A stretch of DNA of 64,000 nt. Source: Gammaproteobacteria bacterium. GTDB lineage: Bacteria > Pseudomonadota > Gammaproteobacteria > Steroidobacterales > XN24. The position numbers were made by a program, and so were the translations under genes. The stretch spans positions 13,157 through 77,156 of the forward strand of contig JBLRWC010000005.1 of assembly GCA_047921455.1 (NCBI GenBank), written 5' to 3'. Of this stretch, positions 1 through 64,000 are shown one piece after another. The stretch's first letter is position 1. The number at the start of each line of letters is the position of its first letter. The notes below the pieces were generated by a model, which had not been told where the DNA came from, did not search any database, and saw only the letters and a program-made list of their open reading frames with translations.

Positions 1-1
1 G

Positions 2-1186
2 GGCAATGCCGGCACCGAGCGCGAACCGCGCTGCGAGAATGTCGCCATAGACGCGGCCGATATCGCGGCGCTGGCCGACTTCGCGGCCGCCGAAAAAATC
101 GGCCTGACGATCGTCGGCCCAGAGGTCCCACTGGTTGCAGGCATCGTCGACGAGTTCACGCGCCGCGGGCTGAGGTGTTTCGGCCCGTCGGCGGCCTGCG
201 CGCGGCTGGAGGGCTCCAAGGCCTTTTCCAAGGCGTTCTTCGCGCGCCATGGAATCCCGACCGCGGCATGGAGCGACTTCAGCGACGCCGACGCCGCTTG
301 CCGATATATCCGCGCACAGGGCGCACCGATCGTGATCAAGGCCGATGGCCTGGCTGCTGGCAAGGGCGTCGTCGTAGCACAGACGGTGGCCGAGGCGGAA
401 GCCACAGTGCACGACATGCTGTCGGGGAACCGTTTCGGCGACGCCGGCGCGCGGGTCGTCATCGAGGAGTTCCTGGTCGGCGAGGAAGCCAGTTTCATCG
501 CCATGGTGGACGGCGCGCACATCCTGCCGCTGGCCTCCTCGCAGGACCACAAGGCGCGCGATGACGGCGACCAGGGCCCGAATACGGGCGGCATGGGCGC
601 GTATTCGCCCGCGCCGGTGGTCGATGCGGCACTGCACCGGCGCATCATGGACGAGGTGATGACGCCGACGGTGGCCGGCATGGCGGCCGAAGGCACACCC
701 TACGTAGGCTTTTTATACGCCGGCATCATGGTCGCAGCAGATGGCACGCCGAAGGTGCTGGAATTCAATTGCCGCTTCGGCGATCCCGAGACCCAGCCCG
801 TGCTGTTGCGCATGGAATCTGACCTGGTGCCGCTGTGCCTCGCGGCCCTGGACGGTGCACTGGACGGTGTGAGCTGCGCATGGGACAAACGCGCGGCGCT
901 GGGTGTGGTGCTCGCCGCCAGCGGCTATCCGGAGCACTACCGCAAGGGTGACCCGATCATCGGCCTGGACGCCGATGCCGGCCGCGCAGACATGAAGATC
1001 TTCCATGCTGGCACGCGGCTGGTGGACGGCAAGGTGCTGACGAACGGCGGCCGGGTGCTGTGCGCGGTTGCGCTGGGTGACGGCGTGGCTGAAGCGCAGC
1101 GCAAGGCCTACGAACTGGCTGCCAGGATCCATTGGGACGGCGTTTTCTTTCGGCACGACATCGGCTGGCGCGCGCTCGCCCGCTGA
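2..1186 (+). CDS. purD: Phosphoribosylamine--glycine ligase (5' end outside window)
   Basis: The frame is open from position 2 (GNAGTEREPRCENV...) and continues through the tracked ORF 332..1186. It has an ATP-grasp core (IVIKADGLAAGKGVVVA, EEFLVGEEASF, GPNTGGMGAYSPAP, LEFNCRFGDPE) and a stop at 1184-1186. Confidence 0.9.
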   Translation, partial: GNAGTEREPRCENVAIDAADIAALADFAAAEKIGLTIVGPEVPLVAGIVDEFTRRGLRCFGPSAACARLEGSKAFSKAFFARHGIPTAAWSDFSDADAACRYIRAQGAPIVIKADGLAAGKGVVVAQTVAEAEATVHDMLSGNRFGDAGARVVIEEFLVGEEASFIAMVDGAHILPLASSQDHKARDDGDQGPNTGGMGAYSPAPVVDAALHRRIMDEVMTPTVAGMAAEGTPYVGFLYAGIMVAADGTPKVLEFNCRFGDPETQPVLLRMESDLVPLCLAALDGALDGVSCAWDKRAALGVVLAASGYPEHYRKGDPIIGLDADAGRADMKIFHAGTRLVDGKVLTNGGRVLCAVALGDGVAEAQRKAYELAARIHWDGVFFRHDIGWRALAR

Positions 1187-1320
1187 CGCGGCACTCGTCG
1201 CGAACCTTTAGAATAGGCGTGTCACCACGCCGTTCACCGGAAGAACCAGTGCCCCAAGCAATACAGCGTCGCCTGGCGACGCGGCCGGTCGAAGCATGCA
1301 GGCAGCGAATCATCATCACC

Positions 1321-3033
1321 ATGTTGGTCGCGCTGGCCTGCCTGTGGCCATGGACGGCGCAGAGCCAAATCCGGGTTTCGATTTCGGGCGTCGAACCCGA
1401 AATCGAAGCCAATATCCGGGCCACGCTCAATCTTGTCCGCCTCGGGACGCGCGAAGACCTGTCGGAGGCAGCGGTGCGGCGACTCCACAGCCGCGCGCGC
1501 GGCGAAATTCGCGACGCCATGCGGCCCTTCGGTTACTACCGGCCGCGCATGGAAACCAGCCTCGAACGCCAGGACGGAGATTGGCTGGCGAGTTTCCAGA
1601 TCGATCCCGGCGAAGCGGTGCTGGTGACGGAAATCGACGTGCGCATCCTCGGCGAGGGCAGCGACGACGCCCGGCTGCTGGACGTGGTGGCCCAAAGCCC
1701 GCTCCGTCGCGACCGGCGACTGCGTCACCAGGAACACGATCGGCTGCGCAGTAACCTGCAAGGCGTTGCGGCGCAGCGCGGCTATTTCGAAGCCGAGTTC
1801 ACGCAACGCCGCCTCGAGGTGGAGCCGTCGGAGCTCAGCGCGCGCATCATCCTGCACCTGGAAACCGGCCCACGCTATCACTTGGGCGCGATCGACATCG
1901 AGCAGGACATACTCAACGAGGACCTGCTGCAGCGGATCGTGCTCCTGCGGGAAGGCGATCCTTACAGCGGCGATGCCGTATTGCAGACACAGTACCGCCT
2001 GACCGACAGTGCGTACTTCTCCAGCGTGATAGTCCAGACCGGCACCCCGGACGCCACGACCCGGGCCGTGCCTATCAGCATCGAGACTGTCCCGACCCGG
2101 CGCCAACGCATCCGCACGGGCATCGGCTACGCCACGGACACCCGGCTACGCGGCAGTCTCGGCGTCGACTGGCGCCGCCTCAACAAGGCTGGTCACTCCG
2201 CGGGCACCGAGTTGCGCCTCGCGGAAACCTCCAGCGAGTTGTCCGGCCGTTATCGTATCCCCATCGGCGACCCCATCAAGGAACGCCTGCTGTTCCGCGG
2301 CGGCGTGACGTACGAAGACCTTGCCGATGTCGAGAGCCGGCGGGCCACGCTGGGCGTCAGCCACGTGACGCAGCGTGGCGGCGGCTGGCAGCGCACCCTG
2401 TTTACCGACCTGATCGAGGAACGCACGCGCGCGGGCGATGAACCGGCGATGCGCGACCTGCTGGTGGTGCCCGGCATCGGCATGGAGAAGCTGATCGCCG
2501 ACGATATCCTGTTCCCGCGACACGGCTACCGGCTGCGGGGCGAAATACGCGGGTCGCACCAACTCCTGGGCGCCAGTACCGACTTCCTGCGGCTGGAGGC
2601 CGAAGCCAACCACGTCAGCTCGCTGGGCGAAGACTGGCGCTTTTTCGCCCGCAGCCGACTCGGGATCGGCTTCGTGGATGGCTTCTCCACCCTGCCTGCC
2701 TCGCAACGTTTTTTCGCCGGCGGCGACCAGAGTGTGCGCGGTTATCGCTTCAATAGCATGGGGCCGCGCGACGAAGCCGGCAACATCATCGGTGGTAAGC
2801 ACCTGGTGTTCGGCAGCCTCGAGGCCGAGCGACGGGTCTGGGGCCGCGTGGCGCTGGCGGGCTTCGTCGACGCGGGCAATGCACTCGACGACTTCGGCGA
2901 TCCGATCGAGGTGGCCGTCGGCCTCGGCGTCCATGTGCACACGCCCATCGGCACCGTCCGCATCGCCATCGCCCAGTCCGTCACCGAAAGCCGCAACCTT
3001 CGTCTCCACCTGACGATTCGGCCCGACTTATGA
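1321..3033 (+). CDS. tamA: Omp85-family outer-membrane protein, TamA-like (translocation and assembly module)
   Basis: This is ORF 1132..3033. The ATG at 1321 gives a signal peptide (MLVALACLWPWTAQSQ), followed by POTRA-like repeats and a C-terminal surface-antigen barrel (FFAGGDQSVRGYRFNSMGPRD). Its stop overlaps the tamB start (ATGA at 3030-3033). The start choice is inferred. Confidence 0.8.
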   Translation: MLVALACLWPWTAQSQIRVSISGVEPEIEANIRATLNLVRLGTREDLSEAAVRRLHSRARGEIRDAMRPFGYYRPRMETSLERQDGDWLASFQIDPGEAVLVTEIDVRILGEGSDDARLLDVVAQSPLRRDRRLRHQEHDRLRSNLQGVAAQRGYFEAEFTQRRLEVEPSELSARIILHLETGPRYHLGAIDIEQDILNEDLLQRIVLLREGDPYSGDAVLQTQYRLTDSAYFSSVIVQTGTPDATTRAVPISIETVPTRRQRIRTGIGYATDTRLRGSLGVDWRRLNKAGHSAGTELRLAETSSELSGRYRIPIGDPIKERLLFRGGVTYEDLADVESRRATLGVSHVTQRGGGWQRTLFTDLIEERTRAGDEPAMRDLLVVPGIGMEKLIADDILFPRHGYRLRGEIRGSHQLLGASTDFLRLEAEANHVSSLGEDWRFFARSRLGIGFVDGFSTLPASQRFFAGGDQSVRGYRFNSMGPRDEAGNIIGGKHLVFGSLEAERRVWGRVALAGFVDAGNALDDFGDPIEVAVGLGVHVHTPIGTVRIAIAQSVTESRNLRLHLTIRPDL

Positions 3034-6000
3034 GGCGCCGCAAGCTCATCATCGCCCTCCTCTTCCTGGTCGCACTGGGCGGCGCGTGTGCCTGGCTCGC
3101 CGGCACGACCAGCGGCCTGCGCTTCCTGGCAGCCCGGGCGCTGCCTTACTTGCCGGTCGCGCTGGATACGGCGGACATCGAGGGCCGCCTGGTGGGGCCG
3201 CTGTCCCTGGGCCCGATCGAACTTGCCACGCCGGAACTAAGCGGCACGATCGAAAGCGTCGCACTCGATTGGCGGCCGTCCGCATTGCTGCGCCGGACAC
3301 TGCACATCGACTCGCTGATTATCACCGGACCGCGACTGCGGCTCGATACGCCGGTAGCGCCGCCGGACGACCCACCGGCCGACGATGCATCGCCGTTTTC
3401 GCTGCCCATCAACGTGGTTCTCGATCACCTGGCGCTGGTCGATGGCGAACTGCGCTCGGCTGACGAAGTCGTCCTGGACGATTTTCAGCTGGCGCTCGCC
3501 GGCCAGGCGGCTGGACAGCAGGTCACGCTGTATCGCCTGGCGCTGAACAGCAATCAAGGCGCGCTATCGGGTCATGCGCATATTTCGCTCGCTGCCGGCG
3601 ACGCGTGGGACATTGACCTGGCCTGGCAGCTAGCGCTGGCCGGGGAGGCCCACGCCGGTCATACCCGCGTCACGGGACCGCTGGCGGAACTCGACGTGAC
3701 GCAGGAGATTTCTGCGCCGCTGACGGCCCGCCTCGAGGGCGTCGTGCGCGGGCTGCCGGCGGCCCCAGCCTGGGATCTTGCGCTGGCGCTGGAGCCCCTG
3801 CCCTCCCGTCCCACGCTCTGGCCCGCGGCTGTCGATGCCCTGGCAGCCGAGCTGCGCCTCGAGGGAGGCATCGCCGACAGCCGGATCATGGGCCACTTCA
3901 CCTGGCCGGCGCAGGTAGCGGGTCGCATCGATCTCGAGGCGCAGCTCGGCTGGCTCGAAAACGTCCTGCGCCTCAGGCATCTCGAGCTCCGCTTGCAGGA
4001 TGGTGCGCAGCTGACCGCCGCAGGCCGCTTCGAGCCGGGCGATGAACCTGCCGCGGAATTCACCGTGGACGGTGTCGACCTGGGCTGGCCGCTGGGCGAA
4101 ACCGTGCACCAGGTCGAGGTTCCCCGGTTCACGCTGCGTGGCAGCGGTGCAGGCGATCAATGGGATGTGACGGCGACCGCGCGTGCACGACAGGGTGAAC
4201 TGCCCGAGGTGGACATCGACACGACGCTGCAGTGGGCCGACGCCCTGCTCACCGTCGAGCGCCTGGAAATCGCCTCGCTGGACGACACCCTGCACTTGAC
4301 CGCGCATGGCTCGCTCGACACCGCCGACGACCGGCTGGACTACCGGATTTCGGCCGCTGCGAGGGCCGACCTGCCGGATTACCCGCGGCTCGACGCCACG
4401 CTGACAGCCACGGGGGACGCGCAAGGTTTACGCGTCGAGACACTGACGGCACAACTCCTGGATGGCACGGTAGCGGGCGCGGGCCGGATCGCCTGGACTG
4501 GCGATGAAGCAGCAGACTTTCACCTCGAATTTACCGGTCTCGATCCGGCCACGCTGGCACCTGGTTGGCCCGGTCGCCTCGCGGGTCAACTCGAACTGCG
4601 CGGCTTGCCGACCGCCCCGGACGGGCTGGAGCTGACCCTGCACTCGCTGCGGGGGGAATTGCGCTCGCTGCCGGTGGACGCGACCGCGAGCCTGAATATC
4701 AGTGACGAAGTCTACCTGTTACGCGAGCTGTCCCTGGCGGTCGGCGGGGCATCGCTGCAGGCCGACGGCCGCCTCGACCCGGCCACGGTGCGGTTCGAGG
4801 CCGCACTGGAGGCGCCCGCGCTGGACGATTTCGATGCCGCTGCGCGCGGCGAACTGAGCGCCACCGCGCGGATCGACGGACCGCGTTCCGCACCCCGGAT
4901 CGCACTGGCCGCCAGCGGATCACGACTGCGCTGGCAAAACAACCGCGCGCGCGCGGTACGCATCGAGGGCATGGTGGATGCGTCAGGCGCGGAACCGTCG
5001 AATATCCTGGCCGAACTCGACGGTTTGGCCCTGGCGCCCGGACCGGGCATGCAGGTTCGGCTCGCGGCCGATGGTCTGCCCGGTGACCACCACCTGCACC
5101 TGCAAATCGACCGGCAGCGACCCGGACAGCAGTTCATCCTCGCGCTCAGGGGCGCGCTCGCGGACCAGCGCTGGGAAGGACAGTTGACGGAACTCTCGCT
5201 GGCCGAGGAAGAGCAACCGGTCTGGGCGCTGCAATCGCCGGCAGACCTGATCGTGGACGCTGCGGCCGTTGCCCTGCACGATGCCTGCATGGACGGTACT
5301 TTGGGGCTGCTTTGTGTCGACGCGGACTGGCGGCGCGAGGGGCCGTGGCGCGGCAGCGCGACGCTGGCCGAGCTCGACCTGGGCCCGCTGAGCGACTGGC
5401 TCGGGGCGGGGCTGAGCGCCAGCGGCGTGGTCACCGGAGAGATCGAAGTCCAGGCGGATGAGAAAATGTTCCGTCGTTTGTCGGGGGGTCTCGAGCTGAC
5501 CGTCGGCGATCTCCGCGTGGCCAGCGAGGAGACGGCCCCCTTGTTGTCATGGGACGGTGGACGACTCGAACTCGACGGCGACGAGGACGAGGCACGGCTG
5601 CGCCTGCGTCTTGACCTGGCCGAAGGCGACCGGCTCGACGGTCGGCTGGCGGTGGGCTGGAATGCGGACGACCCACCGCTGGATGGCCAATTGGACGCTG
5701 AACTCCAGCGGCTCGGCCTCATTGCGGAACTGGTGCCGGACCTTGCCGACCTCAGGGGCCGCGCGACCGCCACAGCTTCGCTCTCCGGAACTTTCGCCGC
5801 GCCGGTATTGGCGGCGCGTTTCGAATGGCAGGACGGGACCGCGGAAGTACCAACCCTCGGCCTGCGCCCTGAGGCGATTAATGTGGTGGCCACGCTGGAG
5901 GAGCGAACCCTGGGTTTCACCGCGACCGGCCGCTCGGGCGACGGCAATTTTGAACTCGAGGGAGAGTTCGATCTCCACGCCAACGCCGTCGAGGGGCGCG

Positions 6001-6929
6001 CCACGCTGCAAGGCGAAAACGTCCTGCTGGCGGCGTTGCCGGAGGCGCGTGTCACCGCCAGTCCGGACCTGCGCTTCCGCTACACCGAAAATCGCCTCAC
6101 CGTCGGCGGCGACGTCAATATTCCATTCGCCCGGATCACCGGCCTTGGCGGGCCGACGGCGATCAGCGCCAGCCCGGACGAAGTTATTGTCGGCCCCAGG
6201 GCGCGCCCGGAGGAAGAGGGGCTGCGGGTGGCCAGCATGGTACGTGTCACGGTCGGTCCCGACGTGCAGGTGCGGGCAGCTGGCCTGCGCGGCAGTGTCG
6301 AGGGCGACCTCCGTACGGTCATTGAGCCGCAGGCCCTGCCGTGGGGGCGCGGCGAGTTGCGCGTCGTCGACGGCACTTTCGGCGTGCTGGGCCAACGCCT
6401 CGAAATCGAGACCGGCCGGCTGATTTATACCGGTGGACCGCTGGACAACCCCGGCCTGGAAATCCGGGCCGTGCGGCGGGTCGATACGATCACCGCCGGC
6501 GCGCTGGTGCGCGGCACCCTGAAGGACCCGGAAATCTCAGTCTATTCCGATCCGCCCATGCCAAGCGCCGAGGTGCTGTCTTACCTTACGCTCGGCAAGG
6601 GACTCGACGAACTCCAGTCCGGCGAACAACAAAGCCTGAACCAGGCCGCCAACACCCTGGCCCTTTCCGGCGGCGGACTGATCGCCAAGGACCTGGGCCG
6701 CAAGCTGGGGTTGGATGACGTTTCGGTCTCGGCTGACGACGACGCCGGCACCGCCCTGGTGGTCGGCAAGTATCTCGGCGGCGGCTTGTACGTAAGCTAT
6801 GGGCTCGGGCTGTTCGATGCGGTGAACACCCTGCGACTGCGCTTCCAGATCAGCCAGCGACTGTCCCTCGAAGCGAAATCCGGCGAGGAATCGGCGGCGG
6901 ACCTGTTCTACACCATCGAGCGCGACTGA
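3030..6929 (+). CDS. tamB: Translocation and assembly module protein TamB (DUF490-type C-terminus)
   Basis: The 1299-aa ORF has an N-terminal signal anchor (KLIIALLFLVALGGACAWLAG), a long repetitive beta-rich body and a TamB-type C-terminus (GRLIYTGGPLDNPGLEIRAVRR...LRLRFQISQRLSLEAKSG). It is translationally coupled to tamA. Confidence 0.85.
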   Translation: MRRRKLIIALLFLVALGGACAWLAGTTSGLRFLAARALPYLPVALDTADIEGRLVGPLSLGPIELATPELSGTIESVALDWRPSALLRRTLHIDSLIITGPRLRLDTPVAPPDDPPADDASPFSLPINVVLDHLALVDGELRSADEVVLDDFQLALAGQAAGQQVTLYRLALNSNQGALSGHAHISLAAGDAWDIDLAWQLALAGEAHAGHTRVTGPLAELDVTQEISAPLTARLEGVVRGLPAAPAWDLALALEPLPSRPTLWPAAVDALAAELRLEGGIADSRIMGHFTWPAQVAGRIDLEAQLGWLENVLRLRHLELRLQDGAQLTAAGRFEPGDEPAAEFTVDGVDLGWPLGETVHQVEVPRFTLRGSGAGDQWDVTATARARQGELPEVDIDTTLQWADALLTVERLEIASLDDTLHLTAHGSLDTADDRLDYRISAAARADLPDYPRLDATLTATGDAQGLRVETLTAQLLDGTVAGAGRIAWTGDEAADFHLEFTGLDPATLAPGWPGRLAGQLELRGLPTAPDGLELTLHSLRGELRSLPVDATASLNISDEVYLLRELSLAVGGASLQADGRLDPATVRFEAALEAPALDDFDAAARGELSATARIDGPRSAPRIALAASGSRLRWQNNRARAVRIEGMVDASGAEPSNILAELDGLALAPGPGMQVRLAADGLPGDHHLHLQIDRQRPGQQFILALRGALADQRWEGQLTELSLAEEEQPVWALQSPADLIVDAAAVALHDACMDGTLGLLCVDADWRREGPWRGSATLAELDLGPLSDWLGAGLSASGVVTGEIEVQADEKMFRRLSGGLELTVGDLRVASEETAPLLSWDGGRLELDGDEDEARLRLRLDLAEGDRLDGRLAVGWNADDPPLDGQLDAELQRLGLIAELVPDLADLRGRATATASLSGTFAAPVLAARFEWQDGTAEVPTLGLRPEAINVVATLEERTLGFTATGRSGDGNFELEGEFDLHANAVEGRATLQGENVLLAALPEARVTASPDLRFRYTENRLTVGGDVNIPFARITGLGGPTAISASPDEVIVGPRARPEEEGLRVASMVRVTVGPDVQVRAAGLRGSVEGDLRTVIEPQALPWGRGELRVVDGTFGVLGQRLEIETGRLIYTGGPLDNPGLEIRAVRRVDTITAGALVRGTLKDPEISVYSDPPMPSAEVLSYLTLGKGLDELQSGEQQSLNQAANTLALSGGGLIAKDLGRKLGLDDVSVSADDDAGTALVVGKYLGGGLYVSYGLGLFDAVNTLRLRFQISQRLSLEAKSGEESAADLFYTIERD

Positions 6930-6966
6930 AGCGGTCGCTCGAGGCGGCTGGCCGACGTAACGCCGG

Positions 6967-7428
6967 CTAGGCGCCTGGGCCCGCGATGGTGCCCCACAAC
7001 ACCATGAGTACGACCCAGCGATCCTCCCAGCGCACCAGCTGGAGGTAGTCCACGTACAGCGGCGAAACCACCCGCGCGGTCGCCATGTCCCCATGGCGGT
7101 CCAGGATCGCAATCCGCAGGTTCAAAGGCCCCGGCTCAAGCGGTTTGCCGACCCCGGCGCGGGTCGCCTGGATCAATGCCATCGCGTCCATATCCAGCAG
7201 CCGTTGCTCACCACTGAGCACGTCGCTCACGACGCGGCGCCGTACCGCCTCGGGATGCAGTGCACGCGCCATGCGTTCCGCGTCGCCGGTCGCCCAGGCT
7301 TCCGCGTAATCGAGCACCACGGCCTTGATGGCCTCGTCCTCCGCAATACTCGCCGGGGCGTCGCCAGGCATGAGCGCGCACAACAGCAGGCCGGCGCCCA
7401 ACCAGGCCGCGCCGTGCAACCGCCTCAT
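6967..7428 (-). CDS. Exported NTF2-like / SnoaL-like fold protein (function unknown)
   Basis: The 153-aa ORF has a signal peptide (AWLGAGLLLCALMPGDAPA). The pattern AVVLDYAEAWATGDAERMARALHPE...ATARV...YLQLVRWEDRWVV is typical of NTF2-like proteins. It shares an ATGA overlap with the upstream amidohydrolase (7425-7428). Confidence 0.55.
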   Translation of the reverse strand: MRRLHGAAWLGAGLLLCALMPGDAPASIAEDEAIKAVVLDYAEAWATGDAERMARALHPEAVRRRVVSDVLSGEQRLLDMDAMALIQATRAGVGKPLEPGPLNLRIAILDRHGDMATARVVSPLYVDYLQLVRWEDRWVVLMVLWGTIAGPGA

Positions 7429-8279
7429 TCCGTCTCCTCCGGCGCGGCCGCACCGGCCGGTGGGGTCGCGCCAGGCACCTCGATGCGGAACAGCTTCGCC
7501 GCCGTGCGCCAGGCGAGACCTTCTTTTGCATCAGCTGAAAGCTCCAGGCTTTCGAAAAACCTGCGGTAGGTGCGCATACCGGCCAGCGGCCAGTCGGTAC
7601 CGTACATCAGCTGCTGCCCGGGGTCGCCCATGTAACTGATCATGTCGCGGACGCGCTGCAACATGTAGCGTTCGAATTCGTAGTGGAACTCCCCCAGTGT
7701 CAGTCCCGATATGTCGGCATAGACGTTGTCGTTCTTGTAGAGCACCTCGGCGGCGTCCTGGAACCACGGGTTGCCGAGATGGCAGATCACGAAACGCACG
7801 TCCGGGTAATCAACCGCAATGTCATCCACCAGCAGCGGATGCGCCTGGCGGACCTTTGCATGCTTGGAATACGTGTCGCCGCAATGGATCATCACCGGCA
7901 CATCGTGTTTTTCGGCGATGCGGAACACGCTCTCCAGCGAGGGGTCGTTAATCGGGTAGCGGTCGTACCCCGGGTACAACTTGATGCCCTTGACAAGGCC
8001 TTCCCTGATCCGGTCCTCCATGTTGTACAGGTCGGTGTGCTCGTCCGGATCGCGCCAGCGCAGGCCTTCGACGATGCTGATGCGCGGGTCATCGCCGACG
8101 ACGCGAATCACTTCATCCACATGCGGGCGATGCGCATTGACCTTGTACGAGGTCAGCACCACGGCGTGGTCCACGCCATTCTCGTCCATCGCGGCGAAAA
8201 GGTCTGCGGCGATGTCCTCGGCCGAGCGGCTGTGGGTATCGTCGTAATTGTTCAGGTGCACATGGCAGTCGATCAGCAT
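7425..8279 (-). CDS. Metal-dependent amidohydrolase-family (TIM-barrel) hydrolase
   Basis: The 284-aa ORF starts MLIDCHVHLNNYDD (HxH metal motif). It also has internal VMIHCGD and FVICHLGNPW, typical of the Amidohydro_2 family. Confidence 0.7.
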   Translation of the reverse strand: MLIDCHVHLNNYDDTHSRSAEDIAADLFAAMDENGVDHAVVLTSYKVNAHRPHVDEVIRVVGDDPRISIVEGLRWRDPDEHTDLYNMEDRIREGLVKGIKLYPGYDRYPINDPSLESVFRIAEKHDVPVMIHCGDTYSKHAKVRQAHPLLVDDIAVDYPDVRFVICHLGNPWFQDAAEVLYKNDNVYADISGLTLGEFHYEFERYMLQRVRDMISYMGDPGQQLMYGTDWPLAGMRTYRRFFESLELSADAKEGLAWRTAAKLFRIEVPGATPPAGAAAPEETE

Positions 8280-8334
8280 ATGGATACCCTAGCTGGAGAA
8301 GAGCCAGCAGCCAACTACCAGCAAAAATCGATGC

Positions 8335-10005
8335 TCAGAAACTGCGCCGCCCCTCGACCAGGAACTGGAAACTGCTGATAGAAGAGTCACCGTCGAGCGG
8401 AAAGGCGAAATCGACATGAATCATCCGGCCGATGCTCGAACGCGTGCTGGCGAGGCGCAGACCGAAGCCGACGTCCTTGAGCAAACCGAGGTTTTCGCCG
8501 CCGAAAGGATTGTCCCCCCAGACCCGGCCGGCGTCGAAAAACACGGCGCCGCCAACCCGGAACAGGCGCCAGAGATAGTAATCGGTGAAGTAGCGCTGCT
8601 CGATGGTGAACTGTGCGCGGGCATCACCACGTTGATAACGCAGCGGATAACCGCGCAGGCCGTCGTCACCCCCGATCTCGAGCGGATTATCGAGATCGAG
8701 CCGTCGTGAAACGTCACCGCGCAAGGAGGCGAACAACAGGCGCCGCTCGGACTGTCGCAGGTACCAGCGCGCCGCACCGCCGAAAATGGCGTTGTGCAGT
8801 TCGCCGCTCTCCAGCCGGCCGTCGGCGTGGGCGGAGAAGCGCCACAGCATGTGATTGGGGTCACCATAGCCGCGACTGCCGAGCGCTGAAAACACTGCAC
8901 CGCCGCGATCGGCGCCCAGCGGTTTGGCGAGCACACCGAGTCGTACCCGCATATCGGCGCCCAGCGACACGTCCTCGGTCCGGTCGATCTGGTCCAGGTT
9001 CTTGGCCCGCTCAAAGCGATCCTCGACCAACTGGTACTCAATGTAGGGATAGACCAACCTGCGGTGTTCCGGAATCAGCAATGGGTCGAGGGAGTCCTCC
9101 GCATTGGCGAAGCTGCGTTCGTCATAGACGAGGCCGCCCAGCCAGCGGTGGGCCCAACCGTCGACGAGGCCCCTCGAGCGACCGCCGTACATATCGAAAT
9201 ATTCTATGTCCTGGCGAAACCGGCCAATTTCGTCGCCCAGCACGTAAACAGGGTCCCTGCGGCGCTCGTCCCGCACGGTGCCGCCCAGCGCCCAGCGCGT
9301 GTCGAGCGCATAGAACGGCCGCTCGATCCCCAGGGCGAAGATATGGCCGTCGCTGTTATCGGCGATGGTCGTGTCAAGCGCGATCCAGCGTCCGCCCAGG
9401 TTGCGATCCGCATAAGATAGCTCAGTTCTCCTGCGCTCCTCGTCGATGCGGCGCAAAAACCCGATACTGCCGCCGCGGCCGAGAAAATTGTCCTCCTGGA
9501 TATCGAAGCCGACACGGCTTTCACCGCCGCTGCGCGACACGGAAATGCCGGGCTTCAACGACCATACATCCTGCGTGTGAACCAGGATGTCCACCATGCC
9601 GTCGTCACAGGCGGATACCACGACTGCGGCATCGTAAAGATAGGCCGTGTCACGCAGGATGCGCTCCGATTCATACAGTTGCTGGCGGTTGAAGGTGTCG
9701 CCCTGCTCGAATAACAGCTGGCGCTGGATTACCTGGTCCCGGGTACGCACATTCAGCCGGTTCATCATCCGGAACAACGCCTTGTCCTCTGCGGGGTCGT
9801 CGAGGTCGAAAATGTTCCGGGCGTCGATCTCGATACTGTTGATCCGGGCACCCTGCGCTTCCAGCGTCTCGCCAGGTAACTCACAGGCTGCCGCTTGCTC
9901 CTGCGGGCCCTCGCCCGCCGCCGGGTGAAACGCGGTCATGGCGACGATCAGCGCCACCGCAAACCTGGTGCGATGGCGGGCCAAGCGGCCAACGTCAACG
10001 CGCAC
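8335..10005 (-). CDS. Omp85/BamA-TamA-family outer-membrane protein (POTRA plus beta-barrel)
   Basis: The 556-aa ORF has a GTG start and a signal peptide (FAVALIVAMTAFHPAAG). It has one POTRA-like segment (INSIEIDARNIFD...), a barrel with GGDDGLRGYPLRY and GRMIHVDFAFPL, and a terminal aromatic residue (RRSF). Confidence 0.7.
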   Translation of the reverse strand: MRVDVGRLARHRTRFAVALIVAMTAFHPAAGEGPQEQAAACELPGETLEAQGARINSIEIDARNIFDLDDPAEDKALFRMMNRLNVRTRDQVIQRQLLFEQGDTFNRQQLYESERILRDTAYLYDAAVVVSACDDGMVDILVHTQDVWSLKPGISVSRSGGESRVGFDIQEDNFLGRGGSIGFLRRIDEERRRTELSYADRNLGGRWIALDTTIADNSDGHIFALGIERPFYALDTRWALGGTVRDERRRDPVYVLGDEIGRFRQDIEYFDMYGGRSRGLVDGWAHRWLGGLVYDERSFANAEDSLDPLLIPEHRRLVYPYIEYQLVEDRFERAKNLDQIDRTEDVSLGADMRVRLGVLAKPLGADRGGAVFSALGSRGYGDPNHMLWRFSAHADGRLESGELHNAIFGGAARWYLRQSERRLLFASLRGDVSRRLDLDNPLEIGGDDGLRGYPLRYQRGDARAQFTIEQRYFTDYYLWRLFRVGGAVFFDAGRVWGDNPFGGENLGLLKDVGFGLRLASTRSSIGRMIHVDFAFPLDGDSSISSFQFLVEGRRSF

Positions 10006-10174
10006 GGAAAGTCATCAGCCTGGCGGACAGTTTCATGGGGCTAGATTACATCGAATCCGCCTGCCAGCAGCAAGATTGCCGCATTCGCCAATCACCGGCA
10101 CACGGAAAGCAACGATTGACTTGGCCGGCGGTGGCGTTGCAGCGTAATGACAAGGTAGTCACGGGCCAGCGTCA

Positions 10175-11545
10175 ATGCCAGATACAACACCTGCCAGCGG
10201 CGAGAGCCGGGGCGTCCTGCGGGGCCTGAATGGCCCGGCGCTGCTCGTGATTTATATCGCGGTCGCATCGCTGCCGCTGCTGCTCGCGCTGCTGGCCGGC
10301 AAACCGGCGCGCAGCTTCTGGCGCGAGCTATCTGCCGGGCTCGCCATGGTTGGCTTCGCCATGCTGCTCCTCGAGTTCATGCTCTCCGGCCGTTTCCGCG
10401 GCATCTCCGGACGCGTCGGGATCGATGTCACCATGCGAGTTCACCAGCTGGCTGCGCTGGGCATCCTGGTTTTCCTGCTGGTACACCCCTTCCTGTACGC
10501 GGTGCCGCGCCTCAGTCCCGAGCCGATGCGGGCCGTCAACTTCGTCCAGCGCATGTTCACCATGGAATGGTATCGCTCCGGCGTCGTCGCCTGGGCGCTG
10601 CTGTTGCTGTTGGTCCCGATGGGGTTTTTTCGCGACCGGCTGCCGTTCAGGTACGAGATCTGGCGCGCCAGCCATGGCCTCGGCGCATTGCTGGTCGCGG
10701 GCTTCGGTCTGCACCACACGCTGACCGTGGGCACGCACAGCGCGGACCGCCTGCTGGCCGGTTACTGGATCGCGCTCACCGGACTCGCCGTCCTGACCGT
10801 GCTGTTCGTCTATCTCATCAAGCCGCTGCTGCAGCTTCGCCGGCCCTACCGGGTGACGGCGAACCGACCGGTGGCGGAACGCACCTGGGAGGTCCGGGTG
10901 CGCCCCGATCACGAGGACAGCATCGATTTCCTCGCCGGCCAGTTCGCCTGGCTGAACCTCGGTCATTCGACCTTCAGCCTGGTGGAACACCCCTTCTCGA
11001 TCAGTTCCGCGCCCGCCGACCGGCCCGAGATCGCCTTCACCATCAAGCAGAGCGGAGATTTCACCAATCGCATCGGCGAGATACCAGTCGGCGCACGCGC
11101 CTGGCTGGACGGGCCACACGGGCATTTCGTGGTGCCTGATCCGTCCCCTGATGAGCTTGTCTTTATCGCCGGCGGCGTCGGCTTCGCGCCAGTGATGAGC
11201 ATCCTGCGTCAACTGCGCGCGGAGCGCTGGCCCGGCCGCCTGCACCTGCTCTACGGCAACCGGAGCGAGTCGCAGATTCTCTACCGCGAGGAACTCGAGG
11301 ACATGGCGCGGGAAATGGACCTCGATTTGCAGCTGGTACTGTCCGAACCACCGCCCGGATGGCACGGACGGGCCGGTACCCTGTGCGCTGAAACGCTGGC
11401 CACCTGCCTCGATGCAACACGGCGGGCCAGCTGGACCTACTTCTTGTGCGGCCCGCCGCCGATGATGAACAGCGTGGAGCGCAGCCTGCTCGACTTCGGC
11501 GTGCCCGGCAAACAGATCATCGCCGAGCGGTTCAAGTACGACTGA
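10175..11545 (+). CDS. NOX-type flavocytochrome: ferric-reductase transmembrane domain fused to an FAD/NAD(P)H-binding dehydrogenase domain
   Basis: The 456-aa ORF has two bis-His TM helices with NOX spacing. HQLAALGILVFLLVH has 13 residues between the His; HGLGALLVAGFGLH has 12. It also has the FAD motif HPFSISS, the NAD(P)H motif AGGVGFAPV, and a C-terminal FLCGPPPM. Confidence 0.8.
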   Translation: MPDTTPASGESRGVLRGLNGPALLVIYIAVASLPLLLALLAGKPARSFWRELSAGLAMVGFAMLLLEFMLSGRFRGISGRVGIDVTMRVHQLAALGILVFLLVHPFLYAVPRLSPEPMRAVNFVQRMFTMEWYRSGVVAWALLLLLVPMGFFRDRLPFRYEIWRASHGLGALLVAGFGLHHTLTVGTHSADRLLAGYWIALTGLAVLTVLFVYLIKPLLQLRRPYRVTANRPVAERTWEVRVRPDHEDSIDFLAGQFAWLNLGHSTFSLVEHPFSISSAPADRPEIAFTIKQSGDFTNRIGEIPVGARAWLDGPHGHFVVPDPSPDELVFIAGGVGFAPVMSILRQLRAERWPGRLHLLYGNRSESQILYREELEDMAREMDLDLQLVLSEPPPGWHGRAGTLCAETLATCLDATRRASWTYFLCGPPPMMNSVERSLLDFGVPGKQIIAERFKYD

Positions 11546-11554
11546 GGTGACTTG

Positions 11555-11650
11555 ATGACCTATCGCTTCCTGTTGCGCCTGTGCTGGTCGGTATTGCTGG
11601 CCCTTGTGCTGGCCGCCGTGCTGTTCGCGCTACGCCAGGCGCCCGCTTGA
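11555..11650 (+). CDS. Candidate 31-aa hydrophobic micro-protein ([31 protein letters not shown])
   Basis: This ORF is not in the track because it is under 60 aa. The ATG at 11555 is preceded by GAGGTGA (11545-11551), which overlaps the NOX-like stop. It has a single predicted TM helix and a stop at 11648-11650. There is no homology evidence. Confidence 0.3.
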
Positions 11651-11677
11651 ACCCCGATCGCCGTTTCGGGGGATAAT
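11647..11677 (+). promoter_or_regulatory. Candidate MerR/CueR-type promoter upstream of copA (TTGAAC-N19-GATAAT with an internal dyad)
   Basis: TTGAAC at 11647-11652 and GATAAT at 11672-11677 are separated by a 19-nt spacer. The spacer contains the dyad CCCCGA-N8-TCGGGG. A 19-bp spacer is the hallmark of MerR-family-activated promoters. Caveat: the -10 element ends only 7 nt before the copA ATG, so the transcript would be leaderless, or else GGGGGA here is simply the SD. Confidence 0.3.
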
Positions 11678-11684
11678 CGGGCCG

Positions 11685-14003
11685 ATGAGCTCCGCGAACA
11701 ACAATCCCGAGGCTGCGGCGCCCGCCTCGGAACTCACTCTCAGCGTCGGCGGCATGCATTGCGCATCCTGCGTCGGCCGTGTCGAAAAAGCGGTCCTGGC
11801 GGCGCCCGGCGTCAGCGGGGCCACCGTCAACCTGGCCACCGGTCGCGCCTTCGTCTCGCTCGCGCAACCCGCCGGCAACGTTGAGGCCATCACGCAAGCG
11901 ATCCGCGACGCCGGCTTCGAAGCCGAACCGCTGCTCGCCGCCCCGGAACAGTCGGACCGGGAATCCGCGGCGCGGGCTGCCGAGGCCCGCGCACTGCGCA
12001 GCGCCTTTCTGGTCGCCGCGCTGCTCACCCTGCCAATTTTCGTCCTCGAGATGGGCGCGCACCTGGTCCCCGGCATGGCCGAGCGAGTGGCCGAAACGGT
12101 CGGTACGCGCAATTTGCACCTGCTGTTTTTCGTGCTGGCCAGCGGCGTCCAGTTCGGGCCGGGACTGCGCTTCTACCGCAGCGGTTGGCCGGCGCTGGTA
12201 CGCGGCGCGCCCGACATGAATTCGCTCGTCATGCTGGGGAGCACGGCGGCCTGGGCATACTCCGTCATGGCCGTGTTCTTTGCCGGCCTGCTGCCCGCGG
12301 GAACGGCAAACGTCTATTTCGAGGCTTCCGCCGTGATCATCACGCTGATCCTCGCGGGACGCTATCTCGAGGCGCGCGCCCGCGGGCGTGCCGGCGACGC
12401 CATCCGCCGGCTGATCTCGTTACAGCCGCGCATCGCGCGCATCTCGCGCAACGGCCGGGAGCTGGAGGCGTCCATCGACCGCGTCCAGGTGGGCGACCAT
12501 GTCCTTGTGCGTCCCGGCGAACAGGTGCCGGTGGACGGTGAAGTCGTCGCGGGCAGCTCGTGGGTGGACGAGGCCATGATCAGCGGCGAGCCGCTGCCGG
12601 TCGAAAAAAATCCGGGTGACGAAGTCATCGGCGGCACCCTCAACGGCCGCGGCGCCTTTGAATTCCGCGCCACCCGCATCGGCTCGGACACGCTGCTGGC
12701 GCAGATCGTGCGGCTGGTGGAACAGGCGCAGGCCGCGAAGCTCCCCATCCAGGCACTGGTGGATCGCGTGACGCTGGTCTTCGTGCCGATCGTGATCGGG
12801 GTCGCCGTCCTGACATTCGCGGCCTGGCTCGCGTTCGGTCCCGCGCCGGCACTGAGTTTCGCGCTGGTCAACGCCGTGGCGGTATTGATCATCGCCTGTC
12901 CCTGCGCCATGGGATTGGCCACGCCGACCTCCATCATGGTCGGCACGGGCAAGGCTGCGGAACTTGGCCTGCTTTTTCGCAAGGGCGATGCTTTGCAGTC
13001 GTTGCGTGACGTCGACACGGTGGCGCTGGACAAGACCGGTACATTGACGCGCGGTCAACCGACCCTGACCGCCTGCCACGCGGCAGAGGGCTTCACAGCC
13101 GATGAAGTACTCGGCCTGGTCGCCGCGGTCGAGCAACGCTCGGAACACCCCATCGCGGCAGCGATCGTGGCCGGCGCCCGCGCGCGCGGCGTCGAGCCCG
13201 GCGAGGCGACCAATTTCAACGCGTCGGCCGGCCTCGGCGCATCGGCCAGCGTCGCGAACCGCCGCGTCGAAGTTGGCGCGCTGCGCTACATGACTCAACT
13301 CGGCGTCGATGTTTCACCCTTCGCAGCGACGGCTGCCGATTACGCAGCCGCCGGCGGCACTCCCCTGTATGCCGCCATCGACGGCCGGCCCGCGGCGCTC
13401 ATGGCGGTGGCCGATCCCCTCAAGGACTCCGCGCGTCCGGCGATCGCTGCGCTGCATCGGCTTGGGCTCAAGGTGGTCATGCTCACCGGCGACGATCGGC
13501 GCACTGCTGCAGCGGTGGCCCGCGAGGCCGGCATCGATGCGGTGCACGCTGAGCTGCTGCCGGACGGAAAAGTGGCCGTCATCAAGCGCCTGCAGGAGGG
13601 CGGACACAAAGTCGCTTTCGTCGGCGACGGCATCAACGACGCGCCGGCGCTGGCCCAGGCGGAGGTCGGCATAGCGATCGGCACGGGCACCGATATCGCC
13701 ATCGACAGCGCGGAACTGGTGCTGATGTCGGGAGATTTGCGCAACCTGCCCAATGCAGTGGCATTGTCGAGCGCCACCCTGCGCAACATCCGGCAAAACC
13801 TGTTCTGGGCTTTTGCCTACAACGCGAGCCTGATCCCGGTAGCGGCCGGGCTGCTCTATCCCGCTTTCGGGCTGCTGTTGTCCCCAATGCTGGCCGCGCT
13901 CGCCATGGCGCTGTCGAGCCTGTGCGTGGTGGGCAACGCCCTGCGCCTGAAGCTGTTTCAGCCGCCGTTGCTTACCAGTTCTTCTCGCCCGACTTCACCT
14001 TGA
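11685..14003 (+). CDS. copA: Copper-translocating P1B-type ATPase
   Basis: The ATG at 11685 lies within ORF 11604..14003. Motifs: HMA domain GMHCASC, transmembrane CPC ([13 protein letters not shown]), phosphorylation site DKTGTLT, hinge [10 protein letters not shown]. Confidence 0.9.
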
Positions 14004-14406
14004 CCGTGCCGGTCGCGACGTCGATCGCGTGGCAATGCAGGCAGTTGCCGCCGTATTCCTGGATGAAAGCGTTTTCCGCCGGATTTTCGTAGTGCAGTAT
14101 GTGCGCGAGATCACCGAGCGGCGTGAAGCCAACCTCATCACTGTGGCAGTCGGTGCAGTCGCCCGGCACTGACTTGGTGTCATCATCCACGTCGGGATGA
14201 CGCATGGCGCCAAGCAGCGTGCCGATTTCTCCCGCCCCCTCCGCCACGTGACAGTCCACGCAACCATGCACATAGGGTCCCGGGCCGGCGTCGCCCGGCA
14301 ATTTCGCCTGGTCGGCGCTCTCGGCCGTGGACCAGCCGCCACCCAGCATAGCCATGCCCAGCAAGGTCATGGCCGCGGCGGGAAGAATCCAGTTCCTGGT
14401 TGTCAT
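13972..14406 (-). CDS. Small exported triheme c-type cytochrome
   Basis: There are three CXXCH motifs (CVDCH, CTDCH, CLHCH). The ATG at 14406 is preceded by AAGGAG, 7 nt upstream on the minus strand. It has a signal/anchor sequence ([19 protein letters not shown]). Its 3' end overlaps the copA 3' end by 32 nt (convergent). Confidence 0.75.
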
Positions 14407-14491
14407 TAGCGGTCTCCTTGAGAAAATCGTGCTGGTTGTCATGAAAACATAGCAGACCGCAACACATACTTCCCTGTCGTCAGCCCGGACC

Positions 14492-16234
14492 TCAAGCCAG
14501 CAGCCAGGCCATCGAGGCGGCCAGCAACAGCATCAACAGGCCCGTCATCGGCCAGATCGCAATCCGCGTCTCGCCATGACTGAGGCGGATGGACCAGCCC
14601 GGTCCGCTGCGTCCTAGCCGGTCGGCAAGACGCCCGAAAACGGCCAGCCGGCGCGGCAAGCGATGACTGAAAAAGTCGTTCAGCGCCGCCCCAAGAATCA
14701 GCACGCCGCGCTCGAGGAGGATACCGATGTCACCGGCCGGCACAGGCGGCAGTCCCGGCAGCCGACCGCGGCGATGCAGACGGACCGCGCCGAACGCAAT
14801 GATGCCGGCCAAGGCCAAGGGCCAGGATGCGCCCCAGAGCGCGCTGCCCTCCGTGGCCTCGCCACGCAGCACCGGCGCCGCCACCAGCCAGGGACCCGCG
14901 AGCCAGGCCACCAGCAACGCCAGCCAAGGCGCATACAGGCCGAACGGCAGTCGGGTCGCCTGCGCGCTCGCCCGGGGCCAGGCGAGCCAGAGAAAGCGCA
15001 GCATCAACAGGGTCGTCAGGGCCGAACTGATGCTGAGCAGCATGGGCAACGACGTGCTCCACGGTTCGGCGACGAGCTCGGCAGTCTGTTTCAGCGCGAG
15101 CTTCGCCACCAGGCCGCCGGTCAACGGACCGCCCGCGATAGCCAGCGCGCCGAGCGACAACACCACCGCCGCCAGCCGCGCCGCCGCCGGGCTCAGGGCG
15201 TGCTGCACGAGCCCCGCGCCGAGGAACAAGCCGCCTTTCACAAGGCTGTGATGAACCATGAAAATCAACACCGTCGCGAACAACAACGGCCAGTGCGCCG
15301 GGAACACCAGCCCCAGGCCGATCGCCAGCGTCATCAGGCCCATCTGGCTGATGCTCGAATATGCCAGCACTGTTTTGGCCTCACGCTGGGGCAGGCCGGC
15401 GAACACGCCATAATAGGCCGTGAACAAGCCGGCGACGGCCAGTCCCGCTCCCCAGGCCGGCAGCGCAATATCACCGAGCGGCAACAACCGCAGCCAGGCG
15501 ACCAGCCCCGCCTTGATCATCGCGCCTGACAGCACGGCGCTGGCAGGCGCGGGCGCTACCGGGTGTGCCAGGGGCAACCAGAAGTGCAGCCCGAAGACCC
15601 CGGCCTTGATGCCGAATCCCACCAGCAACAAGCCGATCGTCAGGTTGTTCCTGGTAGCGTCGTCCTCGAGAAACACGGTGCGCAACGCGGCAAAGTCGAT
15701 GTGCCCGCTGCTGGCGAGCATCATCAGCGCCGATATGATGCAGACCTCGCCAATCACCACCAGGGCGATGTAATAACGCCCGGCGTGTCGCGCTCGTTGA
15801 TCGCCCGCATGTACGACCAGTCCATAGGAGGCGAAACTCATGAGCGCGAAACCGAGATAAAACACGGCGGCGTCGAGCGCTACCAGCAACAGGAGGTTGC
15901 CGGCCATGGCCGCCAGGAACCAGCCGAAAAACACATCCCGGCGCGGCCCGGACTCGAGATAGCGCTGGGCGAACAGCCCGGCCGCCAGCCACAATCCCGC
16001 CGTGACCGGCAACAGCACGTTGGCAATGTCGTCGATGCCGAGCCGGGCGCCAAGCATCAGCCAGCCGATTTCCATCACCGGGGCGCCGGTTGCCACGAGC
16101 GTGCCGGCCAGCAACCCGGGCAGCGCCGCCCAAGGCGCCAGCACGCGCGCGGCCCCGCGTACTCGCTTCGACACCAGGCCGCCCACCAGCAGCAGCGGCC
16201 AGCAGACGGAGAAAAGCAGCACCAGGGTATTCAT
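14492..16234 (-). CDS. Antiporter-like subunit (Proton_antipo_M / NuoL-MrpA-like) with a C-terminal amphipathic tail and terminal TM anchor; set 1, last gene
   Basis: The 580-aa ORF has GFGIKAGVFGLHFWLPLAHPVAPAPASAVLSGAMIKAG and MVHHSLVKGGLFLGAG. The tail reads LNDFFSHRLPRRLAVFGRLADRLGR...IWPMTGLLMLLLAASMAWLLA. It shares an ATGA overlap with the upstream gene (16231-16234). Confidence 0.8.
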   Translation of the reverse strand: MNTLVLLFSVCWPLLLVGGLVSKRVRGAARVLAPWAALPGLLAGTLVATGAPVMEIGWLMLGARLGIDDIANVLLPVTAGLWLAAGLFAQRYLESGPRRDVFFGWFLAAMAGNLLLLVALDAAVFYLGFALMSFASYGLVVHAGDQRARHAGRYYIALVVIGEVCIISALMMLASSGHIDFAALRTVFLEDDATRNNLTIGLLLVGFGIKAGVFGLHFWLPLAHPVAPAPASAVLSGAMIKAGLVAWLRLLPLGDIALPAWGAGLAVAGLFTAYYGVFAGLPQREAKTVLAYSSISQMGLMTLAIGLGLVFPAHWPLLFATVLIFMVHHSLVKGGLFLGAGLVQHALSPAAARLAAVVLSLGALAIAGGPLTGGLVAKLALKQTAELVAEPWSTSLPMLLSISSALTTLLMLRFLWLAWPRASAQATRLPFGLYAPWLALLVAWLAGPWLVAAPVLRGEATEGSALWGASWPLALAGIIAFGAVRLHRRGRLPGLPPVPAGDIGILLERGVLILGAALNDFFSHRLPRRLAVFGRLADRLGRSGPGWSIRLSHGETRIAIWPMTGLLMLLLAASMAWLLA

Positions 16235-17790
16235 TTCGCCAGCAGGAAAGCTGCGCCCAAGGCGAACAGGATCATCATCAGGCTGGTGGCGGGCCAGGTG
16301 CGCAACCGGATATCCAGGCGATGCACGCGCCTCGACCAGGCCTCACCGTCCCACAGGTCGCGCACACGCGCCTCCAGGTGCCGGACGATGCGCGGCAGGT
16401 AGCGGACACACACTACCTGCAGCCAGCGCAGCGCAAGACCAACGCTTCGCTCAACCAGTACCAGCAGGTCGCCGGGCGGGATCCCCGGTTGCGCGCGGGC
16501 CGGCGCCAGGCGAAAAATCACCAGCGCCAGCGTGACGCCGATCGGCAGAATCCAGGTGGAGGCAAACACCGGCGGATGTGCGGCCCAGGCGAAACCGAGC
16601 CCGATCCCCGCGAGAATGAGCGGCGCGTATGCCAGCCGGGTTTTTTCCACGGACGCATCGTCACGCGCCACCGCCGGCGTCCTGCGCACCGTCAGGGTCA
16701 GCAGGAACGTTGCCGCGATCGCCGCCCCCGGCAGCAGCGCCGCCGCCCATATCGGCAGCACCTGCACGGCGTGCACCAGTAAATGACCGCCGGCCAACCC
16801 GTGCACCAGTACGGCGGCGGCGATGGCGATATCCCGGGGCCAGCCGGTATGCTGCAACGCGACCAGTGGCAGCGCGGCGCAGCACGCCAGCAGCGCTAAC
16901 GTGAGCCACGCCAGCTGGCCCTCCGGCCCGGCACCCGCCGGCATGGCCGCCAGCAGCAACGCAGCGGTGGCGGCCACGGCATAGCCGAGGGTCGCACGCG
17001 CGTTCACCTGGGCAAAGCCAGCGACCGCGGCCCATGCGGCGCCCGCGACCCCCAGCAACGCGCAGGTGACGCCCATCGGCGGGGCACCGGCCGGCAACAG
17101 CTTCATGATGCCGAAGAACGCCGCCGCAGGCAGCACCACCAGCAAGATCGCGCCCGTCGTACTGGCGGCCATGAGCGCCGGCGGCAGCCAGCCATGCGCC
17201 GGCGGAATACCGCCACGGAGGATCACCGCAATGAGTCCCATCACCAGCACGGCCGGCTTGAGGTCGATGGCCGGGCTCGCCGTCGCGCTCAAAAGCACCT
17301 CGAACACCAGCAGATCGCTCAGCACCAGCAATACGATCAGCGCGCGGCCGGGACGTCGCGAGCCTGCGCCCGGCTCACTGGCCATGGCCGCGTACAGGCC
17401 ATAGCCGGTCCAGAACATGCCCAGGTAGACCAATGGACCGCCTTCGGCGAGAGCCAGGAGCGTGGCGCCCGACAAGGCGACCAGCAGGGCGAACGCGGTC
17501 GGCCCCGGTTCCTGTGTGCGCGTGAGCAATAGCCCGGCACTAAGCCAGAGGCCGCCGAACAACAGCAGGGCGGCCCGCGCGACGGAATCCAGCACCAGCG
17601 CCGAGGTTCCCAGCACCAGGACTCCGGGCAAGCTGACCCGGTCCGGCGCGGCGACCATGGCCATGACGAGGGGGAAGGCGGCCACCAGCGCGACCAGCCA
17701 GCCCGCCGGCAGGTCGCGGCTACGCGACGACAACACCAGCCATGCGGCGGCGGCCAGCGGCACCAGCGGCAACGCCACCAACGTGCTCAT
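16231..17790 (-). CDS. Degenerate antiporter-like subunit (Proton_antipo_M-derived, conserved charged residues lost) with an amphipathic tail and terminal TM anchor
   Basis: The 519-aa polytopic ORF retains the HGWLPPA signature. In the eye alignment, the TM5 Glu position reads MFW, the TM7 Lys is Arg (VILRGG), VVKAG reads VVLPAA, and the TM12 Lys motif reads HGLAGGH. The tail is LRWLQVVCVRYLPRIVRHLEARVRDLW...SLMMILFALGAAFLLAK. It has ATGA overlaps at both ends. Confidence 0.65.
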   Translation of the reverse strand: MSTLVALPLVPLAAAAWLVLSSRSRDLPAGWLVALVAAFPLVMAMVAAPDRVSLPGVLVLGTSALVLDSVARAALLLFGGLWLSAGLLLTRTQEPGPTAFALLVALSGATLLALAEGGPLVYLGMFWTGYGLYAAMASEPGAGSRRPGRALIVLLVLSDLLVFEVLLSATASPAIDLKPAVLVMGLIAVILRGGIPPAHGWLPPALMAASTTGAILLVVLPAAAFFGIMKLLPAGAPPMGVTCALLGVAGAAWAAVAGFAQVNARATLGYAVAATAALLLAAMPAGAGPEGQLAWLTLALLACCAALPLVALQHTGWPRDIAIAAAVLVHGLAGGHLLVHAVQVLPIWAAALLPGAAIAATFLLTLTVRRTPAVARDDASVEKTRLAYAPLILAGIGLGFAWAAHPPVFASTWILPIGVTLALVIFRLAPARAQPGIPPGDLLVLVERSVGLALRWLQVVCVRYLPRIVRHLEARVRDLWDGEAWSRRVHRLDIRLRTWPATSLMMILFALGAAFLLAK

Positions 17791-19280
17791 GGCGCGTACT
17801 TGCGCGCCGCAATGAACTGCACCCAGTCAAGCGGCGTCCCCGGCATCGATGCGAACAGTCCCCATACCAGCGCCGCCGCGACCGTGAACAAGGGCGGCAA
17901 TAGCAACATCCAGGCGGTTTCCTTGCGGCCGAAACTGCGCTCCTTGGGCCACTGGTCGGGCGGCGCGTCGAACCAGGCCGCGCGCAGGATCGGCAGGAAG
18001 TAAGCCGCGTTCAACAGGCTGCTGCCGGCGAGCACCAGCACCACCCAGTCCTGGCCAACCTCCAGCGCACCGAGGCCGATGTACCACTTGCTGATGAAGC
18101 CGACCATCGGCGGTACCCCGATCATGCCCAGCGCCGCCAGCGTGAACGCCGCCATGGTCCAGGGCATGCGACGGCCGATGCCGCGCATCTCGCTCACCTT
18201 GTGCACGCCGAGCGTCTCCGCGAAGTTGCCGGCGCAGAAGAACAGCGTGATTTTCATAAAGCCCTGGTGGACCAGGTGGACCAGCCCGCCGATGGATGCG
18301 ATCGGCCCGGCAATGGCAATACCCAGCGTGATGTAAGACACCTGGCTGACCGTGGAGAACGCCAGCCGGCGTTTCAGGTCATCCTGGAACAACGCCCGGA
18401 CGGACCCGTAAATGATCGTGACCGAGGCGAGTATGGCCAACGGCAGCGTGACGCCGAGACTCGCCGCGAACTCGATGCCGAAGACGTCGTAGACAATGCG
18501 CACCACCCCGAACGCGCCGGCTTTCACAACCGCTACCGCGTGCAACAGGGCGCTCACCGGCGCCGGGGCGACCATGGCCAACGGCAACCAGACGTGCAGC
18601 GGCACCAACGCCGCCTTGACGCCTACCCCGAGAATCAGCAGCGTGAAAATCACCCGTAACACGCCGGGATCGATGCCCAGGCCGGCAATGAAGCCGCGAT
18701 CCACGAATTCCAGCGTGCCCGTCAGTGAGTACAGCCAGATCGTGCCCAGCAGCAGCAGCACGCCGCCGCCGATGGTGTAAGCGAGATAGACGCGCCCAGC
18801 CTTGCGGGCGACTTCCGTGCCCCGGTGCACCACCAAAGGATAGGTGGTGAGCGTCAGCGCTTCATAAAAGACCAGGAAGGTCAGCAGATTGCCCGCCATC
18901 GCCAGGCCGACCGTGGTGGTCACGCAAAGGCTGAAGTAGCCGAAGAAACGACTCCGGTTGGGCGAGTCCTCGAGGTAACCGATGGCATAGATGGTGGTCG
19001 CCAGCCAAAGCACCGCGGAGAGATTCACAAACAGCAACGACAAGGCGTCGGCATGCAGCACGAAATCGAGACCCGGCAACAGCGGCAAACGGAATTCGTA
19101 CTCCACGCCGTGCGAGACGCCGATCATCATCAGTAACAGCAGGATGATCTTCAGAACCGCGCCGGTGAGATTAAGCGTGATGCGCAGCGCCACCGCCTTT
19201 TCCGGCAACATGAAAATGATCAGGCCGGGAATCAGCGAGCTGGCCAGCACCAGCATGGGCAGCCAGGCGTTGGTCGTCAT
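17787..19280 (-). CDS. mrpD: Monovalent cation/H+ antiporter subunit D-family protein (set 1, second D)
   Basis: The ATG at 19280 (MTTNAWLPMLVL) forms an ATGA overlap with the upstream stop. Motifs: LVFYEALTLTTYPLV (TM5 Glu), GVGVKAALVPLHVWLPLAMVAPAPVSALLHAVAVVKAG, LVHQGFMKITLFFCAG. Confidence 0.85.
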   Translation of the reverse strand: MTTNAWLPMLVLASSLIPGLIIFMLPEKAVALRITLNLTGAVLKIILLLLMMIGVSHGVEYEFRLPLLPGLDFVLHADALSLLFVNLSAVLWLATTIYAIGYLEDSPNRSRFFGYFSLCVTTTVGLAMAGNLLTFLVFYEALTLTTYPLVVHRGTEVARKAGRVYLAYTIGGGVLLLLGTIWLYSLTGTLEFVDRGFIAGLGIDPGVLRVIFTLLILGVGVKAALVPLHVWLPLAMVAPAPVSALLHAVAVVKAGAFGVVRIVYDVFGIEFAASLGVTLPLAILASVTIIYGSVRALFQDDLKRRLAFSTVSQVSYITLGIAIAGPIASIGGLVHLVHQGFMKITLFFCAGNFAETLGVHKVSEMRGIGRRMPWTMAAFTLAALGMIGVPPMVGFISKWYIGLGALEVGQDWVVLVLAGSSLLNAAYFLPILRAAWFDAPPDQWPKERSFGRKETAWMLLLPPLFTVAAALVWGLFASMPGTPLDWVQFIAARKYAP

Positions 19281-20716
19281 GGCAACACCCCGTTCAGCAG
19301 GGGCAACGCCCAGGGCGCCACGAAACCGAGCGCTACCGCGCCGAGCGCAAGCAGCAGCGCGGTCCACTCCATGGTCGGCGGTACATCATGGCGCTCATGC
19401 TCGTGCGGCGACTTGGTGAAAGCGAACCCGAGCACGCGGAACACGTAGGTGGCCGTCAACATCCCGCCGACAATCATGACGAAAGCCCAGAACCATGCGC
19501 CCTGCGCCATGGCGGCCTGCAGCAACATCCACTTGCCGACGAAACCACCGCTCGGCGGCAGCCCCGCCAGGCTGATACCGGCCAGCGCAAATGCAGCCAG
19601 TGTCAGCGGCATGCGCTCCACGACCCGGTCCAGCTCGGCGATTTCGTCGTGTCCGCCCTGCGTCATGATGCTGCCAGCGGCAAGGAACATCGCGCCCTTG
19701 GCGAGCGCATGCGACAGCGCCAGGTAGATCGAGCCGCCCCAGGCCAGCGCCGGATCGAGGCCGGCCAGCGGGAAAGCGACAAACAGGTAACCGAGCTGCG
19801 CTACCGTGGAGTAGGCGACCAGCAGCTTCAACCGCTTCTGGCGCAACGCCTGGATGGAGCCCCAGAACACGGCGGCCGCGCCGAGTGAACCCAGCAGCAG
19901 CGGCACACCCTGGCCTTCCGGCATAAAGGTGAACCACAGCCGCAGCAGCAGGTAGAACGAAGCCTTGACAACCAGGCCGGAAAGCAAGGCGCTGACCGGC
20001 GCCCGCGCGCTACCGTGGGCCGGCGGCAGCCATACGTGGAAAGGAAATAGCCCGGTCTTGAGCAACAGGCCCGCAATCATCGCGCCCAGCGGCACCGCGA
20101 GGGCCAGGCCACCGTCCGAGCGTTCGCCGAGCAATGCGAGGTCGAGGGTGCCGTAAGCGTGGTACAGCAAGGCCACGCCGACCAGGTAGGCCAGCGAACC
20201 CAGCAGGCTGACCAGCAGGTAGCGCATCGCACCCCACAGCGCCGGGCCGGACCCGGTCAGCGCCACCAGCGCCACGGCCGACAACCCCAGCAATTCCAGC
20301 GTCACGTAGAGGTTGAAGACGTCGCCCGCCTGGAACAGCCCGTTCAGGGCCGCCCAGAGAAACATCCAGAGCGGCCAGAAGCGACGCACTTTGTCGGGCG
20401 AACTCGCCAGGTAAACGCGCGCGTAGATGCTCACGGCGGTGCCAACCACGGCCGTCATGGCGAGCATCAGTACACTCAGACCGTCGGCCAGCAGGTCGAT
20501 GCCCAGCGGCGCGCCCCAGCCGCCCAGCCGGTAGAGCCGGGCGCCGCCGAACGCCACCTGGAGAAGGACGCCGACGACCGAGGCCGTGATCAAAAACGAC
20601 ATGCCCAGCCCGATCGGCATGGCCCGGCGCGGGAACACGAATGCGAGCAGGGCCCCGATCAGCGGCAACGCGATCGTCCACAGCATCCACGGGGCTTCGG
20701 CCAGCCACTCAAGCAT
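19277..20716 (-). CDS. mrpD: Monovalent cation/H+ antiporter subunit D-family protein (set 1, first D)
   Basis: The 479-aa ORF has YVTLELLGLSAVALV, LLLKTGLFPFHVWLPPAHGSARAPVSALLSGLVVKAS and LSHALAKGAMFLAAG. Confidence 0.85.
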   Translation of the reverse strand: MLEWLAEAPWMLWTIALPLIGALLAFVFPRRAMPIGLGMSFLITASVVGVLLQVAFGGARLYRLGGWGAPLGIDLLADGLSVLMLAMTAVVGTAVSIYARVYLASSPDKVRRFWPLWMFLWAALNGLFQAGDVFNLYVTLELLGLSAVALVALTGSGPALWGAMRYLLVSLLGSLAYLVGVALLYHAYGTLDLALLGERSDGGLALAVPLGAMIAGLLLKTGLFPFHVWLPPAHGSARAPVSALLSGLVVKASFYLLLRLWFTFMPEGQGVPLLLGSLGAAAVFWGSIQALRQKRLKLLVAYSTVAQLGYLFVAFPLAGLDPALAWGGSIYLALSHALAKGAMFLAAGSIMTQGGHDEIAELDRVVERMPLTLAAFALAGISLAGLPPSGGFVGKWMLLQAAMAQGAWFWAFVMIVGGMLTATYVFRVLGFAFTKSPHEHERHDVPPTMEWTALLLALGAVALGFVAPWALPLLNGVLP

Positions 20717-20722
20717 CGTGCT

Positions 20723-21052
20723 CTATTGCTCCTCCTCGTCCATGAGGTCGCGCTCCCGATCCTCCGGCAGCGCGGGCTTGCCGGTCGTCCTGGCGATTCC
20801 CAGCACCAGCGCCAACGCCAGCGCGGTCGCGGAAATCGCCACCACGATCCCCGTGATGACCATCGCCTGCGGCACGGGATCCACGGCATCACCGTACATC
20901 GATCCGGTGCCGGCCAGCAGCAGGAATGTACCGCTGCCCATGATGTTGATCGCCAGCACCTTGCGAATCAGGTGCGCGCGCATGACCAGGGCCCAGGCGC
21001 CGATCACCAGCAGTCCGATGCCGGCAAACGCAAACAAGGTCCCCCCGCTCAC
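20723..21052 (-). CDS. mrpC: Cation:proton antiporter subunit C (NuoK-like)
   Basis: The 109-aa, three-TM ORF has LIRKVLAINIMGSGTFLLL and QAMVITGIVVAISATALALALV. It shares an ATGA overlap with the upstream MnhB-like gene. Confidence 0.8.
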   Translation of the reverse strand: MSGGTLFAFAGIGLLVIGAWALVMRAHLIRKVLAINIMGSGTFLLLAGTGSMYGDAVDPVPQAMVITGIVVAISATALALALVLGIARTTGKPALPEDRERDLMDEEEQ

Positions 21053-21735
21053 GGCTCATCCTCCGGCCGGCCGCCGATGAACAGGCCGGCGAGAATGACG
21101 GCAATGGACAGGGTCGCGGCAGTCTCGACCAGCAGGATCAGCGCGCCGGCGTAATCGACCGGGTACTGAAGAAAGCGGCGCCCTGGCGCCATGACGAACA
21201 AGCCGACGCCAAGGAACACGGCGAGGCCGACCACTGCGCCCCAGCGCAGCGACGCATCCGGCACCCGGAGGCGTGGCCGACGGCCCGAGAGAATGTAAAG
21301 CACGCCGGCAGCGGCCAGCACCGCACCGGCCTGGAATGCCCCGCCGGGTTGCGACTTGCCGGCCCAGAGCAGGTACGCGCAAATCATCGGCACCAGCGGG
21401 ATCAGGATGCTGTTCAGTCCCAGCAGCACGGGGCTCGGGGCGGTCTCCTTGATGCGCGGCGCCGGACCGAGCGCCCAGACGCCCACCAGCGCCGCCGTCA
21501 GGACCGCAATTTCAAGCAACGTGTCGTAACCGCGGAAGTTCAGCAAGACAGCGGTCACGGGATTGTCCGCGCCGCTGCGACCGAGCTCGGCCTCGACCAC
21601 GGCCGCCAGCCCAGGGCTGGCGGGTTCAACGAGCAAGGCGAGCCCCATGCCAACCGCCGCGGCCGCGAGCAACAGCGCCACGCCCATGCGCAGGAACAAT
21701 CCCGGCTCACCGAGCGGAGAGCTAGTCGCCATCAT
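21049..21735 (-). CDS. mrpB: Na+/H+ antiporter MnhB-domain subunit
   Basis: The start is placed at ATG 21735/21732 (MMATSSPLG), overlapping the upstream stop by 14 nt. It has the MnhB signature NPVTAVLLNFRGYDTLLEIAVL and GGAFQAGAVLAA. Confidence 0.75.
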   Translation of the reverse strand: MMATSSPLGEPGLFLRMGVALLLAAAAVGMGLALLVEPASPGLAAVVEAELGRSGADNPVTAVLLNFRGYDTLLEIAVLTAALVGVWALGPAPRIKETAPSPVLLGLNSILIPLVPMICAYLLWAGKSQPGGAFQAGAVLAAAGVLYILSGRRPRLRVPDASLRWGAVVGLAVFLGVGLFVMAPGRRFLQYPVDYAGALILLVETAATLSIAVILAGLFIGGRPEDEP

Positions 21736-22024
21736 CGTCCTCCTGCTCTGTCCGCCGCGCTTTGTCGCCACCGGACGCATCGTTGTTGTGCGGCAAGCGC
21801 CCCCAGGTCGCCAGCAACAAGGCGCCGGTCAGGCCTGCGCCGATGGCCGCCTCGGCGAGCGCGACATCCGGCGCGCCGAGCCTTGCCCAGGACATGGCCA
21901 GCACCAGGCCGAAGGCGATAAACAGCACGATGCCGCGGAACAGGTCGCGACTGGCGAGCGCAGCCCATGCCAGCCACAACAGCACGGCCACGAGCAGCAT
22001 GTCGAGCATCGCACCAGCGTTCAT
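21722..22024 (-). CDS. MbhD / DUF4040-like small membrane subunit (equivalent to the MrpA C-terminal region)
   Basis: The 100-aa ORF has LDMLLVAVLLWLAWAALASRDLFRGIVLFIAFGLVLAMSWARLGAPDVALAEAAIGAGLTGALLL. It shares an ATGA overlap with mrpG. Confidence 0.7.
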   Translation of the reverse strand: MNAGAMLDMLLVAVLLWLAWAALASRDLFRGIVLFIAFGLVLAMSWARLGAPDVALAEAAIGAGLTGALLLATWGRLPHNNDASGGDKARRTEQEDDDGD

Positions 22025-22323
22025 GATGCCGTCCAGGGTTTGACGCCCCGGCGCAGGCTGGAGCGTGCGATCAGGTGCGAGGCCGTCGCCCCGGCCAGCA
22101 ACACCAGCATCCAGATCAGCAATAACTTGCCGATCACCGCCAGGGACCCGGCCTGCAGCGCAAGACCCAGCACGGTGAGCCCCAGGCCGACATTATCGGC
22201 CTTCGTCAGGGCATGCAGCCGGCTGTACACATCCGGAAAGCGCAAGAGGCCGAGCGTGCCGGCGAAAAAGAACATCGCCCCACCGACGATCAGCAACGCA
22301 CTGAACCAGTCAATCAGCGACAT
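22021..22323 (-). CDS. mrpG: Monovalent cation/H+ antiporter subunit G
   Basis: The ATG at 22323 is preceded by GGGGAGG. The protein reads MSLIDWFSALLIVGGAMFFFAGTLGLLRFPDVYSRLHALTKADNVGLGL, the classic MnhG/PhaG N-terminus. Confidence 0.8.
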   Translation of the reverse strand: MSLIDWFSALLIVGGAMFFFAGTLGLLRFPDVYSRLHALTKADNVGLGLTVLGLALQAGSLAVIGKLLLIWMLVLLAGATASHLIARSSLRRGVKPWTAS

Positions 22324-22585
22324 CGTCGCCTCCCCGGCTCCAGATCCGTTGCACGAAGGCGACCGCCGCCACTGCCGCCAGCAGCGCGAACACCAGCGCA
22401 ATATCCCGCAACGCCGGTTCGCTCATGGCCTCGGCCAGCAACAGCAGCACCGCCACCGCGGTAGTGCCGAACAACTGCGCGGCAAGCATCCGGTCCGCCG
22501 CCGTGGGCCCGCGCATGACCCGCCACAGCCCCGCGGCAAGGTTGAGCAGCAGGAAGACGGCCACGCCCAGCAGCAGCCCATTCAT
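22310..22585 (-). CDS. mrpF: Monovalent cation/H+ antiporter subunit F
   Basis: The 91-aa ORF has LLNLAAGLWRVMRGPTAADRMLAAQLFGTTAVAVLLLLA, the MrpF/PhaF pattern. Confidence 0.8.
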   Translation of the reverse strand: MNGLLLGVAVFLLLNLAAGLWRVMRGPTAADRMLAAQLFGTTAVAVLLLLAEAMSEPALRDIALVFALLAAVAAVAFVQRIWSRGGDDVAD

Positions 22586-23121
22586 GAGCTGGCCTCCGTC
22601 GCACGCTTGTCTGCCAGTTCGACGCCGAACACCGCGGCAATCCGCGGCTCGAGGTCATGCACCATGGCGCGCAGATCCCTGCGCGTATCCAGCGCGTGGA
22701 TCACCAGCTGGTCGCCCTCGAGGTCCGCGCTGAGCGTGCCGGGCAGCATACTGACGACATTCGCCAACGCCACCCGGCAAGCGCCCGGCGGCAACTGCAA
22801 GCGCTGCCGCAGCACACCGGGGTGCAACGGCATCCGGGGCTGCAGCGCCCGGATCGCCACGTCGGTGGCGCCCACCAGTGACTGGTAGGCGAAAAAGGGT
22901 ATGAAGCGCGCCATGCCGGACAGCGACAGCGGCGGGTTAGCCCACAAGACCAGGCTCAGCCAGGCCGCCAGCAGGACAATCGGCGCGCCGATCAACCAGC
23001 TGTCAGCGGCGCCCCCGGTCAGGATCCACCACAACACGGCGAACGCCACGACGCGCCGCAACCACCCCCGCCAGGCAGGAGGATCTGCCGTTCGTTGGGC
23101 CGGGGACATGTCTGCAGGCAT
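22582..23121 (-). CDS. mrpE: Na+/H+ antiporter subunit E
   Basis: This 179-aa ORF is the first gene of set 1. It has the MnhE pattern (FAVLWWILTGG...VALANVVSMLPGTLSADLEGDQLVIHALD). It shares an ATGA overlap with mrpF. Confidence 0.75.
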   Translation of the reverse strand: MPADMSPAQRTADPPAWRGWLRRVVAFAVLWWILTGGAADSWLIGAPIVLLAAWLSLVLWANPPLSLSGMARFIPFFAYQSLVGATDVAIRALQPRMPLHPGVLRQRLQLPPGACRVALANVVSMLPGTLSADLEGDQLVIHALDTRRDLRAMVHDLEPRIAAVFGVELADKRATEASS

Positions 23122-23163
23122 GGCAGCTCCGGTGTGCTAAGGCTCCGATCAGCCGCGCGGGGG

Positions 23164-23904
23164 TCAGTCGCGCGAGCCCGGGTGGCCAAGAAATCCATTC
23201 AGCCCGGCGGGCAGCTTATGGCCGGCATATTCGTCCAGCACGCGCGTCGCAAAACCGGCGGCTTCCAGGTCAGCCACAACCTCCGCGGCAGGCAACAGGT
23301 CCAGTTCATGGCACTCGTCGTCGCGCCGGAAGAAATCGCCCACCCGCCGAAAGCTCGTGATGCAACGCGTCACGCGGCGCGCTTCCCGGTTTTCCTCGGC
23401 GTTCATCAACAGCACCCAGTCGCCGCCGTCCACATGCGTCTTCAGCGCCTCGCCAGTTTCCACGCGACCCGGCGCGGCCGCGTCGAACAACAACAGGCCG
23501 CCCGGCAACAACGCCGCATGTATGCGCTTGAACAGCGCGCGCAGCTGTTCGCGGGAATTGCTCTCGTCGAAGCGGTAGTTGAAACACTCGCCGACCGCGA
23601 CCACGGCGATACACGGCGGCAACTCCACCGAGAGTAGCGACTCACAGAGAAAACGCCCCTCCGGGACCCGGCGGCGCGCCATTTCAATCATGACCGGGGA
23701 AAGATCCACGCCCAGCACATCGTAGCCGGCGTTCGACACCGCCTCGGCGAGAATCCCGGTTCCGCAACCGAGATCTACGACCAGTCCGCCGCCGGTGCCG
23801 GTCGCGGCCAGATTTTGCAGCAGGACCTCGGCGGCGTTGCGGGCGAGATGCCCGAAGCCGAGGTCATGGATCCAGGACAGGTCTTCCCGGTAGGCATGGT
23901 CCAT
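23164..23904 (-). CDS. Class I SAM-dependent methyltransferase
   Basis: The ATG at 23904 is preceded by GGGGGAGG. It has SAM motif I, VVDLGCGTGILAE, followed by YDVLGVDLSPVMIEMA. Its stop is only 42 nt upstream of the mrpE start of set 1. Confidence 0.75.
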   Translation of the reverse strand: MDHAYREDLSWIHDLGFGHLARNAAEVLLQNLAATGTGGGLVVDLGCGTGILAEAVSNAGYDVLGVDLSPVMIEMARRRVPEGRFLCESLLSVELPPCIAVVAVGECFNYRFDESNSREQLRALFKRIHAALLPGGLLLFDAAAPGRVETGEALKTHVDGGDWVLLMNAEENREARRVTRCITSFRRVGDFFRRDDECHELDLLPAAEVVADLEAAGFATRVLDEYAGHKLPAGLNGFLGHPGSRD

Positions 23905-24084
23905 TCCGATGCGCCTCCCCCGCGCTGGTCGCGGCGGCGTATACACGGGAAATGCCGCCGACGCTAGCGATTATGCTCGCCTGGTTACCGCGAGAATTTG
24001 CTACCCATAATGAACTGCGCGCCATCCGGCCGCGTGCGGGTTTTCCGAAACCCGGTCGTGATCCGGCCGCCAGCCGTCACTGCT

Positions 24085-26727
24085 TCAGAGCAACGCAATG
24101 AACAGTGCCAGCAGCAGGAAGATGGCGGCGATGTTGAGCGCCATGTCACGCGCGTAGCGCTGAATGCCGCGCCGCGTCGACACCACGCCCGGGTCGGTGT
24201 CGAGCGATTCCGAGTGCGGCCACGACGAAGGATGCTGACGCAGCTCCGCAACCGCCAGCCGCGCCATGTCACGCAGCCAGCCGCCGAACGCATCGCGCCG
24301 GCGCCGCGCCAGCCGCGCCGGGATCAGCCCGGGTTCCGTCGCACCGCGTGGCGTGCTGGCCGACCCCGCGCCGTCGGCCATGGCGCGTCCTTCCCGCTCA
24401 ATGACCGGCTCCAGCCGTGCCGATACTGCGCGCACGATGTCTTCACCCCGCCGGCGGGCATCGGCGAGTTCCGCCGCCGCCTTGCTGATGACGCGCCGGG
24501 TAGGCTCGAATTCGCGATGCAACGCGGCAAACGCCGCGCGTGCCGCATCAACACCGCCGCGCCGGGCCTGTTCGTCGAGCCGCTCCAGCCGCGCCTCGAA
24601 TACGCTGCCCGCCAGCAGGCCGGCGAGTGCACGAACGGCTTGGCCCCGGGCTTCCTGCGCGTCTTCGCCCAATGCCTGCCCGGGCGCTGCGGTGCGCCTG
24701 GCCGCGGCCAGCGCGGCCCTGACCGTGGCGTAGCGTTCCTGCTCGAGCGCGCCCCAGGCCGCCTCGAGAAACACCTGCGTCGGCGAATCCGGCAAACCCA
24801 CCAGCAGGTTCTCCACAAGGTGCTGCCGGGTGCGGCCCGCCGCGCCGAGCGTCAGCAAAAAGCGGCGGCGCGCAGCGCGCAGCGCCCACGCGACCCGGTG
24901 CAGAATGCGTCCGTAAACCAGCGTGACGCCGCGGAATGCGGCCAGCGTCAGCTCGCCGAGCAGGCCGCCACTGTCGCGACTCGTGTCCCTGGCGAAAAAC
25001 GCTGCCAGGCTGCCGCCCGCCTGGACCAGCCAATACTGGATACCGAGCCACGGCGGCAGGTGCAGGTGAAACAGCCCGAACTTCATGCCGACCACGAAAA
25101 TCACGCCACCCAGCCCGAACACCAGCAACGACGTCACGATGTCGCCCGCGGAAAGAAAATAGTTCTCCAGGTAGTACGCGACGCCGTCCCCCGCTGTACC
25201 GACCATGGCCAGGCCCGGCGCCACCAGGCTCTCGAGCAGCAGCTGGGGTCGCCAGCCGAGCACGATCACCGGCACACACAGCAGGGCCATCGCGACCAGC
25301 ATGGGCCATGGCGCCTCGCGCACAGACGCCGGCTGTGCCAGCTTCGATCGGCCCAGGAATACCAGGCCGATGAGCTTGATGAACGAGGCGGCCGTGCCGG
25401 CGGCGGTCAGCAAAAAAATATGCTCCGCGAGCCGCCACGAGTCCGCGCCAGTGCCTGTATATGCCGCTTCCAGGGCGTGGTGGATCATGCTCTTGCTGAC
25501 GAAGCCATTGAACAGCGGCAGGCCGGTAATGCCCGCGGCAGCGATCAGCATGAGCAGGAAGGTCAGCGGCATGCGCCGCCAGAGGCCGCCCAGCGCGTAC
25601 ATATCGAGGCTGCCGGCACGAAACGCCACGGCGCCGACGCCAAGGAACAGGCTGGCCTTGAACAGGGCGTGATTCACGGTGTGCAGCAATCCCCCGGCCG
25701 TGCCCATGCCGCCCTCGCCGAGCAGGTAGGCGCCCGCGCCGAGCCCGGCGAGGATGAAGCCCATCTGGCTGATGCTGTGGTACGCCAGCATTCGCTTGGC
25801 ATTCGATTGGCCAAGCGCCAGCACGACGCCGAGCGCCATGGTGACGATGCCAAGCCAGGTGATCACCAGCCCGAACTGCGCAGAGAACGCCCAGGCCGCA
25901 TCGCCATAGCTGGTGCCGTGCGGCGGCGTGAACAACGCGGACAAGCTGCGGAAGATGCCGTAGGCGCCGGCCTTGATCATCACGCCGGACAACAGGGCGC
26001 TCGCCGGCGACGGCGCCACCGGGTGCGCGTTCGGCAACCAGAAGTGCACCGGCACCATGCCGGCCTTGACGCCAAAGCCGATCACCAGCAAGGCCGCAGC
26101 AGCGCCACGATAGCCGCTCACCTCGCCCAGCGGCGGCGGCGGCGGCGAGGCCAGCGGGCCGCCGCCCATGGCGTATACCAGCATGATGCCGGCGAGCAAC
26201 GCGATGCCCCCGAGCAGGGTCATCCAGAAATACTGGATGCCGGCGCGGAGCGCAGCCGGCGTGCCGGTATGCACCACCAGCAGGAAGGCGACCAGGCCGA
26301 GGGTTTCAAAGCACAGGAAGAGGGTCATGAGGTTGCCGGCCAGCACCACGCCGAGCATGGCCGCCAGCACCACGAGGCTGACCGCGTGGTAGCGGTCGCG
26401 CGCGCCCTGGGTCCGCATATAGGCCAGCGAGTAGAGCGTGGCGCAGAACCAGACGAAGGCGCTGAACAGCGCAAATAACGCGCCGAGCGGATCGGCGACA
26501 AACTCGAGCCGCCCGGCCAGCAACGGCACGCTGGCCTCGAGCCGGCCTGCACCCATGACCCGCAGCGCCAGCACGATGGTCGCCAGCAGGCTCGTACCGG
26601 TGACCAGCATCACCCAGCCGTCGCGCAGCCGCTCGGAACGTCGCCCCAGCCAGGGGACGAGCAGCGCGCCCACGATTGGCCAGGACACCAGCACAAGCAA
26701 CAGGGGCGCGTGGGTCATCGTCGCCAT
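24085..26727 (-). CDS. Antiporter-like subunit (NuoL/MrpA-like) with a C-terminal region of about 300 aa: a roughly 280-aa soluble stretch plus a terminal TM anchor; set 2, last gene
   Basis: The start is ATG 26727 or 26718, just after the upstream stop at 26735. The N-terminal ~600 aa carry FLCFETLGLVAFLLV, GFGVKAGMVPVHFWLPNAHPVAPSPASALLSGVMIKAG and TVNHALFKASLFLGVG. ORF residues ~608-890 are Ala/Arg/Glu-rich with no TM segment. The protein ends MALNIAAIFLLLALFIALL. Confidence 0.8.
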   Translation of the reverse strand: MATMTHAPLLLVLVSWPIVGALLVPWLGRRSERLRDGWVMLVTGTSLLATIVLALRVMGAGRLEASVPLLAGRLEFVADPLGALFALFSAFVWFCATLYSLAYMRTQGARDRYHAVSLVVLAAMLGVVLAGNLMTLFLCFETLGLVAFLLVVHTGTPAALRAGIQYFWMTLLGGIALLAGIMLVYAMGGGPLASPPPPPLGEVSGYRGAAAALLVIGFGVKAGMVPVHFWLPNAHPVAPSPASALLSGVMIKAGAYGIFRSLSALFTPPHGTSYGDAAWAFSAQFGLVITWLGIVTMALGVVLALGQSNAKRMLAYHSISQMGFILAGLGAGAYLLGEGGMGTAGGLLHTVNHALFKASLFLGVGAVAFRAGSLDMYALGGLWRRMPLTFLLMLIAAAGITGLPLFNGFVSKSMIHHALEAAYTGTGADSWRLAEHIFLLTAAGTAASFIKLIGLVFLGRSKLAQPASVREAPWPMLVAMALLCVPVIVLGWRPQLLLESLVAPGLAMVGTAGDGVAYYLENYFLSAGDIVTSLLVFGLGGVIFVVGMKFGLFHLHLPPWLGIQYWLVQAGGSLAAFFARDTSRDSGGLLGELTLAAFRGVTLVYGRILHRVAWALRAARRRFLLTLGAAGRTRQHLVENLLVGLPDSPTQVFLEAAWGALEQERYATVRAALAAARRTAAPGQALGEDAQEARGQAVRALAGLLAGSVFEARLERLDEQARRGGVDAARAAFAALHREFEPTRRVISKAAAELADARRRGEDIVRAVSARLEPVIEREGRAMADGAGSASTPRGATEPGLIPARLARRRRDAFGGWLRDMARLAVAELRQHPSSWPHSESLDTDPGVVSTRRGIQRYARDMALNIAAIFLLLALFIALL

Positions 26728-26734
26728 CTCGTGA

Positions 26735-28231
26735 TCATCCGGCACCGAAGAACACGGCCGCGGCGCGCACGGCCAGCGACAACGGCAGCCCCGGCGTCGC
26801 CGCCGCGATGCCAAGCAACAGGCTCAGCAGGGTAGCGACCAGCAAGGGAATCAGCATGCTGCGCGGCGCCTCGGGCCGCTGCGGCGTCGGCGCGTCCGCT
26901 GCCGGGGCATGGAAATAAGCCAGCCACACCGGTTGCAGCAGGTACAGGGCCGCCAGCAACGCCCCGCCCAGCAGGACCAGCAACACCAGCGGGTGTCCGG
27001 CCTCGAGCATGCCGACGCCCAGTACCCACTTGCTGATGAAACCGGACAGTGGCGGCACGCCGACGATCCCCAGCGCGGCGACGCTGAACGCGGCCATGGT
27101 AAGCGGCATGCGACGTGCCGCGCCCGCCATCTCCGAAACCCTGCGGATGCCCGCCTGGCTCGCCAGCAGGCCGGCGCAGAAAAACAGCGCGCCCTTGAGA
27201 AAGGCATGGTTGCTGATGTGCACCAGCGCGCCGCTCGTCACGTGCGGCGAGAGCAGCGAGATCGCCATCACGACATAGGCCATCTGGCTGATCGTGGACC
27301 AGGCCAGCCGGCGCTTCAGGTCGTCCTCGCCGGCCGCGAGGATGGCCGCCAGCAATACCGACACGGCCGCGACGCCCGTCAGGACGGGCATGACGCCCAG
27401 CAGCGACACGAGGCCGACACCGAATACCTCGAACACGACCCGCAGGATGCCGAAGCAACCCGTCGCGACCATCACGCCGGACAGCAGCGCCGAAAACGAG
27501 GCCGGCGCGGCCGGGTGCACGTCGGGCACCCAGCCGTGCAACGGCATCAACGCCGCCTTGACGCCGAAGCCCACCACCAGGCACCAGAAGGTGACCATGA
27601 GCAGCGTCCGGTCGGTGTCCGGGTCGAGCATGCCGCCGGGAGTGAACGGCTGGTCGCCGGCGAGGAAGAACGCAAAGATGACGCCCAGCAGAACCAGGCT
27701 GCCGCCGACCAGGATGTAAACGATGTACTTCGTACCCGCGCGGATGGCCTCGGGCGTCTCCTCGTGGACCACCAGCGGGTAGACCAGGATTGAGAACAGC
27801 TCGTAAAAGACCAGCAAGGTAATGAGATTGCCGGCAAAGGCGACGCCGAGCATCCAGCCGAGGCTCAGCATGAAAAACGCGTAGTAGCGGGTCTCGTGGC
27901 CATCGCGTCGCAGGTAACCGACCGAATACACCAGCGCGAGCAGGAACAGCACCGACACCGTGGCGGCAAACAAAGCTCCCATGGCGTCCACACGCAGGTA
28001 AAGCTGCACCTGCGGTGCAAAGTGCACCAGCGCCACCGCGCGGACTTCGCCCGCCAGCGCGCCTGGCACGAGGGAGAAGACCCCCAGCATTGTCGCGCAG
28101 CAGAGCGTGCCGAGCACGGCCAGCCTGCGCCGCTCGCCGTAGCGACGCAGCGGCAGCGCCAGCACCCCGCCGAGCAGGGGCAGCGCCACGACCAACGCCG
28201 GCAGCAGGCTGATCAGGGTGGTCGATGTCAT
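26735..28231 (-). CDS. mrpD: Monovalent cation/H+ antiporter subunit D-family protein (set 2, third D)
   Basis: The 498-aa ORF has LLVFYELFSILVYPLV, GFGVKAALMPLHGWVPDVHPAAPASFSALLSGVMVATG and ISNHAFLKGALFFCAG. Confidence 0.85.
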   Translation of the reverse strand: MTSTTLISLLPALVVALPLLGGVLALPLRRYGERRRLAVLGTLCCATMLGVFSLVPGALAGEVRAVALVHFAPQVQLYLRVDAMGALFAATVSVLFLLALVYSVGYLRRDGHETRYYAFFMLSLGWMLGVAFAGNLITLLVFYELFSILVYPLVVHEETPEAIRAGTKYIVYILVGGSLVLLGVIFAFFLAGDQPFTPGGMLDPDTDRTLLMVTFWCLVVGFGVKAALMPLHGWVPDVHPAAPASFSALLSGVMVATGCFGILRVVFEVFGVGLVSLLGVMPVLTGVAAVSVLLAAILAAGEDDLKRRLAWSTISQMAYVVMAISLLSPHVTSGALVHISNHAFLKGALFFCAGLLASQAGIRRVSEMAGAARRMPLTMAAFSVAALGIVGVPPLSGFISKWVLGVGMLEAGHPLVLLVLLGGALLAALYLLQPVWLAYFHAPAADAPTPQRPEAPRSMLIPLLVATLLSLLLGIAAATPGLPLSLAVRAAAVFFGAG

Positions 28232-28243
28232 ACGCTCATTCCC

Positions 28244-29719
28244 CTAGATACCGGTGACGAACTTGACCGTGGCCTGGGCCAGCGAGAACGGCATGCCCGG
28301 GATGCGCGAGGTCATACCGAGCAGCAGCACGTAAGCCGCGCTGATGAGCGTGGGCACCAGCAGCAGGGCCCTGGCCTCGTGCACGCCCCGCGGCAAGCCG
28401 CGCGGCTCACGGAACCAGGCGAGATAGAGTATGGGCAGCCAGTACGCAGCATTCAGCAGCGAACTCACCACCATCAACAGCACCCACCACCAGGCGCCGG
28501 CCTGCAGGGCGCCGAGCGACAGGAACCACTTGGTGACGAAGCCCGCGAACAACGGAATGCCGATGAAGCTCAGCGCGGCGATGGTGAACGCACCCATGGT
28601 CCAGGGCATCACTCGACCGATGCCGGCCAGTTCATGAATGTGCGTGCGGCCAGTGGTGCGCTCGATGGCGCCGGCGACAAAGAACATGGTGATCTTGGCA
28701 AACGCCTGGTTGGCGATATGCGCCACCGCGGCCAGCGCAGCCAGCGGTGTGAGCAAGGCGGCCGCGAGCACGATATACGACAGCTGGCTGACCGTGGAGT
28801 ACGCCAGTCGAAGCTTGAGCTTGCTCTGCGCCAGGGCCAGCAACGAGGCCGCAACGATCGTAAAGGCGGCAAACAACGCCAGCCAGTCCGTGTAGCCGAG
28901 CACCGCCAGCAGGTCGATGCCGAACACGTTGTAAATGACCCGCAGCAGGCCGAATACACCCGCCTTCACCACGGCGACGGCATGTAACAGCGCGCTCACG
29001 GGGACCGGTGCGATCATCGCCGTGGGCAGCCAGCCGTGCAGCGGCATGATGGCGGCCTTGACGCCGAAGCCCGCGACCAGCACGAGGAAAGTGACGAACA
29101 GCATCGGCCGGCCAGCCTCCAGCGACAACACGCCGGGCATCGATAGCGTCAAGGTCCCCGCCAGGTGCTGCACGAGCACTACGCCGAGCAGCACCGCCAC
29201 GCCGCCGGAGAGCGTATAAGCGAGGTACTTGCGGCCGGCTTTCATCGCCTCCGGCGTTTCGTCGTGGATCACCAGCGGATAGGTGCAAATGGTCAGCATT
29301 TCGTAAAACAGGAACAGGGTCAGCAGGTTTTCTGCGAATGCGAGGCCGACCGTCGTCGAGACACATAGCGCGAAGAAACCGAAAAAGCGGGCGCGCTCGT
29401 GCTGGCCCTTCATGTAGCCGATGGCATAAACGGTCGTCACCACCCACAGCGTCGAGGAAACCAGGGCGAAGAACATGCCCAGCCCGTCCGCACGAAACGC
29501 GATGCCGATGCCGGGCGGAAAGTCGATAAGGTCGTAGACATACACCGTGCCCGCGAGACTGCCCGGCAGCATGGAAAGCACGATTCCCAGCTTCGCCACC
29601 GAGGCGCCGAGCGCCAGTACGACCCGCCACAGGTCCCGCTGGCCGACCAGGAAAATGAGAATTGCGCAAACCAGTGAAAGCGCCGGCGCGAGGACGATCC
29701 TGATGTCGACGACCTCCAT
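28244..29719 (-). CDS. mrpD: Monovalent cation/H+ antiporter subunit D-family protein (set 2, second D)
   Basis: The 491-aa ORF has LFLFYEMLTICTYPLV, GFGVKAAIMPLHGWLPTAMIAPVPVSALLHAVAVVKAG and IANQAFAKITMFFVAG. It is clearly the same subtype as 17787..19280. Confidence 0.85.
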   Translation of the reverse strand: MEVVDIRIVLAPALSLVCAILIFLVGQRDLWRVVLALGASVAKLGIVLSMLPGSLAGTVYVYDLIDFPPGIGIAFRADGLGMFFALVSSTLWVVTTVYAIGYMKGQHERARFFGFFALCVSTTVGLAFAENLLTLFLFYEMLTICTYPLVIHDETPEAMKAGRKYLAYTLSGGVAVLLGVVLVQHLAGTLTLSMPGVLSLEAGRPMLFVTFLVLVAGFGVKAAIMPLHGWLPTAMIAPVPVSALLHAVAVVKAGVFGLLRVIYNVFGIDLLAVLGYTDWLALFAAFTIVAASLLALAQSKLKLRLAYSTVSQLSYIVLAAALLTPLAALAAVAHIANQAFAKITMFFVAGAIERTTGRTHIHELAGIGRVMPWTMGAFTIAALSFIGIPLFAGFVTKWFLSLGALQAGAWWWVLLMVVSSLLNAAYWLPILYLAWFREPRGLPRGVHEARALLLVPTLISAAYVLLLGMTSRIPGMPFSLAQATVKFVTGI

Positions 29720-29723
29720 GGCG

Positions 29724-31202
29724 TTATCCCCCGCTCACCAGGCGCCCGACCGCCGGCGCGATCAACATCACCGGCCAGCGCCCGAACAAGCCGCCCAGCA
29801 CGCACAACGCGGCCAGCAGCAGCACCGGCCCCAGCATGGCGGCGGGCGCCTCGCGCACCGCCAGCATCTGCTCGTGGGCAGGTGCGCGGAAATAGAAAGC
29901 ATTCAGCATGCGTCCCAGGTAGATGAACACCAGCAGTGCGCCGGCCAGCACCACGACCGCAAATCCCGGTCGCCCGGCCTCCAACGCGCCCAGCGCGATA
30001 TACCACTTGCCGAGGAAGCCCGCCGTCGGCGGCAGGCCGGTAATCGACAACGCGCCCACCAATAGCGCCAGCGTCGTCCATGGCATGACGCGGCCGATGC
30101 CGCGCAGATCGGTGAGCGTCCGGTAACCGCTCTGGTGCAGCATGGCACCGACCGCGAGAAACAACGTGGCCTTGATAAGTGCATGGTTCAGCACGTGGAT
30201 CGTGCCACCGGTCACGGCGAGTTCGCCGGCGAGTCCGAGGCCAAGCACGATATAGCCGATGTTCGAGATGGTGGAGTACGCCAGCATCAGCTTGATGTCC
30301 TCCTGGAACACGGCAAAGAATGCCCCCGCCAGGATAGAGATTGCGCCCAGCCAGGCCAGCGCTTCGTAGAGCGGCTCAAGCGACACGCCCGCCGCGGTGT
30401 CGAACAAAAAGAAGATCCGCAGCAAGCCGATGATGCCGAGCTTGACCACCAGCGCCGAGGACACGGCGTTGATCGGGGTCGGCGCAATGGCATGCGCGTC
30501 CGGCAGCCAGACATGCACGGGGAACAGGCCGGCCTTGACCATGAAGCCTGCCGTCATGCCGGCGAGGGCCAGCAGGAGCGGCGCCCGCGATTCGACCGTG
30601 GCCAGCCTGAGCGCGACGTCCGCCATGTTCAGGCTGCCGGTCAGGGCATACAGCACGCCGATGCAGAACAGGATGAGCGCCGACGACACGGCACCGGCCA
30701 TCAGGTATTTGAACGCTGCCAGCGCGGCCGTGCGACCGCCGCCCACCGCCACCAGCGCATAGCTCGAGACGGCGACCAGTTCCATGAAGACAAACAGGTT
30801 GAACAGGTCGGCGGTGACCACAAAGCCGATCATGCCGCCGAGATTGATGAGTAACAGGCTGTAGTACCAGGGGATGCGATGGGCCGGCACCGCGCGCCGC
30901 ACATAGGGGCCGGAGAAGATCACGACCAGCACCATGATGAAAGCGATGAACAGCGCCGCCGCGCTGAACTCGTCGAACACGAGCGCAATACCCCAGGGCG
31001 CCGCCCAGCCGCCCAGTTCGTACGAGAACGGCCCTTCGCGCACCACGCGCTGCGTCAAATTCGCGGTCATGAAAGTAACAGCGACGGTCACCCCCAGTGC
31101 CCAGCCACGGGCCACCCCGGGGCGCCCGCGCGCCAACACAGGCGTCAGTGCGCCGGCCACCAGGGGGACGAATGCGGCCAGTGGCAGCCAGTGCGTCATC
31201 AC
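29724..31202 (-). CDS. mrpD: Monovalent cation/H+ antiporter subunit D-family protein (set 2, first D)
   Basis: The 492-aa ORF has LFVFMELVAVSSYALV, GFMVKAGLFPVHVWLPDAHAIAPTPINAVSSALVVKLG and VLNHALIKATLFLAVG. It is the same subtype as 19277..20716. Confidence 0.85.
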   Translation of the reverse strand: MMTHWLPLAAFVPLVAGALTPVLARGRPGVARGWALGVTVAVTFMTANLTQRVVREGPFSYELGGWAAPWGIALVFDEFSAAALFIAFIMVLVVIFSGPYVRRAVPAHRIPWYYSLLLINLGGMIGFVVTADLFNLFVFMELVAVSSYALVAVGGGRTAALAAFKYLMAGAVSSALILFCIGVLYALTGSLNMADVALRLATVESRAPLLLALAGMTAGFMVKAGLFPVHVWLPDAHAIAPTPINAVSSALVVKLGIIGLLRIFFLFDTAAGVSLEPLYEALAWLGAISILAGAFFAVFQEDIKLMLAYSTISNIGYIVLGLGLAGELAVTGGTIHVLNHALIKATLFLAVGAMLHQSGYRTLTDLRGIGRVMPWTTLALLVGALSITGLPPTAGFLGKWYIALGALEAGRPGFAVVVLAGALLVFIYLGRMLNAFYFRAPAHEQMLAVREAPAAMLGPVLLLAALCVLGGLFGRWPVMLIAPAVGRLVSGG

Positions 31203-31558
31203 TCCGCGCCTTTCAGTTCATCCGCCTCGATGGTGCCGCATTGCCGGTAGATCTCGATGATGAGACTCAGGGCCAGCGCAGTGACGCTGACAGCCACCAC
31301 GATGCCCGTCAGGATCAGGGCATGCGGCAGGGGACTTGCGAAGGGGCCGGTCGCGCCAGCGCTGGTGATGGGCGCTGTACCGCCATCGACCATGCCGGCC
31401 GTGACGATGAAGGCGAATACCGCCGTCTCCATGATGTTGAGACCCAGCAATTTCTTGATGAGATTCTGCTTGGCCAGGATGATGTACAGGCCAATGCAGA
31501 ACAACACGACGAACGCGACATAATCGATGTTGAACCACAGGCCAGCCACGTCAGTCAC
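31199..31558 (-). CDS. mrpC: Cation:proton antiporter subunit C (NuoK-like)
   Basis: The start is placed at GTG 31558, overlapping the upstream stop; GTG 31549 is an alternative. It has LIKKLLGLNIMETAVFAFIV and HALILTGIVVAVSVTALALSLI. Confidence 0.75.
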   Translation of the reverse strand: MTDVAGLWFNIDYVAFVVLFCIGLYIILAKQNLIKKLLGLNIMETAVFAFIVTAGMVDGGTAPITSAGATGPFASPLPHALILTGIVVAVSVTALALSLIIEIYRQCGTIEADELKGAE

Positions 31559-32270
31559 CCCGCATTTCGAGGAACAGGCCGAGGATAATGGCCCCGCCGC
31601 CAACGCCGATGCCGAGTTCCAGCGTGATCATCATCAATTCCCGCAGCAGGTGTTGCCCGGGATCATCCGGATAACCCAGCAGCGCGCCGGTCAGCGCCAG
31701 CCCGAGCAGGCCGACGACCAGGAAGGCGAGCGGCCCGGCGACCTGCAGCCAGCGCGCGATCGCCACGGGGATCAGCGGCTGCTGCGCGTCCCGTCCCAGC
31801 ACGACGCTAAGCAGCACCAGCAGCGCGCCGAGAATCACGCCGCCCTGGAACCCGCCCCCCGGCGCAAGATGGCCCTTGAAGATGACGAAGGCGCCGAACG
31901 CCGCAATGAAGGGCGCGGTGATCCGGATGATGAAGGACACCACGGGACTGATCGTTACTCGCTCTGCGGCCGCGGGCCCGGCACCCTCGCCTCGCGCGCT
32001 ACCTGGGGTCGACAGCACCGCCATGACGGCGGCCAGCGCGACAAAAATAATCATGACCTCGCCGAACGTGTCGAAGGCCCGGTAATTCAGCAGCACCGCG
32101 GTCACCAGGTTGTCCGCGCCGGTCTCCCGCGCGCCTGCCTCGATGTAGTGGGCAGCCACATGCGTGTGGACCGGCGCGGCCGGGTCTCCCGGTCGCGGCA
32201 GCGCCATCACCCCGGCCAGCATGGGTATCGCTGCCGCGGCGACTGTCAGCGCGATCAACGGCTTCTTCAT
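31551..32270 (-). CDS. mrpB: Na+/H+ antiporter MnhB-domain subunit
   Basis: The ATG at 32270 (MKKPLIALTV) forms an ATGA overlap with the upstream gene. It has NLVTAVLLNYRAFDTFGEVMIIF and GGGFQGGVILGA. Confidence 0.75.
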   Translation of the reverse strand: MKKPLIALTVAAAAIPMLAGVMALPRPGDPAAPVHTHVAAHYIEAGARETGADNLVTAVLLNYRAFDTFGEVMIIFVALAAVMAVLSTPGSARGEGAGPAAAERVTISPVVSFIIRITAPFIAAFGAFVIFKGHLAPGGGFQGGVILGALLVLLSVVLGRDAQQPLIPVAIARWLQVAGPLAFLVVGLLGLALTGALLGYPDDPGQHLLRELMMITLELGIGVGGGAIILGLFLEMRGD

Positions 32271-32509
32271 TTTTCGTGCCTCCGCGTGCGCCCGATGGCA
32301 AGCAGCACAAGGATGGTCGTGACGCCCGCCCCGATCGCTGCTTCGGTCATGGCGACGTCCGGCGCGCCCCGGTGCTGCCAAAGCACGCACATGACGAGGC
32401 TGTAACCCGAAAAAATAATCGCTGCCGCCACCAGGTTCTTGCTGCGCGCTACCGCGAGTGCCATGGCGATCAGCAACGCAAGCATCACGAGGTCGAAAAA
32501 CTCGCTCAT
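32267..32509 (-). CDS. MbhD / DUF4040-like small membrane subunit
   Basis: The ATG at 32509 is preceded by GGAGAG. The protein reads MSEFFDLVMLALLIAMALAVARSKNLVAAAIIFSGYSLVMCVLWQHRGAPDVAMTEAAIGAGVTTILVLL and is a paralogue of 21722..22024. Confidence 0.7.
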   Translation of the reverse strand: MSEFFDLVMLALLIAMALAVARSKNLVAAAIIFSGYSLVMCVLWQHRGAPDVAMTEAAIGAGVTTILVLLAIGRTRRHEK

Positions 32510-32826
32510 TCTTTCTCTCCCGGTCCACGCCAGGGCTGCAGGCCGGTGTTGTATGCCGCGCGGGCGAGCGCGTGCCCGGATGTCGGGCTGGATAACAACA
32601 CCAGCACCAGCAGGACAATGATTTTCAGGGCGTCGGCCTGCGGCGCCACGTAAATTGCCAGCGCCACCAGGATCGCGCCTGCGCCAACCGTGTCGCACTT
32701 GGTGGCGGCATGGACCCTCGAGTAGAAATCCGGCAGGCGTAGCAGGCCGAGCGTTCCGGTGAGGAAAAACAGCGCGCCCCCCACTCCGAGCAGCAGGGTC
32801 GCGACCATGACGAACGTGTCGCTCAT
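32506..32826 (-). CDS. mrpG: Monovalent cation/H+ antiporter subunit G
   Basis: The ATG at 32826 forms an ATGA overlap with the mrpF stop. It has LLLGVGGALFFLTGTLGLLRLPDFYSRVHAATKCDTVGAG. Confidence 0.8.
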   Translation of the reverse strand: MSDTFVMVATLLLGVGGALFFLTGTLGLLRLPDFYSRVHAATKCDTVGAGAILVALAIYVAPQADALKIIVLLVLVLLSSPTSGHALARAAYNTGLQPWRGPGEKE

Positions 32827-33101
32827 CGTTGCCAGTCCCCCTTCAGCCGGCCGGTCTCCAGGAAGCGCGTCGCCGCGATAGTGATGCCGAAATTCAACAG
32901 GCCATACACCAGGGCGACGTCGAGCAACAGGCTGCGCTCGAAAGCGAGACCAAGCAGTACCAGGACCACCAGCACCTTGGTGCAAACGACATTCGTTGCC
33001 AGGATGCGGTCCACCACGGTGGGGCCGGCAAAGGCGCGCCACAGGCAGGCGAACGCGTTAATCAACAGGAAACTTGCCAGGCTCCAAAAAAAAACCGTCA
33101 C
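32823..33101 (-). CDS. mrpF: Monovalent cation/H+ antiporter subunit F
   Basis: The 92-aa ORF has LLINAFACLWRAFAGPTVVDRILATNVVCTKVLVVLVLL. Confidence 0.8.
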   Translation of the reverse strand: MTVFFWSLASFLLINAFACLWRAFAGPTVVDRILATNVVCTKVLVVLVLLGLAFERSLLLDVALVYGLLNFGITIAATRFLETGRLKGDWQR

Positions 33102-33664
33102 GCCCCTTCCCCCTGCTCGAAGACCTCGGCGACGCGTCGCTCGAGCTCACCACTAAGGATTCGTTCGACGGATTCCTCATCGAGACAGTGCACCAGGAAA
33201 TCGCTGCCAGAGACGTCTACCGTCAGCGTGCCGGGCGTCAACGAGACGGAATGCGCAAACGCGATGCGCGAGACTTCGCGTTGCAGCTGCGTGCGGCAGA
33301 CAAACAGGCGCGGTTCGATCGGCAGGCGCGGATTCATGACGATGAGGGCGACATGAATGGCCGAATGCAGCACCTGCAAGCTGAAGCGCGCCAGGTAGCG
33401 CAACAAGGCCAGGGACTCCCGCAGCGAAATGCCTGGCGCCTGCCCGGCCCACAGGAAGCGCGCCGACCACCAGCCCAGCAGCAACGACAGCACTGCGCCC
33501 ACGGCAACATCGACCGGCGCAAGCGAGGCCGAGATCACCAGCCAGAATACAAACACGAGCGCACTGACCCCTAGCGTGTGGGGCGCCCGCACGCCGGAAT
33601 TCCAGGCGCCCGGGTCCGGCGACCCGCGCGCGTCCTGCCGGACAGGTCTCCCGCTTGCTTTCAT
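33098..33664 (-). CDS. mrpE: Na+/H+ antiporter subunit E
   Basis: This 188-aa ORF is the first gene of set 2. It has ALVFVFWLVISASL...IAFAHSVSLTPGTLTVDVSGSDFLVHCLD, parallel to set-1 MrpE. The exact start is uncertain. Confidence 0.7.
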   Translation of the reverse strand: MKASGRPVRQDARGSPDPGAWNSGVRAPHTLGVSALVFVFWLVISASLAPVDVAVGAVLSLLLGWWSARFLWAGQAPGISLRESLALLRYLARFSLQVLHSAIHVALIVMNPRLPIEPRLFVCRTQLQREVSRIAFAHSVSLTPGTLTVDVSGSDFLVHCLDEESVERILSGELERRVAEVFEQGEGA

Positions 33665-33754
33665 GCTCTGGGCCCTGGCGTCGCCTGCGGCCCGGCCCCG
33701 GGGTTACACCCTCCCTGGCCCGGACAATTCTCAAGCCTCAGCTTTCGTATAGTA

Positions 33755-33769
33755 GAGCCGGCCCGGCTC
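33755..33769 (-). terminator. Weak candidate hairpin after the AbgT-family gene (GAGCCG-GCC-CGGCTC)
   Basis: A perfect 6-bp stem with a 3-nt loop lies about 30 nt after the stop at 33801. On the minus strand it is followed by UACUAUACGAAAGCU, which is A/U-richer but not a clean U-tract. Confidence 0.25.
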
Positions 33770-33800
33770 CGCCATGACGCGCGTCAAGCCGGGCGACGTT

Positions 33801-35420
33801 TCAGGGTGAAAAATAGGTCGGTGCCGCCGGTCCGACCGGCAGGCCGAGCACGAAGACCCAGAGGAAAAAGAACGCCGTCCAGCACACGATCAGCGCGACG
33901 GAATAGGGCAGCATCATGGATATCAACGTCCCGATGCCGGCCTTCGGCACGTAGCGCGCCGCAAAGGCCATGATCAAGCCGAAGTAACTCATCATCGGCG
34001 TGATGATATTGGTGGTGGAATCGCCGATGCGGTAGGCGGCCTGCACGACCTCGGGGCTGTAACCCAGCAACATCAGCATCGGCACGAAAATCGGCGCCGT
34101 AACGGCCCACTGCGCGGAAGCCGAACCCAGCATCAGGTTGACGAGGCCGCAAATCAGGATGAAGAACACGAACACCAGCGGCCCGGTCAGGCCGATCCCG
34201 GTCAGGAAGCTGGCGCCGGTGACGGCGGTCACCGCCCCCAGGTTGGTCCAGGAGAAAAACGCGACGAACTGGGCGGCAAAGAACACCAGCACCATGTAGA
34301 GGCCCAGCGTGCTCATCGCGCCGGCCATGGCGTTGATGACGTCGCGGTCGCTGCGCATCGTGCCGACAACGGCGCCGTAGGCGATGCCGGGCACCAGGAA
34401 AAAGATGAAAATCATCGCGACGATGCCGCGCAGAAAAGGCGAATTGGCGATTTCGCCGGTGTCCGGGTTGCGCAGCACGGCGCCTTCCGGCACCACCAGC
34501 GACGCGATCAGGCCCGCCATCAGCAAGGCGGCGATGCCGGCATTGCGCAGCGCACGTCGCTCCAGCGACGACAGGGGATCGAGTCGATGCTCGTCATCAG
34601 CGTCAAAACGCGCCTGGCTCGCATCGTACTTGCCGAGCGTCGGTTCGACGATTTTAAGACTGACCCAGCTGCCGACGATCACCACCAGGAAAGTACTGGC
34701 GATCATGAAAAACCAGTTTGCGCTGGCGTCCACCAGGTAGCCGGGGTGGATCAGTTGCGCGGCTTCCTGGGTGATGCCCGCCAGCAAGGGGTCCACGGTG
34801 CCCAGCAAAAGGTTGGCGCTGTAGCCGCCGGAGACGCCCGCGAATGCCGCGGCCAGGCCGGCCAGGGGATGTCGGCCGAGCGAGTAGAACACCATCGCGG
34901 CCAGCGGCACGAGCACCACGTAACCCATTTCGGATGCCGTGTTCGACAGCACCCCGGCGAGCACGATGGTGACCGTGACGGTGCGCGCCTTGGCCTTCAG
35001 CACCATCGCCCGGATGACCGCAGTCAGCAAGCCAGACCGCTCCGCCACGCCGACGCCGAGCATTGCCACCAGCACCGTGCCCAGCGGCACGAAACTGGTG
35101 AAATTGGTCACCAGGTTCTGCACGATCAGGCGCAGTCCTGCCGGGTTCATCAGGCTGACGACGCGGATCATGCCGTCGGCCGCCCGTCCGGCGGCGCCCT
35201 CCGGGCGAGGATCCTCTACCGCCAGGCCAATCATCCCCAGCGCGCCGCTCATCAGCACCACGCTGAAGGCAAACAAGGCGAACAGCGTGACCGGGTGCGG
35301 CAAGGCATTGCCGAGCCACTCGACAACCCGCAGGAAGCGGGCGATGCGGCCGGGGGCCTCCGCTTCGGCTTCGGCTTCGTCGGCCTGCGGATTTTCAGCT
35401 GGTTCCCGCTCGTCTGACAC
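33801..35420 (-). CDS. AbgT-family (p-aminobenzoyl-glutamate / MtrF-type) transporter
   Basis: This lies in ORF 33801..35567. The AbgT N-terminal pattern is IARFLRVVEWLGNALPHPVTLFALF, followed by a polytopic body. The start is placed at GTG 35420 (VSDEREPAEN...); upstream alternatives are possible. Confidence 0.8.
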   Translation of the reverse strand: MSDEREPAENPQADEAEAEAEAPGRIARFLRVVEWLGNALPHPVTLFALFAFSVVLMSGALGMIGLAVEDPRPEGAAGRAADGMIRVVSLMNPAGLRLIVQNLVTNFTSFVPLGTVLVAMLGVGVAERSGLLTAVIRAMVLKAKARTVTVTIVLAGVLSNTASEMGYVVLVPLAAMVFYSLGRHPLAGLAAAFAGVSGGYSANLLLGTVDPLLAGITQEAAQLIHPGYLVDASANWFFMIASTFLVVIVGSWVSLKIVEPTLGKYDASQARFDADDEHRLDPLSSLERRALRNAGIAALLMAGLIASLVVPEGAVLRNPDTGEIANSPFLRGIVAMIFIFFLVPGIAYGAVVGTMRSDRDVINAMAGAMSTLGLYMVLVFFAAQFVAFFSWTNLGAVTAVTGASFLTGIGLTGPLVFVFFILICGLVNLMLGSASAQWAVTAPIFVPMLMLLGYSPEVVQAAYRIGDSTTNIITPMMSYFGLIMAFAARYVPKAGIGTLISMMLPYSVALIVCWTAFFFLWVFVLGLPVGPAAPTYFSP

Positions 35421-35570
35421 TTGAGCCGCCCACGGAGCAAAAAGAGTGCGTATTCTAAGGGATGGGGCCGCCGTGCGCGCGCTCCCTGCCCTGCCGGGCG
35501 CCACCACGCATCCATGCGGCAGTGCGATTCGAATTATCATTGGCCCCGGACGACTACGGAGAATCATTTA

Positions 35571-36020
35571 GTGCCAGCCCTGATCGCCCTGTTGTTCGCG
35601 CTCGTTCTAGGGGCTTTTTTTGTCTCACGGCGCGTCGGCGTCATCATGCTTGCCACCGCCTCGGTGGCGGTTGCCGGGATGTTTGCCTGGACCTGGTACG
35701 CGGGCGGCCGGCCGGAAATCCGCCGCGATGCGATTCCGGTGGCCCAGGTCGAAATCATCGACACGCGCCGGCGCGGCAACACCAGCGATTACCTGATCCG
35801 CAATCACGACGAACGCTGGACCCTGACCGCCCTTTTTACTGAAAGAGTCGCTCGCCAGGACGACGGCACGATCCTCGACCGCAAGTCTTTTCGCCACCTG
35901 GTCGAAGTGCCGCCGGGGGAGGAGCGCTGGGAGACGCTGCGGTTCTTCGGCCTCGAGATCGGCAAGGACTACGCGCTCGAGATCACCGGCACCGAGGGGT
36001 CTTACCATCCCGGGCGCTAG
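35571..36020 (+). CDS. Hypothetical membrane-anchored protein
   Basis: The GTG at 35571 is preceded by GGAGA. Two N-terminal TM helices (PALIALLFALVLGAFFV, IMLATASVAVAGMFAW) are followed by a ~100-aa soluble domain. I recognise no family. Confidence 0.4.
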   Translation: MPALIALLFALVLGAFFVSRRVGVIMLATASVAVAGMFAWTWYAGGRPEIRRDAIPVAQVEIIDTRRRGNTSDYLIRNHDERWTLTALFTERVARQDDGTILDRKSFRHLVEVPPGEERWETLRFFGLEIGKDYALEITGTEGSYHPGR

Positions 36021-36088
36021 GCCTGCTGCGGGCGGCAGCGTCGGCCGACCATCGCGGCCGGCGCCGCGACCAAGCTAGAATTGCGCGC

Positions 36089-36838
36089 ATGGCACGAATC
36101 ATGGTCCTGAAACACGTGGCGGCCGAACCGCTTGGGCTGCTCGACCCGATGATCCGGGCACGCGGGCACCGGATTCGCTATGTCAATTTCCACCGGCACC
36201 CGGATGCGGCACCGACGCTCGACCGGTACCAGGCGCTGGTCGTGCTCGGCGGCCCCATGCAAGTCACTGAAAAACAGCGCCATCCCCACCTGCGGACAGA
36301 GTGCCGACTGATCGAGACCGCGCTGGCACAGCGTATTCCGGTACTCGGCATTTGTCTTGGCGCCCAGTTGCTGGCGCATGTGCTGGGCGCGCCGGTGGCA
36401 CCCGCCCACCGGCCGGAAATCGGCTGGTACCCGGTCAGGCCACGCCACCCGGCCACCGCCGCCGACACCGTATTGCACCCGCTCGACGCCGAGCGCCCGG
36501 TATTCCAGTGGCACAGCTATGGCTTTGAAATCCCGGCCGGGGCGATCCACCTGGCCGAGAGTGATGCATGCCCGGGACAGGCCATCGGGTATGACAGCAT
36601 TGCCTGGGGCTTCCAGTTTCACCTCGAGCTCGACGCGGGCCTGATCCGGCGCTGGCTGAACTCGCCCGCCTACCTCGATGACCTCAAGAATTCCGGCCTC
36701 GGGCAGACCCCGGCCGAAATTCTCGACGATACGAAGCAATTCATGGCCGGGACGCACCGCCTCGCGGAACGTGTTTTCGGTAACTGGCTCAGCCTGGTCG
36801 GACCGGCTGCCGGGCGCCGCTTGCTGCCGTCGCGCTGA
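36089..36838 (+). CDS. Class I glutamine amidotransferase-like protein
   Basis: The 249-aa ORF has VVLGGPMQV, a nucleophile elbow (GICLGAQLLAHVLG) and a WHSYGFE region. Confidence 0.75.
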   Translation: MARIMVLKHVAAEPLGLLDPMIRARGHRIRYVNFHRHPDAAPTLDRYQALVVLGGPMQVTEKQRHPHLRTECRLIETALAQRIPVLGICLGAQLLAHVLGAPVAPAHRPEIGWYPVRPRHPATAADTVLHPLDAERPVFQWHSYGFEIPAGAIHLAESDACPGQAIGYDSIAWGFQFHLELDAGLIRRWLNSPAYLDDLKNSGLGQTPAEILDDTKQFMAGTHRLAERVFGNWLSLVGPAAGRRLLPSR

Positions 36839-36861
36839 TCTTGTCGCGCGCCTCCCGCAGC

Positions 36862-38697
36862 ATGGCCGCAGCGGCCACCCGCATGCCGGACTCGCCACGC
36901 GAGTTTCTCGGCGTTTTCCGGTTCAGCAAGCGGGCGCTGCAGCTGGTCTGGTCCACCAGTCGGGCGCTCACGGTGACCCTCGCCGTCGCGACTGTGGTCG
37001 CCGGGATCCTGCCAGCGGCCATCGCCTATGTCGGGGCCTTGATCATCGATGCCGTGGTCGCTGCGGCGCGCCTGTACCAGGACACCGGCGAAGCGCAATT
37101 CCGCCCGGTCGTGACGCTGGTAATGATCGAGGGCGTGCTGGTGGCCGCGCTGGCCGGCATGCAGCGCATATTGTCGGCCTGCCAGTCGCTGCTGCGCGCC
37201 CAGCTCGGGCAACGGGTCAACGTCATGATCCTCGAGAAAGCGCTGCAACTCGAGCTGGCCCAGTTCGAGGATTCAGAGTTTTACGACAAGCTGACGCGCG
37301 CCCGGCGCGAAGCCTCCAGCCGTCCGCTGTCGCTGGTGACGCGCACCTTCGGCCTCGCTCAGAATGCCGTGTCGCTGGTCAGCTACGGCGTGCTGCTGGC
37401 GCAGTTTTCAGGTTGGGCGGTGGTCATCCTGCTGCTCGCCGGGCTGCCGGCCTTTCTCGCCGAGGCCAAGTTCTCCGGCGACGCCTTCCGGCTGTTCCGC
37501 TGGCGCTCGCCGGAAACGCGCATGCAGATGTATCTCGAGACCGTACTGGCGCGCGAGGATCATGCGAAAGAAGTACAGCTGTTCAACCTTGGACCCCGGC
37601 TGCTCGATCGCTACCGCGGGATTTTCGAGAAACTCTACCGCGAAGATCGCAACCTGACGGTGCGGCGCGACAGCTGGGGCTTTATCCTCGGATTGTTCGG
37701 CACCCTCACGCTGTACGGGGCGTACGCCTGGGTGGCATTCACCACCATCGTCGGGCAGATCACCCTCGGCCAGATGACGATGTACATGATGCTGTTTCGC
37801 CAGGGACAGTCGGCCGTCTCGGCCAGCCTGTCGGCTATCGGCGGAATGTACGAAGACAACCTCTACCTGTCGACGCTGTACGAGTTCCTCGAGACGCCGG
37901 TGCCGGCACGGCACTCGACCGGCACGCGCGGACCGGACCCTGCCGACGGAATCCGTTTCGAGCAGGTCAGTTTCAGTTATCCGGGCACCGACGCGCCAGC
38001 GCTGTCGGGTATCGATCTGCATATCCGCCCGGGCGAGTCGCTCGCGCTGGTGGGTGAAAACGGGTCCGGCAAGACCACGTTGATCAAGTTGCTGGCGCGC
38101 CTGTACGCGCCGACCAGCGGCCGGATTCTGCTCGACGGGCGCGATCTGCAGACCTGGGACGAAAACGCGTTACGCGAGCGAATCGGCGTCATCTTCCAGG
38201 ATTTCGCTCGCTACCAGCTCAAGGTCGGCGAAAACATCGGTGCCGGCGACGTGCGGTACTTCGAGGACCAGCAGCGCTGGACGGACGCGGCCCGCCAGGG
38301 CATGGCCCTGCCGTTTGTCGAGTCGTTACCGGACGGCTTCGAAACCCAGCTCGGCAAGTGGTTCAAACAGGGCCGCGAGCTGTCGGGTGGCCAATGGCAG
38401 AAAATCGCCTTGGCGCGCGCCTTCATGCGCTCCGGCGCCGACATCCTGGTGCTGGACGAGCCGACCGCGGCCATGGACGCCGCCGCCGAGGCCACGATTT
38501 TTGAGCATTTCCGCGGCCTCACGCGCGACCGCATCGCGATCCTGATTTCCCATCGCTTCTCGACGGTCAGGATGGCGGACCAGATCGTGGTCATCCAGGA
38601 CGGTCGTATCATCGAGCGGGGCAGCCATGACGAGCTCATGGCGGTGGATGGGCACTATGCGCGGCTGTTTCTGCTGCAGGCGCGCGGCTATCGCTGA
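36862..38697 (+). CDS. ABC exporter, fused permease/ATPase (MsbA-like type I exporter)
   Basis: The start is ATG 36862, with 36883 as an alternative. A six-TM N-terminal half is followed by Walker A GENGSGKTT, signature LSGGQWQK and Walker B ILVLDEPT. Confidence 0.85.
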   Translation: MAAAATRMPDSPREFLGVFRFSKRALQLVWSTSRALTVTLAVATVVAGILPAAIAYVGALIIDAVVAAARLYQDTGEAQFRPVVTLVMIEGVLVAALAGMQRILSACQSLLRAQLGQRVNVMILEKALQLELAQFEDSEFYDKLTRARREASSRPLSLVTRTFGLAQNAVSLVSYGVLLAQFSGWAVVILLLAGLPAFLAEAKFSGDAFRLFRWRSPETRMQMYLETVLAREDHAKEVQLFNLGPRLLDRYRGIFEKLYREDRNLTVRRDSWGFILGLFGTLTLYGAYAWVAFTTIVGQITLGQMTMYMMLFRQGQSAVSASLSAIGGMYEDNLYLSTLYEFLETPVPARHSTGTRGPDPADGIRFEQVSFSYPGTDAPALSGIDLHIRPGESLALVGENGSGKTTLIKLLARLYAPTSGRILLDGRDLQTWDENALRERIGVIFQDFARYQLKVGENIGAGDVRYFEDQQRWTDAARQGMALPFVESLPDGFETQLGKWFKQGRELSGGQWQKIALARAFMRSGADILVLDEPTAAMDAAAEATIFEHFRGLTRDRIAILISHRFSTVRMADQIVVIQDGRIIERGSHDELMAVDGHYARLFLLQARGYR

Positions 38698-40013
38698 ACG
38701 GTCGCTTGCGTGGGCGGCCCGTGCATGGCGGCGTGCACCCGGTTACGACCGGCCGACTTGGCCTGGTAGAGCGCGCGATCCGCGGCACCAAGCAATTCCC
38801 GGCGATCAAAACCCGGCTGCATGGTGGCCACCCCGGCGCTGACGGTTACCGTGGCGCCCGGCGCAAGCACGCTCCAATCAGTGGCCTCCAGCGCGGCGCG
38901 AATTTTCTCGCAGGCATCGTGCGCGGCCGCCATGTCCGCCTGCGGAAAACACAACAGGAATTCCTCGCCGCCATAACGCGCCACCAGGTCGGTATCGCGA
39001 CATTGCTCCCTGAGAATCGTCGACACCGCCTTCAGTACCTGGTCCCCGGCGTCATGGGAGAAGTCGTCGTTGATGCTCTTGAAGTGATCGAGGTCCAGCA
39101 ATGCCACCGCAAAGTCCCGCTGGTAACGCTCGAACTCGCCAATGCGTTCCTCGAGGTAACTGTCGGCGTGACGACGATTGTGCAGCGCGGTGAGCGGATC
39201 GAAGGTCGCGATGCGTTCCAGTTCGTGGGTCTTTTGGCGCAGCTTGCGGGTCCGCTCGGCAACCAGGATCTCGAGACGCGCGCGAATACGTGCCAGTTCC
39301 ATCAAGGACAGCATGCCAAGGGTCAACACCAGCAGCACCAGTAGCACCGCGGAAAGTTCCATGCGGTTGATCATGATGGCCACCAGGATGCCGGCCAGCC
39401 CGGCGCCAGATTCGACGATAAAAGCGAAGGGGCTGAAGTCGGTGGGCACGCGCCGCTCCTCGAGCATGATGAGTATGCGCATGGCGACGTCGTTGAGGGC
39501 CTGCATGCTCAGCAGCAGCACGAGCAGGGCGGCGCCATTGCGCCACGTCAACTCCAGCAACGGCACCGCACCGCCGAGCCACTGGTAAAGCAAACCGCAC
39601 ACCAGGATCATCATGACCATCAGGCCCGAGTTGTGCAGCGCTGCGATCACCACCTCGATCAATGGTTGACCCTGCCAGAGGCGGTGCCATGGGTACAGCA
39701 GTGAGGCGATGCCGTTGAGCCATGCGGCCGCCACCGGCCCGACGACCAGGATGGCAGCCACCTGGGCAACGCGGTCGAAAGACACGTAACCAACACGCGG
39801 ATGCGTGTAGCCCATGAAAATCGTGAACAGGCCGTAGGCCAGAAAGAAGGTTACCGTCCAGGCGCCATAACCCGGCGGCAGCAAGCCATAGCGCCCGATC
39901 CCGACCCAAAGCGCCGCGAGCGCCGCCAGGAACAACGCCACCGCGTAGTAAAAATCAGGCCTGCGCAGCGCCTGTGAAATCCAGCTGGTCCCTTGTTGTC
40001 GCATACCTCGCAT
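38688..40013 (-). CDS. Diguanylate cyclase (GGDEF) with a polytopic N-terminal membrane domain
   Basis: The 441-aa ORF has about 8 predicted TM helices, a coiled linker and a GGDEF domain (RYGGEEFLLCF, DHFKSINDDFSHDAGD). Its 3' end overlaps the ABC exporter 3' end by 10 nt. Confidence 0.8.
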   Translation of the reverse strand: MRGMRQQGTSWISQALRRPDFYYAVALFLAALAALWVGIGRYGLLPPGYGAWTVTFFLAYGLFTIFMGYTHPRVGYVSFDRVAQVAAILVVGPVAAAWLNGIASLLYPWHRLWQGQPLIEVVIAALHNSGLMVMMILVCGLLYQWLGGAVPLLELTWRNGAALLVLLLSMQALNDVAMRILIMLEERRVPTDFSPFAFIVESGAGLAGILVAIMINRMELSAVLLVLLVLTLGMLSLMELARIRARLEILVAERTRKLRQKTHELERIATFDPLTALHNRRHADSYLEERIGEFERYQRDFAVALLDLDHFKSINDDFSHDAGDQVLKAVSTILREQCRDTDLVARYGGEEFLLCFPQADMAAAHDACEKIRAALEATDWSVLAPGATVTVSAGVATMQPGFDRRELLGAADRALYQAKSAGRNRVHAAMHGPPTQATVQR

Positions 40014-40023
40014 ATCCTGGCCC

Positions 40024-40743
40024 TCAGCCCGCGAACCACTGCGCGACCCAGGGCAACAGGAAGGCCGTCAACAATCCGGCCATCCCCAGGCCGAGGCCGG
40101 CAAAAGCGCCGGCCCGCAAGCTGATGGTGAGTGCGTGCGCGGTGCCAAAGCCATGCGCAGCAATGCCGAGCGCGAAGCCCTGCGCGCGCTCGTCATCGAT
40201 GCGCGCGAGTCGAAACAACGGCCGGGCCGCCACCGCGCCGACCGCGCCGGTGACCAGCACGATCCCCGCGGCCAGGGAGGGGATGCCGCCAACCTGCTCG
40301 GCGATACCCATGGCGATCGGCGTGGTGACGGATTTCGGCGCAATGGACAACAATGTCTGGTCACGCGCGCCCGCCAGCCAGGCCAGGCCGACGGCGCTGG
40401 AAACCGCCACGCTCACGCCGAGCAGGCAGGCCAGCGAGAGCGGCACGAGCAAGCGCCGGATCTGTTGCAGGTTGTCGTACAGCGGAATCGCCAGCGCAAC
40501 CGTCGCCGGCCCAAGCAGGTAATGAATGAACTGCGCACCTTCGAAATAGGTGTCGTAGGACGTGCCGGTCAACAGCAGCAGCGCGATCAGGGCCACCATG
40601 GCCAATAACACCGGGTGCGCGAGCGGGTGGCCGCCCAGCTTGCCGTTGAGCCAGGTGCCGGCGACGAATATTGCCAGGGTCAGCGTGAGCCACAGCAGCG
40701 GCTCGGCCGCCAGGTAGACCCAGATCTCGCCGAGCTCAGTCAT
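40024..40743 (-). CDS. LrgB/CidB-family membrane protein
   Basis: The ATG at 40743 (MTELGEIWVYL) overlaps the upstream gene by 8 nt. It has the LrgB pattern SIAPKSVTTPIAMGIAEQVGGIPSLAA. Confidence 0.8.
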   Translation of the reverse strand: MTELGEIWVYLAAEPLLWLTLTLAIFVAGTWLNGKLGGHPLAHPVLLAMVALIALLLLTGTSYDTYFEGAQFIHYLLGPATVALAIPLYDNLQQIRRLLVPLSLACLLGVSVAVSSAVGLAWLAGARDQTLLSIAPKSVTTPIAMGIAEQVGGIPSLAAGIVLVTGAVGAVAARPLFRLARIDDERAQGFALGIAAHGFGTAHALTISLRAGAFAGLGLGMAGLLTAFLLPWVAQWFAG

Positions 40744-41089
40744 GACCAGCCTCTTCCGGTACCGCGTAGCGGGCAATCACCCAGCCCACCAGTACCATGG
40801 TCAGCAAGGTGCTGCCGACGATGGCGAGCAGGATCGGAAACCAGTCCGACCGCAGGCGCGACCCGTGCGCGACCAGGCCGACGCCGGCCGGCACGAAAAA
40901 CAGCGGCAAGTAAGTGAGCAGCCCGTGGCCGGCGCGCCGCAAGCCCGCTGGTATACCGCCGGCCACGACCAGTCCTAGCAGCAGGATCACCATGCCGGCA
41001 ACGGGACCGGGAATCGGGACACCGAGCAGCCGCACCAGCGTCTCGCCGGCGAGCTGACACAGGAAGATCAGTGTCAGTCCTTGCAGCAT
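40736..41089 (-). CDS. CidA/LrgA-family holin-like membrane protein
   Basis: The 117-aa ORF has LIFLCQLAGETLVRLLGVPIPGPVAGMVILLL...LPLFFVPAGVGLV. Confidence 0.75.
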   Translation of the reverse strand: MLQGLTLIFLCQLAGETLVRLLGVPIPGPVAGMVILLLGLVVAGGIPAGLRRAGHGLLTYLPLFFVPAGVGLVAHGSRLRSDWFPILLAIVGSTLLTMVLVGWVIARYAVPEEAGHD

Positions 41090-41108
41090 CCCGAATGGAG
41101 TCAGGCGT

Positions 41109-42365
41109 CTACCGCTTCATGGAGTCGAAAAAGTCGGCATTCACCTTCGTGTCCTGCAACTTGGAAAGCAGGAACTCGATTGCCGCCAGTTCGTCCATCG
41201 GGTGCAGCAGCTTGCGCAGGATCCACATCTTTTGCAATTCGTCCGGCGCGGTCAGCAAGTCCTCGCGCCGGGTACCCGAGCGATTGATATTCATTGCCGG
41301 GAAGATGCGCTTTTCGGCAATCCTGCGGTCGAGATGAATCTCGAGATTGCCGGTGCCCTTGAACTCCTCGTAAATGACGTCGTCCATGCGCGAACCGGTA
41401 TCGATCAACGCGGTGGCGAGAATCGTCAGGCTGCCGCCCTCCTCGATGTTGCGCGCCGCGCCAAAAAAGCGCTTCGGCCGATGCAGGGCATTGGCGTCCA
41501 CGCCGCCGGTCAGCACCTTGCCGGAGGACGGCACGACGGTGTTGTAGGCGCGCGCCAGGCGCGTGATGGAGTCAAGCAGGATCACCACGTCCTTCTTGTG
41601 CTCCACCAGCCGCTTGGCCTTTTCGATGACCATTTCGGCGACCTGCACGTGGCGCGTCGCCGGCTCGTCGAAGGTCGAGGAGATGACTTCGCCACGCACG
41701 GTGCGCGACATCTCGGTGACTTCCTCGGGCCGCTCGTCGATGAGCAGAACCATCAGGTAGCATTCCGGGTGGTTGGCGGCGATGCTCTGGGCGATGTTCT
41801 GCAGCAGCATGGTCTTGCCGGCCTTGGGCGGCGACACGATCAGGCCGCGCTGACCCTTGCCGACCGGCGCGACCAGGTCGATGATCCGTGCCATCAGGTC
41901 TTCGCGGCTGCCGTTGCCCTGCTCCATGCGCAGCCGCTCGTTCGGAAACAGCGGCGTCAGGTTCTCGAACAGCACCTTGTGGCGGGCACTTTCCGGGGAA
42001 TCGTAGTTGATCTCGCCGACTTTCAGCAGGGCGAAATAACGCTCGCCTTCGCGAGGCGGCCGGATCAGGCCGGACACCGTGTCGCCGGTTCGCAGGCTGA
42101 AGCGCCGGATCTGGCTCGGGCTGACGTAAATATCGTCGGGACCGGCCAGGTAGGATCCGTCGGCAAACCGCAGGAAACCGAAACCGTCCTGCAAGATTTC
42201 CAGCACCCCGTCGCCGTAGATATCCTCGCCCTTGCGAGCATGGGCCCGCAGGATCGAAAACACGATGTCCTGCTTGCGGGAACGGGCCATGCTGTCGAGG
42301 CCCATGGATTCCGCCAGCGTGACCAGCTCGTGCGCCGGCCGCCGCTTGAGATCCGCCAGGTTCAT
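41109..42365 (-). CDS. rho: Transcription termination factor Rho (canonical 418-aa form; the frame stays open a further 74 codons upstream)
   Basis: [25 protein letters not shown] aligns with the canonical Rho N-terminus. It has the RNA-binding domain [14 protein letters not shown] and Walker A PPKAGKT. See the finding on the upstream extension. Confidence 0.9.
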
Positions 42366-42653
42366 GGCCGTCTTGGTGCGCTCCAGGTCCTCCTGGGAGA
42401 TGACCTCGACTTCCTCCAGGTCCGGCAGCATATCCGGATGATGTCGATCACCACCACCACCGCCGCCGCCACCACCACCGCTCTTGCGACGCCGTGATTT
42501 CTTTCTGCCGCCGTCGCGGGGACCGCGGTGAGGGGACTGAGGATTACCCGCTTGGGGCCCGTCGTTTCTGGTGCCGTCAGAGGCCATATTGTGTTTCCGC
42601 GAGACGTATCATTAGCGTGGGTCGTCAGCGGCAAGACTGCCGCCGGCGCTTAG

Positions 42654-42980
42654 TCAGAGGTGTTGATCGAGAAATTCGGTGAGCTGCTTCTTGCTCACGG
42701 CGCCGACTTTCTGCGCTTCCACGGAGCCGTTCTTGAACAGCATCAACGTGGGGATGCCGCGAATTCCGAAACGGGGTGGGGTTTGCGGGTTCTCGTCGAT
42801 ATTGATCTTCGCGACCCGGACCTTGCCGGCATACTCACGCGAGACCTCGTCGAGGATCGGCGCGATCATCTTGCAAGGCCCGCACCACTCCGCCCAGAAA
42901 TCCAGCAGCACGGGAATTTCTGACTTGAGCACGTCGCTCTCGAAACTGGAATCACTCGTGTATACGATTTCATCGCTCAC
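42654..42980 (-). CDS. trxA: Thioredoxin
   Basis: The GTG at 42980 is preceded by GGAGG. The 108-aa protein has the WCGPC active site and is typical TrxA throughout. Confidence 0.9.
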
Positions 42981-43258
42981 TATTTTTTTCCTCCGTATGC
43001 CGGATGTCGAAACTGCATGGAAATTAGTCTTGGGCAGGAATACAACCCCTGGAGCCGGGGTCAGCGATGCAGCTACGGGATGTGACGCGCCTCGCCCGAT
43101 GAGGCACAATGTCGCTGCGCTCGCGGCTTAAAGGTTGAGAAATCTTCTGCGCGGGAGGCTCCGGGATGATATCCAGGGCCGTCAGGCCTGTATTCTGGCC
43201 CGGATTTCACGCCAGTTGCAATACCCTACCCTCTTTTTCCAGGAAGCATATAACAACA

Positions 43259-44722
43259 ATGTCTGAAGGACTGCTTACCCAGCTCAGCTTCGAAGAGCTG
43301 AATCTCCCTGAAAACATCATGCAGGGCTTGGCCGATGCGGGCTTCGATCGCTGCACGCCAATCCAGGCCGAGACACTGCCGATCGCCCTCGCCGGCGGCG
43401 ATATCGCCGGCCAGGCGCAGACCGGCACTGGCAAAACCGCCGCCTTCCTGGTCGCCATGTTCGCCCACCTGCATCATAACCCGCCGAAGCCGACCCGCCA
43501 GCTCACGGATCCACGCGCGCTTATTATTGCGCCGACCAGGGAACTCGCTATTCAGATCCACAAGGACGCGGAGCTGCTCGGCGCACATACCGGCCTGGTG
43601 CTGGGTCTCGCCTACGGCGGGACCGATTACGAGAAGCAGCGCGCTCACATCCAGGCCGGCGTGGATGTGCTGATTGGCACGCCCGGCCGCCTGATCGATT
43701 ATTTCAAGCAGCGCATCTACGAGTTGCAGCATGTGCAGGTGCTGATTCTCGACGAAGCCGACCGGATGTTCGACCTGGGCTTCATCAAGGACATCCGCTA
43801 TGTCATGCGGCGGCTGCCACCCCCGCAGGACCGGCTCAACCTGGTGTTCTCGGCGACGCTCTCCCAGCGAGTGCTTGAGCTGGCCTACGAACATATGAAC
43901 GACCCGTTGCTGGTGCGCATCGAGCCGGAGCAGGTCACCGCGGAAAAGGTGCGGCAACGCATCTACTTCCCGGCCAACAATGAAAAACTGGCGCTGTTGA
44001 TCGGCTTGCTGCGCGAGAAGGAAGCCACCCGCACCATGGTGTTCGTCAACACCAAGCGGGAAGCGGACCGGGTACGGGACTATCTCGAGGCCAACGGCCT
44101 GCCGGCGGAAGTCATTTCCGGCGACGTGCCGCAGAAGAAACGCCAGAGAGTACTCAGCATGTTCCAGTCGGGCGAACTGGCGATCCTGGTTACGACCGAC
44201 GTCGGCTCGCGTGGATTGCACATCCCGAGCGTTTCGCACGTCGTCAACTACGACCTGCCGCAGGATCGCGAAGACTATGTGCATCGCATCGGCCGCACGG
44301 CCCGGGCCGGCGAGTCCGGCGACGCTATCAGCCTCGGCTGCGAAACCTATGTCCAGACCCTGCCGGAAATCGAAGACTATATCGGTATGAAAATCCCCGT
44401 CGAAACCATCGACCGGAGCCGCCTGCCGGAGATCGTGCGCCCCGCGCGCAGCAGTCGCCGGGAACGCACCGAGTGGGGATCACGGCCGGCGGAAGGGCGC
44501 GGAGGGCCCGGCGGCGGACCGCGTGGCCGGAGCCCGGGGGGCGGACGATCCGGCAGCGGACGGTCCGGCAGCGGGCCGGCGCGGGGCGAGCGGGATAACC
44601 GCGCGGAGCCGGCGCAACCGCCGGCGAAGGATGCGGCCGGGGCTGGCGATGGCGCGCCGAAGAAGCGGCGCCGACGGCGCAAGCCCAAGTCAGCCGGTGG
44701 AAACCCGCCCGCGGCGGAGTAA
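43259..44722 (+). CDS. rhlB: DEAD-box ATP-dependent RNA helicase RhlB
   Basis: The ATG at 43259 gives [14 protein letters not shown]. Motifs: Q-motif, [25 protein letters not shown] and an Arg/Gly-rich C-terminal tail. It is divergent from trxA, as in enterobacteria. Confidence 0.85.
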
Positions 44723-44742
44723 GCGCTGCGCCATACAACGGC

Positions 44743-45438
44743 TCAACGACGGTCGCGGGATCGCCGCGCCGGCAACAGTTCGGTCACGCTATCGACGCTG
44801 TGAAAATCTTCCGCGGCGGAGGCGGGCAGCGACGAGTCCGGCCGCAGTATCGCCACCACCCGGCCGATGCCGTAGGCGTGCGCCGAGCGCAGCACGGGCA
44901 GGCTGTCATCCACCAGCAACGTACGCTGCGCCTCGAAGGGCTCGCGACCGCGCAGGCGTTCCCAGAACCCGGCATGCTCCTTCGGCAGGCCGAGATCGTG
45001 GCTGGAGTAAATCGCGTCGAGATATTGTGCCAGGCCGGTGCGCGCCAGCTTGACGGACAGTGAACCACGGTGCGCATTGGTTACCAGCACGACCCGCTTG
45101 CGCAATTCCCGCACAGCCAGCAGGAATTCCGGCACGTCCGGCAGAAAATCGATGTGGTCCTCGGCCTCGCGCTTCAGCGCCGCGACATCGAGGCCGAGTT
45201 CGCGGCTCCAGTGATCGAGGCAGTACCACTCCAGCGTGCCCCGGACGGCGGCGAAACGCGGCGTCAGCACGGCCACCGCCTCGGCATGCGGCAGGCCGTG
45301 GAGCGCCGCGTAGCGCGCCGGGATCAACTCCTGCCAGAAGAAGTTATCGAACCTCAGGTCCAGCAGCGTACCGTCCATGTCGAGGAGCACGGTATCGTAG
45401 TGATCCCAATCGAACGGATGTCGGGAGACAAGTTCCAT
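44743..45438 (-). CDS. HAD-superfamily hydrolase (YrfG-like GMP/IMP nucleotidase)
   Basis: The 231-aa ORF has motif I LLDMDGTLLD, VLVTNAH and a late VDDS motif. Confidence 0.7.
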   Translation of the reverse strand: MELVSRHPFDWDHYDTVLLDMDGTLLDLRFDNFFWQELIPARYAALHGLPHAEAVAVLTPRFAAVRGTLEWYCLDHWSRELGLDVAALKREAEDHIDFLPDVPEFLLAVRELRKRVVLVTNAHRGSLSVKLARTGLAQYLDAIYSSHDLGLPKEHAGFWERLRGREPFEAQRTLLVDDSLPVLRSAHAYGIGRVVAILRPDSSLPASAAEDFHSVDSVTELLPARRSRDRR

Positions 45439-45481
45439 GGACCGGTATCATATACGGCCCTGACCCACTGGAGCTCAGCCC

Positions 45482-46282
<801 letters not shown>

Positions 46283-46284
46283 GC

Positions 46285-46599
46285 ATGAAAGCCATGCTGG
46301 TGTTCACCGCGGCCTTGCTGGCCATCATCTGGTTCTGGCATGCCAGCATGTCGGCCCGCGAGCACGCAAACGCAGCCGCAAGGGAAGCCTGCGGGCGCCT
46401 CCAGCTGGTGATGCTGGACGGGACCGTCTCGATCGCCCGGCTCTGGTTCAGGCGTGACGCCGACGGCCGGCTGCGAATTGAGCGCACCTATGGCTTCGAG
46501 TACACCGACGACGGCTACCGCCGCTTGCGCGGCTTCGTCGTCACGCTGGGCCCGCGAGTGACCTCGGTGGGTCTGGCGGCCGACTCGGCAGTTGGCTAA
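46285..46599 (+). CDS. Small membrane-anchored protein, DUF3301-like
   Basis: The ATG at 46285 lies 3 nt after the cysQ stop. It has an N-terminal TM helix (LVFTAALLAIIWFW) followed by REACGRLQLVMLDGTVSIARLWFRR...YGFEYTDDG. The family call is from memory. Confidence 0.55.
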   Translation: MKAMLVFTAALLAIIWFWHASMSAREHANAAAREACGRLQLVMLDGTVSIARLWFRRDADGRLRIERTYGFEYTDDGYRRLRGFVVTLGPRVTSVGLAADSAVG

Positions 46600-46696
46600 G
46601 CTTGGCCCCATGCTGCGCACGGCGCGCGGCTAGCGCGACTATTCCCTTATCCGACCGACACCGTGCCTCGCGATTTGAGACCGACTGGCGCCTGCA

Positions 46697-46918
46697 ATGA
46701 AAGATCCCACCAAGGTCGACACCTACATCTTCGGCAACATGACCCGGCTCAAGGAGCTGCGGATCGCGCACCGGGACCTGGACGACGTCATCCTCAGGCT
46801 CGCGGAAAATCCGCTGGTGGACCAGTTGCAGTTAAAGCGGCTGAAGAAGCGCAAGCTGATGCTCAAGGACCTGATTGCCCGGCTGGAAAGCGAGCTGATT
46901 CCCGATTTGAACGCCTAG
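46697..46918 (+). CDS. DUF465 / YdcH-like small coiled-coil protein
   Basis: The 73-aa ORF has LKELRIAHRDLDDVI...LQLKRLKKRKLMLKD. Confidence 0.6.
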   Translation: MKDPTKVDTYIFGNMTRLKELRIAHRDLDDVILRLAENPLVDQLQLKRLKKRKLMLKDLIARLESELIPDLNA

Positions 46919-46926
46919 CGGCCTTG

Positions 46927-49281
46927 CTACTGTTCAGCCGGCCGGTCGTGCTGATACTTCGCGGGTAACAACCAGGTCGCCAACGCCGGCAACAGCAAGA
47001 TGGCGCCGAACATGTTCACCAGGAACATGAAAGTCAGCAGAATGCCCATGTCCGCCTGGAACTGCAGCGGCGAGAATACCCATGTAAACACGCCGATCGC
47101 CAGCGTAATTCCGGTGAAGACCACGGCGTTGCCCGTCACTCTCAAGGTCATCCGGTAAGCGCCCTGGATACTGAGCCCTTGTTTCAGGAAGTACTGGAAG
47201 CGGCTGAAAATATAGATCCCGTAATCCACGCCGATGCCGACCCCCAGGGCCGCCACGGGCAGGGTATTGACCTTCAGGCCGATTTCCAGGAACGCCATCA
47301 ACGCATATGCCAGCAAGGACACCAGCGCCAAGGGTATGACGATACAGGCCACCGCGCGCAGTGACCGGAAACTGGCCCAGCACAGCAGAATCACGGCGCC
47401 AAACACGTAAATCAGGATGGGAAACTGGGAGGCGGCCACCTCCTCGTTCATCGCCGCCATCACACCGACGTTACCCGTGGCCAGCCGGAATTCGGTGCTT
47501 TCGAAGGCGAACTCCTCGCGCCAGGCCTTGACCTCCTCGACCACCGTCTCGATAGTTTCCGCCTTGTGATCTTCCGTGAAAACCATCACGGGAATCACGC
47601 TGCAGTCGGCGTTGAGCAAGCCGGTGCTGGTTTCCACCCGCGCCAGCGCCTGCACCAGGACCTGTTCGTTACGTGACAGGGCGCGCCACGCCGGAAAGCC
47701 CTCGTTCCAGCCGGCAGTGACGATCTTGGCGACCTGCGGCAACGCCACCACGGTCTGGACGCCGGGCACATTCCGCATATGCCAGGCAAACTCATCGATG
47801 AGTTGCATAACCGAGTGGTCGATGCAGCCGTTCGGGCCGACCTCCACGATGACGTTGATCAAATCTACGCCGATGGAAAAATGCTCGGTGATGGCCTGCG
47901 AGTCGAGGTTGTAACGCGAATCGGGCCGCAGCTCCGGCACGCCGGCATGCAGATCGCCGATGCGCACCTGCGATCCTTTCCAGGCGCCGAACAGGAACAG
48001 GGCCACGGCAATCGCAATAATGACGGTCGCCGGGCCGCGCGTCGAAACTTTTGACAGGGTGTCCCACAGCGGCGCCATCTGTTGCGCACGATTCTGCAGT
48101 TTCTGCTTGTATTTCGGCCCGGGCTGCACATAGCTGATGAGGACCGGCAGCAACACCAGGTTCGTCAGGATGATGCACGCCACGCCGAGCGAGGCCATGA
48201 TCGCCATTTCCTGGATGATGCGAATCTCGATGAACAGGATAGTAATAAAGCCGATGGTGTCCGAGATCAGCGCGATCCCTCCCGGCACCAGCAAGCGACG
48301 GAAAGTACTGCGCGCCGCGGCTTCCGGACCGGCGCCGTCGTAAACCTCCGCCGCATAACCCGAAATCATCTGCACGCCGTGCGACACGCCGATGGCGAAC
48401 ACGAGGAATGGCACCAGCAGGCCCATCGGGTCGATGCCGAAACCAAGCAACGGCAGGGCGCCGAGTTCCCAGATGACGGCAAAAATGCTGCATACGAGCG
48501 GCACCAGGGTCAGCCTCAGCGACTGGCTGTAGATGAACACCAGCAAGGCGGTGATCAGCAGCGCCACGCCAAAGAACAGCACGATCCGGTTCGCGCCTTC
48601 CTTGATGTCACCGACTACCTTGGCAAAGCCGATGATGTGAACCTTGATCTGGTCAGTCTGGAATTCTTCGCGCACCTGCTCCTCGAGCAGCCGCGCGACG
48701 TCAAAATAGTCGAGCCGCTCCTGCGTGTCCGGATTGATTTCCAGCAGCTGTGCACTAATGATTGCACCGGAAAAATCGTTGGCCACGAGGCGGCCGACAA
48801 TGCCGGCCTTGAGGATGTTTTCCCTGACTCGCTCCAGCCCCCGCGGGGTCGCCTGGAAGTCGGCCGGGATGACGTCGCCCGCCTCGATCCCCTCCTCGGT
48901 AACCTCGAGGTAGCGCACATTCGGTGTGAAAATCGAGGTGACGCGCGCCCGGTCCACCCCGGGGATGAAAAACACCGCGTCCGTTGCGGCGCCGAGAGTG
49001 CGGAAGAACTCCGCATTGAACATGTCGCCGCTCTCGTCCATCAACGCGATCAGGATCCGGTCAGCGCCGCCGAAGTCCTCGTAGTGCTCGAGGAAGGTCT
49101 CCATGTACTCGTGCTCGAGCGGCAATTGCTTGCTGAAACCCGCGTCGACGCGCAGGCCGCTGATCGCACTCCATGCCAGCAGCAAGGTGGCCACGGCAAA
49201 CACGGCGATCACGGCCGGGCGGTTGCCAAAAATGAAATTTTCGAGGGCTGAGATGATCCGGGAAGGGGTGGCGGCCGACAT
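46927..49281 (-). CDS. RND-superfamily / MMPL-like transporter (12 TM, two periplasmic loops)
   Basis: The 784-aa ORF has two repeated halves, each with a large loop followed by a 5-TM bundle (SQSLRLTLVPLVCSIFAVIWELG; FRSLRAVACIVIPLALVSLLAYA). It is the last gene of the DUF1302 cluster. Confidence 0.8.
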   Translation of the reverse strand: MSAATPSRIISALENFIFGNRPAVIAVFAVATLLLAWSAISGLRVDAGFSKQLPLEHEYMETFLEHYEDFGGADRILIALMDESGDMFNAEFFRTLGAATDAVFFIPGVDRARVTSIFTPNVRYLEVTEEGIEAGDVIPADFQATPRGLERVRENILKAGIVGRLVANDFSGAIISAQLLEINPDTQERLDYFDVARLLEEQVREEFQTDQIKVHIIGFAKVVGDIKEGANRIVLFFGVALLITALLVFIYSQSLRLTLVPLVCSIFAVIWELGALPLLGFGIDPMGLLVPFLVFAIGVSHGVQMISGYAAEVYDGAGPEAAARSTFRRLLVPGGIALISDTIGFITILFIEIRIIQEMAIMASLGVACIILTNLVLLPVLISYVQPGPKYKQKLQNRAQQMAPLWDTLSKVSTRGPATVIIAIAVALFLFGAWKGSQVRIGDLHAGVPELRPDSRYNLDSQAITEHFSIGVDLINVIVEVGPNGCIDHSVMQLIDEFAWHMRNVPGVQTVVALPQVAKIVTAGWNEGFPAWRALSRNEQVLVQALARVETSTGLLNADCSVIPVMVFTEDHKAETIETVVEEVKAWREEFAFESTEFRLATGNVGVMAAMNEEVAASQFPILIYVFGAVILLCWASFRSLRAVACIVIPLALVSLLAYALMAFLEIGLKVNTLPVAALGVGIGVDYGIYIFSRFQYFLKQGLSIQGAYRMTLRVTGNAVVFTGITLAIGVFTWVFSPLQFQADMGILLTFMFLVNMFGAILLLPALATWLLPAKYQHDRPAEQ

Positions 49282-49284
49282 TCG

Positions 49285-50361
49285 CTAATCTCTCCCCGTT
49301 CTGTGCTGCTCGATGCGCTCGATACCCGGTTCGCCGATGACTATCAGCGCACCGTCGGTGGTCGCCACCGCGCCGACCAACGCCATTCGATCCGGCCGCT
49401 GTTCGAGGCGAAACCGATCGCCTTCCCGGCTGATCAGCATCACGCCGGCCGTGCCCACCACGGCAACGCCGCCATCGGCGAGCCGGGCGCCGCCGAACAG
49501 CGACGTATCGACCGGCAGCGTGATGCCGCGCCAGTTTTCGCCTCCATCCCAGCTGCGGAACATATTGCCGCGCAAGCCGAACACCAGCAATGAATCGTCA
49601 GCCAGCCGCACGCCGCCGAAAAAAGAACCTTCGTAGGACGGATCGAGGGCGATCCAGGTAAAACCGCCGTCGTCGGAACGAAATATCGTGCCGGCCTCCG
49701 CCGCCAGGAAAACTTCGCCGTTCCCCGGAATAATGCGGTTCAGGTGCAGGTCGCCGGCAATGCCGCCGAGCTCCCCGTCGTCCCAGCCGGCATCGTCGTC
49801 GTCGGCATACTCGTCATCAGCATCCTGGTCCGCGTCAGGATCTGCCACATCACCGTACTCGACGAAATCCAGTTCCTCTTCCTGCCAACTCAAGCCGCCG
49901 TCGGCGCTGCGCAGGAAATAGCCGTAAGCACCGATTGCGAAGCCATTCGATTCATCGGCAAACCAGACGTCCAGCAGCGGCGTCTCAAACTCGGGCGCCC
50001 AGTGGACCCGGCACCAGGTTTCGCCGCCGTCCTCGGTTCGCAAAATAACCGCGTCGTGGCCCACGGCCCAGCCGAGGTTGCGGTCGTGGAACCAGACGCC
50101 GGTCAACAGCGACCGGGTCGGCGTACGCTTCTGGGTCCAGTTACGTCCATCGTCTTCGCTGATGAGCACATGGCCACGGTCACCCACGGCGACGAAAGTC
50201 GCACCGACCTGCGCAATATCGAGCATGAGCGACTCAGTCGCGAGGGGCTTGACCAGGGACCACTCGCTCTCCGGCACGGGCGCCTCGCAAGCGGCGCGCG
50301 CAGCCATGGGAAACGCAACGAGCAGCAACGCCAGCAGCGGGAAAGGTACGATTCTGGGCAC
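49285..50361 (-). CDS. Exported Ycf48-like / BNR-type beta-propeller protein
   Basis: The ORF has a GTG start and a signal peptide. It has repeated SxDxGxxW-like blades (SEDDGRNWT, TEDGGETWC, SADGGLSWQ, SDDGGFTWI, SWDGGENWR). Confidence 0.7.
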   Translation of the reverse strand: MPRIVPFPLLALLLVAFPMAARAACEAPVPESEWSLVKPLATESLMLDIAQVGATFVAVGDRGHVLISEDDGRNWTQKRTPTRSLLTGVWFHDRNLGWAVGHDAVILRTEDGGETWCRVHWAPEFETPLLDVWFADESNGFAIGAYGYFLRSADGGLSWQEEELDFVEYGDVADPDADQDADDEYADDDDAGWDDGELGGIAGDLHLNRIIPGNGEVFLAAEAGTIFRSDDGGFTWIALDPSYEGSFFGGVRLADDSLLVFGLRGNMFRSWDGGENWRGITLPVDTSLFGGARLADGGVAVVGTAGVMLISREGDRFRLEQRPDRMALVGAVATTDGALIVIGEPGIERIEQHRTGRD

Positions 50362-50441
50362 GACCAGTGCGCCTCGCTCTACGAGTGGAGCCGAATGGCA
50401 AAGCGGGGGGCCCCAAAATGGGCACCCCCCCGCCAGGCCGC

Positions 50442-51821
50442 CTAGCGCACGCCAGCCCGGCGTAGCGACGCCGGACTGAAGTCAGCCGGTGTGTACTTCG
50501 GACTGAAGTCGTACGTACCACGTTCCTCGTTATTCAGGCCAATCCCCAGGTAACGACCCGACTGCAAGTCCATCGTCAGCTCGAGCGTCGTCCAGAAGGA
50601 CGGCAAGTCGTAGTAATTGATCGAGTGTGCTTCCTGCACGCGCCACATCTGGTCCCGGTTGTCATAGCAATCCACGACCATGGCCTGCCAGGAGTCTTCG
50701 TCGATATAGAACGTCCGCCGCTTGTAGAGGTGCCGCGTACCTTCTTTCAGGGTCGCATCCACCACCCAGACACGATGCAGCTCGTAGCGCACGTATTCCT
50801 GGTTGATGTGCAACGGTTTCAGGATGTCGTCGTACTTGAGCTGGTTGCTGTGCAGCTTGTAGCTGTTGTACGGAACCAGCATTTCCTTGCGGCCGACCAG
50901 TTCCCAGTTGTAGCGCTCCGGGCTGCCGTTGAAGATATCGAGCTGGTCCGAGGTCGCCAGGCCATCTGCCGCCGTACGCGGATTGTCATGCGCGACGTTC
51001 GGTGCACGCCGCACCCGGCGTTGCCCCGGGTTGTACAGCCACGCCTTGCGATTCTCCAGCGCCTGGTTGAGCGTTTCGTGGACCAGCAGCACTTCGCCGG
51101 CGAGGCGGGCGGGCGCGGTCACGGTCTGCTTGAAGAAGAGGATGATGTTGTCGAGATCCTCCTCGCGCGCACCTTCCAACCCATAGGCGCCGAGATACTC
51201 GTCGGTGAACATCACCATCGTGTAGTTGCCGTCGCGCGTCACGGCGGCCTGGCCAATGGTGCGCCGCGCACTGTCCGTGCGATAACGCGCAATGTGGTTC
51301 CAGATGGCATGCAAGCCGTTTTCCGGGATCGGGAAGGGAATGCCTTCAGCGCCCCCGCTGAAGCCGTTGCCGTCCTCGATCAGGTGCGTATGCGGGGCAA
51401 TCCGCTTGGTGGCTTCGTATATGCGCTCCGGCATCGCGGCACTGCGTCGGGTCGGATAGACATCCATGAAGTAGTCCGGGTAGGTCCGGAACATGGCCTT
51501 GTGGCCTTCCGTGAGGATGTCGGCGTAGTCCGCCATATTGGCGGCCGTAATCCGGTACAGCGGCTGGTCATCGGCGTAGGGGTCGGGGTGATGGCCGCCG
51601 GACACGAAGTCCGGAAAACCAGCCTCCGCCGGGCTGCGCAGACCGCCGGTCCACTCGGGGATTGTGCCGGCTTCGTTGCCGGCGCGAATGGCGCCGATCG
51701 GCGTCAGGTCTGCGCCAAGGCGGGCGAGCTGGTCCGGCGACAGGCGCTCGGCAGTTGCCGGGGCCGCGAGGCCGACCAGGGCCAGCATGGCGATGCCCTT
51801 GAAGAGTCTGGATTTGATCAT
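50442..51821 (-). CDS. DUF1329-family periplasmic protein (LolA-like fold family)
   Basis: The 459-aa ORF has an AAGGA SD and a signal peptide (AMLALVGLAAPATA). The family call is from overall pattern and its conserved position beside DUF1302. Confidence 0.65.
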   Translation of the reverse strand: MIKSRLFKGIAMLALVGLAAPATAERLSPDQLARLGADLTPIGAIRAGNEAGTIPEWTGGLRSPAEAGFPDFVSGGHHPDPYADDQPLYRITAANMADYADILTEGHKAMFRTYPDYFMDVYPTRRSAAMPERIYEATKRIAPHTHLIEDGNGFSGGAEGIPFPIPENGLHAIWNHIARYRTDSARRTIGQAAVTRDGNYTMVMFTDEYLGAYGLEGAREEDLDNIILFFKQTVTAPARLAGEVLLVHETLNQALENRKAWLYNPGQRRVRRAPNVAHDNPRTAADGLATSDQLDIFNGSPERYNWELVGRKEMLVPYNSYKLHSNQLKYDDILKPLHINQEYVRYELHRVWVVDATLKEGTRHLYKRRTFYIDEDSWQAMVVDCYDNRDQMWRVQEAHSINYYDLPSFWTTLELTMDLQSGRYLGIGLNNEERGTYDFSPKYTPADFSPASLRRAGVR

Positions 51822-51842
51822 GGGTTCAGTATCCTTTCGATC

Positions 51843-53930
51843 CTAGAACGACACTTTGGCCGTAACCGAGATGAAGTCGCGGTCACGGGCCGTGTTGTAA
51901 ATGCCTGCTCCGCCGAACTCGGCGTAGTTCAACTCGAGTTCGTACTTGTTTCGCAGCGTTCCCTTGAGGCCTAGCGAAAGAGACTGGCGCCCCTCGATGA
52001 AGTTCCCGGCGGGTCCCGGGCTGTTGCCATTCACGTCATGCGACCAGCCCACGGTCGGCGCCAATGTCCATGGCCCGATCGCGTTGTTGTAGACCAGTGT
52101 TCCGCGAAGGCGATATCCCCAGGAGGTGGAATGCGGGAAGGAATCACGCGGATCGAGCTCGAAGAAATGTGTGCTGGACAATTGCTCGTTACCCGACAGC
52201 GAAGTCCCCTCGCCGTTCAGCCGCAGGCCGCGATTGTTCGGTCCGCCGGACCGCGTGTCGGGCAGGTCGGGGACATAGTTCACGCCGCCCTCGAGAACGA
52301 AGGCGCCTGTATCCGCGCCCAGCATCGGGCCGGAGAGGTAAACGAAGGTCGTCTGCGCCTGCCACACGTCGATCTCGACATAGCCAGGAATCAACGAATT
52401 CAGGCCGAACAGGCCGATCTGGTTGAAACACCCCAGCGGGCCCACCGCATTCGGATTGGTCGGGCAAACAAAGTCCGGATTCGGCGCAAGATTGTCGAGC
52501 GGTCCGAGCGCCGCGAACAGCAGTTCCACGTCGTCGAGCTGCAGTGGCGAATCGGGCTTGTACGAAATCTCGCCCTGCCAGGCGATACCGGTGTTGCCGA
52601 GGTAACCGCTCCAGCTGACGCCGAAGAGGTCGAGATTCTCCGGATACTCGGTGAAGTAGCGCGAGGTCCCGGCCAGCTCGTTTTGCGCGAAACTGCTGGC
52701 CAGCGCGGACAGCACCTCCGCACCCCCGCCCAGGAAGGCGTTTGCGCCGACCGTCGCCCGTTCGCGCACCTGCGCCGCGGCGATGTCGCCGCCGAGGTTG
52801 GCAGCCGCGTTCATACCCTGCGCAGTGGCCGTCGTGACTGCGGCGTCAAAGGACAAACCCGAGGCCAACCCGATCGCGGCCGCCTGTGCAGCCGTGGCCA
52901 CTGCCGCTGCATTACCGAAGCCCGCCTGCGTACCGGTGAACCCGCTGACCAGCGGCAGGCGGCTGTGGTAACGCAAATAATAGAAGCCGAACTCCATGCC
53001 ACCCATCAACTGGTCGGCGAAGTAACGCAGCGCGATGCCGTACTGCCCGCTGTCCTTGGCAGGGATCGTATCCCCGCGCGGCACAAATATGAACTCGGAA
53101 TCGAAATCGCCGCCGAGCGGACTGAAATCCGTACCGAGGTCCGACCACCGGCCAAAGCCGAGCATCGCCTTGGTGCCGCCCTTGCCGGCCAGGTCGTTGG
53201 TCGAGAAAAAAGTGCCTACGGGGTCGGGTTTGACCTTCCGCCAGTCGTACTGGTAATAGGCCTCGATGCTGAAGTTTTCGGTCGGCGAAAGGTTTACATA
53301 CGCCATGCCCTGGGGCACCAGCGCATCCCGCAACTCAGAACCCGGTACGCGCAGCTGCGCGACGTCCACCGGATTGGTGAGGTTGATGCCGCCCTGGATA
53401 AACGTGCTTTCGCCCCAGCTGATCACCTGGTTGCCGACGCGAAACTCGCCGGGCGTATTACCGATGGTGAAGGGGACGAAGACAAAGTAATCGAGCATCC
53501 GGCCGCCCTGCTCGACCTGGTTAAGAACGCCGTCGCTCAACTCGGTGCGATTGGTATTGGCCGCCTCCCAATCGTAGAAGGTGTTGCCGCGCGCAAACAG
53601 GCCCCACGAATCACGGAACCGCAATTCGATTTCGGATGTCGCCTTGACCGCGTGCGAGACGATCCCGGTATCGAAGTTCAGATTACCATCGTCGATATTG
53701 GCGCCGCGTCCGCAACCGCCGTTCGCATTCGCGATGAGTCGGCAGTCAGGGCTCTGGACGCGCCACAGCGCGCCGTAGGACAACGTCGTGTCCCAGCTGC
53801 CCGACCAATTATCAGTTTCGATTGGCACCGCCGAAGCCGGCGCTGCAAAGCTTGCAGCAAGCGCGGTCGCGATTGCGGTTGCCAGGAGGCGTCCGTTCGT
53901 CGGACGGGCCCTGGAGGGTTGCGTGCTCAT
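51843..53930 (-). CDS. DUF1302-family outer-membrane beta-barrel protein
   Basis: The 695-aa ORF has a GGGGAG SD and a signal peptide (AIATALAASFAAPASA). It has alternating beta-strand character and ends in Phe (VTAKVSF). Confidence 0.65.
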   Translation of the reverse strand: MSTQPSRARPTNGRLLATAIATALAASFAAPASAVPIETDNWSGSWDTTLSYGALWRVQSPDCRLIANANGGCGRGANIDDGNLNFDTGIVSHAVKATSEIELRFRDSWGLFARGNTFYDWEAANTNRTELSDGVLNQVEQGGRMLDYFVFVPFTIGNTPGEFRVGNQVISWGESTFIQGGINLTNPVDVAQLRVPGSELRDALVPQGMAYVNLSPTENFSIEAYYQYDWRKVKPDPVGTFFSTNDLAGKGGTKAMLGFGRWSDLGTDFSPLGGDFDSEFIFVPRGDTIPAKDSGQYGIALRYFADQLMGGMEFGFYYLRYHSRLPLVSGFTGTQAGFGNAAAVATAAQAAAIGLASGLSFDAAVTTATAQGMNAAANLGGDIAAAQVRERATVGANAFLGGGAEVLSALASSFAQNELAGTSRYFTEYPENLDLFGVSWSGYLGNTGIAWQGEISYKPDSPLQLDDVELLFAALGPLDNLAPNPDFVCPTNPNAVGPLGCFNQIGLFGLNSLIPGYVEIDVWQAQTTFVYLSGPMLGADTGAFVLEGGVNYVPDLPDTRSGGPNNRGLRLNGEGTSLSGNEQLSSTHFFELDPRDSFPHSTSWGYRLRGTLVYNNAIGPWTLAPTVGWSHDVNGNSPGPAGNFIEGRQSLSLGLKGTLRNKYELELNYAEFGGAGIYNTARDRDFISVTAKVSF

Positions 53931-54168
53931 GAAGACTCCCCAGTTTCTGAATTGTGTTATGCACGAGTCCCCGCAGCCGGTCTTGCCCGGTGCGTGCCGC
54001 TACTCTTACAGAAACCGTGCCCGGAAAACAACATCTTGACGCAACAAGCGCCGAGATACGGTTTATCGCTATCAATGGCTGTTGCGTATGCACCAAGACA
54101 GCAGCGATAGCTGCCGGCGACGGATGAGCCTGCGCGCTGCAACGCAGCATGAAGGGCGGCCGGAGCAG

Positions 54169-56658
54169 CTACAGATTCATGGCCTGCAACACGTCCTGCC
54201 GCAACCGGTCGCCGAGAAAAGTCCGCGCCTCGTCCATGGCACGGACCAGTCCATCGTCGAATACCAGCAGGCCGGTTTCGTCGGTGCGCAACACGCCGTT
54301 ACGACGCAGCCGGCCGATGAAGCCGCGGAACAGCGTCTTGTCGAAAAACTCCGGCGCGCTGAACTGGAACAACATGGACATCCGTTGCGCCATCAGGTGA
54401 CACAAGTCCTCGAGCTCGCGCGGGCGCAGGGTGCCCGAGCCGTGTTTCGCGAGCAGCGCCGCGGTCATGTAAAACCGCTCCAGCGTCTGCACGGAACATT
54501 GCGCGAGAATCCATAGCTGGATGGCTTCCGGGGTATGCGGCGGGGGCCGGTGCAGGCAGGGCTGACCATTGTTGTCATCCCGCCGCAGCAGGCCCTGCTC
54601 AACCAGCATGTCGATATTCCGCGTCAGCTCGGCCTCGACCTCCGCTGGCTGCCAGCGCAGAAAAAGCTCGCCGCCGAGGTACGGATAAACCATGCGGGCG
54701 AGACCATGCACGCGCTCGACCGCCAGCACGGATTTATCCAGGAAACAGCAGGCCACCAGGGACGGCAGCGCCATCAGGTGGCCAATGTTGTTGCGGAAGT
54801 AAGTGGCGAGCAGCGCTTCCTTTTGCGAAAGCGAAATAATGTCCCCGAGCTGGTGAGTCCGGCGCTCGAGCAGCCCCATTCGCTCCCCATACGCGATCAT
54901 CTCGGCGCCGCCCTGCTCGGTGACTGTCACGCCCTCGTCGTACGGCGCCTTGCGCAGGATGGTCGCGAACAATTCCAGCATGCGTACCAGCGGCTGCTCG
55001 ACCATGCTCTGGCGGGGCGTCGCCAGCAAAGCCATCGCCAGCAGGTTGATGGGACTGACGGCGGCCGCGGCATTGATGCGCGTCATGATCTCGTCGCCCA
55101 GCTGCTCGACCACCGGTGTGGTCCAGGCCGGCTTCTGGTCTTCTTCGAATACCTCCTCGCGCCAGCCGGGCCGGTGCGCCTCAAGCACCTCGTCGAGGAA
55201 GAAAGGCCGCCCGAAATTCACATGCACGCGACCGAACTCGCGCCGCAATTGCCGCACCGACTTGAGCATGCCGAACACACTCTCCTTTTGCTTCGGCCGG
55301 CCCGACAGCTCCGAGACGTAGGAACGTCCCTCGAACAAGCGCTCGTAACCGAAATAGACGGGCACAAAAACCACCGGGCGCACTGGCTCGTGGAGGTAGG
55401 CCCGCACCGTCATGGCCAGCATGCCCACCTTGGGTGGCAACAGCCGCCCCGTGCGGCTTCGACCACCCTCGATGAAGTACTCCATTGCGACGCCCTTGGC
55501 GAGATTCAGCGCGAAGTACCGGCGGAACACGGCGGCATAGAGCGGATCGTCGCGAAAGCTGCGCCGCATGAAAAATGCGCCGCCGGTACGCAGGAACGGC
55601 CCGATCACCGGCAGGTTCAAGTTGATCCCGGCGGCAATGTGCGGCGGCACCAGGCCGTTCCGATACACCACGTAGGACAGCAACATGTAATCGATGTGGC
55701 TGCGGTGACAGGGCACGTAAACGATTTCGTTGCCTTCCGCGACCGCTTTCAGCCGCTCAATCCCGCCGACATCGACACCGTCGTAAAGCCGGTTCCAAAG
55801 CCAGCCCAGCACGCGCTCCATCACGCGCACGGTCGTATAGCTGTAATTGGCGGCAATCTCGTTGGCGTAGCGGCGGGCCCTGGCCACCGATTTCTGGATT
55901 GGCAGCTTGTTGATCTCGCTATGACGTCGAATAGCGCGTCGCACGGGATCCGAATTGAGCACCTGGTTGAGCAGCGTGCGGCGATGGGACAGGTCGGGGC
56001 CGATGGTGGCGATTCGCAGGCGCCGGAAGTGCACACGCAACACGCGCCCGAGCTTGCGCGCGACCAGCGCGGGATTGGGGCTCTCGCTCACCAGCTGTGA
56101 CAGGCGCACCGGCTCGCTGAACTGGACCAGCACATCACGCCCGTGGAACACGATGATGAACAGCTTGCGCAACCGGCCGACGATCCCCCAGCCCTCGGCG
56201 AACAGGAGCTTGAAAAACGAGCCTTCCTTCTCCGGCGAACGGCCCCAGAACACGGTGACCGGAACGATCGCAATGTCCTTGGCGTGGCCCGCCTGGACGG
56301 CCTCGGCGAGCCGTTCGAGGCGGCCCGGTCGCCGTTTGCGGCCGCGCCGCCGTCCCCGCCGCAGGTAGGCGATGGCGCGCCACTCCTTCACTTCATCAAG
56401 CACCAGCCCCGCGCTGGGGCGCGGCAGGCCGTGGCGCAGGCACTGCTGTTCGAGCACGGCGAGGTCTCCCATGCCCGGGTGCTCGAGCACATAACAAACC
56501 GGCAGCTCGGCGAGGGCCTTGAGGCGTTCCAGCTGCGTATCGATCGTGCGCGCGCGCACCCAGAGGAACAATAACTTCCTCGTCAATAACAGCGCCAGGC
56601 GCCAAAGTCCGTGCCATGGATACATGAGGTCCGGAAGTGTACCCGCCGGATGGGTCAC
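54169..56658 (-). CDS. plsB: Glycerol-3-phosphate 1-O-acyltransferase
   Basis: The 829-aa ORF has the acyltransferase motif VPCHRSHIDYMLLSY, then FFMRRSF and IEGGRSRTGRLL. The start is GTG 56658 or ATG 56625. Confidence 0.9.
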   Translation of the reverse strand: MTHPAGTLPDLMYPWHGLWRLALLLTRKLLFLWVRARTIDTQLERLKALAELPVCYVLEHPGMGDLAVLEQQCLRHGLPRPSAGLVLDEVKEWRAIAYLRRGRRRGRKRRPGRLERLAEAVQAGHAKDIAIVPVTVFWGRSPEKEGSFFKLLFAEGWGIVGRLRKLFIIVFHGRDVLVQFSEPVRLSQLVSESPNPALVARKLGRVLRVHFRRLRIATIGPDLSHRRTLLNQVLNSDPVRRAIRRHSEINKLPIQKSVARARRYANEIAANYSYTTVRVMERVLGWLWNRLYDGVDVGGIERLKAVAEGNEIVYVPCHRSHIDYMLLSYVVYRNGLVPPHIAAGINLNLPVIGPFLRTGGAFFMRRSFRDDPLYAAVFRRYFALNLAKGVAMEYFIEGGRSRTGRLLPPKVGMLAMTVRAYLHEPVRPVVFVPVYFGYERLFEGRSYVSELSGRPKQKESVFGMLKSVRQLRREFGRVHVNFGRPFFLDEVLEAHRPGWREEVFEEDQKPAWTTPVVEQLGDEIMTRINAAAAVSPINLLAMALLATPRQSMVEQPLVRMLELFATILRKAPYDEGVTVTEQGGAEMIAYGERMGLLERRTHQLGDIISLSQKEALLATYFRNNIGHLMALPSLVACCFLDKSVLAVERVHGLARMVYPYLGGELFLRWQPAEVEAELTRNIDMLVEQGLLRRDDNNGQPCLHRPPPHTPEAIQLWILAQCSVQTLERFYMTAALLAKHGSGTLRPRELEDLCHLMAQRMSMLFQFSAPEFFDKTLFRGFIGRLRRNGVLRTDETGLLVFDDGLVRAMDEARTFLGDRLRQDVLQAMNL

Positions 56659-56739
56659 ACGTCAGTCCAAGGCGGGCGCGCGACCGTCCCGGTTGGTGTT
56701 CGAGAGCCATGCCCATTAACCTTGGGCCGCGATATCGCG

Positions 56740-57314
56740 TGGCCAGCGCGATCCGCCGGACACTACGGCGCGGAGGATGCGCGGCAGACCTTCGGTAGCA
56801 ATCACATCCGCTACATCCTGCCCGATTTGACGCTGCGTCTCACGACGGACGCCTCCGTGACCTATATTAGGGGGGAACGGCCGTTTCGCTTACTGCGGCC
56901 GCTCAACTTCATCCTCGGCCCGGACGAGAGCCTGCGTGAATCTGTTGCCCACACGGCCCGCCAGAATTTTGCGCACACCCGGAACTACTGGCAGGAATGG
57001 GTGCGCGGCCTGGCCGGAATCTCGACTCGAGTATGCTGTTGATCGGCGAGGCGGACGATTTTGGCGAGCCGGAAACTGCTTTCAATGTCTGTACTTTCCG
57101 GTACATCAACGCGCTCGCGCAAATCGGGCGCAAGGACGAGGCACGCGAACTGTTCGAGGAAATGCTGACTTGCCGCACCCGCCTCGGACTGCTGTCCGAG
57201 GACTTTGACGTGCGCAGCGGAGCACTGTGGGGTAATTTTCCGCAGTCCTACAGCATGGTCGGCATCACCCTCGGCGCGATTCGCCTCAGCAAGTCATGGG
57301 AGGACGCGTTTTGA
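56740..57314 (+). pseudogene. Glycoside hydrolase family 15 (glucoamylase/trehalase-like) remnant: N-terminally truncated, internally deleted and frameshifted
   Basis: Frame A (to 57042) encodes ...LRLTTDASVTYIRGERPF...HTRNYWQEWVRGL, which looks like the end of a GH15 N-domain. Frame B (to 57314) encodes ...ETAFNVCTFRYINALAQIGRKDEARELFEEMLTCRTRLGLLSEDFD...GNFPQSYSMVGITLGAIRLS, the GH15 C-terminus. The (alpha/alpha)6 catalytic core in between is absent. Boundaries are approximate. Confidence 0.55.
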
Positions 57315-58681
57315 GTCGACTTATCGCAATTTCAAACCGGGTCGCGAAACCGTCGGGCGGCAAGTCCGCCGGTGGTCTCGCGGTCGGCATTCTGGCCGCA
57401 CTACGGCAATCGGGTGGCATCTGGTTCGGCTGGGGCGGCAAGACCTGCAACGGCGAACCCGGTGAGCCGAAACTGGAGCGCCACGGCGAGATCACGTTCG
57501 CCACGATCGACATCGACCAGGGCGACTTCGACGGGTATTACAATGGCTTTTGCAACAGCTCGCTGTGGCCGTTGTTTCATTACATGCTCGGAATCTTCGC
57601 CTACGAGCGCGAGCACCAGGAGGCCTACCGGCGGGTCAACCAGACCTTCGTACGCAAACTTCGGCCACTGCTACGCGAGGACGACCGGATCTGGGTGCAT
57701 GACTATCACCTGATCCCGCTGGCGGAAGAGTTGCGCCGCGCCGGCGTCCAGCAGCCGATCGGATTTTTCCTGCACGTGCCCTTTCCAAGCTACGACGTGC
57801 TGCGCACCCTACCCGGTCACCACCAGTTACTGCGCGCGCTGACCCAGTACGATGTGGTGGGCTTCCAGACGGCGCTGGACTGCGAGAACTTCCTCGGCGG
57901 GCTGCGGGCGGCCGGATTCGGCGGCGACCGTACGCTGGACGGACGGATCGACGCGCTGGGCCGAAATATCCTGGTAGGGGCATTCCCGATCGGTATCGAC
58001 GTCGAGGAAGCCGAGGACCAGGCCGCAGCATCGCGGCAATCGGCCGCCGTGCAGCGACTCGCCAAGGACATTGGCGACCGACAACTCGTCATGGGCGTGG
58101 ACCGGCTGGATTACAGCAAGGGCCTGCCGGAGCGTTTTCGCGCCTTCGAAACCCTGCTCGAGCGGCATCCGGCCAGCCACCGCAACCTGGTCTTCCTGCA
58201 GATCGCCTCGCCTACGCGCACCGGCGTGCGCGCCTACCAGGACATCCGTCATGTGCTCGAGCAATCCGCCGGCCACATCAACGGGCGTTTCTCGCAGCCC
58301 GACTGGACGCCCATCCGCTATATCAACCGGGGCATATCGAGAAAAATGCTGATGGGCTATTTCCGCGTGGCGCGCATCGGGCTGGTAACGCCCGTGCGCG
58401 ACGGCATGAACCTGGTCGCCAAGGAATACACCGCGGCACAAGATCCTGAGGATCCCGGCGTACTGGTGTTGTCCGAGCTCGCCGGCGCGGCTGCCGAACT
58501 AGGCGCCAGCGCCTTGCTGGTGAATCCCTTCGATTCGGCCGGCGTGGCCGACGCCATCCTCAAGGCCTCGGAAATGCCGCTGGCGGAGCGCCGCGAACGA
58601 CACGCCACGATGATGGCAATCCTGCGTGGCAACGACATCCACGCCTGGCGCAAGCGCTTCTTAGACGCCCTCGGCGCCTGA
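57311..58681 (+). CDS. otsA: Alpha,alpha-trehalose-phosphate synthase (GT20)
   Basis: (M)SRLIAISNRVAKPSGGKSAGGLAVGILAAL...GGIWFGWGG matches the OtsA N-terminus. The TTG at 57311 has GGGAGGA 8 nt upstream; ATG 57296 is an alternative. It has a GT20 body (VHDYHLIP, DGMNLVAKEY). Confidence 0.85.
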   Translation: MSRLIAISNRVAKPSGGKSAGGLAVGILAALRQSGGIWFGWGGKTCNGEPGEPKLERHGEITFATIDIDQGDFDGYYNGFCNSSLWPLFHYMLGIFAYEREHQEAYRRVNQTFVRKLRPLLREDDRIWVHDYHLIPLAEELRRAGVQQPIGFFLHVPFPSYDVLRTLPGHHQLLRALTQYDVVGFQTALDCENFLGGLRAAGFGGDRTLDGRIDALGRNILVGAFPIGIDVEEAEDQAAASRQSAAVQRLAKDIGDRQLVMGVDRLDYSKGLPERFRAFETLLERHPASHRNLVFLQIASPTRTGVRAYQDIRHVLEQSAGHINGRFSQPDWTPIRYINRGISRKMLMGYFRVARIGLVTPVRDGMNLVAKEYTAAQDPEDPGVLVLSELAGAAAELGASALLVNPFDSAGVADAILKASEMPLAERRERHATMMAILRGNDIHAWRKRFLDALGA

Positions 58682-58691
58682 GCGCCAGGCT

Positions 58692-59357
58692 TCAGAGGCG
58701 CCCGCGGATCACCAGGTGGCGATCGCTGACCTCCTCCACCGAGAAGTGGTCGAGGCCGGCGGCCGCCAGCTGCCCGCGGATCTCGTCGGGCTCGAATGCC
58801 GCGAGCAGCGAATTATAGAAATCCCGCCGCAGCACCTCGGGTTCATTCGCCGCGTGCTCCGCCACCAGGGCCCGGGCGGCCGCGGTGCTGGCGGGGCGCA
58901 TCAAGTCCATCACCAGGACCGCCGCTCCGGGTACGCCACGTTCCCGGATCATGCGCCACAAAACGGCGGGGTCGTGCAAATGGTGCAAAAGGCTGTTCGA
59001 CACGACCGCCTCATAGCTCATCCTCGGCAGGACCGCATCCGGTACCAGGCCTTCGACCAGGCGGACCCGTTCGCCCAGCGCCGCGTCGTTCTCGAGCGTC
59101 GCACGGCCGAAAGCCAGCATGGCCGGTGAACCATCGAGGCCATGCACCTCGATCTCCGGTTGGGCCGCCGCGATCCGCAGCGTGATATCGCCGGGCCCGC
59201 AGCCGAGATCAAGCACCGCGGCGCCCGCCGGCAGGCGGCCGACAAACTCGTCGTAGAGCGCCACGAAGCGAGCGTTGGGCTCCGCGAAATCGGCCTCGGC
59301 ATAGGCGCGCGCCTGGGCGGCGTCGTCCATCAGCTCCGGCTCGGTGATCCGTTCCAT
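58692..59357 (-). CDS. Class I SAM-dependent methyltransferase
   Basis: The 221-aa ORF has motif I VLDLGCGPGDITLRI and then VVSNSLLHHL. Confidence 0.7.
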   Translation of the reverse strand: MERITEPELMDDAAQARAYAEADFAEPNARFVALYDEFVGRLPAGAAVLDLGCGPGDITLRIAAAQPEIEVHGLDGSPAMLAFGRATLENDAALGERVRLVEGLVPDAVLPRMSYEAVVSNSLLHHLHDPAVLWRMIRERGVPGAAVLVMDLMRPASTAAARALVAEHAANEPEVLRRDFYNSLLAAFEPDEIRGQLAAAGLDHFSVEEVSDRHLVIRGRL

Positions 59358-59566
59358 CAGTCGTCCCCGTAGGTATCGAGATCCACGCGCCGGTCCAACT
59401 CGCGCTTGCGTTCCTCGGCCAGTTCCTCGACCGAGCGCGCCTTCTCAAGGGCGCGGACCTGGTCCTTGAACACGGTTTCGTCCACTGGCGGCGGTTCGCG
59501 TCGCTCGCCGCAGGCGACCAGCGCCAGGCAAGCCACCATTAACATCAGCACTCCGGCAGGGTTCAT
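59357..59566 (-). CDS. Small lipoprotein (hypothetical)
   Basis: The 69-aa ORF has a lipobox (LALVAC) after a signal peptide and a charged C-terminal half. Its stop overlaps the downstream methyltransferase start by 1 nt. Confidence 0.5.
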   Translation of the reverse strand: MNPAGVLMLMVACLALVACGERREPPPVDETVFKDQVRALEKARSVEELAEERKRELDRRVDLDTYGDD

Positions 59567-59642
59567 AATCAGTCTCCGGACGACGGGGAACGCCTGCTGG
59601 CAATGTTAGCGTATCCCCCGGGCAACGACAGCGGAGCGGCAA

Positions 59643-60446
59643 ATGAACGAGTTCAACGACAATGTCGTCGTGGTTACGGGCGCCTCCGAGGGTATCGGGC
59701 GCGCCCTCTGCCTGGCGCTGGCGCCACAGGGGCCGAAGCTCGTGCTGGCCGCCCGTAACGCGGAACGCCTCGAATCGCTCGCGGCGGAATGCCGCGCCGC
59801 CGGGGCCGAAACCCTGGTGGTGGCCGGCGACCTGAACAGCGAAACCCAGTGCCGGGCGCTGGTCGCGGCGACCATCGAAGCCTTCGGGCGGCTCGATACC
59901 CTGGTGGCGAACGCCGGCCGCACAATGTGGGCGCGCGTCGACGAGATCCAGGACGCTCGGATCTTTCGCGACGTCATGGAGCTGAACTATTTCTCGGTGG
60001 TGTGGCTGACCCTCGCAGCGCTACCGCACCTGAAGACCTCGCGCGGCCGCCTCGTGCCGGTCGCCAGCGTAGCGGGGCTGACCGGCGTCCCGGCCCGCAG
60101 CGCTTATTGCGCCAGCAAGCATGCGGTGATCGGTTTCTTCGACTCGCTGCGCATCGAACTGGCGGATACCGGCGTCACCATCACCACCGTCTGTCCCGAC
60201 TTCGTCGTCACGGAGATCCACCGGCGCGCCCTCGACGGCGCAGGCCGCCCGCTGGGCAACAGCCCGATGCAGGAGGCCAGCATCATGACCGCTGAGCAGT
60301 GCGCCGCGCTCATGGTGCCCGCAATGGCGGCGCGCCGGCGCATGCTGATCACTTCGCGGCGCGGCAAGCTCGGGCGGTTGTTGAAGGTGTTCGCGCCCGG
60401 CGTCATCGATCGGATCGCCGCCAAGGCCATCGCCGACCGGAAATAG
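59643..60446 (+). CDS. Short-chain dehydrogenase/reductase (SDR)
   Basis: The ORF has VVVTGASEGIGRAL (TGxxxGxG), NAG and the catalytic YCASKHAV. Confidence 0.8.
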   Translation: MNEFNDNVVVVTGASEGIGRALCLALAPQGPKLVLAARNAERLESLAAECRAAGAETLVVAGDLNSETQCRALVAATIEAFGRLDTLVANAGRTMWARVDEIQDARIFRDVMELNYFSVVWLTLAALPHLKTSRGRLVPVASVAGLTGVPARSAYCASKHAVIGFFDSLRIELADTGVTITTVCPDFVVTEIHRRALDGAGRPLGNSPMQEASIMTAEQCAALMVPAMAARRRMLITSRRGKLGRLLKVFAPGVIDRIAAKAIADRK

Positions 60447-60451
60447 CGCGG

Positions 60452-60958
60452 CTAGACGTCGTCGAGGAACCAGTCGAAAAACCGGTTGATTTCGAAAATA
60501 TGTTCTGCCAGGCGATGATCGCCATCGATCAGGTGCAGCACGGCGCGATGCTGCCCGGCGAAACGAATACTGTTGGCCGGCGGCACGATATCGTCACGCC
60601 AGCCGTGCACGATGGTGATGCGCCGCACGCGCGGCTCCGGGGTGTGTTCCTCGTAACCCGGCATGAAAAACGCCGGCGCCAGCAGGAACAGGCCGCGCAC
60701 ATCCGGCAACTGCATGGCAGCGGCGGCCGCCACGTGGCCGCCCATGCTGGAACCGACCAGCACCAGCGGGCGTCCCAACGGCGCACAGTGGGCCACCAGC
60801 TTGTCGACCCGCGCCACCGGGTCGTCGATACCCCGGTAATCAAGGCTGTCGGCGTCCAGGCCGCGATCCCGCGCCAGGTCGGCCATGGCAGCGATCTTCG
60901 TGCCCCAGGGACCGCTTTCCTTGCCGTGCGAGAAACAGATGTACGGTGTTTTCGGCAT
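60452..60958 (-). CDS. Small alpha/beta-fold hydrolase (YqiA-like esterase family)
   Basis: The ATG at 60958 gives MPKTPYICFSHGKESGP. It has a nucleophile elbow (VGSSMGG) and late DD/H residues (GWRDDIVP, DGDHRL). Confidence 0.65.
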   Translation of the reverse strand: MPKTPYICFSHGKESGPWGTKIAAMADLARDRGLDADSLDYRGIDDPVARVDKLVAHCAPLGRPLVLVGSSMGGHVAAAAAMQLPDVRGLFLLAPAFFMPGYEEHTPEPRVRRITIVHGWRDDIVPPANSIRFAGQHRAVLHLIDGDHRLAEHIFEINRFFDWFLDDV

Positions 60959-60995
60959 GCGCGAAATATAGCAGCCCGAGGCTGCGTTCTCGAAA

Positions 60996-62384
60996 TCAGG
61001 GCTTCCCGGGCGCAGCCGGCGCGCGCAGCCGGGCGGCGAGGTCCTGGCGCGCCTGCGCCAGCAGCGAGTCCCGGTCGACGGACTCGAGAATCTCCTGCAC
61101 AACCGCCTTCGGCCCGCCGTCGCCCCACGATTTACCCTGCGCGAAGTAACGCTCGGCGACCCGGCCGATCATGTAAGTGCCGTAGTACGCCACGGCACCC
61201 TGGGCACCCGAGGTGAGCACCGTAGACAATCCGCCGGTACTGGCCTTCAATGCTGCGGAAACGAAATGCGTCAACCAGACGGTACCCATGAGCAGCGTCA
61301 TCTGCGTGGCGATGACCGTCACGAGGGAGCTGGCTTCCGCACGGCTCAGCGGCAGCGCGTAGAGCCGGGAAAGATGGAACACCAGCCCGGCATCCAGCGC
61401 AGCCGCGGCGAGCAGGTCAGCGATCGGGACCGGATTGACGGCCACCGCGACGCCCTTGGCGATGCAGTACTGGCGCACCAGCCGCTCGGCTGCCGCGCGA
61501 CGTACCTCGACCACGCGTTGGCCGACGCGCTCACTGACCCGCCCCGCAAACATCCCGGCAGTCACGGCAGCCAGCGTCTGGCCTTCTGACTCGAGGATCT
61601 GCCATAAGCGCTCGCGCAGCGCCTCGACGTCCGGCGGCAGGACACGCCGTTCCTCGTGCTCAGTGCCGTCCGGTGCCAGCCTGATGCGCAACTCCGGCGC
61701 CGGGTCGGCGGCCGCCACGACAATATTCTCGGGCCGCAGCCGGCCCGCGGTGCGCGCGGCCAGCCGCGCCACCAGCGTCGCGCGTTCCCCGGCCGTGAAA
61801 CGATCCGCCTTGTTCAGCACCAGCAGGACCGGCCGGCCTGGCTGGAGGGCTTGTTCGAGCGCCGCCTGCTCGGTGGCATTCAGGTCGCCATCGACCACAA
61901 ACAGCACCAGGTCGGCGCGTTCCGCTACCTCGCGCGCGAGCCGCTCGCGCTGTTCGCCGCCGACCTCGTTGATCCCCGGCGTATCGAGCAAGTGAACGCC
62001 ACCGCTACGTTCCTCTCGCCAGCGGGCTTCGCCGGGCACGCGGGTCTCGCCATGCAGGGGACTGGTGCTGAAACGGGCTTCGCCCAGCAAGGCATTCAGC
62101 AGCGAGGACTTGCCGACGCTCACCTCGCCGAGCACGGCAATGTGAATCTCGCCCTGTTCGAGCTTCTGCAGCAGCCGTTCGACGTCGGCGAATTCGGGCG
62201 CCAGCGCCTCGCGCACGCCGGCCGGCAGGCGCGGGTCCTCGAGCAAACGCCGCAAGCTGTCGCGCGCCAGCGCGACATGCGCATCGCCCGCGGTCGGCGC
62301 CGCCAGCGCCTCAGTCGCGGTCGGCGCGGCGCGCTTCCAGGGCCAGCCGAGCCAATTGACGGGCTTTTTCCCCGATGTTTTCAC
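60996..62384 (-). CDS. Membrane-associated GTPase: P-loop G domain plus a DUF697-like C-terminal domain (second of a pair)
   Basis: The start is placed at GTG 62384 (GGAGA SD), overlapping the upstream gene by 74 nt. Motifs: G1 GEVSVGKSS, G3 DTPG, G4 NKAD. The C-terminus (KGVAVAVNPVPIADLLAAAALDAGLVFHLSRLY...) is DUF697-like. Confidence 0.7.
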   Translation of the reverse strand: MKTSGKKPVNWLGWPWKRAAPTATEALAAPTAGDAHVALARDSLRRLLEDPRLPAGVREALAPEFADVERLLQKLEQGEIHIAVLGEVSVGKSSLLNALLGEARFSTSPLHGETRVPGEARWREERSGGVHLLDTPGINEVGGEQRERLAREVAERADLVLFVVDGDLNATEQAALEQALQPGRPVLLVLNKADRFTAGERATLVARLAARTAGRLRPENIVVAAADPAPELRIRLAPDGTEHEERRVLPPDVEALRERLWQILESEGQTLAAVTAGMFAGRVSERVGQRVVEVRRAAAERLVRQYCIAKGVAVAVNPVPIADLLAAAALDAGLVFHLSRLYALPLSRAEASSLVTVIATQMTLLMGTVWLTHFVSAALKASTGGLSTVLTSGAQGAVAYYGTYMIGRVAERYFAQGKSWGDGGPKAVVQEILESVDRDSLLAQARQDLAARLRAPAAPGKP

Positions 62385-63798
62385 CAAACTGGTCTCCCAC
62401 TGTGCGTGCCGCGGCCGCCGGGCGCAGTTCGCCGGTCGTCTCGAGGCTATTGACCAGGCCTTTGCCCATGGCGTCGAAAATAATGCCGTAAGCGACCGCG
62501 TGCACCAGTCCGCCCGCCACCGTGCCGACGCCGGGGAACGCCTTGAGGGCATTACCCGAGACGGCCAGCAAGAGCGGCAGGGCCCGGCCGACATAGCGCT
62601 GCGCGATGTCGAGGAAGCGCTGGATGTCGATTTCCCGCGCCGGAATGTCGTAGAGCTTGCACAGGGTTTTCACCAGCGAAGTACCGAGATAGCCCTGGAT
62701 CAGCACATCCGTTCCCGGACCCACGGCCGCGAGCGCGCCGATCACCGCCTTTTGCGTGTAACCCTTGACGACCTGGTCGGCCGCCGCGCGGCGCCGTTGT
62801 CCCGCGGCCGTCTCCAGCCGGGCCACCGCAAGCCGGAACACCGAGGCATCGCGCAGGGCGTCGAGCGCCGCCGGGCTGGTCTCAAGTTGCAGCTGCAGTG
62901 CATCGCGCAGCGGTTCCACGCGTGGCGCCCGGGGCCGCTCCAGGGTCGTCTCGCGGCCCTGTTCATCGACCTGCGCAACCCGCTCGACGCCGCCCGCGAC
63001 CACCGGCACCACGGCGGGCGTCGGCTCCAGGTCACCGAGTCGCTCCGCGAGCCGCGCGACAATTCGCTGCAGATCTTCCTCGACATACCAGTCGGCCTTG
63101 TTGACGGCGACGACCAGCGGCTTGCCCATCTCCGCCAGCGTCCGCACATCCGCGAACTGGCTGCGGCTCAGGTCGCCATCACACACGTAAACCACGAGGT
63201 GTGCGCGCACCGCCTCATCCAACGCCGCCTCGCCGAGCTCGCGGTCGTCGCCGCTGCCGGGCACATCGGCGAGTTCGACCACATCGCCCGAGTCCAGCGA
63301 CCACCGGTAATGCGCGACCGCCCGAGTGGTACCCGCCGCCACGCCGGTATCCGGCATCGCGTCGGGCACCAGCGACTGGACCAGCGAGCTCTTGCCGGAG
63401 CTGGCCTCACCATACATGGCGATGAATAACCGGCCGCCTTCGCGCCGCCGCGCCAGTTCCGCCAGCTCCCGCTCTACCGCTACCGTATCGGTGCCGGCCG
63501 CGCGCTCCCGCTCCAGCCGTTCGCGCAAGCCGGGTTCGTCGGACGGGGCGCCATCACGCCGCGTACCTTTCGATCGGCGCGGCGGCACCAGCAACCACCA
63601 CAACAGGTATACGGCGGCGGCCGCACCGATCGACAGCACGACGATGAAGCCGTAATAAAGCGCCGCAGGACCTTCCCGCAACCGCTGCACGATCGACAAT
63701 ACGGTGTCCGCGACGGCCAGCAAGGCGCCGGCGAACAACACCAGCGCCACGATTACGGCTGCGGCCAGCAGCAATCGTATGCGGCGATCCCGCCTCAT
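62311..63798 (-). CDS. Membrane-anchored GTPase: two N-terminal TM helices, P-loop G domain and a DUF697-like C-terminal domain (first of a pair)
   Basis: The ATG at 63798 gives MRRDRRIRLLLAAAVIVALVLF. Motifs: G1 GEASSGKSS, G3 DVPG, G4 NKAD. The C-terminus reads AVIGALAAVGPGTDVLIQGYLGTSLVKTLCKLY... Confidence 0.7.
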   Translation of the reverse strand: MRRDRRIRLLLAAAVIVALVLFAGALLAVADTVLSIVQRLREGPAALYYGFIVVLSIGAAAAVYLLWWLLVPPRRSKGTRRDGAPSDEPGLRERLERERAAGTDTVAVERELAELARRREGGRLFIAMYGEASSGKSSLVQSLVPDAMPDTGVAAGTTRAVAHYRWSLDSGDVVELADVPGSGDDRELGEAALDEAVRAHLVVYVCDGDLSRSQFADVRTLAEMGKPLVVAVNKADWYVEEDLQRIVARLAERLGDLEPTPAVVPVVAGGVERVAQVDEQGRETTLERPRAPRVEPLRDALQLQLETSPAALDALRDASVFRLAVARLETAAGQRRRAAADQVVKGYTQKAVIGALAAVGPGTDVLIQGYLGTSLVKTLCKLYDIPAREIDIQRFLDIAQRYVGRALPLLLAVSGNALKAFPGVGTVAGGLVHAVAYGIIFDAMGKGLVNSLETTGELRPAAAARTVGDQFGENIGEKARQLARLALEARRADRD

Positions 63799-64000
63799 GC
63801 CTGCCCGGCCAGGTCGTCGCGGCATAACCGCGACTGCGACGACGATACGATTTCACCCATGCAGCGGCTCCCCGCAGGCCGGATATCCAAGCACACGACA
63901 CCCCCATGCTAACGCCGCACAGCCTCTCCTGGCACCCGGGCGACGCCAGCGCACGGACACGAGCCGGGACACGAGCCCGGCGACGTTGCATGGCCGTACA

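Follow-up and report, generated by a model that had tools for sequence, protein, structure and literature searches.

Canonical Mrp antiporters contain two antiporter-like subunits. A further class, 'Group 3' Mrp, lacks mrpA and has only mrpD, sometimes in several copies, and includes two Na+-coupled antiporters, the Group 3 Mrp of P. furiosus and the multi-D Mrp of A. halophytica (PMC8415708, PMC5703873). Clusters with several D genes are already known from genome papers, where they are uncharacterised: MrpEFGBBCDD (PMC4287430), Mnh/MrpEFGBCD1D2D3 (PMC13274419) and MrpEFGBBBCD plus MrpDD (PMC6305446) were each entered as plain Mrp, and extra NuoM/L-like genes occur after mrpD in a further case (PMC7784846). 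In MBH a hydrogenase module replaces MrpA-N, in complex I the attachment is on the E/F/G side, and complex-I-like enzymes can enlarge the two-subunit unit to three or four, with the same mechanism (PMC7419157).

The window analysed here, a stretch of 64,000 nucleotides from a gammaproteobacterium (GCA_047921455.1, contig JBLRWC010000005.1), carries between positions 14492 and 33664 two 10-gene Mrp-like sets, A and B, with a methyltransferase gene between them, all on the minus strand. An earlier note on this DNA had recognised two diverged sets separated by a methyltransferase, as Pfam and BLASTP bear out, and had counted nineteen genes; there are 21 (10 + 1 + 10). The content, the order and the close packing of the genes are direct observations: each set runs MrpE, F, G, MbhD, an MbhE-MnhB fusion, MrpC and then four antiporter-like genes, adjacent ones mostly overlapping by 4-14 nt or lying no more than 16 nt apart. 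Every Mrp subunit family is represented in both sets (Pfam) and fused MrpA is absent from both, its C-terminal part being divided between MbhD and an MbhE/MnhB protein in the arrangement of archaeal Mbh/Mbs. The earlier note had described this split, which holds; the MbhD of its MbhD plus MnhB pair stands, and the 'MnhB' of both sets proves to be a fusion of MbhE and MnhB domains, like P. furiosus MbsE. Paralogous pairs share 31-49% identity (BLASTP), and the two MrpG proteins do not match one another by BLASTP at E <= 1e-3, which together point to an ancient divergence of neighbouring sets. Both fit 'Group 3', the recognised catch-all class without fused MrpA (PMC8415708, PMC5703873), and hence do not lie outside the known classes. 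They differ from the P. furiosus system (mrpEFGBB'CD), with its single antiporter-like subunit against four per set here, and from that of A. halophytica (mrpCD1D2EFGAB), with two mrpD and a gene order unlike either set; the literature yielded no biochemically characterised Mrp subgroup with exactly this composition.

In set A the small subunits have the P. furiosus MBS/MBH chains as their closest matches. MrpE (33098-33664; 188 aa if read as the longest ORF, its real start being uncertain; Pfam MNHE, E 2.4e-30) overlaps by 4 nt the gene for MrpF (32823-33101; 92 aa; MrpF_PhaF, E 1.3e-14), and MrpG (32506-32826; 106 aa, N-terminus MSDTFVMVATLLLGV; PhaG_MnhG_YufB, E 6e-27) also scores above the cutoff of NCBIfam TIGR01300 (94.4 against 63.1 bits). 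The MbhD-like protein (32267-32509; 80 aa; Pfam MbhD, E 1.1e-20), which corresponds to MrpA TM17-19, has a conserved Glu in APDVAMTEAAIG, and its Glu56 aligns with E69 of MbhD, whose homologue in Af MrpA is E706 (PMC7419157). The MbsE-like fusion (31551-32270; 239 aa; Pfam MbhE and MnhB; best PDB match 6u8y_E, MbsE) retains the D..E pair (FDTFGE), and the MrpC/NuoK-like protein (31199-31558; 119 aa; Oxidored_q2, E 3.3e-24; best PDB match 6u8y_G) has the TM2 motif LNIMETAVF, kept in relatives, with a Glu as in MbsG. Set B comprises MrpE (22582-23121; 179 aa; MNHE, E 1e-25), MrpF (22310-22585; 91 aa; Pfam E 1e-11), MrpG (22021-22323; 100 aa from the start codon chosen, N-terminus MSLIDWFSALLIVGG; PhaG_MnhG_YufB, E 1.4e-26), an MbhD-like protein (21722-22024; 100 aa; MbhD, E 7e-20) that keeps the Glu (APDVALAEAAIG), a fusion (21049-21735; 228 aa; MnhB and MbhE) that retains the D..E pair (YDTLLE), and an MrpC/NuoK-like protein (20723-21052; 109 aa; Oxidored_q2, E 1.4e-16).

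Both sets thus retain the cation-path acids of the MrpA C-terminal part, the MbhD Glu and the D..E pair. The Asp of MrpF is described as invariant, and its D35L mutation abolishes activity (Steiner and Sazanov); in set A its place in the motif GPTVVDRILATN is taken by Asn where the solved Mrp, MBH and MBS structures (6u8y_B, 6cfw_B, 6z16_F, 7qru_F, 7d3u_F) carry Asp, and in set B the PDB alignments place a Gln there (GPTAADRMLAAQ). Asn recurs in 56 of 58 related F ORFs and Gln in six of seven related B-type ones, so that across the clade the 'invariant' residue is Asn (set A) or Gln (set B), a new observation. The same kind of alignment finds neither carboxylate nor His in the TM2 motif of set B MrpC (INIMGSGTF), which B-type relatives keep. 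The cation path is therefore unlike that of any Mrp studied so far, and which ion is carried is uncertain, above all for set B.

The rows of antiporter-like subunits differ in architecture: D-D-D and then a single long-tailed L in set A; D-D, a degenerate short-tailed subunit and a short-tailed L in set B. The earlier note had assigned D, D, D-like and tailed L to both, with four Proton_antipo_M-type subunits each; this holds for set A, and for set B as to the four antiporter-like genes, but the third of these is short-tailed, degenerate and without a Pfam match. In set A, A_D1 (29724-31199; 491 aa, MrpD/MbhH type; Proton_antipo_M, E 7e-62; best PDB matches 6cfw_H, 6u8y_H and 7qru_D) is followed by A_D2 (28244-29719; 491 aa; E 1e-50, with PDB matches too), A_D3 (26735-28231; 498 aa; E 2e-52) and the terminal MrpA-N/NuoL/MbhH-like A_L (24085-26718; 877 aa; Pfam Proton_antipo_M). 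In set B, B_D1 (19277-20716; 479 aa; E 6e-55) and B_D2 (17787-19280; 497 aa; E 9e-60) precede the divergent B_X (16231-17790; 519 aa) and the terminal NuoL/ND5-like B_L (14492-16234; 580 aa; E 4e-36, with PDB matches), which ends in a short lateral helix and a terminal TM. The key charged residues (TM5 Glu and TM7, TM8 and TM12 Lys) are all retained in A_L, A_D1, A_D2, B_D1 and B_D2; A_D3 and B_L each miss one of the four, Ala replacing the TM8 Lys in the former and the TM5 Glu in the latter. In B_X, T, R, A and A, respectively, take all four places. Searches of Pfam, NCBIfam and PDB sequences give no match for B_X, and its kinship emerges only from BLASTP against B_L (28% identity, E 1.5e-10) and from hhalign profile-profile comparison with the A_L family (probability 94%, E 1e-7); its C-terminus forms a short lateral helix plus TM. 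It is a divergent antiporter-like protein devoid of any key charged residue, from a small family of about 90 clusters, cultured isolates included, whose named members are gammaproteobacterial only, whose identities span 42-91% and whose invariant residues are R192, H199, W201, D159 and E164.

A_L is built of a 14-TM core, TM15 and an Arg/Ala-rich helical tail of about 320 residues, whose end is one C-terminal TM helix. Its AF2 model (mean pLDDT 82) gives the tail helices high confidence over residues 650-785, shows low confidence or disorder from 789 to 861 and places a TM helix at residues 859-876; Foldseek matches the whole model to MrpA, NuoL and MbhH, and the tail alone has no PDB match. 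A profile search with the tail returned 50 representatives only, all of them C-termini of such terminal subunits; the tail is specific to this family, and a new observation. Among related clusters, which carry two, three or four antiporter-like genes, the part of L that extends past the core is 52-92 aa long where a single D precedes it, 104-120 aa where two do and 244-380 aa with three: tail length increases with the number of preceding D subunits, likewise a new observation, and a clamp spanning the subunit row would need such lengthening. Our guess is that the long tail acts as this clamp; after three D subunits it exceeds the requirement for a simple lateral helix by 100-200 residues, and AF2 models it as several long helices of no known fold.

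The order E-F-G-MbhD-(MbhE+B)-C-D1-D2-D3-L, with an L of about 850-940 aa, is found again in Gammaproteobacteria, Coriobacteriia/Actinomycetota and Elusimicrobia, where every gene has as its best match the set A subunit at the corresponding position; Methanosarcinales and Hydrothermarchaeales also have this order, with D2 and D3 either exchanged or of ambiguous assignment. The 10-gene layout of set A is thus conserved by position across phyla, and nearly so in two archaeal orders, which is also new. That of set B stands alone at one locus (L081), and a B-like set occurs in Truepera (L040). Many relatives of the layout have non-alkaline origins (Danish soil MAGs and groundwater, for example); many others, namely Thioalkalivibrio, Wenzhouxiangellaceae, Natronincolaceae, Alkaliphilus and Tindallia, and those with the sample labels CSSed/CSBr and CROMO, we take to be haloalkaline or serpentinite-linked. 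The link to alkaline and salt-lake habitats is anecdotal.

On balance, we think that both sets are stand-alone secondary Group 3 cation/proton antiporters with a four-subunit row and raised H+ stoichiometry. The assembly of four subunits in one chain, the stoichiometry, the transported cation and the physiological role are what we infer, as follows. An archaeal Mbh/Mbs-like ion-coupling module of E, F, G, MbhD, MbhE-MnhB and C would join the row of four, both complexes being powered by an ion gradient with no redox input. In set A the long cytoplasmic tail and terminal TM helix would clamp the row, as the lateral helix of MrpA/NuoL does; in set B the first of the two short-tailed L-type subunits, B_X, would be a catalytically degenerate spacer. 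Exchange would be electrogenic and would move more H+ per cation than canonical Mrp, for which a ratio of roughly two is assumed; each cation path would be served by up to four H+ paths in set A and by two or three in set B. The membrane potential could then draw H+ inward and expel Na+ or K+ even where the reversed pH gradient is larger and, if so, the raised ratio would suit haloalkaline habitats. Alkaline pH homeostasis requires that more H+ enter than Na+ leave (PMC7419157).

The extra D-like genes might instead be alternative or condition-specific isoforms, each complex keeping one or two antiporter-like subunits, which we consider unlikely. A_D2, A_D3 and B_D2 resemble one another (43-49% identity, 49% between A_D2 and B_D2) more than they do D1, as would be compatible with interchangeable paralogues, and gene number varies from two to four among related clusters; yet the genes are translationally coupled in one operon, each position keeps its own orthologue across three bacterial phyla, the tail is confined to the last subunit (set A) or the last two (set B), and alternatives give no reason for tail length to track the number of tail-less D genes.

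No NuoB/D/H/I, hydrogenase or formate dehydrogenase was found in the window by Pfam scans that covered 30 predicted flanking genes, as the earlier note had stated, nor did these scans find a NuoH/MbhM-like membrane anchor. No module of complex-I, hydrogenase or formate-dehydrogenase type is conserved beside 80 related loci, which share no neighbour gene family across phyla and have lineage-specific neighbours (GGDEF, Usp, histidine kinase; AFOR in a few). The earlier note had overlooked a tri-haem cytochrome c gene (13972-14406, minus strand; 144 aa; weak Cytochrome_C7 match below cutoff), the last on its strand, 85 bp after set B; its product, with CXXCH at residues 49, 84 and 122 and an N-terminal hydrophobic signal-like segment, is predicted to be periplasmic.

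Quite unlikely in our view is that one or both sets form the ion-translocating arm of an energised pump, redox-driven or powered in another way, with its input module encoded elsewhere; for set B this module could be the cytochrome c. Respiratory complexes have repeatedly recruited Mrp modules (PMC8165549), the cytochrome gene lies 3' of B_L on the same strand in all five tandem loci that reach that far, L081 adjoins the cytochrome-maturation genes ccmCEF, and the loss of cation-path residues from set B MrpF and MrpC would fit non-Na+ coupling. Against this, the Pfam-annotated neighbours of L081 and of a further locus, L082, include no membrane anchor or NuoB/D-like subunit, as in the window, and neither the distant, B-only L081 nor any set-A locus outside this lineage has the cytochrome gene. 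To our knowledge, moreover, all input modules of this superfamily are cytoplasmic, and the cytochrome is predicted to be periplasmic. By analogy with known complexes, both redox docking faces would already be filled by Mrp subunits: one end holds the extra antiporter-like ones, the opposite end E/F/G/B. That set B is a decaying duplicate without a function of its own is very improbable, for the losses in B_X, B_L, MrpF and MrpC that would suggest it are set against ten intact ORFs with GC3 of 0.83-0.86, similar to neighbouring genes, a B_X family maintained with its own invariant residues, B-type layouts independent of set A at L081 and present in Truepera, and the conservation of the MrpF Gln and the MrpC Gly themselves.

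The conserved cytochrome gene that ends the set-B operon in this lineage is left unexplained by the antiporter model. The gene between the sets (23164-23904; 246 aa), 42 bp upstream of B_E, encodes a class I SAM-dependent methyltransferase (Pfam Methyltransf_25/11/23) for which no NCBIfam model reaches its cutoff, and the seven related tandem loci all have it in the same place.

Two Mrp-like gene sets lie in tandem on the minus strand, one (set A) running from 33664 down to 24085 and the other (set B), with its genes in the same order, at 23121-14492, a gene for a class-I SAM methyltransferase (MT, 23904-23164, minus strand) following set A. In this DNA of high G+C content (~62-70%), gene models were stop-to-stop open reading frames (ORFs) with high GC3, and start codons were picked by overlap with the upstream stop. 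By Pfam, set A encodes MrpE, MrpF, MrpG, an MbhD protein of 80 aa, a two-domain MbhE + MnhB protein of 239 aa, a NuoK-like MrpC, and four Proton_antipo_M proteins of 491, 491, 498 and 877 aa, and the families MNHE, MrpF_PhaF, PhaG_MnhG_YufB, MbhD, MbhE+MnhB, Oxidored_q2 and Proton_antipo_M were all found in both sets. The Pfam scans bore out the two-set description and the coordinates of an earlier note made from the sequence alone, which had counted 19 genes where there are 21 and had left out a 144-aa tri-haem cytochrome c gene at the end of the minus-strand block. Its four antiporter-like subunits per set hold as gene positions, although the third large gene product of set B (B_X, 519 aa) gave no Pfam, NCBIfam or PDB sequence match. 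Its view that the sets are clearly diverged rather than recently duplicated agrees with the 31-49% identity between A/B paralogous pairs; because of these values, and because the two MrpG proteins (A_G and B_G) give no BLASTP match at E ≤ 1e-3, the duplication is judged ancient. No protein in either set combines Proton_antipo_M with MbhD or MnhB domains in Pfam, that is, there is no fused MrpA, and the part equivalent to the MrpA C-terminus is in both sets a separate MbhD protein plus an MbhE-MnhB protein.

Within the sets, genes either overlap the next one by 4-14 nt or leave at most 16 nt before it, with wider gaps between the gene for A_L, the 877-aa terminal subunit of set A, and MT (~180 bp), between MT and the MrpE gene of set B (B_E; 42 bp), and between the gene for B_L, the 580-aa terminal subunit of set B, and the next gene (85 bp). 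Operon boundaries were drawn from gene spacing only; scans for sigma-70 promoters and intrinsic terminators added nothing to this, all terminator-like matches lying within T-rich membrane-protein codons and none in the A_L-MT, MT-B_E and B_L-cytochrome gaps. The set-B operon may begin with MT, which in related Gammaproteobacteria is always found between the two Mrp sets. No specificity was assigned to MT, on which the glycine/sarcosine N-methyltransferase model scored only 19.9 bits against a cutoff of 350, and a 102-aa ORF at 23985-24293 was taken as non-coding, since it overlaps the 3′ end of the A_L gene and has no family match.

With each GTDB species represented by one genome, a scan yielded 80 related loci, annotated by phmmer with the proteins of the window itself, and A_L was found to have hundreds of full-length relatives of 840-940 aa. 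The order E-F-G-MbhD-(MbhE+B)-C-D1-D2-D3-L, where D1 to D3 and L are the large subunits, recurs in bacterial groups, with each position best matching the same subunit of the window. In its set-A form it occurs among Gammaproteobacteria in ‘Thioalkalivibrio’ and Wenzhouxiangellaceae metagenome-assembled genomes (MAGs), in many Coriobacteriia and other Actinomycetota, in one Elusimicrobia MAG (L077), and in a Methanosarcinales genome (L036) and a Hydrothermarchaeales MAG (L038), in both of which D2 and D3 are swapped or ambiguous. Shorter versions, with D1 and one or two L-type subunits, or D1-D-L(-L), occur in Clostridia, Erysipelotrichaceae and Izemoplasmatales. The complete A-MT-B tandem is present in six gammaproteobacterial loci plus the cultured Wenzhouxiangella sp. 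XN24 (L082), whose locus is syntenic with the window as far as the Cu-ATPase, ferric reductase and TamB. One distant contig from Gammaproteobacteria (L081) carries set B by itself, with no set A, MT or cytochrome, and a Truepera MAG (L040) has a B-like set; members of the A_L and B_X families occur also in Thioalkalivibrio spp. XN8 and XN279. In L038, L061, L071, L076 and L077 the first set is adjoined, sometimes on the opposite strand, by another Mrp-like set, whether partial or complete, or by additional antiporter-like genes, so that tandem or paired sets are not unique to the window. As read from names and sample labels, many of the relatives are associated with haloalkaline or serpentinite settings.

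Both sets belong to the Mrp/CPA3 family (TC 2.A.63) in the general sense, having E, F, G, an MrpB domain, C and antiporter-like subunits in one cluster. They lack the fused MrpA by which Group 1 and Group 2 are defined, and in gene content and order they agree with Group 3, described as clusters without mrpA and with mrpD sometimes in multiple copies (PMC8415708) or as clusters of irregular order (PMC5703873). They fall, then, within Group 3 Mrp and require no new category, as a real and well-conserved feature; ‘only mrpD’ describes them at the level of annotation only, since the terminal subunits are MrpA-N-like, with MrpA chains as their top Foldseek matches. Among the nearest known systems is the stand-alone Group 3 Mrp of P. 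furiosus (mrpEFGBB′CD; PMC8415708), which shares the order E-F-G, split MrpA-C/MrpB, C, then D, and likewise has neither a fused MrpA nor a redox module. It differs in having one antiporter-like subunit where the present sets have four, in lacking a lateral-helix subunit where they have one or two of L type, and in fusing MbhD with MbhE rather than MbhE with MnhB. With the Group 1/2 complexes of B. pseudofirmus, A. flavithermus and Dietzia (PDB 7qru, 6z16, 7d3u) the sets share all seven subunit families, the Glu and Lys residues of the antiporter-like subunits, the MrpA-C Glu, the D..E exit pair, and a terminal subunit having TM15, a helix in the cytoplasm and a TM that anchors it, but those complexes have a fused MrpA and two antiporter-like subunits instead of four. 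Clusters with several D genes have been listed before, as mrpCD1D2EFGAB in A. halophytica, with two D genes in a different order and functional in E. coli (PMC5703873), MrpEFGBBCDD in the Solemya velum symbiont (PMC4287430), Mnh/MrpEFGBCD1D2D3 in Verruconatronum (PMC13274419), and multi-D Mrp-type clusters in Ca. Nitrospira alkalitolerans (PMC7784846) and NPL-UPA2 (PMC6305446). Often from haloalkaliphiles, these resemble the present sets, by gene listing, in carrying extra MrpD-like genes after mrpD, and they are annotated simply as Na+/H+ antiporters; that of A. halophytica alone among them has been tested (PMC5703873). The genome papers naming such clusters contain no analysis of a four-subunit chain, of the tail, of a degenerate subunit or of the MrpF and MrpC substitutions described below, and literature searches for Coriobacteriia Mrp and for mrpD1/D2/D3 gave nothing. 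Antiporter-like subunits are described as occurring in one to four copies, with four cited for complex I only (Steiner and Sazanov).

Among the large subunits, PDB sequence searches placed A_D1, the first of set A, closest to MbhH, MbsH and MrpD, A_D2 closest to MbsH, MbhH and MrpA, and the core of A_L closest to MbhH and MrpA, and gave a weak ND5/NuoL-like match for B_L; the AF2 model of A_L (pLDDT 82) superposes on MrpA, NuoL and MbhH. None of the large subunits reached the curated cutoff of an NCBIfam model, which leaves them without an applicable equivalog name. In an alignment of the eight proteins, the residues expected of Mrp antiporter-like subunits (Glu in TM5, Lys in TM7, Lys/His in TM8, Lys in TM12) are complete in five: A_L, A_D1, A_D2, B_D1 and B_D2 retain the TM5 Glu and the TM7, TM8 and TM12 Lys. 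Ala replaces the TM8 Lys in A_D3 and the TM5 Glu in B_L, and all four residues are replaced in B_X (Thr, Arg, Ala, Ala). The B_X family profile aligns with that of A_L over TM1-10 (hhalign probability 94%); the family is small (~90 clusters at 90% identity, with named members only from Gammaproteobacteria), well conserved, and has invariant residues of its own. B_X is, on this pattern, a conserved degenerate module rather than a decaying gene.

The terminal subunits carry C-terminal tails that bear on how the large subunits are arranged. The tail of A_L (residues ~556-877) is rich in Arg and Ala (43 and 56, respectively, in 290 residues) and in the AF2 model forms several long high-confidence helices at 650-785, then a disordered stretch and one terminal TM helix; it measures ~320 residues, whereas the lateral helix of canonical Mrp has roughly 50-60. 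A Foldseek search with a tail-only AF2 model found no structural match in the PDB, and no fold was assigned from the weak matches to generic helical proteins (designed repeats, BAR domains, IncA; best E-value 0.075). The tail profile has 50 matches in 1.84 billion representatives, all of them C-termini of 812-953-aa proteins of the A_L kind or fragments thereof. Across related loci, the L tail past the conserved core grows with the number of preceding tail-less D genes, from 52-92 residues with one, to 104-120 with two, and 244-380 with three. A ‘2M’ form of complex I, in which the antiporter-like subunits number four and the lateral helix of NuoL is extended, is reported to have been described by Chadwick and colleagues in 2018 (as cited in PMC7419157). 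The first step in tail length, ~30 residues per added subunit, resembles that extension, and the sets share with ‘2M’ complex I a row of four antiporter-like subunits and a terminal helix that lengthens as subunits are added; the latter complex is a redox-driven NADH:quinone oxidoreductase with NuoA-K, whereas the present sets lack a redox module, and the tail extension seen here far exceeds its one helix segment per added subunit. Since the tail in loci with three such D genes greatly exceeds the length that one helix would need, it must contain something extra. Set B has another solution: B_X and B_L each finish with a TM helix that a short amphipathic stretch precedes, which matches the D1-D-L(104)-L(55) type of Firmicutes. 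Mainly from these tail regularities, we infer that the four large subunits of each set sit in a single chain.

The small subunits of set A are all closer to P. furiosus MBS/MBH chains than to bacterial Mrp. Both sets retain the acidic residues of the MrpA C-terminal part, namely the MbhD Glu, homologue of Af MrpA E706 and MbhD E69, and the D..E pair (Af D792/E796) in a motif of the DTxGE type (FDTFGE in A_B and YDTLLE in B_B, the MbhE-MnhB proteins). MrpF is different. The literature calls the second Asp of its DRxxAxD motif (Af D35, Bp D38) “invariably conserved” and places it on the proposed path of Na+ uptake; the D35L mutation is inactivating (PMC7419157, PMC9568556). This Asp of canonical Mrp, present in all five solved homologues, the F subunits of P. 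furiosus MBH and MBS among them, is missing from both sets, being Asn in A_F and Gln in B_F, and the replacements recur in relatives, with Asn in 56 of 58 A-type and Gln in six of seven B-type F ORFs. The two His of canonical MrpC (Af H37/H40; MBH D37/H41) have likewise changed, to a Glu as in MbsG in set A (NIMETAVF) and to neither carboxylate nor His in set B (NIMGSGTF), both motifs being conserved in relatives. With its MbhD Glu, D..E pair, MrpC Glu and MrpF Asn, the ion module of set A looks like an MBS-type module with one neutralised residue, and set B, judged by its residues, is a set without two of the proposed cation ligands.

The possibility that the sets belong to a redox-driven complex was addressed through their neighbours. 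The absence of a redox module from the window, already remarked on in the earlier note, was confirmed with Pfam: 30 predicted flanking genes were scanned and gave no NuoB/C/D/H/I, hydrogenase or formate dehydrogenase; these genes include TamA/TamB, a Cu-type P-ATPase, a ferric-reductase-like flavocytochrome, AbgT, an ABC exporter, a GGDEF protein, LrgAB, Rho, a DEAD helicase, a DUF1302/DUF1329/BNR/MMPL cluster, PlsB and trehalose-6-phosphate synthase, and the remainder have no relation to respiration. For complex I, the ‘2M’ form included, the scanned window genes show no Pfam families of NuoH, NuoA/J or the Q-module NuoB/C/D/I, and an MBH/MBS-type module (MbhJ/K/L/N) with its NuoH-like MbhM anchor is absent from the window, as is such a module from the Pfam-annotated neighbours of L081 and L082. 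When the flanking ORFs of the 80 loci were clustered, no neighbour gene family was common across phyla, and the recurrent ones (GGDEF, Usp, HlyIII, histidine kinase, an Fe-S protein, and AFOR in four loci) were restricted to lineages and not respiratory; a redox partner hidden among neighbours was rejected as a general feature, and the ten-gene unit is taken to be self-contained. Directly after set B lies the gene for the tri-haem cytochrome c (13972-14406, minus strand; 144 aa, CXXCH at residues 49, 84 and 122, hydrophobic N-terminus), whose 3′ end overlaps the convergent Cu-type P-ATPase gene by 32 bp; its c7-like and NrfB-like matches are weak and sub-threshold, and it follows B_L in all five tandem loci long enough to show it. 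Beside the B-only set of L081 (4584-13308), ccmC, ccmE, ccmF and a cNMP-binding regulator gene (477-3866, minus strand) lie divergently upstream of MrpE, an arrangement that may be fortuitous or may again point to an association of set B with c-type cytochromes.

In these sets, Mrp subunits occupy both of the faces at which redox modules attach in MBH and in complex I. As all Mrp parts are present and no conserved input module lies close by either, both sets are best read as stand-alone secondary cation/proton exchangers, as predicted from gene content and residue patterns. Each ion module would be served by four proton modules in set A and by two to three active ones in set B. Given the extra modules, an H+/cation ratio above the roughly 2 assumed for canonical Mrp (PMC7419157) would be expected. 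For an exchanger taking n H+ in per Na+ out, thermodynamic inference suggests that the largest reversed pH gradient sustainable at a given membrane potential scales with (n-1)/n, a factor that would rise from 0.5 at n = 2 to 0.75 at n = 4, and a higher ratio fits the many haloalkaline and serpentinite-associated relatives. A more ambitious reading, which takes the sets as a distinct phylum-spanning Mrp branch with the MrpF Na+ entry residue replaced and a four-module proton arm, and assigns a separate role to each set, strikes us as improbable when all its parts are taken together. Under it, set A would be an electrogenic exchanger of very high ratio, 3-4 H+ per cation, whose parts a multi-helix cytoplasmic clamp of a new kind would hold together. 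Set B, without an MrpC ion ligand, with a dead spacer subunit and in this lineage always followed by the tri-haem cytochrome, would couple proton flow to a partner other than Na+, which could be a different ion or else an input from the periplasm, redox or regulatory, of a sort new to the superfamily.

The membrane arms of complex I, MBH and MBS are regarded as descended from Mrp, and the coupling of proton movement along a row of antiporter-like subunits to a single ion or redox site is disputed. A stand-alone four-subunit Mrp, if assembled as proposed, would offer a clean test of the idea of one proton per added module, with no redox chemistry to complicate the measurement of stoichiometry, and with versions of two, three and four modules occurring in nature, plus a paralogue with a naturally dead one. 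The clade-wide replacement of the MrpF Asp bears directly on competing models of the Na+ path, and a higher H+/Na+ ratio, if true, would explain how some haloalkaliphiles keep their cytoplasmic pH far below that outside. Experiments are feasible, since both sets occur in the cultured Wenzhouxiangella sp. XN24 and the families also in Thioalkalivibrio spp. XN8 and XN279.

Some flanking genes are of interest in their own right. At 10175-14003 (plus strand) the ferric-reductase-like TM flavocytochrome (Ferric_reduct + FAD + NAD) adjoins an HMA-domain P1B-type ATPase, a pair syntenic in Wenzhouxiangella sp. XN24. Four genes at 46927-53930 (minus strand) encode DUF1302, DUF1329 (LolA-like), BNR/Ycf48-like and MMPL/RND-type transporter proteins, a recurrent but poorly understood envelope cluster. 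The trehalose-6-phosphate synthase (Glyco_transf_20; 57296-58681, plus strand) is consistent with an osmoadapted host. Two adjacent GTPase genes at 60996-63825 (minus strand; MMR_HSR1, one with DUF697) have longest ORFs overlapping by ~280 bp, so that at least one of their start codons probably lies further downstream.

Follow-up and report, generated by a model that had tools for sequence, protein, structure and literature searches.

The window, a stretch of 64,000 nucleotides with 67% GC from a gammaproteobacterium of the XN24 lineage (contig JBLRWC010000005.1), contains a gene set, here called set 2, whose genes all lie on one strand between 24085 and 33664 in the order E-F-G-MbhD-MbhE/B-C-D-D-D-L. 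An inspection of the set assigned the genes as follows.

33098-33664, minus strand: MrpE (PF01899)
32823-33101, minus strand: MrpF (PF04066)
within 32506-33042, minus strand: MrpG (PF03334)
within 32267-32698, minus strand: MbhD (PF13244)
within 31551-32618, minus strand: MbhE/MnhB (PF20501/PF04039)
31199-31603, minus strand: MrpC/NuoK-like (PF00420)
29724-31202, minus strand: D2a, MrpD-like (PF00361)
28244-29719, minus strand: D2b, MrpD-like (PF00361)
26735-28231, minus strand: D2c, MrpD-like (PF00361)
24085..26814, minus strand: open reading frame of the L-like subunit, as listed

PF00361 is matched four times in set 2, with E values from 1e-50 to 7e-62 for the three MrpD-like subunits (26735..31202). 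The set contains no redox module and is flanked by AbgT and methyltransferase genes. Judged from its gene content, set 2 is predicted to be a stand-alone Mrp-type (CPA3) cation/proton antiporter operon with four antiporter-like subunits. Its last gene closes a four-subunit set of three MrpD-like subunits and one L-like subunit, as an earlier note on this DNA had proposed.

The likely start of the L-like subunit is the ATG at 26727, which gives a protein of 880 aa (24085..26727, minus strand); P0006, the database copy of the protein, starts three codons later and has 877 aa. The NCBIfam models for MrpD, HyfB, MrpA and NuoL all match it under their equivalog cut-offs, MrpA far under. The protein is composed of the following parts.

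25080..26727, minus strand: NuoL/MrpA-type antiporter-like core, aa 1-549, with TM1-14 and TM15
24802..25079, minus strand: proximal connector, aa 550-642, with helix 563-580, a variable loop and the long basic amphipathic helix 589-642 (HL-N) (AF2)
24784..24801, minus strand: hinge G-L-P-D-S-P, aa 643-648 (consensus GAPGxx, also written GxPGSP)
24361..24783, minus strand: four-helix bundle domain, aa 649-789 (AF2 helices 649-679, 688-737, 740-759 and 765-789)
24307..24360, minus strand: disordered linker, aa 790-807 (pLDDT <50, weakly conserved)
24145..24306, minus strand: distal connector, aa 808-861, with the amphipathic helix 808-830 (HL-C), a conserved 'AELRQHPSSWP' break and helix 846-859 (AF2)
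24085..24144, minus strand: TM16 equivalent, aa 862-880, and stop codon (Kyte-Doolittle 2.79; AF2 helix 862-879)

The core matches PF00361 (Proton_antipo_M) at aa 130-418 (E 3.1e-51) and was modelled by AF2 with pLDDT mostly >90. TM7 and TM12 are discontinuous in the model (helix breaks at 222-240 and 401-407, pLDDT >90), and strands 63-69 and 72-78 form an N-terminal beta-hairpin (pLDDT >90). Foldseek returned MrpA, NuoL and MbhH as the top matches of the core (E ~1e-22 to 1e-20), the TM-score of the model against MbhH and MrpD chains is 0.86-0.89 when normalised to the target, and the top match in a sequence search of the PDB is MbhH (6cfw_H, E 4e-55). Among 115 homologues, E141, K221 and K252 are invariant and K412 is >90% conserved; motif context and the AF2 helices place these residues as the TM5 Glu, TM7 Lys, TM8 Lys/His and TM12 Lys. 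The PF00361 match and the conservation of these four residues bear out the normal antiporter core with TM5 Glu, TM7/TM8 Lys and TM12 Lys that the earlier note had described.

In a Kyte-Doolittle scan with a 19-residue window, hydrophobic segments continue up to aa 530-548 (TM15 being 527-549), and after aa 548 no window scores ≥1.4 until aa 862-880. Between TM15 and the terminal TM, the connector runs for about 310 residues with no membrane-spanning segment. The stretch 24085-24993, for which about 280 aa lacking a hydrophobic segment and then one TM had been reported, codes for aa 579-880 plus the stop codon and holds 283 non-TM residues. All the peptide strings quoted in the earlier note were found in the L-like subunit, and the A/R/E/L-rich character it ascribed to the tail is seen in aa 575-861 (A 19.5%, R 15.7%, L 11.1%, G 9.1%, E 7.0%), a region with 45 Arg against 1 Lys and a net charge of +12. 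TM15, the amphipathic basic helices 589-642 and 808-859 and the terminal TM (862-880) together give the arrangement of a clamp with a lateral helix (HL), and the NuoL-type topology of HL plus TM16 that had been suggested agrees with the TM scan, the AF2 model and the matches to MrpA, NuoL and MbhH. The protein is not an MrpA proper, as it has no fused MrpB-like TM domain (TM17-21) and stops directly after TM16.

The anatomy of the connector was read from two independent AF2 runs on a single chain, one full-length and one tail-only, which gave the same helices. The bundle reached pLDDT 92-98 in both runs, with low confidence in the flanking segments. It has a net charge of about 0, a heptad-like hydrophobic pattern and a group of near-invariant residues (R665, R670, R699, R713, R744, R758, G761 and E779). 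The insert is modelled as a compact intramolecular helical bundle, unlike a long stalk such as the coiled-coil one that the earlier note had considered. On its proximal side, HL-N carries a net charge of +7 (family mean +6.5) and varies between 30 and 71 aa across the family, and the proximal connector has a dN/dS of 0.52-0.59; helices 563-580 and 589-642 have pLDDT 55-80 in the full-length run, rising to as much as 92 when the tail was modelled alone. The hinge, which is the break between AF2 helices 589-642 and 649-679, is always six residues long across the family, with G644 97% and P646 92% conserved. On the distal side, the linker ranges from 6 to 98 aa. W817, R823, R852, R857, Y858, R860 and D861 are conserved in the distal connector, the IQRYARD motif in the region of helix 846-859 leads into TM16, and N865 and an LNIAxIFLL motif are conserved in both the long form described here and the short form described below. 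The dN/dS of aa 808-880 is 0.11-0.23. AF2 confidence is low (43-75) for HL-N, HL-C and TM16, which is expected because the partner subunits are absent from the model.

The same single ORF was found, at 96-100% query coverage, in over 110 protein clusters (840-940 aa) whose members come from Gammaproteobacteria and Actinobacteria, and the long form is present in the isolates Wenzhouxiangella sp. XN24 and Thioalkalivibrio sp. XN8. The dN/dS values are 0.27-0.35 for the tail overall, 0.24-0.32 for the bundle and 0.18-0.23 for the core. The tail is under purifying selection, and a chance ORF is ruled out. Since one continuous ORF is kept across two phyla, the gene is not the product of a frameshift fusion, an outcome against which the earlier note had cautioned. 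An apparent extreme rarity of the tail (five matches in a tail-only word-indexed search) was overturned by the full-length search that returned the clusters above. L005, a 768-aa ORF considered as an intermediate length, is a long form with a core deletion (aa 73-169) and an intact tail.

Orthologues of the short form have 672-676 aa and a connector of about 100 aa. P0071, P0108 and P0005 are without aa ~636-823; most of the proximal connector is kept in short forms, and aa ~824-861 are common to both forms. The operons of P0071 and P0108 read E-F-G-MbhD-MbhE/B-C-D-D-D-L, identical to those of the long form. A co-occurrence of the long form with four-subunit sets, raised in the earlier note, was found in full, with D-D-D genes at all 14 long-form loci that have the upstream set on the contig. 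The insert is dispensable for the four-subunit gene set. The 'much longer clamp spanning four subunits' offered in the same note does not stand: orthologues with a connector of about 100 aa sit in the same four-subunit D-D-D-L operons, so the extra length is unnecessary for spanning four subunits. As about 100 residues suffice for the clamp, by a span estimate for three subunits that presumes a mostly helical connector, the remaining ~190 would be an inserted domain. In an NJ-only tree rooted by paralogue outgroups, all 100 bootstraps nest the short forms within the long-form clade; gammaproteobacterial monophyly is recovered in 10 of 100, most sequences in the tree being without taxonomy. On these sequence comparisons the insert appears to be ancestral to the family and to have been lost secondarily in one gammaproteobacterial lineage, with the subunit content unchanged.

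The segment had not been recognised as any named domain, and our searches agree. No match to aa 575-861 was found in Pfam or NCBIfam with the single sequence or a profile, phmmer and profile searches of PDB sequences with the tail gave nothing at E <0.4, and Foldseek of the tail model against the PDB gave a best E of 0.11 with generic helical bundles. The talin rod, designed repeats, the V-ATPase c-ring and LTC4 synthase were rejected as homologues (Foldseek E ≥0.1, generic bundles). A profile search of 1.84 billion representative proteins returned 36 matches, and the bundle was found only at the C-terminus of this L-like family. The four newly retrieved matches longer than 800 aa were scanned with Pfam, and three carry PF00361; P0153 (1460 aa), the remaining one, is of low complexity, gave weak Pfam matches here and there but no PF00361, and was discarded as a false match. 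Another four matches were already in the full-length search set and include three full-length members of 880-902 aa, and most of the others are shorter proteins whose alignments extend to the profile's end, as expected of C-terminal pieces. A literature search turned up no description of an inserted sequence or domain within the lateral helix of any Mrp-like subunit. The bundle is a family-restricted, accessory domain inserted into the clamp.

The earlier note had also considered a docking platform for a soluble partner; no co-encoded soluble partner tracking with the bundle was found across the gammaproteobacterial and actinobacterial loci compared. The gammaproteobacterial methyltransferase neighbour adjoins both long and short forms and therefore does not track with the bundle, and the genes downstream of the long form are not conserved at the actinobacterial loci. 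At all four actinobacterial loci examined, the operon is opened by a gene for a membrane protein whose GGDEF domain is degenerate, and this gene overlaps the mrpE start by 4 nt. The protein keeps the RxxD I-site; an active diguanylate cyclase was rejected on account of the degenerate GGDEF motif. No GGDEF gene is present in the operon at the gammaproteobacterial loci examined. A second gene set, set 1, adjoins set 2 in gammaproteobacteria, while the actinobacterial loci keep the bundle without a nearby set 1.

The closest structural matches of the L-like subunit are the MrpA proteins of Anoxybacillus flavithermus (6z16) and Bacillus pseudofirmus (7qru) (Foldseek E ~1e-22; PDB sequence E 1e-47), in which the N-terminal domain likewise has a 14-TM core, TM15, an amphipathic HL and a TM16 that braces the neighbouring MrpD. 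These Mrp complexes also share the subunits E, F, G, B-like, C and D with set 2. In contrast to MrpA, the HL described here would have to pass three MrpD-like subunits rather than one and carries an insertion of ~190 aa with a folded bundle, and the MrpB-like C-terminal TM domain is separately encoded as MbhD (PF13244) and MbhE/MnhB (PF20501/PF04039). The gene order is EFG-B-C-DDD-L, whereas that of Mrp is ABCDEFG. NuoL/Nqo12/ND5 of complex I resembles the L-like subunit in its TM15-HL-TM16 clamp, which spans the other antiporter-like subunits on the cytoplasmic/matrix side, but set 2 is without the redox module of complex I. To our knowledge, the HL extensions described so far amount to short helical increments (~26 aa), and none is a folded domain. 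A precedent is the NuoL of '2M' complex I, in which HL is lengthened by 26 aa with a fourth pumping subunit (PMC9040806; PMC8165549); the short form, with its connector of about 100 aa, is the true analogue of this extension, which the long form exceeds. The membrane-bound hydrogenase (MBH) of Pyrococcus furiosus (MbhH/MbhI, 6cfw) and MBS (MbsH', 6u8y) share with set 2 the gene order of the Mrp-like module (E, F, G, MbhD, MbhE, C-like, D-like). In MBH the lateral helix belongs to MbhI, a small subunit of its own, and reaches across one antiporter-like subunit (PMC8165549), and set 2, unlike MBH and MBS, has no adjoining hydrogenase or sulfane reductase module. Irregular gene order and several mrpD copies are also found in MrpEFGBBCDD-type 'group 3' Mrp clusters (as defined in PMC5703873), and irregular multi-mrpD clusters have been reported from the Solemya velum symbiont (PMC4287430) and NPL-UPA2 (PMC6305446). 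The group 3 reports are at the level of annotation, and none describes a terminal L-like subunit or a lateral-helix insertion.

In the solved Mrp complex, HL connects TMH15 with TMH16 and ties the TMH7s together on the cytoplasmic side (PMC7419157). HL length scales with how many antiporter-like subunits a complex has (PMC8165549), each extra subunit adding ~26 aa to HL (PMC9040806). Against this background, we think it probable that the tail is a clamp of ~100 residues interrupted by an accessory module of ~190 residues, and not an extension of the reach of the clamp. The segment would be the C-terminal clamp of a NuoL/MrpA-type subunit, made of TM15, the lateral amphipathic HL and TM16. The clamp proper would consist of the basic helix 589-635 and residues 824-861, would extend over the three MrpD-like subunits on their cytoplasmic side and may deliver TM16 to the MrpC/MbhD end. 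The inserted module would comprise the hinge, the autonomous neutral bundle of ~140 residues with its near-invariant Arg, and the flexible, variable linker, with the bundle presumably projecting into the cytoplasm. The most likely role of the bundle, as we infer, is that of a cytoplasmic cap or brace, which is our default reading, or of an interaction surface on the MrpD array; the near-invariant Arg in an otherwise neutral bundle could alternatively mark a site for binding a ligand or partner.

An artefact, in which a frameshift or misassembly fused the antiporter gene to a downstream gene, has a negligible probability. The related metagenomic contig L001 carries the gene as pieces of 384 and 516 aa, and long spurious opposite-strand ORFs are common in this DNA with its 67% GC, but the reading is already refuted by the independent long clusters, which include isolates and represent one protein, by the continuous ORF at loci from two phyla, by the purifying selection on the tail, and by the terminal TM and IQRYARD motif that short forms share; L001 is fragmented throughout, as is typical of assembly errors. 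It is highly improbable that the whole connector is one extended clamp whose length is needed to cross three extra antiporter-like subunits. HL length does rise with the number of antiporter-like subunits (PMC8165549), 2M complex I gains HL insertions along with its extra subunits (PMC9040806) and D-D-D-L always accompanies the long form, but the short-form D-D-D-L operons already contradict the idea, the published increment is merely ~26 aa per subunit (PMC9040806), aa 649-789 fold in AF2 as a compact bundle with no extended helix, and a disordered linker of very variable length is tolerated.

Improbable, too, is a role of the bundle in joining two antiporter complexes into an oligomer, or in contacting the set-1 complex, by helix-helix packing. 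The heptad-like periodicity of the long helices, the dimerisation of Mrp complexes (PMC7419157) and the adjacency of the two sets in gammaproteobacteria would be compatible with it; however, AF2, given a monomer, already closes the bundle intramolecularly at very high confidence, the bundle is kept in Actinobacteria without a nearby set 1, and the known Mrp dimer interface lies at the MrpE end, away from the distal antiporter-like subunits (PMC7419157). A docking or regulatory module that modulates the antiporter by binding either a partner in the cytoplasm or a small anionic ligand is unlikely, yet several features point to it: six near-invariant Arg in a domain without net charge, an autonomous fold attached through a hinge and a flexible linker, dispensability for the subunit set, and the degenerate GGDEF gene with its RxxD I-site that overlaps the mrpE start at the actinobacterial loci. 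A candidate for the partner would be this GGDEF protein with its cytoplasmic domain, and one for the ligand a nucleotide second messenger. Against it, no gene for a partner accompanies the bundle across the two phyla, the gammaproteobacterial operons have no GGDEF gene, the methyltransferase also lies beside short forms, and the searches (Foldseek, PDB profile, Pfam/NCBIfam) turned up no known fold or motif for ligand binding. In a likewise unlikely elaboration, the bundle would be a regulatory handle in HL, a cytoplasmic sensor or docking domain whose invariant Arg cluster binds a partner or an anionic second messenger and which, placed midway along HL, so tunes the coupling or activity of the four-pump array; in Actinobacteria this handle could be linked to the co-operonic degenerate GGDEF protein. 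If true, this would be the first HL to act as a site of regulatory input rather than as a passive brace.

Whether the lateral helix of NuoL and MrpA is a coupling rod or a passive brace is a long-standing debate, in which HL is viewed as a continuous helix whose length follows the number of pumping subunits. If the clamp is interrupted as we propose, the long-form family would be a natural, conserved variant in which HL is broken mid-way by a folded domain of 140 residues and a floppy linker. The pair of long and short forms with the same four-pump gene set offers a ready-made comparison for the contribution of HL continuity, and the bundle, an orphan domain family, is a candidate entry for domain databases. 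Purification of the complex from a native host may be possible if the XN24 and XN8 strains are culturable. Four antiporter-like subunits in a stand-alone Mrp complex would imply a high H+/Na+ ratio, and such a ratio, if true, would be useful at alkaline pH.

The minus-strand open reading frame at 24085..26814 carries L2, the last gene of the co-directional set 2 cluster. The ATG at 26727 is its likely start and gives a protein of 880 aa (877 aa in its public copy, P0006). Pfam places PF00361 (Proton_antipo_M) at aa 130-418 (E 3e-51), and in a Kyte-Doolittle scan the hydrophobic segments run up to aa 530-548. Past aa 548, the first window scoring >=1.4 is aa 862-880 (2.79). The interval 24085-24993 encodes aa 579-880 and the stop codon. 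Ala makes up 19.5% of residues 575-861, Arg 15.7%, Leu 11.1% and Glu 7%; the stretch contains 45 Arg and a single Lys, and its net charge is +12. The hydropathy scan and the composition thus confirm the long A/R/E-rich non-membrane stretch that an earlier note had described between the antiporter core and a terminal TM helix, and all peptides quoted there are found in the translation. L2 has the properties of a NuoL/MrpA-type antiporter-like subunit with a lateral helix (HL) clamp. It lacks the MrpA-specific one, since MrpA carries a fused MrpB-like domain whereas L2 has no such fusion. The surrounding genes are as follows.

33801-35567, minus strand: AbgT-family transporter, immediately upstream of set 2
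33098-33664, minus strand: MrpE, set 2
32823-33101, minus strand: MrpF, set 2
between MrpF and MbhD in order, minus strand: MrpG, set 2
after MrpG in order, minus strand: MbhD, set 2
after MbhD in order, minus strand: MbhE/MnhB, set 2
31199-31603, minus strand: MrpC/NuoK-like, set 2
29724-31202, 28244-29719 and 26735-28231, minus strand: three MrpD-like genes, set 2
23164-23946, minus strand: class I SAM-methyltransferase, downstream of set 2
14492-23121: second Mrp-like set (set 1), downstream of set 2

No redox-module genes occur in the set 2 cluster or its described flanks, which, with the gene content, identifies set 2 as a predicted stand-alone Mrp-type cluster with Mbh-like gene order and four antiporter-like subunits. 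This operon type (MrpEFGBBCDD-like, "group 3") is mentioned in the literature at annotation level only.

Among the five related gammaproteobacterial long-form loci that reach beyond mrpE, three (L001, L003 and L004) also have the AbgT gene directly upstream (89-90% identity); L005 and L006 have no AbgT match there. Every gammaproteobacterial locus that covers the region downstream of L2 (besides the window, L002, L003, L004, L007, L008, L019 and L024) has the SAM-methyltransferase between set 2 and set 1, next to long-form and short-form L subunits alike. The last two subunits of set 1 (14492-17790) are X1 (16231-17790, minus strand, 519 aa) and L1 (14492-16234, minus strand, 580 aa), each with a C-terminal amphipathic stretch and a terminal TM. 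L1 matches PF00361; X1 has no Pfam or NCBIfam match, shares 27% identity with L1 (E 2e-14) and has a degenerate TM7 Lys motif. On this reading, a single Mrp-like set would contain two subunits with a lateral helix.

The full L2 was modeled with AlphaFold2 on a 115-sequence alignment (mean pLDDT 85.7). The core, with its broken TM7 and TM12 and a beta-hairpin, was very confident, and the elements predicted after it were recovered in a second run on the tail only.

563-580: helix after the core
589-642: long helix (pLDDT 55-75)
643-648: break (hinge)
649-679, 688-737, 740-759 and 765-789: four helices, the bundle (pLDDT 92-98)
790-807: disordered stretch
808-830 and 846-859: helices
862-879: terminal TM (pLDDT ~50)

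In every family member the hinge has six residues, and its G644 and P646 are near-invariant; the bundle varies from 122 to 166 aa, and the following linker is between 6 and 98 aa long. The strong positive charge of helix 589-642 (family mean +6.5) is what an amphipathic helix at the membrane interface should have. The net charge of the bundle is close to zero (0.1 +/- 2.6), and the bundle has heptad-like hydrophobic positions and near-invariant R665, R670, R699, R713, R744, R758, G761 and E779.

The bundle resembles no known domain in the collections searched. The tail had no match in Pfam or NCBIfam, nor did 19 diverse tails searched individually against Pfam. Against all PDB sequences, phmmer and a profile search gave nothing below E 0.4, and Foldseek with the tail model gave no PDB match below E 0.1, the top entries being generic helical bundles; the earlier remark that the segment is no named domain therefore held. 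With the full model, Foldseek retrieved MrpA, NuoL, NdhF, MbhH and HycC, through the core. A HMMER search of 1.84 billion representative proteins with the tail profile yielded 36 matches at E <= 0.001. Four new ones of >800 aa were scanned with Pfam: P0137, P0141 and P0152 have PF00361 cores with the profile match C-terminal, and P0153 was rejected as a low-complexity false positive. Four others, already found by the whole-L2 search, include three full-length family members (880-902 aa), and most of the rest are shorter proteins reaching the profile end, as C-terminal pieces would. Judged from these searches, the bundle is an orphan domain restricted to this family.

The long form is widely conserved. 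A protein search with the tail only returned just five proteins, owing to the word index, and the whole-L2 search returned 1310. The best 120 of these are almost all 840-940 aa, with 96-100% query coverage and 45-93% identity, and include proteins of Wenzhouxiangella sp. XN24, Thioalkalivibrio sp. XN8 and many Coriobacteriia/Anaerosomatales MAGs. Long-form relatives bear only generic names ("complex I subunit 5 family protein", "hydrogenase-4 component B"). A GTDB genome scan gave 19 loci in Gammaproteobacteria and Actinobacteria, and the long protein follows E-F-G-B-C-D-D-D in all 14 whose contig holds the upstream set. Two of these 14 loci, L006 and L018, have one gene interrupted by what looks like a frameshift. 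Columns of the tail are conserved (0.5-0.6) to about the same degree as those in the more variable parts of the core. In comparison with four relatives sharing ~75% identity, dN/dS was 0.18-0.23 for the core, 0.24-0.32 for aa 643-792, 0.11-0.23 for aa 808-880 and 0.52-0.59 for aa 561-642, the proximal connector being the fastest-evolving region of L2. The possibility, raised in the earlier note, that a frameshift had fused two genes is rejected by these tail values and by the single long protein kept across two phyla.

Between helix 563-580 and the long lateral helix, close relatives from Gammaproteobacteria have ~28-40 additional residues, e.g. GSQLGHGRPGAHFLATVGGISKGYERAQQQ; L2 is without them at aa 581-588 (about 24964-24987; alignment A1 columns 335-362). 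In one MAG copy of the long form (L005:9248-11554), core residues ~73-169 are missing and 13 residues where bundle helix 2 begins are duplicated in tandem (ARQDKDAREARVE x2); this copy probably reflects an assembly error or gene decay.

Three clusters represent a short form (P0005; P0071, 676 aa; P0108, 672 aa) with the same core, the distal motif AELRxxPxxW ... IQRYARD-LNIAxIFLL and a connector of only ~100 aa. Aligned to long forms, they miss L2 residues ~636-823, a stretch that starts late in the long helix, includes the hinge, bundle and linker, and ends early in helix 808-830. Their contigs have the same operon, E-F-G-MbhD-MbhE/B-C-D-D-D-L, followed by the same methyltransferase in L024. 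The methyltransferase and set 1 also lie downstream in L002 and L019. Their presence in the same four-subunit operons indicates that ~100 residues are enough for this arrangement, in agreement with the literature: a passage in PMC8165549 relates HL length to the number of antiporter-like subunits, and one in PMC9040806 (citing Chadwick et al. 2018) gives ~26 residues of HL for each additional subunit. In an NJ core tree rooted with paralogues, the short forms branch from within the gammaproteobacterial long forms, and 100/100 bootstraps place them inside the long-form clade. The insert is homologous between Gammaproteobacteria and Actinobacteria, so the short form appears to be a secondary loss of it. 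The MrpD-like subunit adjoining L is 11-15 aa longer in short-form operons (L022:5782-7323 and L024:3841-5370 vs 26735-28231 in the window) owing to short insertions in two loops predicted to be cytoplasmic, TM3-4 and TM13-14. These could be compensation for the absent bundle or just lineage noise.

Going by homology, residues 589-635 and 824-859 would lie as a two-part HL against the three MrpD-like subunits, on their cytoplasmic side, with TM16, the terminal TM, docking at the MrpC/MbhD end, consistent with the gene order. In this arrangement, the bundle would rise off the membrane at the GxPGSP hinge and come back via the slack linker. We infer that it is most likely an accessory cytoplasmic module, kept by selection and not required for the subunit set, and our preferred reading is that it caps or braces the MrpD array or offers an interaction surface there. 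The main alternative is a regulatory or docking module, to which the conserved arginines of a neutral domain point, as does, in Actinobacteria, a degenerate-GGDEF membrane protein whose stop overlaps the mrpE start. No gene for a partner accompanies the bundle in both Gammaproteobacteria and Actinobacteria. The degenerate-GGDEF protein, of ~300 aa, opens the actinobacterial long-form operon:

L009:1021-1929, plus strand: degenerate-GGDEF protein
L011:1037-1969, plus strand: degenerate-GGDEF protein
L013:1053-1937, plus strand: degenerate-GGDEF protein
L012:68-1102, plus strand: degenerate-GGDEF protein

Its GGDEF motif reads GADTF/GAATF/GSESF/DETTF, the RxxD I-site is kept 5 residues upstream, and the overlap with mrpE is 4 nt. 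A possible role is that of a c-di-GMP receptor translated together with the antiporter.

The literature searches turned up no account of a lateral helix with a folded domain inserted into it, and what is new here is a known clamp bearing an undescribed, family-restricted domain. Operons that are otherwise identical naturally carry either the long or the short form, and named strains have the long form; a bundle-deletion mutant of such a strain could therefore test both the role of the bundle and the importance of HL continuity.
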